Shown one piece after another: positions 1 to 64,000 of a stretch of 64,000 bases of DNA. The position numbers and the translations under genes were made by a program. The stretch is from Gammaproteobacteria bacterium (GTDB lineage Bacteria > Pseudomonadota > Gammaproteobacteria > Tethybacterales > G965206325). How positions within the stretch are numbered: the stretch's first letter is position 1; each line of letters begins with the position of its first letter. The notes beneath the pieces are model-generated. The model ran no database searches and was not told the DNA's origin. It was given only the letters and a program-made list of their open reading frames with translations. The stretch is from contig OZ242208.1 of NCBI GenBank assembly GCA_965206325.1, forward strand, positions 1,721,557-1,785,556, given 5' to 3'.

Positions 1-221
1 GCATTACAATTCCGAAAGCAACCAGCCACACCGATGCGCGCCGCCATTTCGCCAGCGGAATAAAAATCGCCATTGCGCCGAGTCCGAGTCCAACGGCGGC
101 GTTAAACATTTGGCGAATTAAATACTCCCCCCCCCCCCCCAAAGCGACGGTGGAGGAATAAACCATCAGGAGTCCGACCGCAAGAAGCGAGCCGCAGCAG
201 GCGAGAATGCAGCCGTCCATT
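1..221 (-). CDS. ftsW: FtsW (SEDS family) N-terminal part; gene runs off window; frame interrupted at a C14 tract (127-140)
   Basis: Minus-strand translation from ATG at 219-221 gives MDGCILACCGSLLAVGLLMVYSSTVALGGGG (FtsW-like TM1). After the tract the FtsW-like sequence (EYLIRQMFNAAVGLGLGAMAIFIPLAKWRRAS) continues in another frame. Position immediately downstream of murD fits dcw gene order. Confidence 0.5.
127..140. repeat. C14 homopolymer tract (frame-disrupting in ftsW)
   Basis: Direct count of 14 consecutive C on the + strand; FtsW-like translation changes frame across it. Confidence 0.9.
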
Positions 222-245
222 CGCGCGGCGACGGCGTCTTTCCAA

Positions 246-1667
246 TTAGACATTGGACTTTTCCATTTCGCGAACCGCTTGGCAAAAGGCATTTCCGCGC
301 GCGCGAAAATCGCTGAACATATCAATGCTGGCGCAGGCGGGCGACAGCAAAACACAATCGCCGGCCGCCGCGATTCCGGATGCGATTCGCACGGCGGCGG
401 ACATTCCGTCGGCGCGGCGGGTTGGAATTCCTTCGGCGGAAAATGCGGCGTCTAAGTTGTCGGCATCCTTTCCAATCAGCAAGGCGAGCCGCACTCGTCC
501 GCGCGCGGCTCTCGCCAGCGGATGAAAATTCTGACCTTTGGAGTCGCCGCCCGCGATAAGAACAATTTTTTCGCCGACGGCGGAAATGGCATAGCGGGCG
601 GCGGCGGCGTTGGTCGCTTTGGAATCGTCGCAATACATCACCCCCCTAATTTCGGCGACGCGATTCAAGCGATGCGGCAAACCTTTAAATTCGGCGAGGG
701 CGGAACGAATTGCGGATTCATCAATTGCCAGCGGCGAAGTCAAAGCGAGAGCGGCAAGCGCATTTTGCTTTGACAAAGCGGACGGCAATTCGTCGGCGGC
801 AAAGCCCCCTCCCCCCCCCCCTTTGCGAGCAAGATTGTTTTTCGCGTCAACAAACCAATCGCCGCGCATTGGCGAATCGCTCATAGTAAATCCGATTTCA
901 TTGGCGGAATTGGAATCCGCCATCGCCGCGACAAAAGCGTCATCGCGATTAATTACCGGCCATTTTGCGCCGCGATAAATAGACGCTTTGATTCGCGCGT
1001 AATTCGCGAGTCCGCCGTGACGGTCCAAATGATCTTCGCTCACATTGAGAACGACGGCGGCATCGGCATTAATGCGCGCGGCCGTTTCCAATTGAAAGCT
1101 TGACAATTCGGCGACGGCAATGTCGGGCATAACTTTGCGCTCTTCCCATTCGGCGAGCGCATCCAAAAGCGGACGGCCGATGTTGCCGATTGCCTCCGCC
1201 GATTTTCCGGCGGCGGCGCAAATGTTTGCGGCAAGCATTGTTACCGTGCTTTTGCCGTTGGTGCCGGTGACGGCGATTATAAAAGGACGGCGCGATTCAT
1301 CGCATTCCGACATCGTGCGGAAAAAGCATTCGGCGTCGCCGACGACAAAAATACCCCCCCCCCCCTTTCCGTTCAAGACGGGGGGGGGGGGGAGTTTGAG
1401 TTCATTCGGCGGCACGCCGGGGCTTGCGGCGACGATATTAAATTCACCCCGGCGCATCGCATCGCCGACTTCTTCCAAAGACATTTTCCGCCGCCTGACT
1501 TCGGGGAATTCCGCCGCGAATTCCTTTGCACACGGGGGTTCGGGGCGGCTGTCAATCGCTTCCACTATTCCTCCCCGCCGCCGCCAAAAGCGCGCGAGCG
1601 ACATGCCGGTGCGTCCCATTCCGACGACCAGAATCCTTTTGTCCGCGAATTGATTCATCGCTTTCAT
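246..1667 (-). CDS. murD: UDP-N-acetylmuramoylalanine--D-glutamate ligase
   Basis: 473 aa ORF with Mur ligase P-loop [10 protein letters not shown] and C-terminal [12 protein letters not shown] motif. Position in dcw cluster. Contains three in-frame homopolymer tracts giving GGGG/PPPP/GGGGGG. Confidence 0.9.
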
Positions 1668-2749
1668 CTAATCTTCAATGCGGAGAGTCCGATCAAAACC
1701 AAGATGATGGTAATTATCCAGAATCGCACGACGACTTGATTTTCGCGCCATCCTTTTAATTCAAAATGATGATGCAAAGGCGCCATTCGAAACATCCGCC
1801 GTCCGGTTAATTTGAAGGAGGCGACCTGCGCCATCACCGAAAGCGTCTCCACGACAAATACGCCGCTCATAATAAAGAAGACAATTTCCTGCCGAATAAT
1901 CACCGCAACCGCGCCAAGCGCCGCGCCCAATGCAAGCGAGCCAATGTCGCCCATAAACACTTCGGCGGGATAAGCGTTAAACCACAAGAAAGCGAGTCCG
2001 GCGCCGATAAAAGCCGCGCAAAATATCACTAATTCCTCCGCGCCGACGATGTGCGGAAATCCCAAGTATTCGGAAAATTCCGCATGTCCGGCGACATATG
2101 CAAACACCCCCAATCCGCCGCACACCATCACCGCCGGAAGAATGGCGAGACCGTCCAATCCGTCGGTAAGATTAACGGCGTTGGATGCGCCGACAATAAC
2201 AAAATAACCGACCGCCACAAAACCGAAAACGCCAAGCGGAATCGCGGCGTCTTTTAAGTAAGGAATAATTAATATAGTGCGCTCGCTGAGAGGAGTCGCC
2301 AAGACAAGCCACAGCAAAAACGCAATTGCCGCCGCGCTTTGCAGAATCAATTTGCGCTTGGCGCTTAATCCATGCGAACTGCCGCGCGCGATTTTGCGGG
2401 AATCGTCCCAATATCCGATGGCGGCGAAAGCGGCGACGGCAAACAGAAGCGGCCATAAATAATCGCTGCGCCAATCGCCCCACAGAAGAGTCGCCACCGC
2501 CAGCGACATTAAAATCAACCCCCCCCCCATCGTCGGCGTTTCTTTTTTCGATTGATGACTCTGCGGCCCGTCGTCGCGCACTTGCTGTCCGATGCGGCCG
2601 GCCTGCAGGCGGCGAATCAAACTCGGCCCGCAGACAAAGCCAATGGCGAGCGCGGTCAGCGTCGCAAATACGGCGCGCGAAGTTGTATAAGTGAACAGAT
2701 TGAATCCGCTCACATATTGCGTAAGATAATCGGCAAGATGAAACAGCAT
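1664..2749 (-). CDS. mraY: phospho-N-acetylmuramoyl-pentapeptide transferase
   Basis: 361 aa polytopic membrane protein with TPTMGG motif and dcw position; 4 nt overlap with murD. Confidence 0.9.
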
Positions 2750-4146
2750 TATTTATCCCCCCCCTCTTCTTCGAGGGCATGGATAATTCTTTCCATTTTC
2801 ATTCCGCGTGATCCTTTGACTAGAATCACCCCCCCTCCCCTCTTCGTCAAAGGGATAAGCGCGCGAATTAAAGTATCGGCATCGTCAAAATGCTTCGCGC
2901 CGGGGACGGCTTGAGTCGCATAACGACTCATTTCTCCCATCGCAAAAAAATGCTCGATATTAGCGGCGGCAACATCTTTGCCGAAAGCGCGATGCTCATC
3001 GGCGGACGCGCCGCCAAGCTCCAGCATATCGCCAAGGACAAAAATTCTCCGTCCGCTTTGCAAAGCCAATGCAGACAAGGCGGCGCGGGCGGAATCGGGA
3101 TTGGCGTTGTATGTGTCGTCAATTAATAAACAACCGCCGATTCCTTTTTTGAATTGAAGACGGCCGGGAACGCCGCGAAAATTTTCCAATCCCCGCTTAA
3201 TGTCGTCGCCGCTGATACCCAAAACATGCGCGGTCAATGCGGCGGCGGCGGCGTTTCGCAAGTTATGCTCCCCGGCGTCGGCAAGCCGCAAAGGCGGAAT
3301 GCCCCCCCCATCTTGGAAAACAAAAGCGACTTTATCATCGCTTGTTTTTTTCGCGCGACAATCAGCGTTGCTATTAATTCCAAAAGTTAAAACGCGGCGC
3401 GCATCGGCCATTTTTTTCCACATTGCCGAATGAGAATCATCGCCGTTTATCACCGCAATTCCATTCGGTGAAAGCGCGCCGATTATTTCGCCTTTCGCCC
3501 GCGCCACAAGATCGGCGGCGGAATCCCCCCCCCCCCCCTTCCCTTCAAAATTGGCGAGATGTCCGCGCTGGGCATTAGTGATAATGGCAATGGACGGACG
3601 CGCCAATGATGCCAATTTTGCAATTTCGCCCGCGCGATTCATTCCTAATTCAATCACCGCAAATTGATGATGCTTCCGCAATTTCAGCAGCGTCAGCGGC
3701 GCGCCGAGGCAATTATTAAAATTGCCTTCGGAAGAAAGCACCGAATCATTTCCGCAATGCGCGCGCAGAATTCCGGCAAGCATTTCCTTCACGGTGGTTT
3801 TGCCGTTGGTGCCGGTGACGGCGGCAAGCGGCAAATCGAATCGCGCGCGCCATGCGCCGGCGAGTCGGCCCAGTCCAATCATTGCGCCTTCAACAACGAC
3901 AATTTGCGCGAGCGATTTAATATCATTAGGCAAGGTCGCCGGACGCGACACCAGCGCCGCCGCCGCCCCCCGCCTTGCGGCATCGGCGACAAAATCGTGG
4001 CCATCGCAAACGCTTCCGGCAAGCGCGACAAACAATTCGCCCATGCGAATTTCGCGGCTGTCAATTTTGACTCCGGCAATTTTTCGCGCGCCGTCGCCGC
4101 GGCATTCTCCGCCGCACCATTGCGCCGCTTGAATCGCCGTCATCAT
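2749..4146 (-). CDS. murF: UDP-N-acetylmuramoyl-tripeptide--D-alanyl-D-alanine ligase
   Basis: 465 aa with Mur ligase motif [10 protein letters not shown] and dcw position. Confidence 0.9.
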
Positions 4147-5714
4147 CTTTTCTCCGCGTGCGCGGATTGCGCATTAGAAAAAGGGGGGGGAGGCATTTTT
4201 CGCCGCGCCTTAGGTAAATCGTTTCCGCTATATGTCCGCAGAATTTTGCGGGCGACGGCGGCATCGCTAAACGGAATTCGCGCGCCATTAATTTCCTGAT
4301 ATTCTTCGTGACCTTTGCCGGCGATTAAAACAGAATCGCCCGGGCGCGCGCTTTTAATGGCGGCGGCGATTGCTTCTTCGCGCGACGGAATCGCCTTCGC
4401 CTTATCGCCCGCGCCGACTAAAATATCGGCGATGATTTTATCCGGCGATTCGTTGCGCGGATTGTCCGATGTTATAAAAACGGAATCCGCCAAGGCCGCG
4501 GCGATTTCGCCCATCAAGGCGCGCTTGCCGGAATCGCGCTCGCCGCCGCAGCCGAAAACACAGATGATTCGCCCGCAGGATCCCCCCCCTCCCCCCTCTT
4601 TAATCGCCGACAATGCGGCGCGCAAAGCATCAGGAGTGTGGGCGTAATCCACAAAAACCAAAGGCGCGTTTTTTTCGCCGTCAATTCTTTCAAGCCGTCC
4701 GCGAGGAGGCGACAACGCCGACGCTATCTTTCCAATTCCATCCCACCCGCCTTGAACGGAAATTGAGTCATTCATCATCACGGCCGCCGAAGACGCCAAA
4801 AGATTAAGCGCATTATGCTTTCCCGGCATCGGCGTTTTCCAAATGAAGCGGCGCGAATCAACGGCGAATTCCATTTCGCCGCCGCCGCAATTCATTAAGT
4901 TAATATCCCCCCCCCCCCCTTTTCCAAAGGTCAAAATTCGGATGCGCTTTTTTTTCAGGCGCGACGCCAAGGCGATTCCATTTTCGTCGTCAACATTAAT
5001 AACGGCGGCGGAAAGTTTGGGCGAATCAAACAGCCGCTCCTTCGCCTGCAGATAGGCGGCGAAATCGCCGTGATAATCCAAATGGTCGCGCGAAATGCCG
5101 GTGAAGACGGCGACATCAATTTTAACGGCGTCCAGCCGACCTTGTGAAAGTCCGTGCGACGACGCTTCTATCGCCGCCGCCTTTGCGCCTTGTCGGCGAA
5201 AATGCGAAAGCGTTTTATGCAAAGCAACGGCGTCCGGAGTCGTCCGCTCGGCGGGGACGAGAAAGGAGGCAAATCCCGTCCCCACCGTGCCGACAAACCC
5301 GCAGGCGATTCTCAATTTCGTTAATAATTGGGCGGCGAAAAAAGCCGTCGTTGTTTTGCCGTTGGTGCCGGTGACGGCGACGACAAACATTTGGCGCGAC
5401 GGCGAATTGTAAAAGCAATCGGCGATTTCGCCGGAATGGCGGCGCAAGCCATTGACGGCGGCATTGGCGATTTTCCATTCGCGCCGCCAGCGAAAATTTT
5501 CGCGCTCCCACAGAATTGCCGATGCGCCTTTTTCAATCGCCTGCGGAATGAAATGGCGGCCGTCGGCGATTTCGCCCGGGCAGGCGAGAAAAATTTCGCC
5601 CCGCCGAATTTCGCGGCTGTCGCCGCAAAGTCCGGTCGCCGATACGCCGAGCGAATTAAGAATCGCGGACGAATTAAACGCCGTCATTTTTTTCTTCCGA
5701 ATATTTTTCCGCAT
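4143..5714 (-). CDS. murE: UDP-N-acetylmuramoyl-L-alanyl-D-glutamate--2,6-diaminopimelate ligase
   Basis: 523 aa with Mur ligase motif [12 protein letters not shown] and DNPR motif. The true start may be a few codons downstream (overlaps ftsI 3' end). Confidence 0.88.
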   Translation of the reverse strand: MRKNIRKKKMTAFNSSAILNSLGVSATGLCGDSREIRRGEIFLACPGEIADGRHFIPQAIEKGASAILWERENFRWRREWKIANAAVNGLRRHSGEIADCFYNSPSRQMFVVAVTGTNGKTTTAFFAAQLLTKLRIACGFVGTVGTGFASFLVPAERTTPDAVALHKTLSHFRRQGAKAAAIEASSHGLSQGRLDAVKIDVAVFTGISRDHLDYHGDFAAYLQAKERLFDSPKLSAAVINVDDENGIALASRLKKKRIRILTFGKGGGGDINLMNCGGGEMEFAVDSRRFIWKTPMPGKHNALNLLASSAAVMMNDSISVQGGWDGIGKIASALSPPRGRLERIDGEKNAPLVFVDYAHTPDALRAALSAIKEGGGGGSCGRIICVFGCGGERDSGKRALMGEIAAALADSVFITSDNPRNESPDKIIADILVGAGDKAKAIPSREEAIAAAIKSARPGDSVLIAGKGHEEYQEINGARIPFSDAAVARKILRTYSGNDLPKARRKMPPPPFSNAQSAHAEKR

Positions 5715-7365
5715 CCGGCGGGACGGCGTAAAGAATTAAGGCGCGCTCCATCACTTCGCGAAAAACCGGAGCGGCGACGATTCCGCCGTAGTAGCCGTTG
5801 CGAATCGGCTCATCAACAATGACGGCGACGATGAATCGGGGGCGAGTCGCCGGGGCGAATCCGACAAACACTGATTGATAGCGGCTGTGATTGTATTCGC
5901 CGTTTTCAATTTTAATTACCGTGCCGGTTTTGCCGCCGACGCGATAGCCCGGAATTTTTGCGCGCGGTGCGGTGCCGTCTTCGGTGATGACTCTTTCCAT
6001 CATCGTCCGCATTTTTTCGGCGGTTTCGGCGGAAATAACGCGTCGGCGAGTGCGGGCGGCTTCGCCTTTCACCAGCGAAACCGGCAGCAATTCGCCGTTG
6101 CCGAAAGCCGTATACGCTCTCGCTAATTGCAGCAAACTCATGGAAACGCCGTGGCCGTAGCCCAAAGTTGCGCGGTCGGCGGGATACCAGCCGCTGTGAT
6201 GGCGAAAAACCCCCGCCGCTTCGCCGGGGAATCCGCTGCCCGGCGATTCGCCAAATCCAAACGACCTCAGCCGCCGCCACAGAATCGACGGAATGATTTT
6301 CTCGGCGATTCGCACCGCGCCGACATTGCTGGATTTTTCAATTATTTCGGCGACGGTTAAATTTTCGTCAATGTTTTTATCGCGGACAATTAAACCGCCT
6401 TGAATCCAAATCGGCTTTTTGGTTTTAAGGACGGAATCCGCCGACAGAATTTTTTCATCCAGCGCGATGGCGGCGATAATCGGCTTCATCGCCGAGCCCG
6501 GCTCAAACACATCGGCCGCCGCCCGATTGCGCCTCGCCGCCGCCAAACTTTCGCCCAGATTGTTGGGATTGAATGAGGGATAATTCGCCATCGTCAAAAC
6601 TTCGCCGCTTTGCGCGTCCAAAACGACCACGCCGCCCGCCTTTGCGCCGTGCAATTTCACCGCCCGCGCGAGTGCGGCAAGAGCAAAATGCTGAATCCGC
6701 AAATCCAAAGTAAGCGATAAATCCCCGCCGTCCCGCGACGGCCGACGGTTGAATTCTTGAATTTCATCGCCGTCGGCGGTGCGAAAAACACGGCGCAGAC
6801 CGGGCTTGGGCGACAAATGCGGCTGGCGGGCGAATTCAAATCCTTCGCGGCCGCGGTCCAAATAATCGGTGAATCCAACGACATGCGCGGCGGCGTAGCC
6901 GCTCGGATAAAAGCGCCGGTCGCTGCGCTCCGCGCCCACGCCGGGAATTTTCAAGTCGTCGAGTTTGGCGACAATATCGGATGCCAAATATTTTCGCAGA
7001 TACACAAAGCGATTGCGGCGCGCGAGTTTTCGCCGAATGTCGTCGGCGGAAATTTCCAGTGTTTGAGCGAGCCGTGCAATTGCTTCGTCGGCGTTTTCCA
7101 ATTCGCGGAAAACTTCGGGATTCGCGTAGACCGAATAAGTCGGCGCGCTAATCGCCAGCAGGTCGCCGTTGCGGTCGACAATCGCCCCGCGAATCGCCGG
7201 AATCGGAATAACGCGGACATATATTTTATTGGATTCGCCGCGCAAATCGTCGCGCTGTCCCAAGGCGCGATAAGCCCCGCCGGCGAGCATCGCGCCGAAC
7301 ATCAGCAAAATCACCGCCAGAGTCGTCAGCGAGCGGCCGGGGGCGATTCGCATTGCCCTCGTCAC
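5674..7365 (-). CDS. ftsI: peptidoglycan D,D-transpeptidase FtsI (PBP3)
   Basis: 563 aa with N-terminal TM segment and SxxK (PGSAMKP), SSN (KSSNVG) and KTG (GKTGT) motifs. Confidence 0.9.
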   Translation of the reverse strand: MTRAMRIAPGRSLTTLAVILLMFGAMLAGGAYRALGQRDDLRGESNKIYVRVIPIPAIRGAIVDRNGDLLAISAPTYSVYANPEVFRELENADEAIARLAQTLEISADDIRRKLARRNRFVYLRKYLASDIVAKLDDLKIPGVGAERSDRRFYPSGYAAAHVVGFTDYLDRGREGFEFARQPHLSPKPGLRRVFRTADGDEIQEFNRRPSRDGGDLSLTLDLRIQHFALAALARAVKLHGAKAGGVVVLDAQSGEVLTMANYPSFNPNNLGESLAAARRNRAAADVFEPGSAMKPIIAAIALDEKILSADSVLKTKKPIWIQGGLIVRDKNIDENLTVAEIIEKSSNVGAVRIAEKIIPSILWRRLRSFGFGESPGSGFPGEAAGVFRHHSGWYPADRATLGYGHGVSMSLLQLARAYTAFGNGELLPVSLVKGEAARTRRRVISAETAEKMRTMMERVITEDGTAPRAKIPGYRVGGKTGTVIKIENGEYNHSRYQSVFVGFAPATRPRFIVAVIVDEPIRNGYYGGIVAAPVFREVMERALILYAVPPDAEKYSEEKNDGV

Positions 7366-7634
7366 TGCGATTCCTTCGCCGCAAAAATTAGCGTGCCGTC
7401 GGCAAGCGTCGGATGGCGCATTCCGATGGATTCGCCGAATTCGCGGACATCGTCCAAATCGCTGAAAGCCGCCCGTTCAATTTGCAGTTGCCGCCGCCGC
7501 AGATTTAATTCGGCGGATTCGGATTCCAATCGCGCTAATTCCGCCCGCAATTCGCGCGCATCGTAGCGCACTTTAACAAGATAAACCGCACTCGCCATCA
7601 CGGACAAAATTAATAAGCAGATGAATCGGCTCAT
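7362..7634 (-). CDS. ftsL: cell division protein FtsL
   Basis: 90 aa with single N-terminal TM and coiled-coil, lying between rsmH and ftsI. Confidence 0.7.
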   Translation of the reverse strand: MSRFICLLILSVMASAVYLVKVRYDARELRAELARLESESAELNLRRRQLQIERAAFSDLDDVREFGESIGMRHPTLADGTLIFAAKESQ

Positions 7635-8617
7635 TCGCCCTCTCCGATTTTTTCGGCGACGCGCATTTTTGCGCTGCGGACTCGCGGATTCGCCGATGCC
7701 TCTTCCGCCGTCGGACGAATAATTTTTCCGACGGGGCGCAAAGACGAAAACGACGGCAATCGCCCAATTCCCGGCAAGGCGACGGATTCGCCGCGAATGA
7801 AATTTTTAACGATGCGGTCTTCCAAAGAATGAAAACTAATCACGACCAGCCGTCCGCCCCGAACGAGCAGATTCCTCGCCTGTGCAAGCCCGGCGGCGAG
7901 CGATTCCAATTCGGAATTGACGCGCATGCGAATCGCTTGAAAACTGCGGGTCGCCGGATGAATTCCCGCGCGCCGCGCGCCGCCCCGGCGGAGGAGACCG
8001 AGGCGGCGCGCATTAATTCCATCGCAAATAATTTCCGCCAAACCGACAGCGGAATGCAGACGCTTATCGCCGCTTTCGCGGGCGAAAACGACAGCGCGGG
8101 CGATTCGCCGAGCGGCGGGCTCTTCGCCCAATTCGCGCAGGACTTGGGCGATTTCGGATTCATCCGCTCTGGCGAGCCACGCCGACGCCGATTCGCCCTC
8201 GGTGGAATTCATCCGCATATCCGGCGGTCCATCGGCGCGAAACGAAAAGCCGCGCAAGGGGTTTTCCAATTGCATTGCGGAGGCGCCCAAGTCCATCAAA
8301 ATTCCGTCGGCGCGAATGTCGTCGCCGAAAAAATCGGCGGCGGCGTCGGCCATATCGGCGAAATTGCGATGCGCGAAATGCAGGCGCGAATCGCCGATTC
8401 CATCCGCAAATTTTTTCGCCGTAGAATCGCGGTCAAGGGCGAGAAGCCGTCCGCCGTCGCCGAGCCGCTGCAGAATCGCGCGGCTGTGACCGCCGCCGCC
8501 AAAGGTGGCGTCCGCATAAAATCCGCCCTGCCGAATCGCCAGTGCATCAATCGCTTCGGCGAGCAAAACCGGACGATGGGGGGATTTTTCATGAGATGAC
8601 AATGTCGTCCCAACCAT
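7631..8617 (-). CDS. rsmH: 16S rRNA (cytosine1402-N4)-methyltransferase RsmH/MraW
   Basis: 328 aa with SAM-MTase motifs (DATFGGGGHS, LDRD) and dcw position. Confidence 0.9.
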   Translation of the reverse strand: MVGTTLSSHEKSPHRPVLLAEAIDALAIRQGGFYADATFGGGGHSRAILQRLGDGGRLLALDRDSTAKKFADGIGDSRLHFAHRNFADMADAAADFFGDDIRADGILMDLGASAMQLENPLRGFSFRADGPPDMRMNSTEGESASAWLARADESEIAQVLRELGEEPAARRIARAVVFARESGDKRLHSAVGLAEIICDGINARRLGLLRRGGARRAGIHPATRSFQAIRMRVNSELESLAAGLAQARNLLVRGGRLVVISFHSLEDRIVKNFIRGESVALPGIGRLPSFSSLRPVGKIIRPTAEEASANPRVRSAKMRVAEKIGEGE

Positions 8618-9041
8618 CGGGCAGAGCGATTCCGCCGTCGGCGTCGCTTTTGGCTTGGCGCTTTTGATTCCATTTTTCCTCGTCCCAAATTCGGAAATGC
8701 CTGCCGACGCCGAGCAGCAGGGCGTTTCGGCGGAGGTTGGCGTATTCGCGCTGCGGCTTGGTGAGGGCGACCCGGCCGGCGGAATCCATCTGCAGATATT
8801 CGGCGTGGCCGACCAGAATTTCCTGCCACATACTGCCTTCGGGATGCAGGGCGGATTTTCCCAGCGAGTCCCTTTCCAGCGTTTCGTAAACTTCGCGCCC
8901 GCACAGAATCAGGCAGCCGAGCGGAAACGCCGTCACCACCAAATCGCCGCCGGATTCCGCCGCCAGCGAATCGCGATGACGCGTCGGCACGGTAAGCCGA
9001 CCCTTTCCGTCCAGCCGAATTGTGGATGATCCGCGAAACAT
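8589..9041 (-). CDS. mraZ: transcriptional regulator MraZ
   Basis: ORF trimmed to internal ATG giving MFRGSSTIRLDGKGRLTVPTRHRD, the canonical MraZ N-terminus; ~150 aa. Confidence 0.85.
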   Translation of the reverse strand: MFRGSSTIRLDGKGRLTVPTRHRDSLAAESGGDLVVTAFPLGCLILCGREVYETLERDSLGKSALHPEGSMWQEILVGHAEYLQMDSAGRVALTKPQREYANLRRNALLLGVGRHFRIWDEEKWNQKRQAKSDADGGIALPDGWDDIVIS

Positions 9042-9110
9042 TATTTGCTGTCCTTTTTCCGATATTACCACAAAATTTCCCGATTTTCCATAATTTTCCA
9101 ATTTTTTTTC
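9042..9110 (-). promoter_or_regulatory. AT-rich Pmra-type promoter region upstream of mraZ
   Basis: Minus-strand sequence contains TTTTGTGGTAATATC (extended -10 like) then AAGGACAG RBS 8 nt before the mraZ ATG. Confidence 0.3.
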
Positions 9111-9219
9111 TAAAAATAACAACAGGCGAATTTGCATCAAATTGCTAATCAGCGGCGAATTCGGCGGCGAATGGGGGTATAATTCCCCCATGGAACGCGA
9201 GGGCAACCGGAGACGAAAA

Positions 9220-9876
9220 ATGAAAACACGCACAATTTTGCTGATATCCGCCGCATTGACGGCGATGGGATTCGCGCAGGCGTCGGATTATGTTGACCGC
9301 GCGCGAGTGATTTCCGCCGACCCGATTGTGGAAACCGTCTACGAGCGGGTGGAAGAATGCCGCTACGAAACCCGCCAATCGCGGCGGGCGAATAGCGGAC
9401 TCACCGGCGAGCGGCTGCTCGGCGGAATTATCGGCGGCGTCGCCGGGGCGCAAGTCGGCAAGGGAAGCGGACGCGATGCCGCCGCCGGAGTCGGCGCACT
9501 CATCGGCAGCGAAGTTACCGACGGGGACAACCGCCTCACCGAAGGCGAATTAATCGGCGGCATTGCCGGAGGAATTATCGGCAATCAAGTCGGCAAGGGC
9601 AGCGGCAAAACAGCGGCGACGGCGGCGGGCGTGCTCGCCGGGGCGATTATCGGCGACAATCTGCAAAACGCCAACAAGCCGCAAAAATCCTCCAAAGTCC
9701 GCGTGTGCGATACCTCCGAGCGGCCGAAAAAAATCATTACCGGCTACCAAGTCACCTACGAATACGAAGGACGCACAGGCGTTGGCGTTCTGCCCTACAA
9801 CCCGGGCAAAACTGTGCCGGTGAATGTCGGGGTGGATTTAATTGAAGATCGCACCTACTCTTCCGTCGCCGATTAG
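9220..9876 (+). CDS. glycine-zipper (Gly-zipper_2TM / 17 kDa-antigen / SlyB-like) outer-membrane lipoprotein
   Basis: Signal peptide MKTRTILLISAALTAMGFAQA, then repeated GGIIGGVAGAQVGKGSG glycine-zipper segments. TATAAT at 9177-9182 and RBS GGAG upstream of the ATG at 9220. Confidence 0.7.
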   Translation: MKTRTILLISAALTAMGFAQASDYVDRARVISADPIVETVYERVEECRYETRQSRRANSGLTGERLLGGIIGGVAGAQVGKGSGRDAAAGVGALIGSEVTDGDNRLTEGELIGGIAGGIIGNQVGKGSGKTAATAAGVLAGAIIGDNLQNANKPQKSSKVRVCDTSERPKKIITGYQVTYEYEGRTGVGVLPYNPGKTVPVNVGVDLIEDRTYSSVAD

Positions 9877-9879
9877 CGA

Positions 9880-10827
9880 ATGAAATTCGCCTTTGTTCTG
9901 GATCCGCTGGAATCGCTCAAAGCGCGCAAGGATTCTTCCATTCTGCTGATGCGCGCCGCCGCCAAGGCGGGCGATTCGGTTTTCGCCGTCCCGCACGATT
10001 CGCCGGCGATTGAAAACAGCGCGTCGACATTCTCCGCCATCCATTTGGAATTGCGCGACGACGATTCCAATTGGTTTTCCGTCCTTGAACAAAAACGCCG
10101 CCGCGCGGATTTCTTTGACGCGATTTTTATGCGCAAAGATCCGCCGGTAGACGCCGAATTCATCGCCGCCCTTCACATTCTGCAATTGGCCGAGCAAAGC
10201 GGCGTTCCGGTTTTTAATGCGCCCCGCGCGCTTTTGGAATTGAATGAAAAGATTTCGGCTTTTCGCTTTCCGGATTTAATTCCGCCGTCGCTTGTTTCGC
10301 GCGACAAGGAATCGCTCCTTGCCTTTCATCAAAAAATGGAGGGGGCGGTTTTCAAGCCGCTGGACGGACGCGGCGGACAAGGCATCTTTGTGTCGCCGAA
10401 GGGCGATAAAAATTGCAATGCAATTATAGAAACGCTTTCGCAAAACGGACGGCGAATGATTATCGCTCAGCAGTATTTGCCCGCCATCGCCGACGAAGGC
10501 GACCGACGCGTATTAATAATTGACGGCGAACCCGCCCCTTTTATGCTCGCCCGAATTCCCCGCGACGACGACCATCGCGCAAACTTGGACGCTGGCGGCG
10601 AAGGTCGCGCAATGCCGCTTGGAAATGCCGAGCGCAAAATCGCAGAGAAAGTCGCGCCTTTCCTTGCCGATGCCGGAGTCATTCTGGCGGGCTTGGATGT
10701 TATCGGCGGAAAGTTAACGGAAATAAACATTACAAGCCCCACCTGCCTGCGCGAAATTTTAGATCAAACCAATTACAACGCCGCCGATTTAGTCATCGCC
10801 GCCGCCCGCCGCCAATGCAAAAAATAG
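9880..10827 (+). CDS. gshB: glutathione synthetase (ATP-grasp)
   Basis: 315 aa; N-terminus MKFAFVLDPLESLKARKDSS and ATP-grasp C-terminal half match prokaryotic GshB. Confidence 0.85.
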   Translation: MKFAFVLDPLESLKARKDSSILLMRAAAKAGDSVFAVPHDSPAIENSASTFSAIHLELRDDDSNWFSVLEQKRRRADFFDAIFMRKDPPVDAEFIAALHILQLAEQSGVPVFNAPRALLELNEKISAFRFPDLIPPSLVSRDKESLLAFHQKMEGAVFKPLDGRGGQGIFVSPKGDKNCNAIIETLSQNGRRMIIAQQYLPAIADEGDRRVLIIDGEPAPFMLARIPRDDDHRANLDAGGEGRAMPLGNAERKIAEKVAPFLADAGVILAGLDVIGGKLTEINITSPTCLREILDQTNYNAADLVIAAARRQCKK

Positions 10828-10832
10828 AATCC

Positions 10833-27880: not shown

Positions 27881-30094
27881 ATGGCAAGCAGAAACGACCC
27901 CCGCAAAACAGATTCTTCGCAGCACAGCGAATTCGCGCCGCCGGTCGACGCCGCCGCCGAATTGCCGCCTGCGTCCGCCAAGCCGAAAAGGAAAAGCGCC
28001 GTAAATCAAAAAGCGACTCCCGTCGTCAAGGCGAATTCCGCGCATCCGAAAAAAGCGAAGACGGCAGCCGCCGCGCAAAAATCGCCCGCCGTTAAAAAAA
28101 CCGCCGCTAAAAAATCGGCGGTCGGCGGCAAGAAATCCGCCGCTAAAAAGGCGAAGGTAAAAGTCGCTTCGTTTACGCGGGCGGAAAACGCGATTGGGCG
28201 TCTGCAAAAAGGCAGGCGAAGCCGCGCCGCCGAGTCGGTGCTGTCGGCGGAGGGGCGCGATAAATTGCGGAAACTTTTCAAAATCGCCGCCGAGCGGGGG
28301 TTTATCACGCACGCCGACATCAACGATTATCTGCCGGATGAATTGGCGGAAGTGGACGATGCGGCGGGGGCGGTCGCGCATATTCTGGGCGACATCGGCG
28401 TCGCCATTTACGAGAAGACGCCGGATCAGGATGAATTAATGATTAGCGGCGAGCGTCCGCAAATCGCCAACGAGGAGGAATTTGAAGAGCAGGCGGAAGC
28501 GGCCATTTCCACTGTGGTCGGATTCGGCCGCACGACCGATCCGGTGCGAATGTATATGCGCGAAATGAGCACCTCCAAATTGCTCACGCGCGCCGAAGAA
28601 ATTATCATCGCCCGCCGCATTGAAAGCAGCTTGCGCGAAATTATCCGCGTGATTTCCGCCTGTCCGATTATTCTTGACAAAGTCCTGCAGGAGGGCGATC
28701 GGGTCAAGCGGAATGAGGCGGAAATTTCGGATGTCATTGACGGTCTGCTTTCCGATGGTCCGCCGAGGCCGATTCCCGACGACGATCCGCGCGGCAAGCC
28801 ATATGTGGATTCCACGGCGGTCGCGCTCGCCGCCGAAGCCAATCGCGACGCTAAATCCAACGCCGACATTGCGGTGCGCGATACGCCGGATGTTAATCCG
28901 GAAAATTTGCGCGACGAAGCGATTCGGATTTTCAACCGCATTCGCCGGCTGCGAAGCGACTGGCTGCGGGCGAAAACGAAAAGCGACAAACTGCGCCTGC
29001 AAAAAAACATCGCCAAAAAGATGATGCGCTTTCGCTTTTCGGAAAAGCAGACGCGGGTTTTTTCCAAGCAGGTCGGCGGCATTGCGTTGCGCGTTAAAAC
29101 GCTGGAAGCGGGAATCCGCGACTGCTGCATTCGCAAATTGGGAATCTCCAAGAAAAATTTTCTGGAGCATTTTCCGGGCAACGAAACCAATCGCAAATGG
29201 CTGCCGGTAAAAATGAAGGGAATGTTCCGCGAAAGCGCGGCGCATTATTTTCCGGAGGTCTTGGAGCGGCAGGACGAATTAGCCCGCGTGGAAAAAGAAT
29301 GCGGGCTTAAAATTCGCCAGTTCCGCGAATTAACGCTGTCGCTGGCCAAAAGCGAGCGACAGGTGCAGGATGCCAAAACCGAAATGATTCGCGCTAATTT
29401 GCGGCTGGTGATTTCCATCGCCAAAAAATACACGAACCGCGGGCTGCACTTTCTGGATTTGATTCAGGAGGGCAATATCGGCCTGATGAAGGCGGTGGAT
29501 AAATTTGAGTATCGGCGCGGCTTCAAATTTTCCACTTACGCCACTTGGTGGATTCGGCAGGCGATTACGCGCGCGATTGCGGATCAGGCGCGCACCATTC
29601 GCATTCCGGTTCACATGATTGAGACGATTAACAAAATGAATCGCATCGCCCGGCATTTAATGCAGAAAAGCGGCGCCGAGCCCACTCCCAAAGAATTGGC
29701 CGCGGTGATGGAATTGCCCGAAGAACGGGTTCGCCGCATTCAAAAAATCGCCAAAGAGCCGGTCTCGATGGAAACCCCGGTCGGCGACGATGATTCGCTG
29801 CTGGGCGATTTCATTGAAGACGCCGAAGCGGTGGATCCGCTGGACAATTTAATGCAGAACGACTTAAAGCGTCTTATTGACCGCGTCCTCAGCGATGTCA
29901 GCGGGCGCGAGGCGAAAGTCCTGCAGATGCGATTCGGCATTGACATTAACACCGACCATACGCTGGAAGAAGTCGGGCGGCAGTTTGATGTCACGCGCGA
30001 GCGCATTCGCCAGATAGAAGCCAAATCGCTGCGCAAATTGCGCCATCGCAATCGCGCCAATCTCGTGCGCGACTACACCGAAGGACGCGATTGA
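27881..30094 (+). CDS. rpoD: RNA polymerase sigma-70 (RpoD) with ~115-aa Lys/Ala/Pro-rich N-terminal extension
   Basis: Regions 1.2-4.2 conserved ([39 protein letters not shown]). N-terminus has [20 protein letters not shown]-type repeats before the normal region 1.1. Confidence 0.95.
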
Positions 30095-30111
30095 CAATCC
30101 CCCTCCCAGCC

Positions 30112-30186
30112 GGGTCAGTAGCTCAGCGGTTAGAGCAAGGGACTCATAATCCCTCGGCCGCAGGTTCGAATCCTGCCTGACCCACC
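30112..30186 (+). tRNA. tRNA-Met (anticodon CAT); elongator-Met/Ile2-like D-loop
   Basis: Cloverleaf folds: acceptor GGGTCAG/CTGACCC, D-arm GCTCAGCGGTTAGAGC, anticodon stem AGGGA/TCCCT with CTCATAA loop, T-arm GCAGGTTCGAATCCTGC. Confidence 0.85.
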
Positions 30187-30220
30187 GCCAACAGACCGCC
30201 GAAAAAACTTGAGAAAAAAC

Positions 30221-30249
30221 TTGACTTTTTTGGATAATCCCCCCATAAT
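30221..30249 (+). promoter_or_regulatory. candidate sigma-70 promoter for erpA (TTGACT-N17-CATAAT), probably giving a leaderless or very short-leader mRNA
   Basis: -10 ends 6 nt before the erpA ATG at 30256. Confidence 0.3.
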
Positions 30250-30255
30250 TGCATT

Positions 30256-30651
30256 ATGGAAACGCAGCAAACGACAGCCCCAATTCCCCCCGCCCCCGAA
30301 AGCGGCGATTCCGCCCTGCCCGCCGAGCCGGTTATCTTCACGGATTCCGCCGCCCGCAAGGTGAAATCGCTCATTGACGAAGAAGGCAACGCCGCCCTTA
30401 AATTGCGGGTGTTCATCTCCGGCGGCGGCTGCTCCGGATTCCAATACGGCTTTACCTTTGACGAAGAAGCCAACAGCGACGACGCCTCCCTCGTCAAAAT
30501 GGGCGTCACCGTCCTGATTGACCCGATGAGCTACCAATATCTGGCCGGGTCGGAAATTGACTATCAGGAAAAATTAGAGGGCTCGCAGTTTGTCATTCGC
30601 AATCCGAATGTCACTTCCACCTGCGGCTGCGGCTCGTCGTTTGCAGCTTAG
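30256..30651 (+). CDS. erpA: iron-sulfur cluster insertion protein ErpA (HesB/IscA family)
   Basis: [13 protein letters not shown]...TCGCGSSF motifs. Confidence 0.85.
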
Positions 30652-30659
30652 CGAAGGCG

Positions 30660-30790
30660 GCGGATTGCGGACGCAGAGCGTCCGGTCACGCATCCCGACG
30701 CAGAGCGTCGGCACGAGGGATTTTGGTTTTTGGAATGTTGATGTCGGAGATTAATCTCCGACTCGCCGCTTGTCGGCGGCATTAATTTTT
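30660..30790. repeat. second (partial/rearranged) copy of the REP/MITE-like element
   Basis: Arm GCGGACGCAGAGCGTCCGGTCACGCATCCCGACGCAGAGCGTCGGCACGAG (30668-30717) and palindrome GTCGGAGATTAATCTCCGAC (30743-30762), matching 10833-11063. Confidence 0.55.
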
Positions 30791-30796
30791 TATTTT

Positions 30797-31606
30797 TTAT
30801 TGTCCGCGCTGCGATTGGATGGCGCGATTAATAATTTTTCCGGCAAGGCGTGGAAATGCAAAATATAAAAACAACAGTCCGCGCAACTTAAAAGGAATAA
30901 TTAATTCGCGGTCGCGCCGCCGAATTGCGCGCAGAATTGCCTCGGCGCAAAGCGTTAAATCCACCGATTCGCGGCTATGCCGGCGGGCGCTTTCGCCAAG
31001 CATTTCGCCCTTTGCATCAAGGGCATTCTCTCTGAGCATTGTCCCGCGAATCCAATGCGGCAGGACTGTTAAAACGCCGACTCCGTCCGCCGACACTTCT
31101 TCCCGCAAAGACGCGCAAAATCCCTCCACTGCATGCTTGGATGCCGCATATCCCGTATGCAAAGGCACGCCGATGCGTCCTTGTATGGATGAAATTGCCG
31201 CCAGCATTCCGCGCCTTTCCTTCAAATACGGCAGCGCCGCCAGCGCGCAATTGCATAAGCCGAAAAAATTAACATCCATCAAGCGGCGAAAAACATCGGA
31301 CGATTCTATTTGGTCAAAGCGCGCCCACATGCTGATTCCGGCGGCGACGACGACGCAATCAATTCCGCCGAAGTGCGCCGCCGCAGATTTCATTAAGCGG
31401 CGGCAGTCGTCTTCTTTGCCAACATCGCCGACGACGACCAGCGGCTCGCCTTTGCATTTGGATGCGGCAATGCGCAATCGCGATTCGTTGCGCGCGAATA
31501 AAATGACCCCCCCCCCCTGTTCGGAAAAAGCGCGCGCCAATTCCGCGCCGAGTCCGGAAGACGCGCCGGCAACAACAATTGCTTTGCCGTCAAATGCTTT
31601 TTTCAT
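30797..31606 (-). CDS. SDR family oxidoreductase
   Basis: Track ORF trimmed to ATG at 31604-31606 (MKKAFDGKAIVVAGASSGLG). Upstream part is antisense to the oxidase gene. Confidence 0.8.
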   Translation of the reverse strand: MKKAFDGKAIVVAGASSGLGAELARAFSEQGGGVILFARNESRLRIAASKCKGEPLVVVGDVGKEDDCRRLMKSAAAHFGGIDCVVVAAGISMWARFDQIESSDVFRRLMDVNFFGLCNCALAALPYLKERRGMLAAISSIQGRIGVPLHTGYAASKHAVEGFCASLREEVSADGVGVLTVLPHWIRGTMLRENALDAKGEMLGESARRHSRESVDLTLCAEAILRAIRRRDRELIIPFKLRGLLFLYFAFPRLAGKIINRAIQSQRGQ

Positions 31607-33375
31607 CGCGGCCGAAGACGCCGTTAGATGCGGCAAAAATATCGCGCGGATCCAGCGATTTTTTCGCTTCGCGCAATGCCGCCGCCGCCGCCGGAGAATG
31701 CGCCCGCAAAATGAATTCGCGCCGCACCTTGCCAATGCCATGATGATGCGACAAGGATCCTCCTTTGGATAAAATAACTTCGCGCAATTTTCGTTCAATG
31801 GCGCCGTAAGTTTCTTCGGGATGCGCCAGTCCGCGCGCGCAGAATCCCATTGTAAAATAAATGCATGCCCCCCCATGATAAGTTTGGGTAACACGGTGGG
31901 AAAGATAAGGACGGCCGGCCACTCCGCGCTTGGCGCATTCTTCGGCGAGCGCATCCGCAACGCCTTCGCAAATGCCCATAATGCAGGTCCACGGCGCGGA
32001 AGTTTCAAAGGTTTCGCCGATGATGTTCAAGCGGCTGAAAAAATCGCGAATGTAGGCAATGGCGAAAGTGAGCATATAGCCCCGTCGGCCATTGGCTTCG
32101 CCGCCGCTTACGCCGCCGCAGCGGCGGGCGATTTTCAGCGCCGTCCGGCGGCGGCGAGCCGCCTCCCCCCCCCCCCCCCTCCGTCACCAAAGTGCATGCG
32201 ACCATTTGCGACGGATTAAATTTCATCACGCGCAAAAGAAAAAATTTCTGCATCGCGGATATAATTCCGCCCCCCCCCCCCCTCTTCGGCTTTAATGCCT
32301 GACCAAAGCGAAATTCGCGGTTATCAACAAGGCGAATGCTTTCCGGCAAGGCATCGGCCTTTCTAAGTTCGCGCAGAAAATTGATGCCGTCGGCGAATGT
32401 CGGAAAAACCGCCGATCCGTATTTTCGCTCGCGCGGCAGCGGATGAATTTTAATGACCGCCTTAGTGACGACTCCCAAGCATCCTTCGCTGCCAAACAAT
32501 AAAGCGCGCGGCTGCACGCCGGCGGAAGTGCGGGGCGAATCCGGCGGCGATGATTCCACCGCGCCTTTGGGGGTGATTAATGTCGCCGACAAAACGATAT
32601 CTTCTATGTTGCCGTAGCGGTTTTTTTTCATGCCGCTGGCGTTTGTTGCAATCCAACCTCCTAATGATGAGAATTCAACGCTGTCGGGTTCGTGTCCGCA
32701 GATAAATCCGCGGGCGGAAAGTTCGCGCTCTAAGTCTTTGCCGCGAATGCCGGCTTCGGCGCAGGCGAGCATATTGTCTTCGTCCACCCACAGCAGGCGA
32801 TTCATTTCGCGCAGGTCCAAAGAAACAATCATTCGCTTTTCATTTTTCGGACACAGCAGCGCACCGCTTACATTAGTGCCGCCGCCGAAGGGAATCAAGC
32901 AGACATTTTCGGCGTCGGCAAGGGCGACAATCGCTTCTGCATCGTCTTCGCCGCGCGGAAAAAAAATCATATCGGGAATTCGCGGCGGAATTTTTCCGCG
33001 CGACAAGCGGTAAATTTCGCCGACGCTTAATTGTCCGTGACTGCGAATGAGCCGCTCGCCATCGTCAAAGGAAATTTGCCCGGGACGAAAGCGCGATTGA
33101 ATTTCGCGGACGAAATTATCATTGAGAATCGGCGGCGGCGGAGTCGGCAGGGGGGATTCTTCCTCCAATTCTTTCGGAGTGACGGCAACGCCGAGCATTT
33201 CCTCCACAAACGGAATAAAGCCCGGCAGATTTTTTCCGGCGAGGGCGTATCGCCCTCCCCGCATAATGACGGCGCGGCCTTCAAATTCAAAGCCGGTGTC
33301 GGCGTATCCCCATTTGTGCGGATGCCGCGGACCGTCGGAATCGTCGTAGCAGGAATCAAGCGGCGGATTCGGCAT
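31590..33375 (-). pseudogene. FAD-linked oxidase (alkyldihydroxyacetonephosphate synthase / GlcD-like) split by a frameshift at a C16 tract
   Basis: N-terminal part (32005-33375: HKWGYADTGFEF..., FAD-binding PCMH domain) and C-terminal part (31590-32075: ...SLSHHHGIGKVRREF) lie in different frames. The junction is at homopolymer 32165-32180. A second tract (32270-32282) is in-frame (GGGGG). Confidence 0.6.
32165..32180. repeat. C16 homopolymer tract (frame-disrupting)
   Basis: Direct count; oxidase homology switches frame here. Confidence 0.85.
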
Positions 33376-33435
33376 GCGGAAATTTTAACACGCGCCGCCG
33401 AATTCGGGCATAATAAAGGCGAGAAGAAATTAGCG

Positions 33436-35340
33436 ATGAGCAATTACAAAATCGCCCATCGCCGCTCGCTGAAAGACCCGCGCGGATTCTGGGGCGAAGC
33501 GGCGCAGCAAGTAGATTGGATTAAGCCGCCGCAGGAAGTGCTGGACGATTCCAATCCGCCGTTTTACCGCTGGTTTCGCGGGGGCGAAATTAATACCTGC
33601 CACAACGCCGTCGACCGCCACGCCGACGGCGGCCGCGGCGAGCAGGCGGCGATTATCTACGACAGCCCGGTCGCCGACAGCAAGCGGACTCTCACCTACC
33701 GCGAATTGCGCGACGCCGTCGCCCGCTTCGCCGGTGCGATTAAAAATCGCGGCGTCGGCAAAGGCGACCGCGTCATCATTTATATGCCGATGATTCCGGA
33801 GACGGTCATCGCGATGATGGCGTGCGCGAGAATTGGCGCGGTGCATTCGGTGGTTTTCGGCGGATTCGCCGCCGCCGAATTAGCGACTCGGATTGACGAT
33901 TCCAAGCCCAAATTAATTCTGTCGGCTTCGTGCGGCATTGAGCCGAATCGGGTGGTGGAATACAAGCCGCTGCTGGACCGCGCGATTGAATTATCGTCGC
34001 ACAAGCCGGACGCCTGCATCATTCTGCCGCGTCCGCAATCGGATAAATTTGAAATGCGGACGGGCCGGGATTTTAACTGGGAAGAAGAAGCCGCCGCCGC
34101 GAATCCCGTCGGCTGCGAATCCCTCGCCGCCACCGACCCGCTTTATATTCTCTACACTTCCGGCACGACCGGAATGCCGAAAGGAATTGTCCGCGATAAC
34201 GGCGGCCACGCCGTCGCGCTTAATTGGTCAATGCCGAATATCTACGGAATTCGCCCCGGCGAAGTATGGTGGTCGGCATCGGATGTGGGCTGGATTGTCG
34301 GTCATTCCTATATTGTTTACGCGCCCTTGCTGGCGGGATGCACGACAATAATCTACGAAGGAAAACCGGTCGGCACGCCGGACGCCGGAGCGTTTTGGCG
34401 GGTGATTTCGGAGCATCGGGCGGTTTCAATGTTTACCGCGCCGACGGCTTTTCGGGCGATTCGGCAGGCGGATCCGGAAGGGGAATTAATCAGCAATTAC
34501 GATATGTCGCATTTTCGCGCGCTTTTTCTCGCCGGTGAAAGATGCGATCCGGATACGCTCAATTGGGCGGCGGAAAAATTGCAGGTTCCGATTATTGATC
34601 ATTGGTGGCAGACGGAAACCGGATGGTCAATCTGCGCGAATTGCATCGGCATTGAAAAATTGCCGATAAAGCCCGGTTCGGCCGGACCGGCGGCGCCGGG
34701 CTCCGATGTGCGAATTTTGGATGAATCCGGCAAGGAAGCCGACGACGGCGATATCGGCAATATCGTCGTCAAATTGCCGCTGCCGCCGGGGACTTTTCCG
34801 ACTCTGTGGCAAAACGAAGCGCGCTACCGCGAATCCTATATGTCGCGATACGAAGGATTCTATTTAACCGGCGACGCCGGATTTCGCGATTCGGACGGCT
34901 ATGTTTCGGTGATGTCGCGGATTGACGATATTATTAATGTCGCCGGTCACCGCTTGTCGACGGGGGCGATTGAAGAGGCGTTGGCGTCGCATCCGGCGGT
35001 GGCGGAATGCGCGGTGATTGGCGCCGCCGATTCGATTAAAGGCGAATTGCCGCTGGGATTCGTCGCCTTAAAACGCGGGGCGACTATCAGCGAAGAACAA
35101 TTGCGCTCGGAATTAATTGCAACGGTGCGGGAAAAAATTGGACCGGTGGCGGCGTTTCGGAATGTGTGCATCGTGGCGCGTTTGCCGAAAACGCGATCGG
35201 GAAAAATTTTGCGCGGGACGATGAAAAAAATCGCCGACGGCGAATCATTCTCAGCACCGGCAACCATTGACGACCCGGCGATTCTGGATGAAATTAAAAA
35301 ATCGCTGACCGCCATCGGCTACGCGAAAGAATCCGCTTGA
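33436..35340 (+). CDS. AMP-forming acyl-CoA synthetase, propionate--CoA ligase (PrpE)-like
   Basis: Trimmed to MSNYKIAHRRSL...; FYRWFRGGEINTCHNAVDRH, TSGTTGMPKG AMP-binding motif; ~634 aa. Confidence 0.8.
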   Translation: MSNYKIAHRRSLKDPRGFWGEAAQQVDWIKPPQEVLDDSNPPFYRWFRGGEINTCHNAVDRHADGGRGEQAAIIYDSPVADSKRTLTYRELRDAVARFAGAIKNRGVGKGDRVIIYMPMIPETVIAMMACARIGAVHSVVFGGFAAAELATRIDDSKPKLILSASCGIEPNRVVEYKPLLDRAIELSSHKPDACIILPRPQSDKFEMRTGRDFNWEEEAAAANPVGCESLAATDPLYILYTSGTTGMPKGIVRDNGGHAVALNWSMPNIYGIRPGEVWWSASDVGWIVGHSYIVYAPLLAGCTTIIYEGKPVGTPDAGAFWRVISEHRAVSMFTAPTAFRAIRQADPEGELISNYDMSHFRALFLAGERCDPDTLNWAAEKLQVPIIDHWWQTETGWSICANCIGIEKLPIKPGSAGPAAPGSDVRILDESGKEADDGDIGNIVVKLPLPPGTFPTLWQNEARYRESYMSRYEGFYLTGDAGFRDSDGYVSVMSRIDDIINVAGHRLSTGAIEEALASHPAVAECAVIGAADSIKGELPLGFVALKRGATISEEQLRSELIATVREKIGPVAAFRNVCIVARLPKTRSGKILRGTMKKIADGESFSAPATIDDPAILDEIKKSLTAIGYAKESA

Positions 35341-35453
35341 CGGCATTCGCAAGTTGCAGAATAATTCCGGGCGAGTATGAAGCCGCTGCCCGATTCCGCC
35401 GGATTTGTCGCTGCGGCCGTTCGCAAAATAAATGCCAAAAAAGTGAAGAAATT

Positions 35454-35517
35454 TTGCGCGGCGGCGAATTTGTGCTATAAGCAATTTGCCGCGCAATTTT
35501 CCGCGCGCGGCAAAAAA
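35454..35517. promoter_or_regulatory. 43-bp imperfect palindrome (TTGCGCGGCGGCGAATTTG-tgctataag-CAATTTGCCGCGCAA) plus CCGCGCGCGG palindrome upstream of the SSS transporter gene; candidate operator
   Basis: Inverted symmetry read directly; centre contains -10-like TATAAG; 35-95 nt upstream of the ATG at 35551. Confidence 0.3.
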
Positions 35518-35550
35518 CCGATTTGAACCAAAACCAAATGGAGGAATTAC

Positions 35551-37543
35551 AATGAGCACTGCCGTTATCTGGCTCTGGGTGTTTGTCATCCTTTACTGGG
35601 CCTACTGCATCTTCTGGGGCGTCAAGGGCATGCAGATGTCCAAAACTGCGGCGCAATACATGATCGCCGGTCGGCAATTGCCGATGTGGGTGTTCGTGCT
35701 GGCGGCGACCGCCACTTCGTTTTCGGGGTGGACTTTCATCGGTCATCCCGGACTCATCTACCGCGACGGCTTTCAATACGCCTACGCGTCGTTCTACGCC
35801 ATTACGATTCCGTTCACCGGAATGCTGTTCCTGAAAAGGCAGTGGATGCTCGGCAAGCATTACGGATTCATCACGCCGGGCGAAATGCTGGGGCATTACT
35901 TTCGCTCCGATGCAATTCGCCTTCTGGTGGTGCTGGTCGCCTTATGCTTTTCGGTGCCGTATCTCGGACTGCAGCTGCGCGCGTCGGGATTTCTTTTTCA
36001 TAATTTGACCGACGGCGCGCTTTCCATTGAAGTCGGAATGCTGCTGCTTTCGGCGATTGTGATTATCTATGTGGCGACCGGCGGACTGAGGGCTGTCGCC
36101 TATGTGGATACGCTGCAGGCGATTCTGCTGGCGCTTGGAATCATCATGCTGGGAACTATCGCCCTCAACGACATCGGCGGCTTTGATAAAATGAACGAGG
36201 CGATTTTCGCCCTCGCGCAAAGCGACACCAAAATCACCCCGGACGGGCACAGCCATTACATAGCGATTCCGGGCGTAATTCAATTCGTCAAATCCGGGCC
36301 GACGGCGGTCGGCGGCGCATGGACGGGCGTGATGATTCTCACTTATATGTTCGCCCTGATGGGAATTCATTCGTCGCCCGCTTTTTCAATGTGGGCGTTT
36401 GCCAACCGCGACCCGCGTCCATTTGCGCCTCAGCAAGTTTGGGCGTCGTCGTTTGGAATCGGATTGATTCTATTTTTCTTTACGGCGTTTCATGGAGTCG
36501 GCGGGCATTTTCTGGGAGCGGACGCCGGCTTTGCAACGGCGTATCCGGATTTAACCAACGACACGCTGTCCGGATTCCTCGGCGGCAAGGACATTATGGA
36601 AGCCACCGGCAAGCAGGGGAATTTAGTGCCGCTGCTGATTCAGTCGGTCGGCGAAACTGCTCCGTGGCTGGTCGGATTGCTGGCGGTCTGCGCGCTGGCG
36701 GCGATGCAATCCACCGGGGCGGCGTATATGTCCACCGCCGGGACGATGCTCACGCGCGACATTCTTCTGCATTTTGTCAATCGCGATATGTCGGACAGCA
36801 AGCAGAAAATGTTTGCGCGAATCGGCGTGCTGGTGATTGTCGGGGCGGCTTTGGTCGTAGCGGTGGCGTCGGCGGATGCGCTGGTTTTGCTCGGCGGACT
36901 CGCTGTCGCTTTCGGCTTTCAAATGTGGACTTCGCTTCTCGCCATCTGCTATTTGCCGCGGATTACACGGCAGGGAGCGGTTATCGGACTCGTTTTGGGA
37001 ATTATCGCCGTCTGCATGACCGAAACCATCGGCGGGGCGGTTTTCGGAATATTCACCGACAATCCGCCATGGGGACGCTGGCCGCTGACGATGCATTCCG
37101 CTTTCTGGGGAATGCTCTTCAATTTGCCGGTGGCGATGATTATCTCCAATCTCACGCAGAATAAGGAAGACACGGCGCATCGGATGAAATTTCATAATTT
37201 TCTGCGCGAGCATGCGTCGTTGCCGGCGGAGAAAAAATCGCTTGTGCCGGCGGCGTGGATTATGGTGCTGGTGTGGTTTTTCTTCGGCATCGGGCCGGGG
37301 GCGGTTATCGGCAATACGATTTTCGGCGATCCTGGCGACAACGCCACTTGGCTTTTCGGAATGCCGTCCATTTGGACTTGGCAGATTCTGTGGTGGATTC
37401 TCGGCGTCGGAATGATGTGGTTCCTCGCCTACAAGATGGAATTTTCCACTGTTCCGCGCCACACCATCAACGCTTTGGCGGACGACAGCGAAAGCAAAGC
37501 CGCCGAAGAAAAAGTGGAGGAATTGCGCGAGCAAACCGCGTAA
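35551..37543 (+). CDS. sodium:solute symporter (SSS) family transporter
   Basis: Trimmed to MSTAVIWLW; ~13 TM helices, SSS N-terminal pattern; adjacent to an acyl-CoA synthetase (Acs/ActP-like pairing). Confidence 0.8.
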
Positions 37544-37635
37544 AAAAGCATTTTTCGCAAAGGCCGGCGGACTGAGGGTTTTGTCATTCTCCTTTCTCCA
37601 TCCGCCGACCGGAGCGAAAACGGCGGCGGGTCGGC

Positions 37636-37869
37636 ATGAGCGAAACGGCTTATTTTTACGGCTCAACGCTGCTGCTGGCCGCTCTTTTATATGTGCCGGT
37701 GCAGCGAATGATTTGGACACTTTCTGTGCGGCGTCTGCAGCGCAAACTCAAGCGGGAATTGTCCGCCGAAGAAATTCGGGGGCAGTCGCGTCGCGCGCAT
37801 TTCATCGCTATTTTAGTCACGCCGATTTTTTCCCTGCTGTTTAATTTGGGGCTGCACAAGCCGCAATGA
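37636..37869 (+). CDS. small membrane protein (77 aa, two TM)
   Basis: Hydrophobic segments; stop overlaps the TPR gene start (ATGA). Confidence 0.35.
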   Translation: MSETAYFYGSTLLLAALLYVPVQRMIWTLSVRRLQRKLKRELSAEEIRGQSRRAHFIAILVTPIFSLLFNLGLHKPQ

Positions 37870-38450
37870 GCGGAAATCCATCCTATCGCTTTTTGCTGTT
37901 TGCCGCCGTCGCGCTGGGATTCGGCTACGCGGCTTGGGCTTTCTACGACGGCTTTGCCCTGCTGAAAGCGAATCCGGCCGAAGCCGAATACCGCCGCGCC
38001 GCCCGCGATTTTAAGGACGAAGAATACGCACTCGCCCTCGCCGCCTACGAGCGCGCCTTGTCGGCAAATCCCGACTTCGCCTCCGCCCGACTCGGCCGCG
38101 CCGAATCGCTTTTAATGCTGGGGCGTCTGGAAGAATCGCTGGCGGATTTCAATCGCGCCATTCAATTAAATCCCGAATCCGCCGTCGCCTTCGCCAATCG
38201 CGGAAACGCATTGGATAGAATGGGACGGCACGAAGAAGCCCTCGCCGACTACGAGCGCGCCCTGCAAATGGATTCCGCACTCGCCGACGGACCGGGATGG
38301 CTCACGCGATTTTTTCGCAATCAGCCGGACAAGCCGCCAACCATCGCCGACCGCGCCCGCTATCTGCGCGCTCAATTGGAACTTCCCGCCGACGAAAGAA
38401 TTCTGCAAAAACCGGAAGAGGACGCCAAGCAGCGACCCTACGAATATTAA
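37866..38450 (+). CDS. TPR-repeat protein with N-terminal TM anchor
   Basis: Three or more TPR units (AYERALSANPDFASARLGRAESLLMLGRLEESLADFNRAIQLNP...). Confidence 0.7.
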   Translation: MSGNPSYRFLLFAAVALGFGYAAWAFYDGFALLKANPAEAEYRRAARDFKDEEYALALAAYERALSANPDFASARLGRAESLLMLGRLEESLADFNRAIQLNPESAVAFANRGNALDRMGRHEEALADYERALQMDSALADGPGWLTRFFRNQPDKPPTIADRARYLRAQLELPADERILQKPEEDAKQRPYEY

Positions 38451-39089
38451 ATGAATTCCGCCGACCGCCGAAAAATCTTTGAGCGGCTGCGCGCCGCCAA
38501 TCCCAAACCGACAACGGAATTGCGCTACCGCAATTCCTACCAATTGCTGGTGGCGGTTACTTTGTCCGCGCAGGCGACCGATAAAAGCGTCAATGCGGCG
38601 ACGCTGCCGCTTTTCGCCCGCGTCAAAACGCCCGCCGATATGCTGCGATTCGGCGAGGAAAAATTAAGGGAAAGCGTCCGTACGATTGGGCTTTTTCGGA
38701 CGAAGGCGAAAAATATCGTCGCGGCGGCGAAGATTCTTTTGGAAAAGCACGGCGGCGAAATTCCGCGCGACCGCGAATCGCTGGAATCGCTGCCCGGCGT
38801 CGGCCGCAAAACGGCGAATGTCATTCTCAACACCGCCTTCGGCGAGCCGACCATTGCGGTGGATACGCATATTTTTCGCTTGGCGAATCGCACCGGCATC
38901 GCGCCGGGAAAAAATCCGCGCGAAGTGGAATCGCATTTAGTGAAAGTCGTCCCCGCCGAATTCGCCCGCGACGCCCATCATTGGCTGATTCTGCACGGAC
39001 GCTACATTTGCCAGTCGCGCAAGCCGAAGTGCGCTATTTGCCGCATCGCCGACCTGTGCGAATATCCCGAAAAAACATCGGCGGAATAA
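38451..39089 (+). CDS. nth: endonuclease III
   Basis: HhH-GPD (LPGVGRKTANVIL) and 4Fe-4S CxxxxxxCxxC...C C-terminus. Confidence 0.9.
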   Translation: MNSADRRKIFERLRAANPKPTTELRYRNSYQLLVAVTLSAQATDKSVNAATLPLFARVKTPADMLRFGEEKLRESVRTIGLFRTKAKNIVAAAKILLEKHGGEIPRDRESLESLPGVGRKTANVILNTAFGEPTIAVDTHIFRLANRTGIAPGKNPREVESHLVKVVPAEFARDAHHWLILHGRYICQSRKPKCAICRIADLCEYPEKTSAE

Positions 39090-39177
39090 AACGAAAATGA
39101 ATCTCCGCCTTGAAAGTTTCGCCTTAAAATCAATTGACTTGCGCGAATTTACTTCAGACGACAAGACGACGCCAGAT

Positions 39178-39828
39178 TCAATCCCGAAAAAATTGGCGGG
39201 AAAGAGGCGACAGCGAATCGTCCAATTCATAAACCAGCGGAATGCCGGTGGGGATTTCAAAATGCGGAATGTCGTCGTCCGAAATGCCGTCCAGCCGCTT
39301 GACCAACGCCCGCAACGAATTGCCATGCGCGGAAATTATCACTTGTCCGCCCATTCGCAATTGGGGGGCGATTCGCTCGTCCCAGCATTCCGCCACCCGC
39401 TTCAGCGTGTCTTTGAGCGATTCGGCGGCGGGCGTGGAATTTTCCAGCGGCGGCGGGGCGATATCAAAACTGCGCCGCCAAATTCGCACTTGCTCATCGC
39501 CGAATTCACGCGCGATTTCCTGCTTATTTTTGCCTTGCAGGATGCCGTAGTGACGCTCGTTGAGACGCCAATCGGCTTCGGTCGGCGGCGACAGATTCAT
39601 TTCCGCCATCGCCAATTCCAGAGTCCGAATCGCCCTTTTCAAGCGGGAAGTGAAAGCGAAATCAAAAGCGAATCCGCGCGATTTCAGAATTCGTCCGGCT
39701 TGCTGCGCTTCTTTTTCGCCCTGCGGCGACAGACCGACATCAACCCAGCCGGTAAAAAGATTTTGCCGATTCCATTCGCTTTCGCCGTGCCGCAAAAGCG
39801 CGAGCGTTTTGCCGGATGAAGTCGGCAA
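39178..39828 (-). CDS. gpmA: 2,3-bisphosphoglycerate-dependent phosphoglycerate mutase
   Basis: LLRHGESEWNRQNLFTGWVDV histidine-phosphatase motif. Confidence 0.85.
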   Translation of the reverse strand: MPTSSGKTLALLRHGESEWNRQNLFTGWVDVGLSPQGEKEAQQAGRILKSRGFAFDFAFTSRLKRAIRTLELAMAEMNLSPPTEADWRLNERHYGILQGKNKQEIAREFGDEQVRIWRRSFDIAPPPLENSTPAAESLKDTLKRVAECWDERIAPQLRMGGQVIISAHGNSLRALVKRLDGISDDDIPHFEIPTGIPLVYELDDSLSPLSRQFFRD

Positions 39829-39830
39829 AA

Positions 39831-40739
39831 TTAAGCGGCGAGACGATGGGCGACCAATCCGCGAATTTTTTCCATCGCCCGCTTTTCAATCTGCCGCACA
39901 CGCTCGGCGGAAACGCCTAATTCGTCGGCGAGATTGTGCAGCGTTTTGCCGCCGGATTCGCCCAGCCATCGCGCGCGAATGATTTTGCGGCTGCGCTCGT
40001 CCAGAGAATCCATCGCTTCGGCGAGGGCTTCGCGGGCGGCGGTTTTTTCGTGCGATTCCATTAAAATCTGCTCGGCGTCGCGTCCTTCTTCCGACTGCAA
40101 ATACTGCAGCGGATTCAGCGGGGCGTTTTCTTCCGATTCGCCGACGGCGGCATCAAACGGAATTTCGCCTTTCATCCGCCGATGCATTTCAAAAACTTCG
40201 GCGGTCTTAACGCCCAATTCGCGGGCGATTCGCGATGCCTCCCGCTTGTCCAAATAATCGCCGCTGTATGAGGTCGAATCGTCCGACGGCTGCGACGAGC
40301 CCATCATTCGCCGCAAATTAAAGAATAATTTGCGCTGCGCTTTGGTCGTCGCAATTTTAACGATGCGCCAATTGCGAATGACGAATTCGTGAATCTCCGC
40401 CTTAATCCAATAGACGGCGAAAGTCGCCAAGCGCGCGCCCCGCTCCGGATCAAACCGCTTAACCGCCTTCATCAGCCCGATGTTGCCCTCCTGAATCAAA
40501 TCCGCCTGCGGAAGCCCGTATCCGTCGTAGCCGCGGGCGACGGCGGCAACCAGCCGCAAATGCGGCATAATCAATTGACGGGCGGCGGCAAGGTCGTTAT
40601 CGCGGCGGTAGGCCAAGGCGAGTCGCCGCTCTTCCTCTGCGGACAGCATCGGCACGCGGCGCACCGTCCGAAGATATTCGGCAATTCCGCCGATGGCGGC
40701 GGGAATCATCGGCTGCTGTTTGGCGGCGAGGGCTGTCAT
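39831..40739 (-). CDS. rpoH: RNA polymerase sigma-32
   Basis: RpoH box QRKLFFNLR and sigma-70 regions 2-4. Confidence 0.9.
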   Translation of the reverse strand: MTALAAKQQPMIPAAIGGIAEYLRTVRRVPMLSAEEERRLALAYRRDNDLAAARQLIMPHLRLVAAVARGYDGYGLPQADLIQEGNIGLMKAVKRFDPERGARLATFAVYWIKAEIHEFVIRNWRIVKIATTKAQRKLFFNLRRMMGSSQPSDDSTSYSGDYLDKREASRIARELGVKTAEVFEMHRRMKGEIPFDAAVGESEENAPLNPLQYLQSEEGRDAEQILMESHEKTAAREALAEAMDSLDERSRKIIRARWLGESGGKTLHNLADELGVSAERVRQIEKRAMEKIRGLVAHRLAA

Positions 40740-40922
40740 TGCGGTTTTCGTTTTCGGTGAATATTATACACGATGCCAAGAAAAAAAAGTCCTTTTTTTT
40801 CGGATGATGTTTGTATTTTTGTCACATTTTTCATCATTAGACCAACGCAGACCATCAGGACGAAGATTCTGCTTTTTGGGGAACAGTCGGGGCGGAGCAC
40901 CCGCACCCCGCATTTTGATTTT

Positions 40923-41741
40923 TTAATCTTGGGATTTTGAATCGCTTCGGCGGAAACGCAACCGCAAACGACGCATCATCCCGCGCAAAAAAAGCGCATA
41001 GCCGGAGCCGAAATACAACAGCGACATCGCCAGAAAAATCACAGGCAAATTATCCGACGCCGCTCCAATCACCGCCACCGCCAGCAGCACCAAAGCGACT
41101 CGCCGAAACGGAATGCGGCTCTTCAAATCCACATCCTTAAAACTGTGATACTTGACGCCGCTGACCATCGTAATGCCGACCACCATGGTCAGCAGCCATG
41201 CCGCCGCCGCCCAGCCGCCGGAAACGGCGTTAATGTCGGATTCCGCCGCCGTCCAGACGAAAGCGGCGACGACCGCCGCTCCGCACGGACTCGGCAGACC
41301 GGAAAAAAACCGCTTGTCGGCGCCGGCTAATTCCACATTAAATCGCGCCAATCGCACGGCGACGGCGGCGCAATAAACAAACGCCGCCGCCCAGCCGAGT
41401 TTTCCCAATCCGACCAGCGACCACTGATAAATCAACAGCGCCGGCGCCACGCCGAAAGCAATGACATCCGACAGCGAATCGTATTCCGCCCCGAAAACGC
41501 TCTGCGTGTTGGTGTAGCGGGCGACCCGTCCATCGCAGGCGTCAAACAGCATCGCAAAATAAATCGCCGCCGCCGCGCGCGGATAATCGCCGTTGACGGT
41601 TTGAATCACCGCGTAAAATCCGCTGAATAAAGCGGCGGTCGTGAATAAATGCGGCAGCAGATAAATCCCCCGGCGCGGCCAGATTCGCCGCTTGGATTTC
41701 ATTCCGGCGGAATCATTTTCGGAATTATTTCGCTCCGTCAT
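40923..41741 (-). CDS. pssA: CDP-diacylglycerol--serine O-phosphatidyltransferase
   Basis: CDP-alcohol phosphatidyltransferase motif DACDGRVAR...G...D...D. Confidence 0.85.
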   Translation of the reverse strand: MTERNNSENDSAGMKSKRRIWPRRGIYLLPHLFTTAALFSGFYAVIQTVNGDYPRAAAAIYFAMLFDACDGRVARYTNTQSVFGAEYDSLSDVIAFGVAPALLIYQWSLVGLGKLGWAAAFVYCAAVAVRLARFNVELAGADKRFFSGLPSPCGAAVVAAFVWTAAESDINAVSGGWAAAAWLLTMVVGITMVSGVKYHSFKDVDLKSRIPFRRVALVLLAVAVIGAASDNLPVIFLAMSLLYFGSGYALFLRGMMRRLRLRFRRSDSKSQD

Positions 41742-41744
41742 TTT

Positions 41745-42374
41745 TTAATTGCCGCCAAAGCGGGCGATGATGGTTTCGCCGCCGCAAACTTTTTCGCCGA
41801 CCGCCACCGCCGCCGCCGCCGCCGTCGGCAGATAAACATCCACCCGCGAGCCGAAGCGAATGAATCCGTAAGGATTCCCCAGCTGCACCGCATCATCTTT
41901 TTTAACATAGCACAAAATTCGCCGCGCGATAAATCCCGCCACCTGCACGCAAGTGACGCCGCCGTTGACGCCGTCAATCCGAATCGCCCGCCGCTCGTTT
42001 TCCGCCGACGATTTGTCCAAAGCGGCGTTGAAAAATTTGCCGGGATGATAATCGTCCGCCGTCACCCGCCCGCTAATCGGGGCGCGATTTACATGGACAT
42101 TAAACGGACTCATAAAAATGGAAATTTTCAGCGACGGCGAATTCGCGCACGGGTCGGGCGATTCGCCGACAAAAACCACCCGTCCGTCGGCGGGGGCGAC
42201 GGCGATGGAATCATCGTCGGCGGGCGGGCGGCGAACCGGGTCGCGGAAAAATTGGACGACGAAAATCACCGCCGCCCACATCGGCAAAGACCACCAGCCC
42301 GCTGTTATCGTCAGCAGAATCGCCAGTGCGAGCGCAGCGGCGAGATGCCAAATTCCTTCGCGGGCAAATTTCAT
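41745..42374 (-). CDS. psd: phosphatidylserine decarboxylase (short Psd-related form)
   Basis: 209 aa, FMSPFNVHVNRAPISG and LGS-type cleavage region; adjacent to pssA. Confidence 0.8.
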   Translation of the reverse strand: MKFAREGIWHLAAALALAILLTITAGWWSLPMWAAVIFVVQFFRDPVRRPPADDDSIAVAPADGRVVFVGESPDPCANSPSLKISIFMSPFNVHVNRAPISGRVTADDYHPGKFFNAALDKSSAENERRAIRIDGVNGGVTCVQVAGFIARRILCYVKKDDAVQLGNPYGFIRFGSRVDVYLPTAAAAAVAVGEKVCGGETIIARFGGN

Positions 42375-42482
42375 TTTGGGATTTTAATGTAATTTTCCCC
42401 TGCGCGGGTCGACGGCTGCAGAATCAATCTGCGGAAAAAAGCGCAAAGCCGAATCAAACGGCGTAGAATTCGTCGGCACATT

Positions 42483-43457
42483 ATGGCGAATTCTCTTGCG
42501 AAAAGCCGCCGCCTGTGCGCGGCGCCGATGATGCGCTTTTCGCATCGTCACGCCCGCTATTTCTGGCGGACGCTTAGCCGCGCAAGTTTGCTCTACACCG
42601 AAATGCTTACCGCCGACGCGGTTTTGCGCGGCGAAAAAAATCGCCTGCTTGCCTTTGATTCGGCGGAAAAACCGCTAGCTTTGCAGTTGGCAGGCGCCGA
42701 CCCCGCCAAACTCGCCAACGCCGCCAAAATCGGCGAAGAATGGGGATACGACGAAATTAATCTCAACGCCGGCTGTCCGAGTCCGCGCGTCCGCCGGGGC
42801 GAATTCGGCGCATGCTTGATGGCGCGTCCGCAATTAGTCGGCGAATGCGTAGCGGCGATGCAGTCGGCGACGCGGCTGCCCGTCACCGTCAAATGCCGAA
42901 TCGCCATCGACGAAATGGATTCTGAATCCTGCCTTAATAATTTCGCCAAAGCGGTTTGGGAATCCGGCGGCGACGCTTTGATTGTGCATGCCCGAAGGGC
43001 TTGGCTCGGCGGATTAAATCCGCGCGAAAATCGCAGCAAGCCGCCGCTGGATTACGCGCGCGTTTATCAATTGAAGCGCGATTTTCCCAAACTCGCCATT
43101 ATCATTAATGGGGGAATTGACGACGCCTATTCGGCGCGATTGCATTTGGAAAAAGTCGACGGCGCAATGCTCGGCCGGGCGGCGGCATATCGCCCTTATG
43201 CATTCGCGCAAATTGCCGGCGGGATTTACGGCGATCCCCCCCCCCCCCGAACTGATGCAATCGCAAAAATGCTGGAGTATTGCGCGCGGCGAATCGCCGA
43301 AGAATCGGCGGCCAATTGGCGGCGGATTCTGTCGCCGCTGTGGGGGCTTTATCACGGCGAGCCGCATGCGCGGATTTTTCGCCGCGCGCTCGCGAATGCG
43401 GCGGAATTCAAAGGCGCCTTTGCCGCACTGTCCGCCGCCGGATTTCGCGCGCGATGA
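42483..43457 (+). CDS. dusA: tRNA-dihydrouridine synthase A
   Basis: Dus TIM-barrel motifs (EINLNAGCPS, VKCRI). Confidence 0.85.
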   Translation: MANSLAKSRRLCAAPMMRFSHRHARYFWRTLSRASLLYTEMLTADAVLRGEKNRLLAFDSAEKPLALQLAGADPAKLANAAKIGEEWGYDEINLNAGCPSPRVRRGEFGACLMARPQLVGECVAAMQSATRLPVTVKCRIAIDEMDSESCLNNFAKAVWESGGDALIVHARRAWLGGLNPRENRSKPPLDYARVYQLKRDFPKLAIIINGGIDDAYSARLHLEKVDGAMLGRAAAYRPYAFAQIAGGIYGDPPPPRTDAIAKMLEYCARRIAEESAANWRRILSPLWGLYHGEPHARIFRRALANAAEFKGAFAALSAAGFRAR

Positions 43458-44317
43458 CGCCGTTCATTGCGAACCGCTTATCCGCTTATCTGCGGCTGGC
43501 CAGATTCAACAGTCCGGCGGGCGCGCTTTTTTTATTGTGGCCGACCTTGTGGGGATTGTGGCTCGCCTCCCAAGGAGCCCCCCCCCCCCCCCTTGTTTTT
43601 ATTTTTATCGCCGGTGTTTTTAGCATGCGCGCCTTCGGCTGCGCGATAAACGACATCGCCGACCGCCGCTTTGATTCGCGCGTCGCCCGCACCCGTCTGC
43701 GTCCTTTGGCGTCGGGGGAAATTAATGCCGCAGAAGCAATCGGCGTCGCCGTATTTTTTCTTGCCATCGCTTTTTTGCTTTGGCTGCAATTGAATGCCGC
43801 CGCGCGATTATGGGCTTTCGCCGCATTATTCCTCGCCGTCACTTATCCATTCGCCAAGCGAATCATTGCGATGCCGCAGGCGTATTTGGGAATCGCATTC
43901 GGCTTTGGAATTCCAATGGCCTACGCCGCCGCCCAAAATGAAATTCCAACGGAAGCATGGGCTTTGGTCTTGGGAAATGCATTATGGACAATCGCCTACG
44001 ACACCGTCTATGCAATGAGCGACCGCAGCGACGACTTAAAAATCGGCGTTAATAGTTCGGCGATATTATTCGGCAGGCGCGATGTTCTTGCAGTGGCGTC
44101 TTTTTTATGCGCGATGCTGATATGGATGGCGATGCTGGGAATCGCACTTAACCTTGGCATTCTTTATCAATTGTCTTTGCTCTTCGCCGCCGCCTTGGCG
44201 ATTGACTGCCACCGCCGCATTCGCGGGCGCGACCCCGCAAAATGCCTCGCCGCTTTTCGCATTAATCATTGGATGGGCGCGATTATTTTCGTCGGCGTTG
44301 TTTTTGCCGAGCGATGA
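43454..44317 (+). CDS. ubiA: 4-hydroxybenzoate octaprenyltransferase
   Basis: Trimmed to MTPFIANRLSAYLRLARF; UbiA motif NDIADRRFD; 4 nt overlap with dusA. Confidence 0.85.
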   Translation: MTPFIANRLSAYLRLARFNSPAGALFLLWPTLWGLWLASQGAPPPPLVFIFIAGVFSMRAFGCAINDIADRRFDSRVARTRLRPLASGEINAAEAIGVAVFFLAIAFLLWLQLNAAARLWAFAALFLAVTYPFAKRIIAMPQAYLGIAFGFGIPMAYAAAQNEIPTEAWALVLGNALWTIAYDTVYAMSDRSDDLKIGVNSSAILFGRRDVLAVASFLCAMLIWMAMLGIALNLGILYQLSLLFAAALAIDCHRRIRGRDPAKCLAAFRINHWMGAIIFVGVVFAER

Positions 44318-44910
44318 CCCCCCCCCCCCCCCCTCATGCGAAAAATGAAATCATCGCCGTTGACGGCGACGGCTTTGCATCTTCGGCGCAATTTATTAAG
44401 TCGCCCAATTGCGATTCGCGGCCGGATGATTCCGCCGTTGAATTAATTGTGCTGCATGGCATTTCTTTGCCGCCCGGCGAATTCATCGGCGATGCGGTGG
44501 AGCGGCTGTTTTTGAATTCGCTGGATTGCGAATCGCATCCGTATTATGCAAAGTTGCGCGGCTTGCGGGTATCTTCGCATTTTTTCATTCGCCGGGGGGG
44601 GGGGGTAATTCAGTTTGTATCTTGTAATTTGCGGGCGTGGCATGCCGGCGAATCGCAATGGCGCGGACGCGGACGCTGCAACGACTTTTCCGTCGGCGTG
44701 GAAATTGAAGGGGCGGAAGCGAAATCGCCGACGGCTATGCAGTATCAAAAACTTACCGCTCTTATCCGCGGCTTAATAATGCAGTATCCGATAAAAGGAA
44801 TCGCCGGCCATTGCGACATCGCGCCCGGACGCAAAGATGATCCTGCGGATTCCTTTAATTGGAAAATGCTTTTTGCCGCCGTCGGCGAACAATATGACGG
44901 CCGCGCTTAA
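44314..44910 (+). CDS. ampD: 1,6-anhydro-N-acetylmuramyl-L-alanine amidase
   Basis: CDSRPDD, HGISLPPGEF, AWHAGES, GHCDIAPGRKDDP align with E. coli AmpD. ATGA overlap with ubiA. C16 tract directly after the start. Confidence 0.8.
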   Translation: MTPPPPPHAKNEIIAVDGDGFASSAQFIKSPNCDSRPDDSAVELIVLHGISLPPGEFIGDAVERLFLNSLDCESHPYYAKLRGLRVSSHFFIRRGGGVIQFVSCNLRAWHAGESQWRGRGRCNDFSVGVEIEGAEAKSPTAMQYQKLTALIRGLIMQYPIKGIAGHCDIAPGRKDDPADSFNWKMLFAAVGEQYDGRA

Positions 44911-44934
44911 CCTTTGTGAATTCATTTTTGGCAA

Positions 44935-45621
44935 ATGAAGAATTTAGATGCGATTGAAATCAATCCGCGCGAAAAGGTAACAACCTGCGCGATTATCCTG
45001 CACGGCCTCGGCGCCGACGGCAGGGACTTAGCGTCGCTCGCCGATGAATTAGCGGCGGCGGGAAGGCGCTTTATTTTTCCGCATGCGCCCGCGCGGCCGG
45101 TCGCCATCAACGGCGGAATGATGATGCGGGCGTGGCACGACATCGTCGACATTCGGCTGGATTGCGCGCAGGACGAAATAGGCGCGCGCGATTCGCAGCG
45201 GCGAATTAATGCACTGATTGCGCGCGAAAAAAGACGCGGATTGGCGGCGGGGCAAATCGTCCTTATCGGCTTTTCGCAGGGCGGCGCGATATCGCTTTTT
45301 TGCGGACTTCGGCAAACTGAATCGCTCGGCGGAATTGCGGCGCTTTCTTCTTATCTTTTGCTGCCGGAAACACTTGCGGACGAATCGCCCCCATGCGCAA
45401 AAACGACGCCGATTTTTATCGCGCACGGCGAATTAGATCCGATTGTGCCGCCGACTTTAGGCCGCCGCGCTTACGAGAATTTATCGGCGATGGGATTTAG
45501 CCGGGCGAAATTTCATGCATATTCGGATTTGCCGCATGCCATTTCTTCGCGCGAAATCGCCGACCTTAAAATGTGGCTGGATTCAATCCATCAGCCCAAA
45601 GCCGCAGAGCGGAATAAATAA
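44935..45621 (+). CDS. alpha/beta hydrolase (phospholipase/carboxylesterase family)
   Basis: GFSQGG nucleophile elbow, 228 aa. Confidence 0.7.
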
Positions 45622-45691
45622 TACCGACTCCGATGCGCGAATTTGGAGTAGAATAGCTGTCGGAAAATTCTATCAACGGAGAATTCAATCA

Positions 45692-47266
45692 ATGGCAAGT
45701 TTGAAGCAAAATTCCACCGCGCCTGCGTCGTCGGCCGCCGCCGAAAAATCGTCCGCCTCGCGGGGACGAGCTGCGCCGCGAATCCCGCTGTTCATCGACG
45801 GCAAAGCCGTTCAAAGCCGCGCCAAGCAGCATCTGCCGGTGATTGATCCGGCTACGCAGAAAATTCTGGGCGAAGTCCCTTTCGCCACCGCCGCCGAAAT
45901 TGATCGCGCCATCGCCGGGGCAAAGCGGGCTTTCAGCGAATGGCGCAATATCCCGCTGCCGGAAAGAGCGCGCTTGATGCTGCGCTTTCAGCATCTTCTT
46001 AAAGAAAAGCAGGACGAAATCGCCCGCGTTCTCGCGCAGGATAACGGCAAGCATCTGGACGACGCGCGCGGCGAAGTGTGGCGCGGAATTGAAGTCGCCG
46101 AATTCGCTTGCGGCGTCGCCACGCAAATGATGGGCGAAACCGCCGAAAATGTCGCACGCCGCGTGGATACTTACAGTTATCTGCAGCCGCTCGGCGTTTG
46201 CGCGGGCATCACGCCGTTTAATTTTCCGGCGATGATTCCGCTGTGGATGTTTCCGCTCGCCATCGCCTGCGGAAATGCCTTTGTGCTGAAGCCGTCGGAG
46301 CAGGTGCCGCTCGCGCCGATGAAACTCGCCGAATTGTTTAAGAAAGCCGGCGCGCCCGATGGAATTCTGCAAGTCGTCCACGGCGGACGGGAGCAGGCGG
46401 AGCGTCTGCTGACGCATCCCGATATTAAGGCAATTTCTTTTGTCGGCTCGGCGACGGTGGCGCGGCAGATTTACCGCGTCGGCTGCGATAATTTAAAGCG
46501 CGTGCAGGCGCTCGCCGGGGCGAAAAATCACATGATCATAATGCCGGATGCGAATAAAAATCAAACGCTCGCCGCTCTTACGGGCGCATCGTGCGGCGGC
46601 GCCGGACAGCGATGCATGGCGATTTCGGCGGCGGTTTTTGTCGGCAAATCCAAAAAATGGCTGCCCGATTTGGCGCAAGAAATGGCCAAAGCCCGCCCCG
46701 GAATTTGGTCGGACGCCGACGCCGCCTACGGCCCGCTGGTTTCCGCCGCCGCCCGCGAAAGAGTTTTGGGGTTTATCGCCGAAGGCAAAAAAGAAGGCGC
46801 GCAATGCCTGCTGGACGGCTCGCAGTGCCGCGTGAAAAATCTGCCCAGCGGCAATTGGGTGGGACCGACGCTCTTCGCCAAAGTGACTCCGCAAATGAAA
46901 ATCTACCGCGAAGAAATTTTCGGCCCGGTGCTGGTTGCTTTGGAGGTGGAGTCGCTGGAAGAGGCGATTGCCCTGACAAACGCGAATCCCTACGGCAACG
47001 GCACTTCTATTTTCACTTCCAGCGGAGCGGCGGCGCGCAAATTTCAAAGCGAAATTGAAGCCGGACAAGTCGGCATTAATCTGCCGATTCCGGTGCCGCT
47101 GCCGTTTTTTTCCTTTACCGGCTGGAAGGGGTCGTTTTACGGCGATCTTCATGCATACGGCAAGCAGGCGATTCGCTTTTACACCGAAACTAAAACCATT
47201 ACGGCAAGATGGTTTGAAGACGACATCGCCGCCGCTTCGTCAATGAAATCGGTCGGGGCGACATGA
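45692..47266 (+). CDS. mmsA: CoA-acylating methylmalonate-semialdehyde dehydrogenase
   Basis: Aldehyde dehydrogenase family with MmsA-type N-terminal region; trimmed to MASLKQN. Confidence 0.8.
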
Positions 47267-47913
47267 TTTTTCGTCCGCGCTATTTATCCGCAATTCTGCT
47301 CGCCGTTTTTGCGATTGCATTTTCGCCGCCCGCCCTCGCTGAGGGCGATGCCGCTATCGGGCAGGTCAAATCCAATCAGTGCATTGGCTGCCATGAAATT
47401 TCGCGCTACAAAACGACTTTTCCGGTCGTATATACCGTGCCGAAAATTCGCGGACAGAGTCCGCTTTATTTGGAAGCGGCGTTGAAGGCGTATCGCGACG
47501 GCTCGCGCGCGCATCCGTCTATGGAAGCGATTGCCGCTTCGCTTTCCGACGAGGACATCGCCGATTTAGCGGCCTATTACGGCGGCGAAATTGCGGCGGA
47601 AGATTCCGGCAGCGACGGCGAATCGCCCGAATCCGTCGATGCCCTGCTGCCGATTTGCGCGACCTGCCATGGGGCGGCGGGGAATCGTCCGATTGCCAAC
47701 TATCCCAAACTTGCCGGACAGCACGCCGATTATCTGCGCGAATCCCTTCTCGCCTACAAGCGGGGAGCGGACGGCGAATCGCGCGGCATCGGCGGCTGGC
47801 GAAATCACGCCGTGATGATGCAGCAAATTTTGCTGATTCCGGCAGAAGAATATGCGGCGCGCTCGTCTCAATTAGCCGAGTATTTTGCCGCCCAAACTGG
47901 AGATTTAGAATGA
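47263..47913 (+). CDS. dihaem cytochrome c4
   Basis: Signal peptide plus two CxxCH motifs (CIGCHE, CATCHG). Confidence 0.8.
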
Positions 47914-49256
47914 TTCGACGCGCCACCGCCCTTTTTGTTTTTGCCGCCGCGATGCTCGCCGCCGGCTACTGGGCGGCGATGTCGCCCGTCGGCGCGCAAG
48001 CCGCGCAGGAAGAATTGCCGCTGGAAGAATTGCGCGAATTCAGCGAGGTCTACGCCGCCATTAAATCCGGCTATGTGGACGAAGTGTCCGACCGCGAATT
48101 ATTTGATTCGGCGATTCGCGGAATGCTGCAAGGGCTTGACCCGCATTCCGAATATTTTAATGAGGACGACTTCCGCGAATTTCAGCGCGGGCTTTCCGGC
48201 GTCTTCAGCGGAATCGGAATCTTTGTCGGACTCAAATCCGGCTTTGTGCATGTCGTTTCGCCGATTGACGACACTCCCGCCCATCGCGCCGGCATTTTAA
48301 TGGACGACTTCATTACTAAATTAAACGGCACGGCGACGCGCGGCATGTCGCTCAGCGACGCCGTCAATATCATGCGCGGCGAGCCGGGAACGGCGGTCAC
48401 GCTGGAAATTCTGCGCGCCGGCGAATCCGGCCCGCTCACTTTTGAATTAATCCGCGAAGAAATTAAAACCCCAAGCGTGCGCTCGGCATTCGCCGAAGTG
48501 GATTACGGCTACATTCGCATTTCGCAATTCCAGCCCAATCGCACGGTGGAAGATTTGGTGAAAGCGGTCAATCGGCTGTTTGACGAAAACGGCGGCTCGC
48601 TGAAAGGAATCATTCTGGATTTGCGCAACAATCCCGGCGGCGACCTGCGCTCCAGCATCGGGGCGGCGTCGGTATTTTTGCCGGGCAGCATGGAAGTCGT
48701 TTCCGACCGCGGCCGCAGCGGACGATTAAACAAGCACAAATCCGGCTTGGGGACATATCCCGCAAACGAATTAAAATACGGCGCGGAAATCAAAACCGCT
48801 CCGATGGTCGTGCTGGTAAATGGCGGCTCGGCATCCGCCGCCGAAATTGTCGCCGGGGCTTTGCAGGACCATGGCCGCGCGGTAATTGTCGGCACGCGCA
48901 CTTACGGCAAGGCGTCGGTGCAGGGGATTTTTCATCTGCGGGCGACTTCCAATCGCACGGCGATAAAACTCACTTCGGCGCGCTATTTCACCCCGTCGGG
49001 ACGCTCCATTCAAGCGCGCGGCATTGCGCCGGATGTCGTCGTTGAATCCGCCAGCGTGGAAAAGCGAACAGAATTCGTCCAGCGCGAATCCGAATTGGCC
49101 GGACATTTGGATCCGGAAAACAACGAGGACATTCCCGAACTCATCCGCGAAGAAAATGAAGACGCGGCGGCATCGCCTTTTCTTCCCCAGAACGATTATC
49201 AATTTGAACAGGCGCTGAATATTTTGAAAGCGCTTCACGCAACGGCATCGCGCTGA
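47910..49256 (+). CDS. ctpA: carboxy-terminal processing protease (S41)
   Basis: PDZ domain plus S41 catalytic region. Start [15 protein letters not shown] overlaps the cytochrome c4 stop. Confidence 0.85.
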   Translation: MIRRATALFVFAAAMLAAGYWAAMSPVGAQAAQEELPLEELREFSEVYAAIKSGYVDEVSDRELFDSAIRGMLQGLDPHSEYFNEDDFREFQRGLSGVFSGIGIFVGLKSGFVHVVSPIDDTPAHRAGILMDDFITKLNGTATRGMSLSDAVNIMRGEPGTAVTLEILRAGESGPLTFELIREEIKTPSVRSAFAEVDYGYIRISQFQPNRTVEDLVKAVNRLFDENGGSLKGIILDLRNNPGGDLRSSIGAASVFLPGSMEVVSDRGRSGRLNKHKSGLGTYPANELKYGAEIKTAPMVVLVNGGSASAAEIVAGALQDHGRAVIVGTRTYGKASVQGIFHLRATSNRTAIKLTSARYFTPSGRSIQARGIAPDVVVESASVEKRTEFVQRESELAGHLDPENNEDIPELIREENEDAAASPFLPQNDYQFEQALNILKALHATASR

Positions 49257-49370
49257 AAAATTGCCGTAATCGGGCAATCGGAGTTTGTCGGGGATGCATT
49301 CCCGGCTCGCGCATTTTAATACTTGACATAACCTTTTTCCCTCCCCGGCGTGCGCAGAATTCTTCCTTGA

Positions 49371-50330
49371 TTGACTACTAAAGAAACGGGCAAATCGATT
49401 GTCATGAAAACACCGCTTGGCATAATTTCTTCTTCGGGCGCGATGCTGGCGACGCTGGCGGCGTTTTGTTGGGGCATTGGCACGGTGATGTCGAAAGATG
49501 TTCTGGATTCGTTCTCGCCGATTTTTCTGCTGGCGTTGCAGCTCGCCGCGAGCGTGGTGTTTCTTTGGGGTTTGATTTTTTTGCGGCGGATTCCGGCGCC
49601 GACGGTTTCACGGATGCTGTTCGTAAAAGTCGCGTCGCTCGGGTTGCTGGAGCCGTGGCTGGCATATTTTCTCGGGCTGATTGGTTTGGCGGTAACGCGC
49701 GCGAGCAACGCGACTTTGATTCAGGCGACCGAGGCGATCATGATTATCATCGTCTCGGCGGTTTTATTTCGCGTCAAGACGACGTTGCGCTTTGTGGCAT
49801 TGTCGGTGGTTGCGGTCGGCGGGCTGCTGGTCACGCTCGGCGTGTTCACCGACGGCGGCAATGATGGCGGCAGTTTGTTTGGGGATGCGCTGGTCTTTGC
49901 GGGAACGGCGGCGGCGGCGGTATATGTTGTGTTGTCCGGCCGCTTTGCGACCAGCATGCATCCGCTCTACATCGTCGCTTGGCAGCAAACCATTGCGTTG
50001 ATTTTTGCCGGGCTGCTGCTGCCTTTTGAACGCGCGATGTATCCGCAAACCCAAGCCATCGCAACTATTCCTCCGGATGTCTGGTTGTGGGCGGCGGCAT
50101 CGGGGTTGGTGCAATATGCTTTTGCGTTTTCACTTTACATCGCCGCGCTGCGCACCATAACCGCGAACTATGCCGGCAGTTTTTTAAATCTGACCCCGGT
50201 GTTTGGTCTTGCCGCCGCGTTTTTGTTTCTGCATGAGACTTTGTCGTGGCTGCAATTGACCGGCGCGGCGGTTACCGTGATTGCCGTTGCCAGCATCAAT
50301 TTGAACGCGGGGAATACGAGCAAAGCATAG
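49371..50330 (+). CDS. DMT superfamily (EamA-like) transporter
   Basis: 10 TM helices arranged as two EamA repeats. Confidence 0.7.
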   Translation: MTTKETGKSIVMKTPLGIISSSGAMLATLAAFCWGIGTVMSKDVLDSFSPIFLLALQLAASVVFLWGLIFLRRIPAPTVSRMLFVKVASLGLLEPWLAYFLGLIGLAVTRASNATLIQATEAIMIIIVSAVLFRVKTTLRFVALSVVAVGGLLVTLGVFTDGGNDGGSLFGDALVFAGTAAAAVYVVLSGRFATSMHPLYIVAWQQTIALIFAGLLLPFERAMYPQTQAIATIPPDVWLWAAASGLVQYAFAFSLYIAALRTITANYAGSFLNLTPVFGLAAAFLFLHETLSWLQLTGAAVTVIAVASINLNAGNTSKA

Positions 50331-50472
50331 GGCATCCTCCCATGGCCTTCATACGGGATTCGGAGGAAGTCGGCGGACGGATATTCATCACCTTCGGCTT
50401 TTGACTCGCCGAAGAATTGTGCGGGGCGACTCGGCGAGAGTCGATCCGCACTTGATTCGCGCTTTCGTTTTT

Positions 50473-52008
50473 TTAAACTTGCCGCTGAGGATGCAAGCGA
50501 CCGCCGCTCGCGCGCATGCGATTCAAGGCGCTCAAATAGGCCTTCACCGACGCCACTACAATATCCGTGTCCGCCCCGTGACCATTAACCGCCCCGCCGT
50601 TTTTAGCGAGGCGCACCGTTACTTCGCCCTGTGCATCGCTGCCGCCCGTAATGCTGCGCACCGAATATAATTCCAGCGATGCACCGCTGCGCGCAATTTC
50701 TTCCGCCGCTCGAAAAGCCGCATCCACCTGACCGCCGCCGGACGATTTCGCCCGCCGCTCTTCGCCGCCGACGGCGATGGCAATTTCCGCATGCGGCGGC
50801 GAATCGCCGTTCGCCGAAGCCGAATGAAACGACAAAAGCCGAAAATGCTCGCCACCCGAATCGTCGCCACCGGCAAGGGCGACAAGGTCTTCGTCGTAGA
50901 TGTCGCGCTTTTTGTCGGCGAGCGATTTGAAGCGGCGGAAAGCGTCGTGCATTTCATCGTCCGATTCAAAGGCGATTCCCAATTTACTCATTTTTGCGCG
51001 AAAGGCGGCGCTGCCCGATAATTTACCGAGCGGCAATCGGCTGGACTGCCAGCCGACATCTTCGGGGCGCATGATTTCGTAGGTTTGCTGATGCTTCAAA
51101 ACGCCGTCCTGATGGATGCCGGATTCGTGGGCGAAAGCGTTTGCGCCGACAACCGCCTTGTTGGGCTGCACGGCGAATCCAGTAATGCCCGCGACCATTC
51201 GGCTGGCGGCGAGAATCTGCCGCGTGTCTATGCCGGTGTCGCAGCCGAAAAAATCGCGGCGGGTTTTAATCGCCATTGCAATTTCTTCCAGCGCAGTGTT
51301 GCCGGCGCGCTCGCCGATTCCGTTAATCGTGCATTCAATCTGGCGCGCACCAGCGGCGACGGCGGCCAGCGAATTAGCGACGGCAAGCCCCAAATCGTTG
51401 TGGCAGTGCGCCGAAAAAACCGCCTTGTCCGAATTCGGCACGCGCTCGCGCAGGCGGCGAATTAATTCGCCGAATTGCTCCGGCACGCCGTAGCCGACGG
51501 TGTCCGGAATGTTAACCGTCGACGCGCCCGCCGCAATCGTTGATTCCAGCACGCGGCAGAGAAAATCCTCGTCCGAGCGAGCGGCGTCTTCGGGCGAAAA
51601 TTCCACATCGTCGGCGCGATTTCGCGCGCGGCGGACGGCTTCTCCGGCGCGCTGCAAAACGGCATCGGGAGTCATCCGCAATTTCTTTTCCATGTGAATC
51701 GGCGAAGTGGCGATAAAAGTGTGCAGCCGTCCGCGCTTCGCCGGCGCGATGGCATCGGCGGCGGCGTCAATATCGCGGTCATTCGCCCGGGCGAGGGCGC
51801 AGACGGTCGATTCCGTCACCGATTCAGCGATGCGGCGCACGGCGTTAAAATCGCCTTCGCTTGCCGCCGGAAATCCGGCTTCAATAATATCCGCGCGCAG
51901 CCGCTCCAATTGGCGGGCGATGCGCAGTTTGTCGTCGGCCGACATTGACGCGCCGGCGCTTTGCTCGCCATCGCGAAGGGTGGTGTCAAAAATCAATACG
52001 CGGTCCAT
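50473..52008 (-). CDS. leuA: 2-isopropylmalate synthase
   Basis: [18 protein letters not shown]-terminus and HxH motif; LeuA dimerisation domain at C-terminus. Confidence 0.9.
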
Positions 52009-52080
52009 GGCTGCGTCTCCGTTGCTGCGGCATCGCCGCAAGTAATCAATCGCCGAATTAAATTCGGCGCGAAAGAAAAA

Positions 52081-52230
52081 TCAGGGATGTGAAAGATGTC
52101 CGCGCCGCAACGGGCGCAGAAGAAAAAGCGCAAGCCCGCGCGCTTCGCCGCGAAAAAGAAAAAAAATGCCGCCGCTATTTTTGCGCATGAAAAAATTATC
52201 GCCGATTTGGGCGGGCGAGTCAACCAGCCC
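52081..52230 (-). promoter_or_regulatory. candidate leuA leader: TTGACT-N17-GATAAT promoter, then a leaderless 35-codon Leu/Phe-rich peptide ORF containing a terminator-like hairpin and U-run
   Basis: Minus-strand ORF 52188..52081 encodes MRKNSGGIFFLFRGEARGLALFLLRPLRRGHLSHP. Hairpin AAGCGC-gcgggctt-GCGCTT followed by TTTCTTCT lies within the Leu codons. Confidence 0.3.
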
Positions 52231-52287
52231 ATTCAGCGGGATTTTTCACCCGCCGATGTCAGCGCAACTTTCCGGCGACGAGGAAAA

Positions 52288-54063
52288 TCACCGATACACC
52301 GGCAGCGGCTGAGCCGCAAATCCGCGCGCTTGATACAATCGCTCCGACAACTCCACCCGAGTCATCCATATTACTAAATCATCATAGATGCCTTGGCTTT
52401 TGAATCCATCGCCGGGATCAATCGCTTCCGAACCCGTCGGCAGCGGCAAATAGCCAATGCGGCCACGCTCCCTCGACGACACCCCACCGGTATCTTGGCG
52501 GTTTCTATTCGCGTCGTCGTTGGCAGCGCCGCCACTAACAGTGTATTCATTCGCCCCGCAGTTGGCTGTGTCAAAGCGAAATGTGTCGGCGACGCGCGCC
52601 GCAATGGCGTTATATCGCTCCAAGCGGCGAAAAGAATCATCCGAGCCCGGATCGGTCGGAGCATTGCATCTCGGCTCGCCCGCCGCTATGGACGATATAT
52701 GATTAATCGCCCCGAATCCATTTTGACCATGCGAAATTACCGCAAAGGGAATTCCATCCGTAACATCGCCTTCCACATTCACTTTCGGCGGCGGCAGCAC
52801 AATGGCGCAGGGACCGCGCGGACTACCGCCGCCCCGCCTTCCGCCGCAGATGTTATTAATAACCGAACCCGCCGCAATTGCTCGCGGGCCGGTATCCAGA
52901 TTAATTCGTCCGCAATCCTGATGGCAAATAATCGGCGGTTCAATTAAATCACCGACAGCGCGAAAGTCCGGAGTGGCCGGCTGCCTGTAAAAAATAACGA
53001 AAAGAGGCGGCGGCGTTATGCCGATGAGTTGCAATTCTCCGTAATCGTTCGACGCAAGGCCAATGTCAATCCTTCGGCCAAAGTCAACAGGGGTGGGGAG
53101 GCCAAATCCATTGCACCGACCAATGCCTCCGCCTCTGCGGCATAACAGAACCTCACTGACATTGAAAGGATTAATAAGGGCTCGGATTTGCACCTGACCC
53201 GGACCATTCGGACAAGTATAAGTAACTGGCGAACTATCAAGGGGATTGAAAGGGCTCCCCTCTCGCCGCCAGCTAATGACGCCCGGATTGCTGGACCGTA
53301 TTTGAATTGTTCCCGATCCGCAATTTGGGTCAACATTAGCAGCGGGGACATCTTGGAAAGGAGCCGGCGTTGGCGGAAAATCCATTGTAAGGCGCGTCGC
53401 CCGGGCTTGATACATTTCGGCGGTGCTTGTTCCGCCGGTGCTGCATCGAGGCACCGCCGCTATCAAACTTGCATCATCCGCCGGGCAAAGCGGCACGCGA
53501 GTTTCAAATTCGTCGGCGCGCGTTTCCGGGCCGAATCCAAGAATGGAATTCGCAAACGCCAAATCCACCCGATAAGTGTAGCGATTGCCCCATTGGTCGG
53601 AGGGCGGCACGCCGAGTGTCGCCCACGGCAAAACGCCGCCGTATTCCATACAGCCGCCCTGTTGAATGAGTTCGAGGGAAGTAAGCGGCCGACTGGGGTC
53701 AGTAGCCGAAGTCGAAATGGGGCTGGTGCCGCGCAAAATATCCACCGGCAGGCGATCTTCCAGACCGTCGCCGTCAATATCCGGACATGGCAGATAAGGG
53801 CGGCCCGCCGGAATTTCGTAGTTAAGTAGGGGGGATGCCACGCTTTGCAGATAGCGGAATTCGGTATTGTGCCGCAGGGCGTAGGCGAAGACGGCTTCGC
53901 GGATTCGCTCTAATTGATTTTGTTCGTCCAGCCGTCCGCCGTCGCGAATTTGAATGCCGAGAGTAAGCAGCGAGCCGCCCAGAATCAAGCCGATGACCGC
54001 CAGCACAATCATCAATTCCACCAGCGTAAATCCCCGCTGTTTTTTCGCCGGCACTGCTGTCAT
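52288..54063 (-). CDS. large type IV pilin-like protein, paralog 1 (591 aa)
   Basis: Prepilin leader and class III signal MTAVPAKKQRG|FTLVELMIVLAVIG. Shares the GRPYLPCPDIDGDGLEDR, WGNRYTYRVD, GFGPETRADEF, VISHGQNG and YDDLVIWM motifs with paralogs 2 and 3. Confidence 0.75.
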   Translation of the reverse strand: MTAVPAKKQRGFTLVELMIVLAVIGLILGGSLLTLGIQIRDGGRLDEQNQLERIREAVFAYALRHNTEFRYLQSVASPLLNYEIPAGRPYLPCPDIDGDGLEDRLPVDILRGTSPISTSATDPSRPLTSLELIQQGGCMEYGGVLPWATLGVPPSDQWGNRYTYRVDLAFANSILGFGPETRADEFETRVPLCPADDASLIAAVPRCSTGGTSTAEMYQARATRLTMDFPPTPAPFQDVPAANVDPNCGSGTIQIRSSNPGVISWRREGSPFNPLDSSPVTYTCPNGPGQVQIRALINPFNVSEVLLCRRGGGIGRCNGFGLPTPVDFGRRIDIGLASNDYGELQLIGITPPPLFVIFYRQPATPDFRAVGDLIEPPIICHQDCGRINLDTGPRAIAAGSVINNICGGRRGGGSPRGPCAIVLPPPKVNVEGDVTDGIPFAVISHGQNGFGAINHISSIAAGEPRCNAPTDPGSDDSFRRLERYNAIAARVADTFRFDTANCGANEYTVSGGAANDDANRNRQDTGGVSSRERGRIGYLPLPTGSEAIDPGDGFKSQGIYDDLVIWMTRVELSERLYQARGFAAQPLPVYR

Positions 54064-54064
54064 T

Positions 54065-55480
54065 TCAGCAATCCACAAAGTTGACCGGCACTTCCACCGC
54101 GTGGACGGCGAGTCCGCCGCGCGATGTTTCCTTGTATTTAATTTTCATATCCTGTCCGGTTTCCCACATGGTTTTAATTACGCGGTCCAGCGAAACGAAA
54201 TGCCCGCCGTCGCCGGCCAAGGCCATTCTGGCGGCGGTAATGGCTTTTGCCGCTCCCATTGCATTCCGCTCAATGCATGGAATTTGGACGAGTCCGGCGA
54301 TGGGATCGCAGGTGAGTCCGAGATGATGCTCCATTGCAATTTCGGCGGCGTTTTCCGCCTGATGCGGCGTGCCGCCCATGGCTTCCGTCAATGCCGCCGC
54401 CGCCATTGAACACGCCGACCCGACTTCGCCCTGACAGCCCACTTCCGCCCCCGAAATGGATGCGTTTTGCTTGCACAGCATTCCAACCGCCGACGACGCC
54501 AGCAGAAAATTCGCGGCGGCGGATTCAGCGTCTTCGCCTTTTTGCGCACGAAAATTCACATAATAATGCAAAACCGCCGGAACGATTCCCGCCGCTCCGT
54601 TGGTCGGTGCAGTGACGACTCGTCCGCCCGCCGCATTTTCTTCATTAACGGCGATGGCGTAAAGCCCCGCCCAATCCATTTCGACGAGCGGGTCGCCCGC
54701 TTTTTGCCGCGCCGTTAATTTTTCATAAAGTCCGCGCGCGCGTCTTTTTACTTTGAGGATGCCCGGCAGAAATTCGTCGTCGCTTTCGCATCCCCGCTTG
54801 ACGCATTCTTGCATCACCCGCCAAATATCCGAAAGCCGTCGGCGAATTTCGGATTCGCCCAAGCGCGATTTTTCATTCGCCAAGACGATTCCGCTTATCG
54901 GCATTCCTTCGGCATCGCAATGCGAAAGCAATTCAGCGGCGGAAGAAAATGAAAACGGCTCCGCATTTTGGGAGGCGGGCTGCGAATCATTCGCCGCTTC
55001 AAACGCCGCTTCGTCCGATACAAATCCGCCGCCGACCGAATAATAGGCGGCGCGACGCAAAATCGCTCCGTTAGAATCCGACGCCGCAAAAATCATTCCG
55101 TTGGGATGATTCGGCAGGGCTTTGCGGAGCATCAGCAAATCCCGCTTTTCGTCAAAGCCGATGGGTTTTTCACCGAGCAGCATTAGCGATTTTTCCGTCC
55201 GAATTTTTTCCAATCGCATCGGAATGACGGCGGGGTCAATTTGGTCGGGCGATTCGCCTTCCAATCCCATCAGCACGGCTTTGTCGCTGCCGTGGCCTTT
55301 GCCGGTCGCTCCCAGCGAGCCGTATAATTCCGCGCGGACATTGGCGGCGTTTGCGAAGAATCCGCCGTCCTTCAGCGAATGCGCGAACATATTCGCCGCC
55401 CGCATCGGGCCGACAGTGTGCGAACTGGACGGGCCAATTCCCACCTTAAACAATTCAAAAACGCTCAGTGCCGACATCAT
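54065..55480 (-). CDS. sdaA: L-serine dehydratase (Fe-S, single chain)
   Basis: [54 protein letters not shown] align with E. coli SdaA; 471 aa. Confidence 0.9.
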
Positions 55481-55483
55481 TAA

Positions 55484-56686
55484 TTATTCCAAGCCGATTC
55501 GCGGAAAATCCTCCGCCGGAAAAACACCGACCCGACTCATTTCGCCCACTAATTCGTCGGCGGAAATCCAGACGACAATATCGTCAAAAACTAATCCGTC
55601 GTCGTCCGTCCAGCCGGATTCCGAATGCGGTCCGGCGTAGAATGAAGATTCCACCCCGTCGGAACCCAACCCGCTGGAAAGGCGAATTTGCAGGCAATTG
55701 TCGCGGGCATTTTCGCGGAATGCATTCTGCCGCTCGGCGTTAAATTCTCTATCCGCAGTCGTGCCGTCCGGAAACGGCGTGCATTCAACTTGCGAATATG
55801 GAAAGCGCCCACCGCGCCCACCCGAATTTTCGGACGCGCCTTCGCCCAAAACGCCGCCGTGACCATTCGGTCCGTGCGACACAATTACCGCCGGCACGCC
55901 GCTGATAATATCGTCTTCGTCGTAGGGGCGAAACGGACGGGATGCCAAAGTAATATTCGCCGTCGCAAAATCCCCGGCGATGACTAAAACATTCGTCGTC
56001 CCCGGATCGCACGGAAAAGCGACGCGAGTCACCGCCCGATTTGGATTCGCCCCGCAAATTGCGCCGGGCGGCGGCGATTCTTCGTTGCCCGACCGCTCTT
56101 GATATTCGGGGTTTGAGCCGGACATTAGCAATTCCCTCCGCAGGTCATACTTGTCGGCGATGGTGCTTTGATTAAATCCAATTAAAGCGTTGGCATAGGC
56201 GGGATCCACCCGATAAGTATATTCCCGCCCCCACCAGTCGGCGGAATACTGCGGCAGATTAAGCGTCCGCCACGGCACGGTGCCTTTGTAATCTTCGCAG
56301 CCGCCGAGGTTGCGGCTGTACACAGTGCTAAAAGCAATGGGGCTGGTAAGATTGTCAAAGGCGAAATCCGTCCGATCCTCCACGCCGTTGCCGTTGACAT
56401 CCGGACACGGCAAATAAGGGCGACCCGCCGGCAAGCGATAAACCGCCCCGCCATTTCTCACCCAGCGGGCGACCGTCCGCTGGCGGCCGGCGTAATCCAG
56501 CATCGCCAATTTGATTTGACGCATCGCATCCTTCACCGACGCTTGATTCTCCACTTCCAGACGGCTGAAGACCGGCACCAACGCTCCGCCGAAAGCAATG
56601 CCGATGACCACCAGCACAATTGCTATTTCCACCATCGTGTAGCCGCGGCTTGCCGATTTTTTTTCGCGCATTTTCATCATCGTCAT
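55484..56686 (-). CDS. large type IV pilin-like protein, paralog 2 (400 aa)
   Basis: Leader ...SASRG|YTMVEIAIVLVVIG, then GRPYLPCPDVNGNGVEDR, WGREYTYRVD, VIVSHGPNGHGG, FDDIVVWI. Confidence 0.75.
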   Translation of the reverse strand: MTMMKMREKKSASRGYTMVEIAIVLVVIGIAFGGALVPVFSRLEVENQASVKDAMRQIKLAMLDYAGRQRTVARWVRNGGAVYRLPAGRPYLPCPDVNGNGVEDRTDFAFDNLTSPIAFSTVYSRNLGGCEDYKGTVPWRTLNLPQYSADWWGREYTYRVDPAYANALIGFNQSTIADKYDLRRELLMSGSNPEYQERSGNEESPPPGAICGANPNRAVTRVAFPCDPGTTNVLVIAGDFATANITLASRPFRPYDEDDIISGVPAVIVSHGPNGHGGVLGEGASENSGGRGGRFPYSQVECTPFPDGTTADREFNAERQNAFRENARDNCLQIRLSSGLGSDGVESSFYAGPHSESGWTDDDGLVFDDIVVWISADELVGEMSRVGVFPAEDFPRIGLE

Positions 56687-57804
56687 GGCCCAAACTGCGA
56701 CAAATTATCCACCGGCAAAACGCCGCTGCGTCCCATTTCCGCAATCAGCGATTCGCCCGACATCCAGCCCACAATGTCGTCGTAAAACCGTTCGTCTCCT
56801 CCGCTTTCCTCCCCGATTCCGCGCGGCGCATCTACAAAATTAATATAATTGTCGCCCCGCAATGTTGTACCCGGATTTTCGCAGGCGAGAGCGTTTAATT
56901 GCTCCAAGCGGTAAAATTCATTATCCAAACGGCTGCACTCCGGTACCTCCACCGGACTCAAAGTAATATGCAAAGCCCCGAAGCCGGCGCCGTTGGGGCC
57001 GTGCGAAACAATTACAAACGCCAAGCCGTCCAGCGTCTCGCCGGGGGCGTATATTTTTCTGACATCTCCATCCGTGATGGTAACGGCGGTTTCAGCGATA
57101 ATGCCCGACACAATTTCGCCGTCGCCGTCGCAGTCCAAATTTCGGCAGACGACTATCGGCAATTCCTCCGTGCCGTTGGAGCCGCTGCGCCGTCGCTCTT
57201 GCGGGACGGTAATGCCGCTGCTGACCGTTAATCTCAACGCCGGATGAAATTTATCCGCGCGCGTTTCCGGGCCGAACCCTAATAGTCCATGCGAATACGC
57301 AATATCCACCCGATAACTGTAAGGATTTCCCCACAAATCGGCGGCGGGAAGTCCGAGAGTCGCCCACGGCAATGCGCCCCAACTTCTATCGCAAAATGCG
57401 CCGCCATCGCCCGGGTCGCCGAATTCGTCCGCCAAACCGCGGCCCGAAGTGGTAGGGGAAATATCAATGACATAAGGCGGCGGGTCTAAGCCTATCCGAT
57501 TTTCCACGCCGTCGCCATCGGTATCCGGACACGGCAAATAAGGGCGGCCGCCCGGCAATTCTTGAACTCTGACGCCGTCGTTCACGGAATATCCTTCGGC
57601 GGTTTGATGCCGCACGGCGTAGGCGGCGACGGCGTTTATCGCGCGCTGAATCGCCTCTTCCGTTTCCTCTTCCCGCTCGTCCCGCTCGCGGGCGGAAAAA
57701 GGAATCAGCGAGCCGCCCAGCAGCAAGCCCAAAACCGCCAAAGCCAAAGCGATTTCCACCAGCGAATAGCCGCGCGAATTACGATGTCCGCCGATTCTTT
57801 TCAT
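56683..57804 (-). CDS. large type IV pilin-like protein, paralog 3 (373 aa)
   Basis: Leader MKRIGGHRNSRG|YSLVEIALALAVLG, then GRPYLPCPDTDGDGVENR, WGNPYSYRVD, VIVSHGPNGAGFG, YDDIVGWM. ATGA overlap with paralog 2. Confidence 0.75.
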   Translation of the reverse strand: MKRIGGHRNSRGYSLVEIALALAVLGLLLGGSLIPFSARERDEREEETEEAIQRAINAVAAYAVRHQTAEGYSVNDGVRVQELPGGRPYLPCPDTDGDGVENRIGLDPPPYVIDISPTTSGRGLADEFGDPGDGGAFCDRSWGALPWATLGLPAADLWGNPYSYRVDIAYSHGLLGFGPETRADKFHPALRLTVSSGITVPQERRRSGSNGTEELPIVVCRNLDCDGDGEIVSGIIAETAVTITDGDVRKIYAPGETLDGLAFVIVSHGPNGAGFGALHITLSPVEVPECSRLDNEFYRLEQLNALACENPGTTLRGDNYINFVDAPRGIGEESGGDERFYDDIVGWMSGESLIAEMGRSGVLPVDNLSQFGP

Positions 57805-57807
57805 TTT

Positions 57808-60800
57808 TCATTGACGCGGACAGGTGGAATCTTCGGGCGCGGGCAGTCCGGTGTCATGGCACAGACGGAAGCGTCCGCCCAGCAGCCGCGCGCGGTCGTT
57901 GCGCACAACCCGATCTATCAGACTGCCCGCGCCGATTTCTAAATCTTCGGCGAATAATTCAAAGACATGGTCGTTGTCCGTATTTTCCTGCGTATCCAAA
58001 TACGCGCACGGATGCCCTGTCGTTATCGGCTCCTGCGCCCGATGCTCGTTTTCCACGCCCTGCAGCGGACGATTTGGATTAAACGCATCCTCCCGCGTCT
58101 GGCTGATGGTACACGACGAATTGCCCGGATTAATACTGCAGCTGCTGACATTATTAAAGGCGGATTGATCCGTAATCGCGCATTCCGTCCTTTCCAGCGG
58201 AGTCAAACTGAAAAACACCGCCGCCTGAACATTGGTAAATTGCGCGCCGCGCTCGCCGAGGCGAATTTCCGTCCCCTTCGGCAATTGCAAAGCGGGCGGC
58301 GCCAGACGCAATTCGCGCCTTGCCTGCGCCGGTGTTTGCACCGGCACAACCGCACCCGCAAATGACCCGCCGCCAATGGACGACGGATCCAAATAAGTTC
58401 CCATTATTGGATTAATCATTCCGCCCCGCGCAAGTTCAAGACCGTTGCCGGTCGCCGGACGAAAAACCGCCCCCTCGCCCAGCAGACGAATCCATACATT
58501 CTGCCGCACCGTAACGCTGGAAAATAACGGAAATGTCGTCACCGGCAACGACGACTCCACCGGCGTGTATATGTGCGGACGAGTCGTCAGCAAATACGGC
58601 ACCGCCGCTTCCGCCAATCGCCTCAAATCAAAATTACCGTCGCTGTTGGTTGCAATATCCAGCGGAGCGGTAATGTTGGTTGTGGCGCCGCCCGCCAGAT
58701 TGCCCCTCGCCTGCACTAATACAGGCGCATTGGAACTCGCCCCCGGCGGTGCCAAAAATGCCGCCCGCGCCACCGTAATAATTACTTCCGCCGGATAAAC
58801 CGACAGCGTGTATTGCTCATCAGTGCCGTCTATCGTCCGCGTTACCGTCACATTGCGGTCGACCTGCCCCGGCACCGGCACCCGATCGCATAGGGGGTTG
58901 AGGGGATCGGCGACGCCATCAATGCATCTGTCAGTGCCAATGGCATCGTTCAGAATACCGTCGCTCTCTAGCAAATTTAGCGGCGCATGCGGCACCAAAT
59001 TGTTAAACGGAAAACCGGGCGAACCAGTGCTATCCGAATCCGCAGTTCTTACCCAAATGGCTTCCGGGTTAGAAGTGCCAAAGTTTGCGGCGACCGCCGT
59101 CGACAAAAACCCCCGCACCAGCACCACCGACACCAGCTGATTGGGATTGGTGAGGGTGACCATCCCGGCGGTCGCTTGAATCGTCCGCTCCGGAATGGCC
59201 GTTGCCCGCGCATGCACATCGTCGCGCGGATGCGCCATTTGAATAGTGGCTGTCTCCGTACCCGTTGCGGTGTAGATAATCCCGCTGGAAATTACAAACG
59301 GCTCGCTGATAACCTGCCACCGGTCTCTTTGCGTAATGCCGCGCAGATAATATTCGGTGACCGAGCGTCCAGGGGGAAAGATTCCGTTGGGTGGTTCGTT
59401 AAGCTGGGAAACAAACCTGTCTTGTCCGTCAGCACCGGGAGCAAGATTAGTCGCTATCACCGTTGGTCCGTTCAAAACATACCGCGGCAGATTACTCGCA
59501 ACCAATTGCGTTTGCGCGTCAATCGGCAGCGGCAGATTCCGCGCCGGCGGCGGCGTGGGAGTGGCGCCCCGAATGGTAACCGTATGGCCGCCGCTCAGAA
59601 CCATTTGATGAATATAGCGCGCCGACCGCATATTAACCCCCGTCAGCGGATTGTCCGGCACTACTGCATTTGCCGCCCCGATGCCGTCAATCACCCATCC
59701 TTCAAACAGATTTGTATCCCAGCCGACAATGCCGTCCGATTCAATTAGAAGGGTGACTTCCCCCCGCGCTGCAATCGTCGGCGAAATATGGGCGGTCAAT
59801 TGCCCGGGTTCTGAAGCCGTCACCGTTGCATTGGGCATCCGAATCAATTCCGCAAACGACGGAAGGCGGCCGATTGGCACAGTCGGCGCGATTCCGCTCG
59901 GATCATTTCCCTGCGAAAATACAATGTTCGTCTCGCTAAATCCGGCTATCAAATTGACATTGGGGGCGGTCGTCTCAATGGACAGTCGAATCACTCCTCC
60001 CGACGGATGCGGCGGCGTAAATGACGCTATGGTGATCGTTAGGGTGGACGACGGATCAAAGTCCATACTGCTCGGAAAGTCGTCGCAATTTGCCGGCGAT
60101 GCCCTCACTTGGCATGTAATCCTCACCGGAAAAGGATTGGAACTTATGCGGTTCTTGTAAATTTCAATCGGCACCGTCCCCGAATTCTGATAAATCAGAT
60201 AATCCACCTGCAAGAATCCAATTTCCACCGGCGTGTTCAGCACTCGAAATTCCGCCCGCTCATGACCCACCGGAGAACCCGACGGCATAACAAACTCCAA
60301 AGCATTGCTGTCGGCGGGTTCTAAGTCATAAGCGACATCCTGCGTCTCAACATTAAAGGCGACGGCCATTTCCAGCGTTAACGCGCGAGTCCCAACCGTC
60401 AAAGTAACTTCCGGCGGCGTCGGCGGCGTGGGGAAAGTAGCGATGATTCCATTTATCGCCAGCGTCAATCCGGCACCGTGGCGCGCCGTCCCCTCAACAC
60501 GGGCAAGCCTAACGACAACTTCCTGCGTTAATGGCGTATTGAGGGCGTAAATCCGCATTCCCGTGCTGCTGATGGAAATAGTCGTAGCATCGCCGCTGAG
60601 ATAGGGAAACGGAATCGCCTGCGATGCCATCGGCGTTGGATTATTATCAAATTCAATGGTGATGTCCGCCTCGCCGATAATCGCCGTTTCTTCGTTGTTG
60701 CCTAACGGCGGCGGAATCGGATCCGGCGGCAATAATTCCACAGCCAACTCTTCGCCGTCAGTGTCGGCGGCGGCGACAAGAACCCACGACGATTCGCTGG

Positions 60801-63800
60801 CATCTCTTTCAATTAATACCGACAGTGAGGTGGCGGTGCTGTAATCGCCGCCGTCAAAGGGGCTTGTGCCGCTGTAATTGACGGTATTGGCATCGCCTAC
60901 AAAACCCATCGTCACCGTTATTGGCCGGCCGACGATGACCGGACGACCGAAAGAATCCATCGTCCGAATCGCCAGCGATAATTCCTGATCCGTCTCGGAA
61001 AGGACAAAATTATTATTGAGGGGATCCACCCGATAGCCATTAGCAAACCATGCGACTTGGGCGTCCCGCCTCGGCTGAGCTTGCGGCTGTTCGCCGGTAA
61101 TTGCCACATTGATCGTCAGCGGCGACGAAGTCCCCGGTGCCAGAGCAAAGTGAGGGGGTGATGTGACTTCGCTGATTTCAATTTGCACCGTGCCCGATGT
61201 TAAAGAATCCACCGTATTGGGATTCGAAAAGATAATGGTTACATGCGTGTTGCCCGTATCTATGTCGTAATTCGCCGCACCGGAAGTCGCCGCCACTTGG
61301 ACGCCATTAACGCTGGCGATAAAATCCCGATTTATTTGCGGACGATTTAGGTCGGTGTCATTAACCGTGTTGGGGGCGTCGCCCGGCAGCGGGCCGACCC
61401 GAATGTTGCCCAAAGATACAGGCCTATTCGGCAATGTGGTGAATGCCAGCAGAACCGTCGCCGGAAAAGTCCGCCGATTAAGTTGAATCAAATTCGGCTG
61501 AGACGCTAAAACCGCCGCGGCTCCGGTGCCGATTCCCATCGGCGGCGGAAGGGTGGACGCCCCTATATTTACTTGGAAAATTCCGGTGCCTTGAACTTCC
61601 AAAACATTCGGCTGCGGCTGAATGGTGAACATTAAATTCGCCGGCCTCGGCGACACAACGCCAAAATAGACAGTCGCAGAGAACCTTTCAACTGCAAGGC
61701 GGGCGGTATAAATGCATTCTCTGAATTCGTTGGCGGTGGTTTGGAAAGAACCCGCCACGACATCGCCCCCCATAATGGTGGCATCGCACACATTGGCATC
61801 CCTTTCAACCGCCCTTATTGACATTATCGGCGCGGCGAGTGCCCTGCCGCCGACGACGGGAATTACAATTGGCAAATCAACCATCACATTGCCCGCCGTT
61901 AAAGAGACATTGGCCGGCGTCCCGACCGTCACCACCGGCAACTGCGAATTAAATATCACCTGCCGAAACCCCGCCAGACGGTAAGCCGAAGGATTGTCTA
62001 CAAATGTCAACACCGCCAATTGGTCTCCGACTTCAAATCTCGGAGCGAATCGCATCTCTCTCCGACCCCGACCATTCGAAAGCCTAATGTTCGCAATTTC
62101 GCAGGCGGTCATTTGCGCAGCCGTGGCAGTATAAGTAAAGACGGTCACCGGCTGCGGAATTTGAAACGAAGTTGTGTCGGCGACGGCGGCGTAGTAGCCG
62201 CTAATCGGACAAATACCCGCCAGCGGATTCGCCCGCAAGGAAAACACCAAATCCAACTGATTGGACAGCGGCCGCCCGACGAGTACTCCTCCTAGATTCG
62301 GCTGGGGGTTAAATGTGGCGGGAACCGGCAAATCGTTCTCTACCGTCAGAGTCAAACCAACCGTCACCGTAAGTGGGGTGGCGGAAAGCGATACAATCGG
62401 TGCATCCGGCACAACCGCAATTGCCGTTTCGCTTTGAAGCGGATTAACCGTGTATGAGCGATTCGGATTGCCCGTATCGTTTCTCCCCGCAAAAGACAGC
62501 GTGACCGTCGATACGGCATTAACTATCGGCAGCAGCGAAAATTCTTGATCCCGCGCAATGATATTCGCCGGCAAAGCGGCGGACACCGGCACTTCGCAGG
62601 AAGTCCCAACGGTGATAATATTCCCAGCAGTAAATGTGACGGTCTCCCGGACAAACCGGCCGGAATAATAAACCCATCCTTCCAGCGGACAATTGCCGCC
62701 GATGCCGCCGATAAGCGGCGCGCGAATTCCAACCCTAATTGGAATCGGCGTAGGCGGAAACAAAGCATTGGACGGACGAGCATTCAAAGTCGCCACTATC
62801 GGCAAATCCGCATTCCTATTATTCACCGCCACCGTCACCGGCGGCTCGCCCCCGACCACGACAGTCCCGACATTCGCCAATCCCGATAACTCCAAGGGCT
62901 GAACGCCGGTGATATCAATGGAAATATCCACGCCGGAACCCAGAGTCGCCGCAAGAACAAACGGAAAGGTTATGTCCGCCGCCCCTACCGGCCGATTAAT
63001 GCGAAATATCGCCGTGCCGTTGACGGGACTCGTATTCGCCACCGGACGATCAATCCTGAATGTCATCCTAGTATCGCCGGTCATCACGGGAATCAAAACC
63101 TCTTGATTGGCAACCGACACAGCCACCCCTCTGCCGTTAATAGTCAGCTGATACTCACTCGCCGGATTCGGGCCGCTGATATAAACCAGCGTGACAGTAT
63201 TAGAATGACCGGTGACAATGGGGCTGGCGCTGGTTTGATAAGTCCATTCCGCTCGTATCGGTCCAAAAAATGGCAGCGAATTAGTCTCTCCGAGGCCCCG
63301 CACTGGCTCCATGCTAAATCCAGTCGCAATCTCCGGCCGACCCGTCGGCGTGGGCGGCCCATCTCCATAAAAAATTTGCCTTTGATTTAGAGCACTGTCG
63401 TCCGGCAGGGTGTATTGGTTTCCGGGAATGGATTCCAGAACCTCCACCCGAAACTCGCGTCCGCCTAAATCTCCATTAACGCCGGCCACATAAATGCTGG
63501 CTGCCGTCGCTCCGAGATTAATCGGAATGCTGCCGACGGCAAAGCATTCGTTGACGCTGCTGTCTTGAGTCGGTGTGCCGAAAGTCGTCATCGACTGCCC
63601 ATTCACCGGCGGAAAATAAACATCGCCGTCCCAATTGCAGTCATCTACATCAGCCGTCGACGGTATCTCCACAACCCGCAAAGCCAACGACACATTCCCT
63701 TGACTAATCGGCGGCGCAAATGTTCCCACGGTGACATAATTCGTCGCCACCAGCGGCAGATAAATTCCCCTGAAGACCGTATGGAGAATACTGCGGTCTG

Positions 63801-64000
63801 TCGTAAACAGAGGCGCCCCCGGATATCGCTGCTCCAAAATCCGAAATGTCACCGGGGTATTGGTCACGCCGCTCAATTCAACAATAGGATCTCCGGCGGC
63901 GTCATTCGGAATAATTAATTGCACTTCGCCTGTGCCGATTCTTGCCGCCCCCGGATTTAAGCGAATGTCCGATGCTCCCGTCGGAATGACAAGATCCGTC
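57808..64000 (-). CDS. giant repetitive secreted/surface protein (>2,060 aa; N-terminus beyond window)
   Basis: Uninterrupted minus-strand frame from the window edge to the stop at 57808. Thr/Val/Pro/Asn/Gly-rich with many ...TVT.../...PVTV... beta-strand-like repeats. Cys-containing C-terminal ~200 aa. Stop is 3 nt from the pilin-like paralog 3 start. Confidence 0.8.
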   Translation of the reverse strand, partial: TDLVIPTGASDIRLNPGAARIGTGEVQLIIPNDAAGDPIVELSGVTNTPVTFRILEQRYPGAPLFTTDRSILHTVFRGIYLPLVATNYVTVGTFAPPISQGNVSLALRVVEIPSTADVDDCNWDGDVYFPPVNGQSMTTFGTPTQDSSVNECFAVGSIPINLGATAASIYVAGVNGDLGGREFRVEVLESIPGNQYTLPDDSALNQRQIFYGDGPPTPTGRPEIATGFSMEPVRGLGETNSLPFFGPIRAEWTYQTSASPIVTGHSNTVTLVYISGPNPASEYQLTINGRGVAVSVANQEVLIPVMTGDTRMTFRIDRPVANTSPVNGTAIFRINRPVGAADITFPFVLAATLGSGVDISIDITGVQPLELSGLANVGTVVVGGEPPVTVAVNNRNADLPIVATLNARPSNALFPPTPIPIRVGIRAPLIGGIGGNCPLEGWVYYSGRFVRETVTFTAGNIITVGTSCEVPVSAALPANIIARDQEFSLLPIVNAVSTVTLSFAGRNDTGNPNRSYTVNPLQSETAIAVVPDAPIVSLSATPLTVTVGLTLTVENDLPVPATFNPQPNLGGVLVGRPLSNQLDLVFSLRANPLAGICPISGYYAAVADTTSFQIPQPVTVFTYTATAAQMTACEIANIRLSNGRGRREMRFAPRFEVGDQLAVLTFVDNPSAYRLAGFRQVIFNSQLPVVTVGTPANVSLTAGNVMVDLPIVIPVVGGRALAAPIMSIRAVERDANVCDATIMGGDVVAGSFQTTANEFRECIYTARLAVERFSATVYFGVVSPRPANLMFTIQPQPNVLEVQGTGIFQVNIGASTLPPPMGIGTGAAAVLASQPNLIQLNRRTFPATVLLAFTTLPNRPVSLGNIRVGPLPGDAPNTVNDTDLNRPQINRDFIASVNGVQVAATSGAANYDIDTGNTHVTIIFSNPNTVDSLTSGTVQIEISEVTSPPHFALAPGTSSPLTINVAITGEQPQAQPRRDAQVAWFANGYRVDPLNNNFVLSETDQELSLAIRTMDSFGRPVIVGRPITVTMGFVGDANTVNYSGTSPFDGGDYSTATSLSVLIERDASESSWVLVAAADTDGEELAVELLPPDPIPPPLGNNEETAIIGEADITIEFDNNPTPMASQAIPFPYLSGDATTISISSTGMRIYALNTPLTQEVVVRLARVEGTARHGAGLTLAINGIIATFPTPPTPPEVTLTVGTRALTLEMAVAFNVETQDVAYDLEPADSNALEFVMPSGSPVGHERAEFRVLNTPVEIGFLQVDYLIYQNSGTVPIEIYKNRISSNPFPVRITCQVRASPANCDDFPSSMDFDPSSTLTITIASFTPPHPSGGVIRLSIETTAPNVNLIAGFSETNIVFSQGNDPSGIAPTVPIGRLPSFAELIRMPNATVTASEPGQLTAHISPTIAARGEVTLLIESDGIVGWDTNLFEGWVIDGIGAANAVVPDNPLTGVNMRSARYIHQMVLSGGHTVTIRGATPTPPPARNLPLPIDAQTQLVASNLPRYVLNGPTVIATNLAPGADGQDRFVSQLNEPPNGIFPPGRSVTEYYLRGITQRDRWQVISEPFVISSGIIYTATGTETATIQMAHPRDDVHARATAIPERTIQATAGMVTLTNPNQLVSVVLVRGFLSTAVAANFGTSNPEAIWVRTADSDSTGSPGFPFNNLVPHAPLNLLESDGILNDAIGTDRCIDGVADPLNPLCDRVPVPGQVDRNVTVTRTIDGTDEQYTLSVYPAEVIITVARAAFLAPPGASSNAPVLVQARGNLAGGATTNITAPLDIATNSDGNFDLRRLAEAAVPYLLTTRPHIYTPVESSLPVTTFPLFSSVTVRQNVWIRLLGEGAVFRPATGNGLELARGGMINPIMGTYLDPSSIGGGSFAGAVVPVQTPAQARRELRLAPPALQLPKGTEIRLGERGAQFTNVQAAVFFSLTPLERTECAITDQSAFNNVSSCSINPGNSSCTISQTREDAFNPNRPLQGVENEHRAQEPITTGHPCAYLDTQENTDNDHVFELFAEDLEIGAGSLIDRVVRNDRARLLGGRFRLCHDTGLPAPEDSTCPRQ

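Follow-up and report, generated by a model that had tools for sequence, protein, structure and literature searches.

Long poly-C/G tracts clustered inside housekeeping genes of an uncultured Gammaproteobacteria bacterium, probably inherited and filtered by selection

The genome of Campylobacter jejuni NCTC11168 carries 29 poly-G/C loci with a modal length of 9, which lie in surface, modification and restriction genes and whose lengths vary among isolates (PMC3401435, PMC4965091). The poly(A) frameshifts of Buchnera and Blochmannia and the tssM gene of Citrobacter form another described class, in which the runs are of A/T, the genomes are very A+T-rich and the heterogeneity of the mRNA has been shown experimentally (PMC3017870, PMC4256274, reviewed in PMC5009743). 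The runs that we describe here lie within essential housekeeping genes, which is unusual, yet they are related to these known homopolymer phenomena.

The window, by which we mean the whole stretch of DNA that was analysed, is 64,000 nt long (GCA_965206325.1 OZ242208.1:1721557-1785556). Its source is a Gammaproteobacteria bacterium, an uncultured species with a genome of about 1.95-1.99 Mb and 56% G+C, whose nearest named relatives are beta- and gammaproteobacteria. An ankyrin-repeat protein is encoded in the window and, with genomes of about 2 Mb, was taken as a hint of lifestyle. Every assembly found for the species is a long-read one from a single ENA accession series, one of them being also in NCBI, and protein searches found no Illumina-derived or other short-read contig of the species. 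We compared the window with seven further contigs of the same species from two ENA samples, four of them of megabase scale and three of those marked circular, which diverge from it by 0.8-1.8% outside the tracts. They follow two naming styles (contig_1 and ctgN_Nx_c/l), and those named below are L081 (sample ERZ25069315) and L082, L083, L090, L091 and L092 (ERZ25069326). As a further comparison, we used two distant sister lineages (L084-L089; 61-66% G+C), whose contigs belong to that accession series too and are named in the same style.

Scanned directly, the window yields 22 runs of C or G that reach 7 nt or more; read on the + strand, 19 consist of C and 3 of G. They all fall within 127-4919, 23836-24600, 31507-32282 and 43236-44605 and are thus confined to about 7.8 kb of the 64 kb, the stretches 5-23.8 kb, 33-43 kb and 45-64 kb being free of them. 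An earlier note on this DNA had reported about 20 long tracts in four clusters and tract-free regions at 5-23 kb, 33-43 kb and 45-64 kb, and it was right on both points. Runs of at least 10 nt number 15, where a first-order Markov model expects 0.11, and those of at least 12 nt number 11, where it expects 0.007. The distribution of lengths is bimodal, with a geometric decay to about 8 nt and a second mode at 10-16. A/T runs of at least 10 nt show no excess in the window, none being found for 1.9 expected. The reading frame of the host gene is kept by 21 of the 22 runs, the exception being the C15 at 32165-32179 in a FAD-linked oxidase; the earlier figure of at least 17 in 20 was slightly conservative. 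The gene names given earlier were confirmed by NCBIfam and Pfam, and the quoted Mur peptides, including FGKGGGGDINL of MurE, were recovered on translation. Three runs had to be corrected: a C12 placed at 1364-1375 lies at 1354-1365, a murD G12 (1381-1392) is a G13 at 1380-1392, and a C16 (32165-32180) is a C15 at 32165-32179. Genes on the + strand mostly carry Pro runs, and those on the - strand Gly runs. Outside the tracts, GGG makes up 12% of the Gly codons and CCC 19.5% of the Pro codons, and because these codons are in the minority elsewhere, the tracts do not reflect codon preference.

Twelve of the tracts belong to the peptidoglycan (dcw) block:

127-140, - strand: C14 in ftsW (G14 in the sense strand), about codons 38-42, LGGGGE; identical G14 in five of five strains
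805-821, - strand: C5-T-C11 in murD, residues 283-288, KGGGGGGF
1354-1365, - strand: C12 in murD, residues 102-105, GGGG
1380-1392, - strand: G13 in murD (C13 in the sense strand), residues 93-96, PPPP
2519-2528, - strand: C10 in mraY, over the conserved TPTMGG(A/G) motif, ATG GGG GGG GGG
2757-2764, - strand: C8 in murF, in the C-terminal tail, EEGGDK; 1 nt longer in L092
2829-2840, - strand: C7-T-C4 in murF, residues 447-449, RGGGV, in a variable loop
3302-3309, - strand: C8 in murF, residues 289-291, DGGGI, over a native Gly
3525-3538, - strand: C14 in murF, residues 212-217, KGGGGD, in a loop 8 residues longer than that of the orthologs
4183-4190, - strand: G8 in murE (PPP), in the non-conserved C-terminal tail
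4582-4596, - strand: C8-T-C6 in murE, residues 383-387, EGGGGGS, in a loop of variable length
4907-4919, - strand: C13 in murE, residues 273-277, KGGGGD, in a variable loop

The block of tracts spans murE to ddl, with sharp ends at ftsI and ftsQ; beyond the window, a run in murG and another between murC and murB are also variable in length. The peptidoglycan genes that carry tracts are murE, murF, mraY, murD, ftsW, murG, murB, ddl and ampD, the last of which lies in the fourth cluster. The other tracts of the window are as follows:

23836-23842, - strand: C7 in an AapM-like amino-acid ABC permease gene (23093-24166)
24591-24600, - strand: C10 in an AapQ-like amino-acid ABC permease gene (24163-25329), GGGV
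31507-31517, - strand: C11 in a short-chain dehydrogenase (SDR) gene (about 30797-31603), QGGGV; identical in three strains
31868-31874, - strand: C7 in the C-terminal half of the FAD-linked oxidase, in the frame of the ORF 31590-32183
32165-32179, - strand: C15 (G15 in the sense strand) at the frameshift site of the oxidase, where G14 or G17 would give a single frame
32270-32282, - strand: C13 in the oxidase, in frame, RGGGG
43236-43248, + strand: C13 in dusA, DPPPPR, in a loop that natively contains Pro
43578-43592, + strand: C15 in ubiA (43454-44317), GAPPPPL near the N-terminus
44318-44333, + strand: C16 in ampD, codons 2-7 (TPPPPP), in an extension at the N-terminus that the solved AmpD structure 1J3G lacks
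44594-44605, + strand: G12 in ampD, RRGGGVIQ against RRDGEIVQ in the solved AmpD, a substitution of the same length

We judged the placement of the tracts against 67-80 orthologs and solved structures. They are found in variable loops, at protein termini, or over native Gly or Pro residues. The earlier note had opposed insertion to substitution, and both occur, since some tracts replace residues without any change of length and others come with insertions of 3-11 residues. Thus, the mraY tract involves no indel and covers a G-G that is invariant across 80 orthologs, and the murD C12 leaves the length unchanged relative to orthologs, its last G being a conserved Gly; the other haplotype reads GGGAGAGGGGGA (KGEGD) at this place. 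The murD G13, which lies 14 nt from this C12 and makes with it a G:C stem of 12 pairs, is inside a species-specific insertion of 6 residues relative to GTDB orthologs and of 11 relative to the nearest relatives, and at 805-821 the protein of the window is 3 residues longer than those of the nearest relatives. Selection plainly keeps the tracts in frame and confined to tolerant loops.

The same tract positions are present in the seven other contigs of the species, across both samples, and in the sister lineages, the corresponding gene cluster lacks any C/G run of at least 8 nt over 21 kb. Compared in pairs, the contigs of the species differ by 3.7-7.3% within the tracts and by 0.8-1.7% outside, and the differences within tracts are mostly G<->A (read on the G strand) and follow the strain haplotypes. 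For instance, among 16 MurD proteins, some share NEKGEGD and others NGKGGGG, and the flanking SNPs go with them. The murE site at 4582-4596 is an uninterrupted G15 in all four other strains compared, the murF site at 2829-2840 has a constant length with an interruption whose position varies among strains, and a T>C change turns the dusA tract of L090 and L091 into a C14 while leaving the total length as it was. Indeed, the total length of the tract region is constant for 7 of the 12 dcw tracts (five strains) and for 7 of 8 in the third and fourth clusters (three strains). The six length-variable sites comprise two in protein tails (4183, where the local segment has 24, 26 or 27 nt depending on the strain, and 2757), one just past a start codon (44318) and three where, in each case, a single assembly has its murF or murD broken. 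At 44318, the run is C16 in the window, C18 in L090 and C7-T-C8 in L091; the ampD ATG, at 44314, overlaps the stop codon of ubiA. Indels between assemblies are found almost exclusively at tracts, and most of them shift the frame of a mur gene in one assembly: at 805-821 in murD, L081 and L083 have a G16 with no interruption and L092 a frameshifting G17, 6 of 17 MurD cluster members, of both haplotype backgrounds, end after 315 residues, murF is split at tracts in L081 (at 3525-3538, by a G19 with one extra A) and L083, and murG in L082. From assemblies alone, real slippage and homopolymer consensus error cannot be separated for these +/-1 mur alleles. Taking the contigs together, however, the tracts are to be regarded as genuine, inherited and lineage-specific, amounting to dozens of runs of 10-20 nt conserved between strains.

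The account that we prefer, to which we give a probability of about 0.6, is that these are real inherited tracts of the chromosome of one species, which arose before the divergence of its strains and were filtered by selection. They would have appeared on the lineage's own long branch, before the present strains split, and, because of the strand bias (C far exceeding G on the + strand, with Gly in - strand genes and mostly Pro in + strand genes), they would be events at the DNA level. Their growth may have proceeded through replication slippage combined with transient-misalignment ('dislocation') substitution at the run ends, by which a run would lengthen without any change in total length, and probably faster past about 8 nt; such growth would be in keeping with weakened repair in a lineage that has a small genome and is probably associated with a host. 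Purifying selection would have acted as the filter, so that the survivors are in frame and in loops, termini or Gly/Pro positions. At present, the tracts would evolve mainly through decay and interruption by G:C>A:T point substitutions, at about the rate of unconstrained sites, and tails and spacers would tolerate the +/-1 changes that are purged from essential genes. Slippage and dislocation do not explain the packing of tracts in blocks of 1-10 kb (murE to ddl, the SDR and FAD oxidase, dusA to ampD) with long gaps between them, nor an effect on G:C only that spares A:T runs. Making a run out of typical ancestral codons takes several transversions (for example, GAC GGC GAA to GGG GGG GGG in ampD), a class of change not expected from simple slippage, and perfect G13-G15 runs of constant length across strains that are 1-2% divergent are surprising if slippage is frequent.

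The oxidase raises the question of whether tracts are put to use, with slippage of RNA polymerase or of the ribosome serving as expression control or recoding, the in-frame state giving most product and the oxidase being recoded, which we hold to be rather unlikely as a general explanation. Positions 1-53 of the Pfam domain FAD-oxidase_C are in one frame and positions 74-244 in another, the break being at the G15, which is present in three of three strains (the window, L090 and L091). Synonymous and nonsynonymous variable codons number 21:3 upstream and, in the shifted frame, 6:0 downstream, which are small numbers, and the shifted frame has no stop codon. On these counts, both halves of the oxidase are under purifying selection despite the frameshift, and this, together with the conservation of the G15, suggests a rescue by slippage; in the account that we prefer, expression of the full-length oxidase would depend, at least at the G15, on slippage in transcription or translation. 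The precedents in endosymbionts and in Citrobacter tssM (PMC3017870, PMC4256274, PMC5009743) and the enrichment of tracts in peptidoglycan genes speak in the same direction. However, there are just 6 variable codons downstream of the shift, a consistent one-base miscall at the oxidase run could produce the same picture, and the enrichment is confounded by the fact that the peptidoglycan genes form one contiguous block. Moreover, the transcriptional slippage that is known involves A/T runs; the hybrids formed by G/C runs are stable and are not known to slip readily, which also counts against a use of the tracts.

It is unlikely that the tracts are contingency loci, that is, hypermutable +/-1 on/off switches as in Campylobacter, Neisseria, Haemophilus and Bordetella, kept for useful switching. 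Homopolymers of such lengths are the classical substrate of these systems (PMC3401435, PMC4965091), the frameshifted alleles of murD, murF and murG fall exactly at tracts, and the variable ampD run lies directly past the start codon. But most tracts are equal in length in all the strains compared, and this conservation is therefore evidence against classical phase variation; interruptions, which stabilise runs, segregate freely; and most of the frameshifted alleles occur either in the 9x contig or where an uninterrupted run is longest (G16 to G19), settings in which long-read consensus is least reliable. The genes concerned are essential (murD, murE, murF, mraY, ftsW) rather than surface, restriction-modification or host-interaction genes, and since they encode essential housekeeping enzymes, an OFF state would be lethal. 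Of the earlier suggestion of selection on genuine hypermutable tracts, we thus retain that they are genuine and selected for frame and loop placement; hypermutability in the phase-variation sense is less likely, the variation seen being mostly by substitution at constant length.

We find it quite improbable that the tracts are scars of an episodic, strand-coordinated regional process (for example, G residues added without a template, or error-prone patches synthesised where single-stranded DNA is exposed, comparable to mutation showers or kataegis) instead of the outcome of gradual slippage. The tight clustering of the tracts, the sharp ends of the murE-ddl block, the strand coordination, the distinct length mode without a smooth tail and the insertions at several tracts would all suit such a process. 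Against it, the clusters of the window have no enzyme or mobile element associated with them, the flanks share no motif beyond A/T richness, many tracts show no length change, a replacement that insertion alone does not give, and gene orientation confounds the strand bias.

Finally, an artefact (dark-cycle poly-G, homopolymer miscalling, or a polisher overwriting with C/G, the earlier note having proposed a consensus that writes whole codons) is highly improbable in spite of the single long-read accession series, the lack of Illumina-derived contigs in our searches and the near-confinement of indels to tracts, as identical sites recur in seven contigs of divergent strains under two naming styles, interruptions are linked to haplotypes and flanking SNPs, the sister lineages are run-free despite a higher G+C, and the tracts are gene-internal, with none at contig ends, keep the frame and avoid conserved residues. 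Judging from their names, the contigs were probably made with metaMDBG, whose contig bases come from reads and whose partial-order consensus polishing, as published, cannot invent runs (PMC11392814).

Compared with known phenomena, the inherited tracts that we favour resemble long-read homopolymer indel errors in that +/-1 differences are nearly confined to runs, mostly the longest (G16 to G19), and split essential genes. Unlike here, such errors resize existing runs; they account neither for the presence of runs nor for their placement in loops nor for interruptions linked to haplotypes, and most of the present runs are equal in length in all assemblies. The likeness to the endosymbiont frameshifts lies in the oxidase, where the shift falls exactly in a long homopolymer, is retained between strains and has both halves under purifying selection, and in a small genome with hints of host association. 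In contrast to those cases and to tssM, which involve poly(A) or poly(T), the oxidase run is poly(G) in the sense strand, a G15 in a genome of 56% G+C. As for the phase-variable poly-G/C loci of Campylobacter jejuni, Helicobacter, Neisseria, Haemophilus and Bordetella, the resemblance consists of G:C runs of at least 7-8 nt in ORFs or just past starts, far above chance, with A:T runs not expanded and indels at the tract; the window has 22 such runs, 21 of them in frame in coding sequences. The genes that carry them are not dispensable ones: they are murD, murE, murF, mraY, ftsW, dusA, ubiA, ampD, permeases and oxidoreductases. In contrast to C. jejuni, the window has 22 runs in 64 kb, of 10-16 nt (reaching 20 in other strains), which lie in enzymes of essential housekeeping function, are mostly constant in length and vary mainly by base substitution.

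The reading best supported by our analysis is that the C/G tracts of the window are genuine, lineage-specific homopolymers that are older than the divergence of the strains, that purifying selection holds them in frame and in tolerant positions, and that they presently change chiefly by point substitution. A direct scan of the window found 22 C/G runs of at least 7 nt, 19 of them C and 3 of them G on the + strand, and all 22 lie inside four intervals:

Tract intervals of the window
127-4919, cell-wall and division (dcw) genes
23836-24600, second block
31507-32282, SDR and FAD-linked oxidase
43236-44605, dusA, ubiA and ampD

The genes concerned, with identities confirmed, are ftsW, murD, mraY, murF, murE, two amino-acid ABC permeases, an SDR, a FAD-linked oxidase, dusA, ubiA and ampD. 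The earlier note had listed about 20 tracts, and its list is correct overall, with three slips: the C12 run lies at 1354-1365, the G run of murD is a G13 at 1380-1392, and the run at 32165 is a C15. Compared with the analytic expectation that a first-order Markov model gives for the window, 15 runs of at least 10 nt were observed vs 0.11 expected, and 11 of at least 12 nt vs 0.007, while A/T runs show no excess in the window under the same model. The run lengths fall into two modes, namely an ordinary geometric tail up to about 8 and a separate class at 10-16.

Exact-match look-ups with three window products (MurD and the ORFs at 44935-45621 and 47263-47913) gave no hit, and the related strains were found by homology searches. 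The cluster obtained with MurD (98-100% identity) has 17 members, 16 of which were aligned, and most come from single ENA contigs of 1.95-1.99 Mb, one being also in NCBI. Seven more contigs belonging to this species were retrieved. Among these, L081, named contig_1, is from sample ERZ25069315, while L082, L091 and L092 (97x, 107x and 34x, all marked circular) and the low-coverage fragments L083 and L090 are from ERZ25069326. The latter sample thus holds three contigs marked circular, of 1.95-1.99 Mb, together with fragments from other strains at 9x and 5x, the strains being about 1-2% apart; five strain contigs of a sister lineage were found together in another sample. Outside the tracts, the window differs from the contigs, and the contigs from each other, by 0.8-1.8%, mainly through evenly spread transitions, so that they represent distinct strains. 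The window tracts of the dcw cluster and of the third and fourth blocks occur at the same position in every contig that covers them. Most of the differences within tracts are single G<->A interruptions, and these track haplotypes: in MurD, AAC GGA AAG GGG GGG GGG GGT (NGKGGGG) alternates with AAT GAA AAG GGA GAG GGG GAT (NEKGEGD), and each form is common to several assemblies from different samples.

A consensus artefact was one of the two explanations that the earlier note had offered. Judging from the contig names, the contigs were probably produced with metaMDBG, in which the contig bases come from reads and polishing is a partial-order consensus (PMC11392814). Two distant sister lineages, which have the accession series and the contig naming style in common with the tract-bearing species and whose MraY is 68-69% identical to that of the window, show zero C/G runs of at least 8 nt over 21 kb of the corresponding gene cluster, even though their G+C content is 61-66%. 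From these assembled sequences we conclude that the species does carry the tracts in its DNA, with some doubt left by the single-chemistry basis. In the same genes, the G+C content is 56% in the tract-bearing species vs 66% and 61% in these two nearest sister lineages, which suggests an A+T-ward shift on its branch; the genome size of the sister lineages is similar (about 1.96-1.98 Mb). A MraY scan of species-representative genomes returned best relatives of at most 64% identity and no close genome, and no genome with a tract pattern like this is described in the literature that we searched.

The window proteins were aligned with 67-80 orthologs from species-representative genomes, with their nearest metagenomic relatives and with solved structures, and in those alignments the tracts occupy variable loops, termini or natively Gly/Pro residues. 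The earlier note had asked whether tracts are insertions or substitutions, and both types are found, differing by tract. Length is unchanged in MraY, where TPTMGG(A/G) is encoded as ATG GGG GGG GGG, in AmpD, where RRGGGVIQ stands in place of RRDGEIVQ, and in MurD where GGGG replaces xxRG. Residues have been gained in the PPPP region of MurD (+6 vs GTDB orthologs, +11 vs the nearest relatives), at its G6 run (+3) and in MurF (+8). Codon preference is ruled out as the cause of the runs: outside the tracts, GGG makes up only 12% of the Gly codons and CCC 19.5% of the Pro codons, so codon choice does not explain them. Gly runs predominate in the - strand genes and Pro runs in the + strand dusA, ubiA and ampD. 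The bias is 19:3 by DNA strand vs 17:5 by coding sense, so that strand fits at least equally well, and this points to an origin at the DNA level followed by a filter at the protein level.

Two further features of murD lie at or near its tracts. Around 770-800 (residues ~293-300), SALSKQ replaces the near-invariant G-x-H-N ahead of NALAALA. Pseudogene-like corruption near the tract is ruled out here, as the motif is equally missing from the nearest tract-free relatives (P0002-P0010); its absence is therefore a lineage trait unrelated to the tracts, and by sequence comparison it looks like a trait of the MurD subfamily of the wider lineage. At 1354-1392 (- strand), sense-strand C13 and G12 runs stand 14 nt apart and are predicted to form a 12-pair G:C RNA stem, with a folding MFE of -37 kcal/mol vs -27 +/- 3.3 in shuffles. 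This predicted hairpin sits in a species-specific insertion, inside an essential gene.

Between strains, pairwise divergence is 3.7-7.3% within the tracts vs 0.8-1.7% outside, which is about the level of unconstrained sites. Total length is constant in 7 of the 12 dcw tracts across five strains, and in 7 of the 8 tracts of the third and fourth blocks across three strains. Length varies at six tract sites. Three of these lie where a change can be tolerated: at 4183 in the tail of murE, at 2757 at the C-terminal end of murF, and at 44318 directly behind the ampD start. The three others each break a gene in one assembly:

Length changes that break a gene
run at 3525, murF split, in L081
run at 3302, murF split, in L083 (9x contig)
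murD, G17 instead of G16, giving a 315-residue product, in L092

The 315-residue MurD product is found in 6 of the 17 cluster members. Two runs beyond the window, one in murG and one in the murC-murB spacer, are likewise of variable length, and L082 has a split murG. The longest uninterrupted runs are the site of most gene-breaking events, which may be real slippage variants or consensus errors. The longest run of all is a C20 in the murC-murB spacer (L081, 13378-13397), which reads C15-T-C5 in L082 and L092, and a G15 run lies in murB about 250 nt downstream. The ampD ATG overlaps the ubiA stop (ATGA, 44314-44317) and the C16 starts at the next base, so a run of altered length would separate ampD from its start. 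The gene caller chose a different upstream ampD start in L090, which has C18.

In the FAD-linked oxidase, the frame is broken exactly at the sense-strand G15 (32165-32179). The match to the Pfam FAD-oxidase_C domain is split over two frames, with positions 1-53 in the first and 74-244 in the second, and a three-frame reading shows that G14 or G17 would join them. G15 is common to the window, L090 and L091. Across these three strains, synonymous and nonsynonymous variable codons stand at 21:3 upstream of the run and at 6:0 downstream of it, where the shifted frame is read; both parts of the oxidase are free of stop codons. The same signature is known from endosymbionts, in which conserved frameshifts at poly(A) tracts are rescued by slippage (PMC3017870; reviewed in PMC5009743). 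The likeness lies in a frameshift that is kept and in the selection signature, whereas the run is here G/C and is known from DNA only. The alternative is that the frameshift is a consistent miscall of one base.

The first block extends past the window start, since L081, L082 and L092 carry tracts through ftsW, murG, the murC-murB spacer, murB and ddl. The block is bounded on either side by tract-free genes, namely mraZ, rsmH, ftsL and ftsI at one end and ftsQ, ftsA, ftsZ and lpxC at the other. Faster protein evolution in the tract genes, whether from relaxed selection or because the murE-ddl block had been transferred, is ruled out by the identity ratios vs the two sister lineages (0.97-1.16 for tract-bearing and 1.07-1.15 for tract-free proteins). 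The flanks share no motif, only A/T richness within ~10 nt, which is due to neighbouring Ile, Leu, Lys and Asn codons. Peptidoglycan genes, the separately located ampD among them, are over-represented among the tract genes, but since the mur genes adjoin one another, the excess does not count as independent evidence.

The runs would have grown by slippage together with dislocation-type substitution, in a small-genome and probably host-associated lineage. An ankyrin-repeat protein of 502 residues (19107-20615, +) and a 2038-residue ORF without Pfam match (57808-63924, -) hint at a host-associated or intracellular lifestyle; the sole Rfam match in the window is a tRNA gene (30112-30184, +). Such an origin does not explain the G:C specificity, the strand coordination, the regional blocks or the stability of the longest runs.

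Should the tracts be real, runs of 10-20 G:C persist in indispensable genes, far more densely than in known phase-variable genomes, and published slippage rates, obtained on much shorter runs, imply a heavy mutational burden. The lineage must then replicate G runs unusually well, or soften the damage by slippage in gene expression, or lose many cells. Essential genes are cut in two by gene callers at the tracts, which makes completeness and pseudogene counts wrong for such genomes. The lineage would also offer a natural system for homopolymer birth and decay, for recoding at G/C runs, to our knowledge documented so far mainly at A/T runs, and for how far long-read consensus can be trusted at long homopolymers. 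A bolder proposal, which we consider improbable, is that the lineage tolerates or perhaps exploits long G:C runs in essential genes as transcription or translation slips, the reading frame being a soft constraint and the selectively maintained G15 oxidase its visible case, and/or that the tracts are traces of an as yet undescribed process by which G runs are written on one strand, region by region.

The constant length in essential genes, the housekeeping targets and the segregating interruptions do not fit classical contingency loci, such as the 29 of C. jejuni, which are variable in length with a mode of 9 (PMC3401435, PMC4965091). These loci are near kin, but differ in gene class and length stability, as the slippage-rescued frameshifts of endosymbionts are near kin but differ in base composition. 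The tract set is close to both known families and belongs to neither.

Follow-up and report, generated by a model that had tools for sequence, protein, structure and literature searches.

Proteins of the GspK family are larger than other minor pilins, have a hydrophobic residue at +5, occur once per minor-pilin set, and are bulky and proposed to stall at the secretin (PMC5207764). The sets that contain such a K-type subunit, GspH-I-J-K of type II secretion (T2SS) and FimU-PilV-W-X or PilH-I-J-K of type IVa pili, are encoded by four adjacent pilin-like genes, one of which specifies a Glu5-less protein that is by far the largest. An N-terminal pilin module bearing a large functional module is found in the Tad-pilus protein CpaL of Caulobacter (~600 aa, with vWA joined to the pilin module) and in S. 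sanguinis PilB and PilC. CpaL and MshQ are precedents for a pilin module joined to a large tip domain and for a C-terminal strand that closes the K-type sheet, and in CpaL the middle between the pilin module and this sheet-completing element is dispensable (PMC12918778; PMC11870444). In the MSHA system of V. cholerae (mshD-O-P-Q), the gene of a large protein, likely the tip adhesin, lies beside those of the minor pilins (PMC12918778). Neither MshQ nor PilY1 is a pilin; both measure about 1,100-1,200 aa and attach to the K-type pilin by docking. For the sponge-symbiont order Tethybacterales, the literature searched gave nothing on pili, secretion or the operon described here except the statement that one MAG encodes a T4aP system as reported by TXSScan (PMC12625764).

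The window (the whole stretch of DNA analyzed, 64 kb) contains five minus-strand genes in the order giant ORF, 373-aa pilin-like, 400-aa pilin-like, sdaA and 591-aa pilin-like. ORF calling placed a gap of 3 nt between the giant and the 373-aa gene, a 4-nt ATGA overlap between the 373- and 400-aa genes, a gap of 3 nt between the 400-aa gene and sdaA, and a gap of 1 nt between sdaA and the 591-aa gene. The tight packing of the operon put forward in the original prediction was thereby confirmed, at 1-4 nt per junction. Such spacing is consistent with translational coupling. Promoter and terminator scans returned no more sites than did shuffled sequence and thus no transcript boundaries are claimed. 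As in the GspH-I-J-K and type IVa sets, four adjoining pilin-like genes are present and one encodes a Glu5-less protein that is by far the largest. On balance, and with moderate confidence, we read the operon as a minor-pilin tip set that has been enlarged, with a giant variable adhesin fused to its K-type subunit, and that would be served by a putative machine encoded elsewhere. The pilus-tip module suggested originally is the best reading of a K-type giant accompanied by three prepilin-type paralogs.

The three pilin-like genes lie on the minus strand at 52288..54063 (591 aa from the ATG, leader MTAVPAKKQRG/FTLVE), 55484..56686 (400 aa, leader ...KKSASRG/YTMVE, ATGA overlap with the upstream gene) and 56683..57804 (373 aa, leader MKRIGGHRNSRG/YSLVE, predicted cut after Gly). 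The 591-, 400- and 373-aa proteins matched PF07963 (N_methyl) at 36.2, 21.0 and 22.6 bits, respectively (cut-off 21.2, which the 400-aa paralog misses marginally), and TIGR02532 at 30.1, 19.5 and 16.5 bits (cut-off 16.3). All three matches are confined to the N-termini, where the predicted prepilin sites are RG/FTLVE, RG/YTMVE and RG/YSLVE. These G/F-or-Y-x-L/M-V-E sites and family matches bear out the view of the three as oversized prepilin-type proteins of 373-591 aa. Their proposed paralogy also held: alignments showed ~36% mutual identity and the common motifs RPYLPCPD, LPW.TLG, YRVD, SHGxNG and DD(I/L)V.W. G15 and E20 (Gly-1 and Glu5) are invariant among 44 diverse members of the family. 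In the 591-aa paralog, a lineage-specific insert of ~200 aa separates the conserved N-terminal half from the SHGQNG motif. Positional orthology of the three paralogs is maintained within two clades, which suggests that they have distinct roles.

Beyond the N-terminal helix, the three paralogs matched no characterized minor-pilin family in Pfam, NCBIfam or PDB-sequence profiles. The MshO, MshP and MshQ families of Pfam and NCBIfam were matched by none of the five operon proteins, the generic pilin helix being all that was found, and when PDB sequences were searched with profiles of the two families, at most that helix or nothing was returned. Full-length homology to PilV/W/X, MshO/P/Q or PilY1, which would have made this a known tip operon, was sought and not found. 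A Foldseek search of the PDB with the model of the 400-aa paralog gave no match. An exact look-up of the 373-aa sequence found no record because this gene varies among strains. The four pilin-like proteins resemble core minor pilins in their short basic leaders, which end in Gly, and may share the pilin-type fold of alpha1 helix plus beta-sheet. In contrast to core minor pilins, they fall in none of those sequence families, and the three Glu5-bearing subunits are paralogs, two to four times normal size, that appear to stem from a single ancestral gene of ~235 aa. The trio is not of the GspH/I/J type, so likening the operon to a four-subunit set is a structural argument and not one of homology.

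The operon might instead encode the tip of a T2SS-like pseudopilus, a short periplasmic piston like that of GspH-I-J-K, with the giant acting as plug or length control rather than as adhesin. In its favor, one source labels a homolog "T2SS GspH family", EpsG was among the best fold matches, the motifs resemble GspG in our own reading of the alignment, and bulky GspK has been proposed to stall at the secretin (PMC5207764). We consider this reading quite improbable. Matches to GspH and GspG models fell far below cut-off and covered only the N-terminal helix. TIGR01708 (GspH), whose cut-off is 80 bits, scored 29.7, 18.1 and 15.3, and the matches were limited to model positions 1-39/62 of 169.

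The embedded L-serine dehydratase gene is intact. sdaA (54065..55480, minus strand; L-serine ammonia-lyase, 471 aa) is full length, matching TIGR00720 at 667 bits (cut-off 345) as well as PF03313 and PF03315, and its pN/pS is 0.04-0.11. Its place within the operon is restricted to one species cluster, L001-L004 and L053, and it is missing from the same operon in L005-L019 and L054, which are other Tethybacterales. Its presence in the operon was predicted correctly, but a part in the functional module was rejected, as none of the examined genomes outside the species cluster has the gene in this operon. Since it is embedded only in this cluster, sdaA is best taken as a lineage-specific metabolic passenger that would have landed between two pilin-like genes.

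The giant ORF (57808..>64000, minus strand) is open up to base 63999 at the window edge, so that the window encodes 2,063 aa of it or more, in agreement with the predicted size of >2,060 aa. A protein search with this 2,063-aa fragment gave at least two close relatives, and in near-identical closed genomes the giant is 5,589 and 5,622 aa. By comparison with these, the gene would run about 10.6 kb past the window edge to a total of about 5,600 aa. The window thus holds only the C-terminal part, and the N-terminus is known from sister genomes. In L004 it reads ...RGERG/YVHIIFVLFTILGVALWG, followed by LLPCPD, GRLPW and LWYALS. The N-termini from four genomes are RG/YVHII, RG/FVQIL, RG/FIHIL and RG/FVHVL, so that Glu5 is absent in 4/4. 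In hhalign comparisons the giant N-domain aligned with the pilin-like family at a probability of 96% (E 5e-9) and the N-terminus with ~830-aa K-like paralogs (E 5e-48). The original prediction had suggested that the pilin-like module could display or export the giant, as though it were separate cargo. That view is no longer tenable, as the N-terminus read in a sister genome (RG/YVHII) is a pilin-like anchor. By homology of its N-domain to the three paralogs, the giant itself appears to be pilin-like and to belong to the tip type that lacks Glu5.

The C-terminal domain of the giant at 57808..58524 (minus strand), which contains the motifs AAVFFSLTP, HPCAYLD.QENTDND and LLGGRFRL, aligned with the C-terminus of the ~830-aa K-like paralogs (hhalign probability 99.8%, E 6e-30). 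A tblastn search with the full giant recovered residues 5379-5600 in nearly all of 10 Tethybacterales loci, and this domain is one of just three stretches of the giant conserved between genera. In the predicted structure of P0130, the last residues are beta-strands. Pfam and NCBIfam searches of the window fragment (2,038 aa) and of the N-terminal 800 aa gave nothing, and the C-terminal beta-propeller (Pfam PilC/PilY1 family) that marks the PilY1 and PilC tip adhesins, which carry a Sec signal, was not found in the 2,038-aa fragment. No Pfam or NCBIfam model, those of GspK/T2SSK and PilX included, matched the N-terminal 800 aa of the giant, a 922-aa Azospira protein or P0144.

The giant resembles CpaL and S. 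sanguinis PilB and PilC in that an N-terminal pilin module bears a large additional part, and its conserved N- and C-terminal domains around a variable middle recall the layout of CpaL, where a dispensable middle separates the pilin module from a C-terminal element. Unlike in these proteins, the grafted part measures about 5,000 aa and matches no vWA, lectin or other Pfam domain, and the filament class is another one. Whereas MshQ and PilY1 dock on a K-type pilin, the giant is both the large protein and the K-type pilin, and the gene order is not that of the Vibrio locus. It is about 20 times the size of GspK and exceeds its co-encoded pilin-like proteins (2,579-5,622 aa versus 360-590 aa), which adjoin it on the same strand. 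Its gene is first, at the 5' end, whereas the K-type gene is last, at the 3' end, in T2SS and Gram-positive sets.

In composition the giant is dominated by T, V, P, G, A and N and is almost devoid of Lys (0.1%). It had been described as a repetitive, beta-repeat protein, a description that did not survive analysis. BLASTP comparison of the 5,616-aa giant with itself gave the self match only, even at E=10 and word size 2; TRF found no tandem repeats, and in the repeat search the sole DNA repeats were the conserved motifs common to the three pilin-like genes. Neither these searches nor Pfam gave Ig-like, cadherin or RTX repeats or domains, and the repetitive-adhesin reading was dropped. The giant is like the LapA, Bap and RTX adhesins in size, likely surface exposure and likely adhesive role. 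It differs from them in lacking tandem Ig-like or cadherin repeats and RTX motifs and in having a pilin-like anchor instead of a T1SS retention module.

Throughout the order Tethybacterales, the giant gene and the three paralogs are conserved as a combination. We found the operon in at least 10 genomes, with giants that are mostly intact and range from 2,579 to 5,622 aa. The architecture had been thought to be without recognized relatives, but a short version occurs in free-living Betaproteobacteria. It consists of a Glu5-less protein of 324-922 aa, with N-termini such as G/AALLL, G/VALLL and G/AVTIL, plus one pilin-like protein of ~235 aa (p235), and is known from cultured Azospira (the 922-aa protein) and from relatives such as Thiobacillus and Dechloromonas. 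The genes lie in the order AAA_22, secretin (carrying Secretin_N_2), TPR, MshE-type ATPase (MshEN), T2SSF, three unknown genes, K-like and p235, with a major pilin nearby. In gene content (MshEN ATPase, T2SSF, Secretin_N_2 secretin, TPR and AAA protein) this cluster is MSHA-like. Having an MshE-type ATPase and its own major pilin, it is judged to be a pilus-like cluster and not a gspC-M set, which argues against a pseudopilus. We propose that the symbiont module descends from the two-gene pair of such a cluster.

As predicted, no assembly machinery was found in the window: T2SSE ATPase, T2SSF platform, secretin and prepilin peptidase were not detected by tblastn, by Pfam scans of ORFs of at least 180 aa outside the interval 10.9-12.3 kb, or in the L001 gene table. 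In about 16 symbiont loci, tblastn of the DNA within 10 kb of the operon recovered neither an ATPase nor a platform gene, and no machine gene was annotated there. The MSHA-type setting (MshEN ATPase, MshG, MshL secretin and MshN TPR) was absent from the window and from every symbiont locus examined. This lack of adjoining machinery would suit a structure of the envelope that needs no filament, in which four bitopic inner-membrane proteins use their N-terminal helices, cleaved or not, as anchors. The giant would then span or fill the periplasm or the cell surface without a pilus machine, the pilin-like N-termini being an evolutionary leftover. An additional ~830-aa K-like paralog that stands alone among housekeeping genes, the reduced symbiont genomes (about 2 Mb) and a giant whose passage through a secretin is difficult to picture all point the same way. 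We nevertheless regard an envelope structure as unlikely. The invariance of Gly-1 and Glu5 in 44 family members is hard to square with a plain anchor, the split into Glu5-less and Glu5-bearing subunits mirrors tip complexes (PMC5207764), a T4aP has been reported in a Tethybacterales MAG (PMC12625764), and the strongly diversified patches described below suit exposure outside the cell.

Comparison of the window with L001 and L002 showed a hypervariable patch in the giant at 58850..59451 (minus strand) with 29-36 mismatches plus indels per 300 nt, and 0-1 mismatches per 300 nt at 60051-62451. Further hypervariable patches lie at 62450-62751 and 63350-63924 (minus strand). For the hypervariable patches of the giant, pN/pS between co-occurring strains is about 1.4-1.9; for the giant in the comparison with L001 and L002 it is 1.74-1.86 (binomial p about 0.003-0.004 against neutrality), and for neighboring genes 0.04-0.19. 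The 591-aa paralog has a hypervariable insert (52907..53760, minus strand) in which mismatches to L002 reach 91, and gap columns 36, per 300 nt, between identical flanks. The 373-aa paralog, variable at about 56760-57654 (minus strand), has 84-92% amino acid identity between strains with 98-100% identical housekeeping genes. DGR-type mutagenesis was rejected as the source of the patches, the substitution spectrum having no adenine bias. Hypervariable patches with pN/pS >1 beside neighbors with such low values are the pattern expected of an exposed surface, and such variability would be unexpected in a periplasmic pseudopilus part. In a piston, 5,000 extra residues would have no obvious use.

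Values of pN/pS near or above 1 could also partly mean relaxed constraint, and the operon might be a decaying, functionless relic of the ancestral pilus cluster in a reduced genome. The machinery is unlinked to it, a single stop codon splits the giant of L004 (on one low-coverage contig) and the giant is fragmented in the Zeuxoniibacter assembly. Against decay stand open frames of 2,500-5,600 codons that are intact in most genomes across the order, the invariant motifs and the tight gene spacing consistent with translational coupling. Moreover, variation is restricted to patches kilobases apart with identical sequence between them, and the patch indels keep the 2,063-codon frame open. We think a relic very improbable.

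In the favored reading, the giant and the three paralogous genes would encode the minor-pilin tip or priming set of a type IV filament. The paralogs retain Gly-1 and Glu5, and the giant is hydrophobic at +5 like an extreme-tip subunit of the GspK/PilX/CpaL type. All four proteins would be cleaved by a putative prepilin peptidase encoded elsewhere, come together in the inner membrane and start a filament on a putative type IV pilus machine, also encoded elsewhere, and so reach the filament tip. There, the ~5,000 additional residues that separate the pilin module of the giant from its conserved C-terminal domain would form a strain-variable adhesin or host-recognition surface. Note that only as a thin elongated fiber would a folded giant of ~590 kDa pass a secretin channel. 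A more speculative version, which we advance tentatively, is that the giant is a virtually lysine-free, non-repetitive elongated fiber of ~590 kDa, covalently part of a K-type pilin module and threaded by a type IV machine encoded elsewhere. The enlarged paralogs would form a short stalk in place of a classical major pilin, and cassette-like patches exchanged between co-resident strains would set strain-specific recognition by the sponge or phage escape. If so, no other pilin-type protein would come near the giant in size, and symbionts would have in it their equivalent of antigenically variable pili.

At 2,500-5,600 aa, a K-type tip pilin tests the limits of models of the tip complex and of secretin passage. 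It also tests the recent idea, exemplified by CpaL, of a large tip adhesin and a K-type pilin united in a single polypeptide. The two-gene version in the MSHA-like cluster of free-living bacteria (cultured Azospira; Thiobacillus, Dechloromonas) offers a tractable experimental route. A conserved operon found order-wide and encoding a giant, pilin-anchored, strain-variable protein offers a concrete candidate for the interface at which sponge symbionts would attach to the host and be recognized by it.

By ORF reading of the window, the minus-strand set at 52288-64000 consists of five tightly packed genes: the giant ORF (from 57808 up to the edge of the window, with 2,063 aa or more inside it), pilin-like genes at 56683-57804 (373 aa) and 55484-56686 (400 aa), sdaA (54065-55480, 471 aa) and a third pilin-like gene (52288-54063, 591 aa counted from the ATG). 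Counted from the giant, neighbouring genes are separated by 3 nt, overlap in an ATGA, and are then spaced 3 nt and 1 nt apart, in agreement with the close packing given in the original prediction. The sdaA gene encodes an L-serine ammonia-lyase of full length (TIGR00720, 667 bits). As had been claimed, the large ORFs of the window include no genes for a pilus or T2SS machine; those outside the operon are housekeeping or transport genes plus one 502-aa ankyrin-repeat protein (19107-20615, plus strand; Ank, 219 bits), which is flanked by ABC-transporter genes and is of the eukaryote-like type typical of sponge symbionts. Note also a putative 515-aa ORF without a Pfam match (15843-17390, minus strand), part of which covers the beginning of an ABC-transporter ATPase ORF (16926-18014) on the opposite strand.

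The three smaller pilin-like proteins match only the prepilin N-terminal models PF07963 and TIGR02532 and have the cleavage-type sites RG↓FTLVE, RG↓YTMVE and RG↓YSLVE, in keeping with the canonical prepilin-peptidase substrate motifs proposed for them. GspH, GspG and the other named pilin models gave scores far under cut-off and aligned with the N-terminal helix only. The proposed paralogy of the three also stands: they are ~36% identical and share the motifs RPYLPCPD-x-DGDG-x-ED-R, LPW-x-TLG, YRVD, SHGxNG and DD(I/L)V-x-W, between which lie inserts of variable length. Named homologs are few (Candidatus Persebacteraceae / Doriopsillibacter), and a protein 100% identical to the 400-aa paralog is found on closed contigs, about 1.99 Mb long, of one ENA metagenome.

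The reading frame of the giant is open from 63999 downwards, and as it is still open at the window edge the gene extends past the window. In near-identical genomes the giant has 5,589 and 5,622 aa. In another such strain, L004, where the gene sits downstream of clpB, a single in-frame stop (9990-10003) splits it into 2,238 and 3,378 aa; this contig is linear and of low coverage (13x), two closed sister genomes have the gene intact, and the stop may come from the sequencing or may be a genuine knock-out in this strain. The giant N-terminus had been left as either pilin-like or a signal peptide, to be read upstream of the window. Read instead in L004 and in three other genera, it is pilin-like and lacks Glu5. 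The L004 sequence is ...RRGERG↓YVHIIFVLFTILGVALWG, followed by LLPCPD, GRLPW and LWYALS, and the start R-G-(F/Y)-(V/I)-(H/Q)-(I/V)-(I/L) recurs in the giants of the other three genera, with Gly at -1 and a hydrophobic residue at +5 where Glu is expected. In a profile comparison, residues 5-172 of the pilin-like family aligned with the giant N-termini (probability 96%, E 5e-9), and a single-sequence run of the family against the giant N-terminus gave 90% and E 1.6e-6. Judged from sequence, the giant is itself a predicted pilin-like protein. GspK/PilX proteins are recognised as the larger pilin-like member, with a hydrophobic residue at +5, that each minor-pilin set contains once, and a subunit of this type takes the first, most apical position of the filament (PMC5207764; PMC12918778).

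Between genera, conservation of the giant can be detected in three stretches only (residues ~66-550, near 1440-1980 and the last ~220). It had been described as repetitive, a description that we withdraw as no internal repeats were found. It has 2 Lys in 2,063 residues (0.1%) with normal Arg; Lys makes up 0.7-1.8% of the three pilin-like proteins, 2.4-8.5% of the other window proteins checked and <1% of the short free-living homologs, and is also low in most giants of other genera.

A search with the N-terminal 600 aa of the giant returned about 50 proteins of 760-900 aa, many of them encoded on contigs of ~2 Mb. Both of the ~830-870-aa paralogs checked (L051 10001-12484 and L052 10001-12613, in genomes of ~1.4-2 Mb that are probably Tethybacterales) stand alone amid housekeeping genes, away from any pilin or machine gene. 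These two proteins have N- and C-terminal domains of the giant type joined by a short middle. The giant and the 760-900-aa proteins have the N-terminal ~400 aa in common (E 5e-48), and likewise the C-terminal ~100 aa (E 6e-30) with the motif C-x-WLDD-x-EN-x-DGD ... LLGG. Because the confident AF2 model of one ~870-aa paralog (pLDDT 84, pTM 0.85) has a 58-residue N-terminal helix and then mainly beta-strands, a pilin fold for the family is weakly but consistently backed by predicted structure. Outside the pilin-like module these proteins matched no known fold or family. A profile search across 1.84 billion entries retrieved 242 cluster representatives with E <= 1e-30 and 2,542 with E <= 1e-10; the family is sizeable yet uncharacterised.

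In the species-representative genome set, full-length relatives come from Tethybacterales or from MAGs that are probably related, the genera including Zeuxoniibacter, Persebacter, Tethybacter, Amphirhobacter and AqS2. Because of these relatives and the ankyrin-repeat protein, we assign the window to a sponge-symbiont lineage whose genome is about 2 Mb in size. The proposed search for the co-occurring set in other genomes was productive, the giant followed by three pilin-like genes being present in at least 10 Tethybacterales genomes. The giants have 2,579 aa (Tethybacter, complete), 3,093, 4,891 and up to 5,622 aa. A Glu5-bearing paralog in L015 (11488-18333, probably Tethybacterales), with the site GG↓FTIVE, has 2,281 aa, and gigantism is therefore not confined to the K-type, Glu5-less subunit. 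In a crude tree, in which the copies from the window are not cleanly resolved, the paralogs cluster by operon position within two clades. This positional grouping argues for an old triplication, with three copies that are probably non-redundant. In other genomes nth mostly comes after the third paralog, and in some of them different genes do; in the window nth (endonuclease III; 38451-39089, plus strand) lies 13 kb from the operon. Given this displacement, and since among the genomes examined sdaA sits inside the operon in no species cluster but that of the window, we regard sdaA as a passenger brought in with a local rearrangement in this lineage rather than as the embedded part of the module that had been suggested.

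The architecture had been taken for an undescribed one, a view to be narrowed by its short relatives. The RPYLPCPD motif also turned up at about 30 loci of free-living Betaproteobacteria (Azospira, Dechloromonas, Thiobacillaceae, Methylophilaceae, Gallionella and Sulfuricella), each with just one homolog, 228-246 aa long. Many of the loci encode, ahead of this homolog, a Glu5-less protein of 324-922 aa that carries the LPCPD, GRLPW and LWYALS motifs. The two genes end a conserved cluster in the order AAA_22, secretin (Secretin_N_2), TPR protein, ATPase with MshEN and a c-di-GMP-binding motif, T2SSF and three unknowns, and a major pilin of ~220 aa is encoded a few kb further downstream. The cluster is that of an MSHA-like type IV pilus, although its gene order differs from that of the Vibrio MSHA locus; examples are those of Azospira sp. 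I13 and a Thiobacillus denitrificans MAG. The three unknown conserved proteins (~500, ~200 and ~180 aa), located between the platform and K-like genes (L035 4674-7351) and with equivalents in L024, L031, L036 and L041, gave no significant Pfam or NCBIfam match and may be equivalents of the alignment complex (PilM-P / MshI-K).

The suggested check for neighbouring pilus-machine genes gave a divided answer: the machine is linked in the free-living Betaproteobacteria, and in the symbiont loci none of its genes lies closer than 10 kb to the operon. A T4aP system is reported for a Tethybacterales MAG on the basis of TXSScan (PMC12625764). An envelope structure independent of any filament would suit the unlinked symbiont loci and the stand-alone paralogs; we think it unlikely. 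The GspK-type features of the giant would also suit part of a T2SS-like pseudopilus, a reading that we judge decidedly unlikely given the pilus-like cluster of the free-living relatives and the poor GspH and GspG scores of the paralogs.

Three strains that are near-identical and co-occur served for comparison with the window. Housekeeping neighbours and sdaA had 98-100% amino acid identity and dN/dS or pN/pS values of 0.04-0.19. The corresponding values were 93-97% and 1.4-1.9 for the giant (2,063 codons), which departed from neutrality in two comparisons (binomial p about 0.003-0.004), 79-96% and 0.7-2.9 for the 591-aa paralog, and 84-92% and about 0.7-0.8 for the 373-aa paralog; the 400-aa paralog was identical between strains, so that no ratio applies. 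Hypervariable patches lie at 63350-63924, 62450-62751 and 58850-59451 in the giant, and variable patches at 56760-57654 in the 373-aa and 52907-53760 in the 591-aa paralog, where mismatches plus indels reach up to 30% per 300 nt. The kilobases of sequence between the patches are almost free of differences. A DGR-like origin of the patches was rejected because the substitution spectrum lacked adenine bias. The mosaic suggests that diverged cassettes are exchanged, that exposed inserts are under diversifying selection, or both. That the operon is a relic in decay is highly improbable, since patches set between kilobases of near-identical sequence argue against it.

In concept, the giant and its tip set are close to the reported CpaL of the Tad pilus and to the PilK plus PilY1 and MshP plus MshQ pairs. 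Full-length homology to known minor pilins and PilY1 had been named as what would reduce the operon to a known one, and sequence membership in the CpaL, PilK/PilY1 and MshP/MshQ families failed every test. Unlike in the known tip sets, the three small subunits are paralogs of one another, the gene order differs and the K-type subunit is far larger. The best-supported reading, which we consider somewhat probable, is an expanded minor-pilin tip set made up of three Glu5-bearing subunits and one Glu5-less K-type subunit, for which we infer cleavage, assembly, tip location, an adhesin role and the serving machine. The giant would be a K-type pilin module fused to a huge, variable surface polypeptide that is closed by the conserved C-terminal domain.

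Follow-up and report, generated by a model that had tools for sequence, protein, structure and literature searches.

Tip complexes of type 4 filaments are capped by a subunit that lacks Glu5, and the filaments grow from tip to base (PMC10191384). Another relevant group comprises the modular type IV minor pilins, such as PilB and PilC of Streptococcus sanguinis, CofB of ETEC and TcpB of Vibrio. Modular pilins were predicted to be tip-exposed (PMC8179133) and are predicted or shown to mediate adhesion from the filament tip (PMC8179133, PMC10191384). Here we describe a locus, located in a 64,000-nucleotide stretch of DNA (the window), which encodes most of a four-gene cassette consisting of one giant and three pilin-like partners, and compare it with these systems.

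The giant gene and its pilin-like partners

The minus-strand frame between positions 57808 and 63999 contains 2,063 codons without a single stop and is open to the window edge, as originally predicted. The other five frames of this stretch have 34-104 stops each, which rules out that the long frame is an antisense or wrong-frame artefact, a concern raised with the original prediction. The gene is intact in five related strains, where it codes for about 5,600 amino acids: single products of 5,684, 5,696 and 5,586 aa are called on three related contigs (circular in two cases, ~1.95-1.96 Mb; the third is linear, 39 kb), and two further records have giants of 5,636 and 5,582 aa. In the related contig L001 the gene is split, in L002 the frame is continuous across the same place. 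The long frame is thus the C-terminal part of a real giant gene. The protein had been estimated at more than 2,060 residues and described as truncated by the window; it is indeed truncated, but its extent is far greater than assumed, as the window portion corresponds to residues 3576-5636 (the C-terminal 37%) of a 5,636-aa protein. Two parts can be distinguished in this portion. The variable distal shaft (58534..64000, minus strand; residues 1-1822 of the window ORF, about 3576-5397 of the giant) continues past the window edge, and is followed by a conserved orphan C-terminal domain of ~220 aa with a 17-aa Cys-containing, lineage-specific tail and the stop codon (57808..58533, minus strand).

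The genes adjoining the giant are clpB, the pilin-like genes, sdaA and leuA. Partner 1, a 373-aa pilin-like protein (56683..57804, minus strand), starts 3 nt past the stop of the giant (TGA AAA ATG); it has the N-terminal signature G↓YSLVE (the arrow marks the predicted cleavage site) with Glu5, and an LPCPD head. An exact look-up of its sequence returned no record. Its 400-aa paralogue, partner 2 (55484..56686, minus strand; G↓YTMVE), overlaps partner 1 by 4 nt. Next in the operon comes sdaA, coding for L-serine ammonia-lyase (54065..55480, minus strand; TIGR00720, E=1e-200), then partner 3, a pilin-like paralogue of ~590 aa with large insertions (52288..54063, minus strand; G↓FTLVE; N_methyl E=3.7e-9). 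In the list of open reading frames partner 3 extends to a TTG at 54078; the orthologues start at an ATG, 1 nt past the sdaA stop. sdaA is missing from the cassette in the sponge symbiont AqS2 and in L059, and is probably a passenger, not a component of the system.

The N-terminus of the giant lies outside the window and is known from P0114, L001 and relatives. It consists of a basic leader, a conserved Gly, a Phe or Tyr, a hydrophobic helix of ~21 residues and an LPCPD head. In all 12 giants the sequence R/Q-G↓[FY][IVF]H[IVA] leads into a hydrophobic stretch with LWG at its end, in conformity with a class III signal peptide. Position +5 is Leu, Met or Ile in all of them, and Glu in 9 of 9 partners. 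When the N-terminal profile of the giants was aligned with the partner family by hhalign, they matched with 98% probability (E=1.7e-13) over 143 columns, which include the cleavage site and the helix as well as the LPCPD, C and LPW motifs. Judged by this profile match, the giant itself is a pilin-like protein of the same 'LPCPD' family as its three partners. The predicted linkage to pilin-like genes is real, with its 3-nt spacing, and is conserved across distant genomes. It had originally been seen as an adhesin unusually paired with pilins; the profile match goes further, as it makes the giant pilin-like too.

It must be noted that the N-terminus of the giant does not match PF07963 or TIGR02532, nor any Pfam or NCBIfam model at E<=0.1 (N-terminal 2,196 aa of L001 and the L059 giant), while the prepilin N-terminal methylation motif is matched in Pfam/NCBIfam by all three partners. 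The called leaders of the giants (18-77 aa) are long for type IVa prepilins. The profile of the partner family aligns, at the N-terminal helix, with type IV pilins of solved structure and with GspG, and PF08334 (T2SSG) occurs in short family members; in NCBIfam the partners reach GspG and GspH only below threshold, by way of the N-terminal helix. All four proteins belong, as paralogues, to a single GspG-like family and are not orthologues of GspH, GspI, GspJ and GspK, so the analogy with the tip complexes extends to the number of genes and to Glu5 status only.

The same set of one giant and three partners was found in AqS2 (a 3,301-aa giant with partners of 454, 451 and 486 aa) and in about ten other lineages, among them L059 (3,329 aa; 363, 406 and 394 aa). 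Both termini recur in eight further giants of 2,736-3,393 aa. As far as can be judged from these sequences, the cassette is limited to a small group of sponge-symbiont-type bacteria. The distant giants have in common only the N-terminal module and the ~220-aa C-terminal domain, both of which are conserved down to 26-35% identity, and the shaft had no homologue beyond its own cluster in a HMMER search of 1.84 billion representatives. Only this exhaustive search recovered the giant family; word-indexed searches with the whole ORF or with its last 364 aa yielded near-identical relatives and one 200-aa fragment.

A candidate cap subunit

We lean towards the explanation that the giant is a modular cap pilin without Glu5, which a type IV filament or pseudopilus displays and which is subject to diversifying selection. 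According to this model the N-terminal helix would insert into the inner membrane and prepilin peptidase would cut after the Gly. As it lacks Glu5, the giant would be the first, capping subunit, and the three Glu5-containing partners would dock underneath, as in the GspH-I-J-K and PilH-I-J-K tip complexes. The four-protein complex may then prime a type IV filament or a short pseudopilus, whose machinery would be encoded elsewhere. The growing filament would move the giant, stabilised by disulfides, to the outside and keep it at the tip, with the C-terminal domain, furthest from the cell, as the putative functional end (in ligand binding or assembly), and with the exposed shaft under diversifying selection imposed by the sponge host or by phages.

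No gene for a prepilin peptidase, ATPase, platform protein, secretin or major pilin was found in the window or in the flanks of the relatives that were examined. Scanning genome contigs with the partner alignment A3 gave, among the matches listed, short relatives from free-living bacteria only; in Duganella such a short family member is encoded in a pilus operon, which also contains genes for an MshE-like ATPase and a platform protein of the GspF/PilC kind. A MAG from the AqS2/Tethybacterales group, to which the organism of the window is assigned on indirect grounds, was reported to contain T4aP gene clusters (PMC12625764). The comparative paper on Tethybacterales and a 2026 preprint on the AqS2 hologenome mention neither pili nor the cassette.

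These observations leave some room for a pilin-anchored fibre of the envelope or the surface without a true pilus, which we consider unlikely but worth serious attention. The four pilin-like proteins could form a mere stub, or the giant could be kept in the inner membrane, its shaft spanning the periplasm or reaching the surface by another route, and serve as a spacer, a coat or in binding matrix. In none of five contexts do a major pilin or machinery genes adjoin the cassette, the giants have long leaders, and their processing site is missed by the pilin HMMs; moreover, the giant far exceeds the proteins known to be displayed by pili, the largest modular pilin surveyed being 860 aa (PMC8179133). 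On the other hand, the Gly-Phe/Tyr site, the strict division of the four proteins by Glu5 and the fixed one-plus-three set are what a filament tip predicts, and a plain anchor predicts none of them. The strong diversifying selection described below suggests extracellular exposure, and also speaks for the cap pilin.

Composition and domains

The window ORF is rich in Thr, Val and Pro (9.5, 9.3 and 9.0%, compared to 3.6, 6.2 and 4.3% in 16 other genes of the window), in agreement with the original prediction. Lys is nearly missing (0.1% vs. 5.1%). In the giant as a whole, the ~5,000 residues after the N-terminal module are likewise poor in Lys and rich in Thr, Val and Pro, and in Asn as well. 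The near-absence of Lys extends over the whole cassette, and represents a further testable oddity. The claim that there is almost no Cys before the last ~200 residues proved incorrect: 12 of the 18 Cys residues lie upstream of that region, and all 18 occur in nine close pairs (permutation P=5e-5), such local pairs being found along the whole length. For the giant 25 close Cys pairs were counted, and 14.8+-1.8 would be expected; based on this excess, the giant is very probably an extracytoplasmic protein.

We could not confirm that the protein is repetitive. A self-BLASTP of the window ORF gave no match at E<=10, Tandem Repeats Finder detected no tandem DNA repeats of note, and the best match in an HHalign self-comparison of the profile had 52% probability. 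By eye alone one can discern a module that recurs in degenerate form and contains a single Cys pair. Similarly, nothing was found in favour of Ig-like, beta-sandwich or adhesin-type repeats. The window ORF, the rest of the gene and a distant relative had no Pfam or NCBIfam match at E<=1, tandem BIg, cadherin and DUF11 domains included, and neither half of the window ORF matched a PDB sequence. An AlphaFold model of the last 1,000 aa, made from a five-sequence alignment, had a pLDDT of 27.7, too low to be of use, so a cryptic beta-sandwich fold may still be present.

The C-terminal domain is the only window portion common to the other giants, in which it is always the extreme C-terminus. It is characterized by the motifs NVWIRL, NPIMGTY, (R)PAL.LP.G, NV(K/Q)AA..FSL.PL, SQ.RE, GHPCA.LD..ENTD.D and (S)NDR..LLGG. 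None of 14 such domains had a Pfam match, and the domain profile had no match in PDB. A relationship with the pilin family was also tested, and none was found.

It is very improbable that the giant is a conventional type I or type V secreted adhesin (of the RTX, LapA/SiiE or autotransporter kind), which lies beside pilin genes by coincidence. Its size, its acidic, Thr/Val/Pro-rich composition and the conserved C-terminal domain, whose Asp-rich ENTDGD motif could bind Ca2+, would fit such a protein. However, in 5,600 aa there is no RTX, BIg, cadherin, autotransporter or other Pfam/NCBIfam domain, no ABC, MFP, TolC or barrel genes are located nearby, all full-length members have the N-terminal pilin module, and the cassette has been kept across distant genomes.

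Divergence between strains

Between co-occurring strains the shaft is 74-82% identical at the amino acid level, while the flanking genes are 98-100% identical. Four methods put the shaft dN/dS over ~1,600 codons at 2.0-2.6, and the lower bounds from bootstrapping were 1.6-1.8. For the neighbours sdaA and leuA we obtained 0.06-0.20 at the same dS (for sdaA, which is 99-100% identical between strains, 0.08-0.20). Thus, at equal synonymous divergence, amino acid changes have accumulated in the shaft about 15-35 times faster than in the neighbouring genes. As the variation affects the whole gene, localised hypervariation of the DGR type can be rejected. Alleles differ by gaps of whole codons, 1-136 residues long, which leave the frame open. 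The situation is different in the last ~85 codons, where 0-4 non-synonymous and 3-4 synonymous differences were counted between strains: this segment is under purifying selection. The strong diversifying selection acting on the shaft suggests that it is exposed outside the cell.

That the sequence is decaying or unconstrained, its high dN/dS being due to relaxed selection or a wrong frame, is hardly credible: dN/dS at or above 1, differences at codon positions 1 and 2 that are as frequent as without constraint and the frameshift in one related contig would agree with decay, but a frame of 5,582-5,696 codons is open in five strains and no other frame is, the gaps preserve the frame, the lower bounds place omega significantly above 1 rather than merely around it, and both termini are under purifying selection and retain their 26-35% identity in distant genomes.

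A bolder version of the cap pilin model, which we put forward as speculation and think rather doubtful, is that the one-giant-plus-three set is a self-contained and hitherto unrecognised type 4 filament accessory, specific to sponge-symbiont lineages. It would both export and anchor a ~600-kDa, lysine-free orphan fibre, whose shaft would be engaged in an arms race with host recognition or phages (omega about 2 over >1,600 codons) and whose conserved C-terminal domain would represent a new module for binding to the host, and the cassette could be the main strain-specific determinant of the symbiont-sponge association.

Comparison with known systems

If the cap pilin model is true, research on sponge symbiosis has in the giant a defined candidate for interaction with the host or with phages. 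The cassette, which is present in AqS2 and relatives, accounts for about 1% of a ~2-Mb genome. It shows gene-wide positive selection, which is rare, and strains differ strongly at this locus while its neighbouring genes are 98-100% identical.

The giant T1SS adhesins (SiiE, LapA, MpIBP) and the hypervariable giant surface proteins of marine bacteria resemble the giant in their megadalton-class size, probable surface location and strain variability. Unlike these proteins, the giant has no RTX or BIg domains, no repeats at the sequence level and no T1SS genes, and its anchor module is pilin-like. PilY1/PilC, the tip adhesin of type IVa pili, is likewise large; its gene neighbours those of minor pilins, and its display on the tip complex is presumed. 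However, PilY1 is not a pilin, and has about 1,000-1,200 aa with a C-terminal beta-propeller, whereas the giant carries a pilin module; a PilY1 homologue could be rejected, as no beta-propeller Pfam match was found in the giant or in the 14 C-terminal domains. The GspK/PilK(PilX) cap subunit offers a parallel in gene arrangement: there too, a single pilin-like protein without Glu5 is encoded alongside three that have it.

The short 'LPCPD' pilins in MSHA-like operons of free-living Betaproteobacteria (Duganella, Massilia, Azospira, Polaromonas) belong to the same family, whose common motifs are GRPYLPCPDxDGDGxE, PWxTLG, SHGxNGxG and FDDIVxW. They differ from the giants in being 215-260 aa long, in having Glu5, and in being single-copy with no giant neighbour. 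Their position beside an MshE-like ATPase and a GspF-like platform protein displays the ancestral context of the family.

The modular minor pilins resemble the giant in that they too have an N-terminal pilin module with extra C-terminal modules. The differences are that the part grafted onto the giant contains no recognisable domain, that Glu5 is absent, and that the giants, with 2,736-5,696 aa, exceed the largest modular pilin in the InterPro survey (860 aa; PMC8179133) by a factor of 3-6.5. Since the N-terminus of the giants escapes the signature, surveys based on IPR012902/PF07963 would miss them. If the giant is indeed a cap pilin, the idea of the modular pilin would grow from a few hundred residues to 2,700-5,700, and would raise the mechanical question of how a type 4 filament machine and its secretin handle a tip subunit of ~600 kDa.

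The reading frame and its full-length counterparts

The minus-strand frame was found to be open from position 63999 down to a stop codon at 57808-57810, that is over 2,063 codons, and to continue past the window edge, as the original prediction had it. Because the remaining five frames carry 34-104 stops in the same stretch, no gene is possible in another frame or on the other strand; with not one rival frame open, the suspicion of an antisense or wrong-frame artefact can be dismissed. The anticipated richness in Thr, Val and Pro was also borne out (9.5, 9.3 and 9.0% vs. 3.6, 6.2 and 4.3% across 16 further window genes). Asn is enriched as well (6.2% vs. 3.5%), and there are just two lysines (0.1% vs. 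5.1%).

Two features read from the raw sequence did not hold. The protein is not repetitive: self-BLASTP gave nothing at E<=10, no tandem DNA repeats were detected, and the top HHalign self-match had a probability of 52%. By eye we recognized a degenerate module (C-P-x-x-G, then 24-39 residues, then C) in about six copies near the window edge. Nor is Cys almost absent before the last ~200 residues, since 18 Cys form nine close pairs over the whole ORF, a pairing that is non-random (P=5e-5, permutation). Along the entire giant protein, of which the window encodes the C-terminal portion, 52 Cys make 25 pairs vs. 14.8+-1.8 expected at random, and because they pair locally, the pattern fits disulfide bonding outside the cytoplasm, i.e. 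an extracytoplasmic location.

Homologues of the ORF in a word-indexed protein database numbered only two. Together with further loci that were reached via the neighbouring pilin-like gene, they lie on HiFi metagenome contigs with metaMDBG-style names and represent several strains assembled together from a single ENA metagenome. The shared gene order is clpB, the giant gene, a 375-aa gene, a 390-aa gene, sdaA, a 587-aa gene and leuA. The giant is a single product of 5,684, 5,696 or 5,586 aa on three contigs, two circular (1.95-1.96 Mb) and one linear (39-kb), and two further full-length records have 5,636 aa (P0114) and 5,582 aa (P0119). In P0114 the part equivalent to the window ORF spans residues 3576-5636, the C-terminal 37% of the protein. 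Neither Pfam nor NCBIfam models match anywhere over the 5,600 residues or in a 3,329-aa relative, and no PDB sequence matches the giant.

Upstream frameshifts, which had been raised as a possible objection, were encountered in a single contig: L001 (13x) has the gene in two pieces (2,238 + 3,378 aa), broken at a GGG run (L001 9800-10001), the upstream one closing with an out-of-frame tail rich in Arg, Trp and Cys. The gene stays in one frame in the five other strains. As the frames of related contig L002 and of P0114 cross the junction uninterrupted, the split is either an assembly error at a low-coverage homopolymer or a strain-specific interruption.

A pilin-like N-terminus and three partners

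The predicted link to pilin-like genes was confirmed. The stop codon of the giant gene is separated by 3 nt from the next gene start, and downstream, in a tight operon whose order is kept in related strains, lie three partner genes on the minus strand (56683-57804, 55484-56686 and 52288-54063; 373, 400 and ~590 aa), all with a prepilin N-terminal motif. The partners are paralogues with the common motifs GRPYLPCPDxDGDGxE, PWxTLG, DxWG, SHGPNGxG and FDDIVxW. A profile search with this family found ~65 long members, nearly all from metagenome contigs, and ~40 short ones (215-260 aa), some with a T2SSG domain, which are common in free-living Betaproteobacteria among the matches listed. A short member in Duganella sacchari directly follows genes for an MshE-like ATPase whose N-domain is of the c-di-GMP-binding type and for a GspF/PilC-like platform protein.

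The giant itself starts with a basic leader ending in RG, followed by YVHIIFVLFTILGVALWGV, an amphipathic helix, LLPCPD, a Cys and GRLPWR. When nine giant N-termini were combined into a profile, it aligned with the partner family over 143 columns (hhalign probability 98%, E=1.7e-13), a stretch that begins at the cleavage site and takes in the LPCPD and LPW motifs. The only systematic difference within this module is at mature position +5, which is Leu, Met or Ile in 12/12 giants and Glu in 9/9 partners. At the level of profile comparison, the N-terminal module of the giant is thus shown to be pilin-homologous and to lack Glu5.

Lysine depletion extends to the entire cassette of giant and partners and to distant giants (0.4-1.2% in giants, 0.7-1.8% in partners). 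Lysine is near-absent and arginine normal in window 52288-64000, in two loci from other genomes (L057, L059) and in the giant records P0119-P0131, most giants having 0.1-1.2%. One may speculate that lysine was lost to avoid proteases or Lys-directed host chemistry (cross-linking, ubiquitination).

Divergence, conserved ends and distribution

Between strains, the flanking SdaA, LeuA and EamA are 98-100% identical to those of the window (dN/dS 0.06-0.20 for sdaA and leuA), the three partners 79-100% (dN/dS 0.5-2.0), and the window part of the giant 74-82%. dS, at 0.03-0.07, is no different in the giant than in these flanking genes. Over all ~2,030 aligned codons of the giant dN/dS was 1.70 and 1.76, and it exceeded 1 in all 150-codon windows but the last; after masking six codons on each side of every gap it rose to 2.0-2.6 with four methods (NG86, LWL85, YN00, ML), the bootstrap 95% intervals beginning at 1.6-1.8. 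The final ~85 codons have 0-4 non-synonymous vs. 3-4 synonymous differences. Differences at codon positions 1 and 2 are as frequent as expected under positive selection, and those at position 3 about half as frequent. Two complete alleles are 85-93% identical in the N-terminal half; variability is highest in the distal part that the window covers. This substitution pattern excludes a wrong frame or decaying sequence and indicates that an exposed shaft, with a constrained end on either side, is under diversifying selection.

When 1.84 billion representative proteins were searched exhaustively by HMMER with the C-terminal 1,200 residues, only 26 matched. Outside the giant's own cluster the match was confined to the final ~220 residues and invariably lay at the very C-terminus of the target. 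Full-length targets (2,736-3,393 aa) each have a giant-type pilin-like N-terminus, with PCPD at residue ~100-150 in all but P0128. The family is thus recognized by its conserved N- and C-termini, with a stretch between them that does not align. Invariant in the C-terminal domain are Trp, Asn-Pro, Thr-Tyr, Gln/Glu, Pro-Cys, Glu-Asn-x-Asp-x-Asp and Asn-x-Arg. The domain had no Pfam or PDB match, and kinship with pilins was rejected when comparison with the pilin family gave none.

A giant gene followed by three long pilin-like genes was found in two further contexts, the Amphimedon queenslandica symbiont AqS2 (L057; giant 3,301 aa, partners 454/451/486) and a circular 1.98-Mb genome (L059; 3,329 aa, 363/406/394), which shows that distant symbiont genomes have kept the cassette. 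Neither has sdaA within the cassette. In the window sdaA (L-serine ammonia-lyase, 54065-55480, minus strand) is wedged between partners 2 and 3 with 3-nt and 1-nt junctions, and is 99-100% identical among strains, whereas both its neighbours vary. In AqS2 (L057 15428-21365) the cassette directly adjoins the cell-division cluster lpxC-ftsZ-ftsA-ftsQ-ddl-murB-murC; the dcw genes of the window (murD to rsmH, 246-8617) are ~50 kb from the cassette. In L058 (a 3.36-Mb metagenomic genome, ERZ25072196) three partner-type genes and then an ankyrin protein (1358-7319, minus strand) occur with no adjacent giant, preceded on the opposite strand (8511-15101, plus) by an array of 12 small paralogues of 156-181 aa, none with a Pfam match.

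Besides the cassette, the window contains housekeeping genes and, at 19107-20615 (plus strand), the gene of a secreted 502-aa protein that has a signal-like segment at its N-terminus, about nine ankyrin repeats and hydrophobic segments at its C-terminus. Eukaryote-like ankyrin-type proteins are common in sponge symbionts. This protein, the HiFi metagenome relatives and AqS2 as the nearest named relative by cassette make a sponge-symbiont origin of the window likely; Ca. Beroebacter blanensis, from Crambe crambe, belongs to the AqS2 clade (PMC12166358). MurD, MurF and MurE are among the housekeeping proteins with inserted runs of 4-7 glycines (246-5714 and 30797-33375). The FAD-linked oxidase-like ORF 32005-33375 abuts ORF 30797-32008 and has an Arg-rich, nonsense-looking tail just after a GGGGGGG run, which suggests a frameshift or pseudogene at a poly-G/C tract.

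A possible tip complex and known systems

We propose that prepilin peptidase would cut the giant after the conserved Gly, and that the giant may then cap a tip complex with its three partners. This complex could prime a type IV filament or pseudopilus whose machinery would be encoded elsewhere, so that the shaft and the C-terminal domain would be displayed at the filament tip and bind host matrix or cells; variation of the shaft may be driven by host or phage pressure. We know of no precedent for a ~600-kDa subunit passing a secretin. The main rival is a pilin-anchored fibre that sits on a dedicated stub only, or is retained in the inner membrane. It is favoured by the lack of filament machinery genes in the window and in the fetched locus flanks; the one piece of support for an assembly machinery is the T4aP clusters reported in a related AqS2/Tethybacterales MAG (PMC12625764). 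On balance we consider this rival rather unlikely and prefer the tip complex.

A PilY1, RTX or autotransporter protein was rejected because the defining domains are absent. The cassette is unmentioned in the searchable literature on Tethybacterales and AqS2. The GspK/PilK cap subunit resembles the giant in having no Glu5 and three partners, but the giant is not its orthologue. The closest concept is that of the modular pilins, such as S. sanguinis PilB/PilC and ETEC CofB. The largest one in an InterPro survey has 860 residues (PMC8179133), and members of the giant family are 3-6.5 times larger than that; surveys of this type would miss them, because the giant N-terminus has no signature match. 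We rate the protein as an orphan, Glu5-less giant modular pilin that comes with a partner trio of its own.
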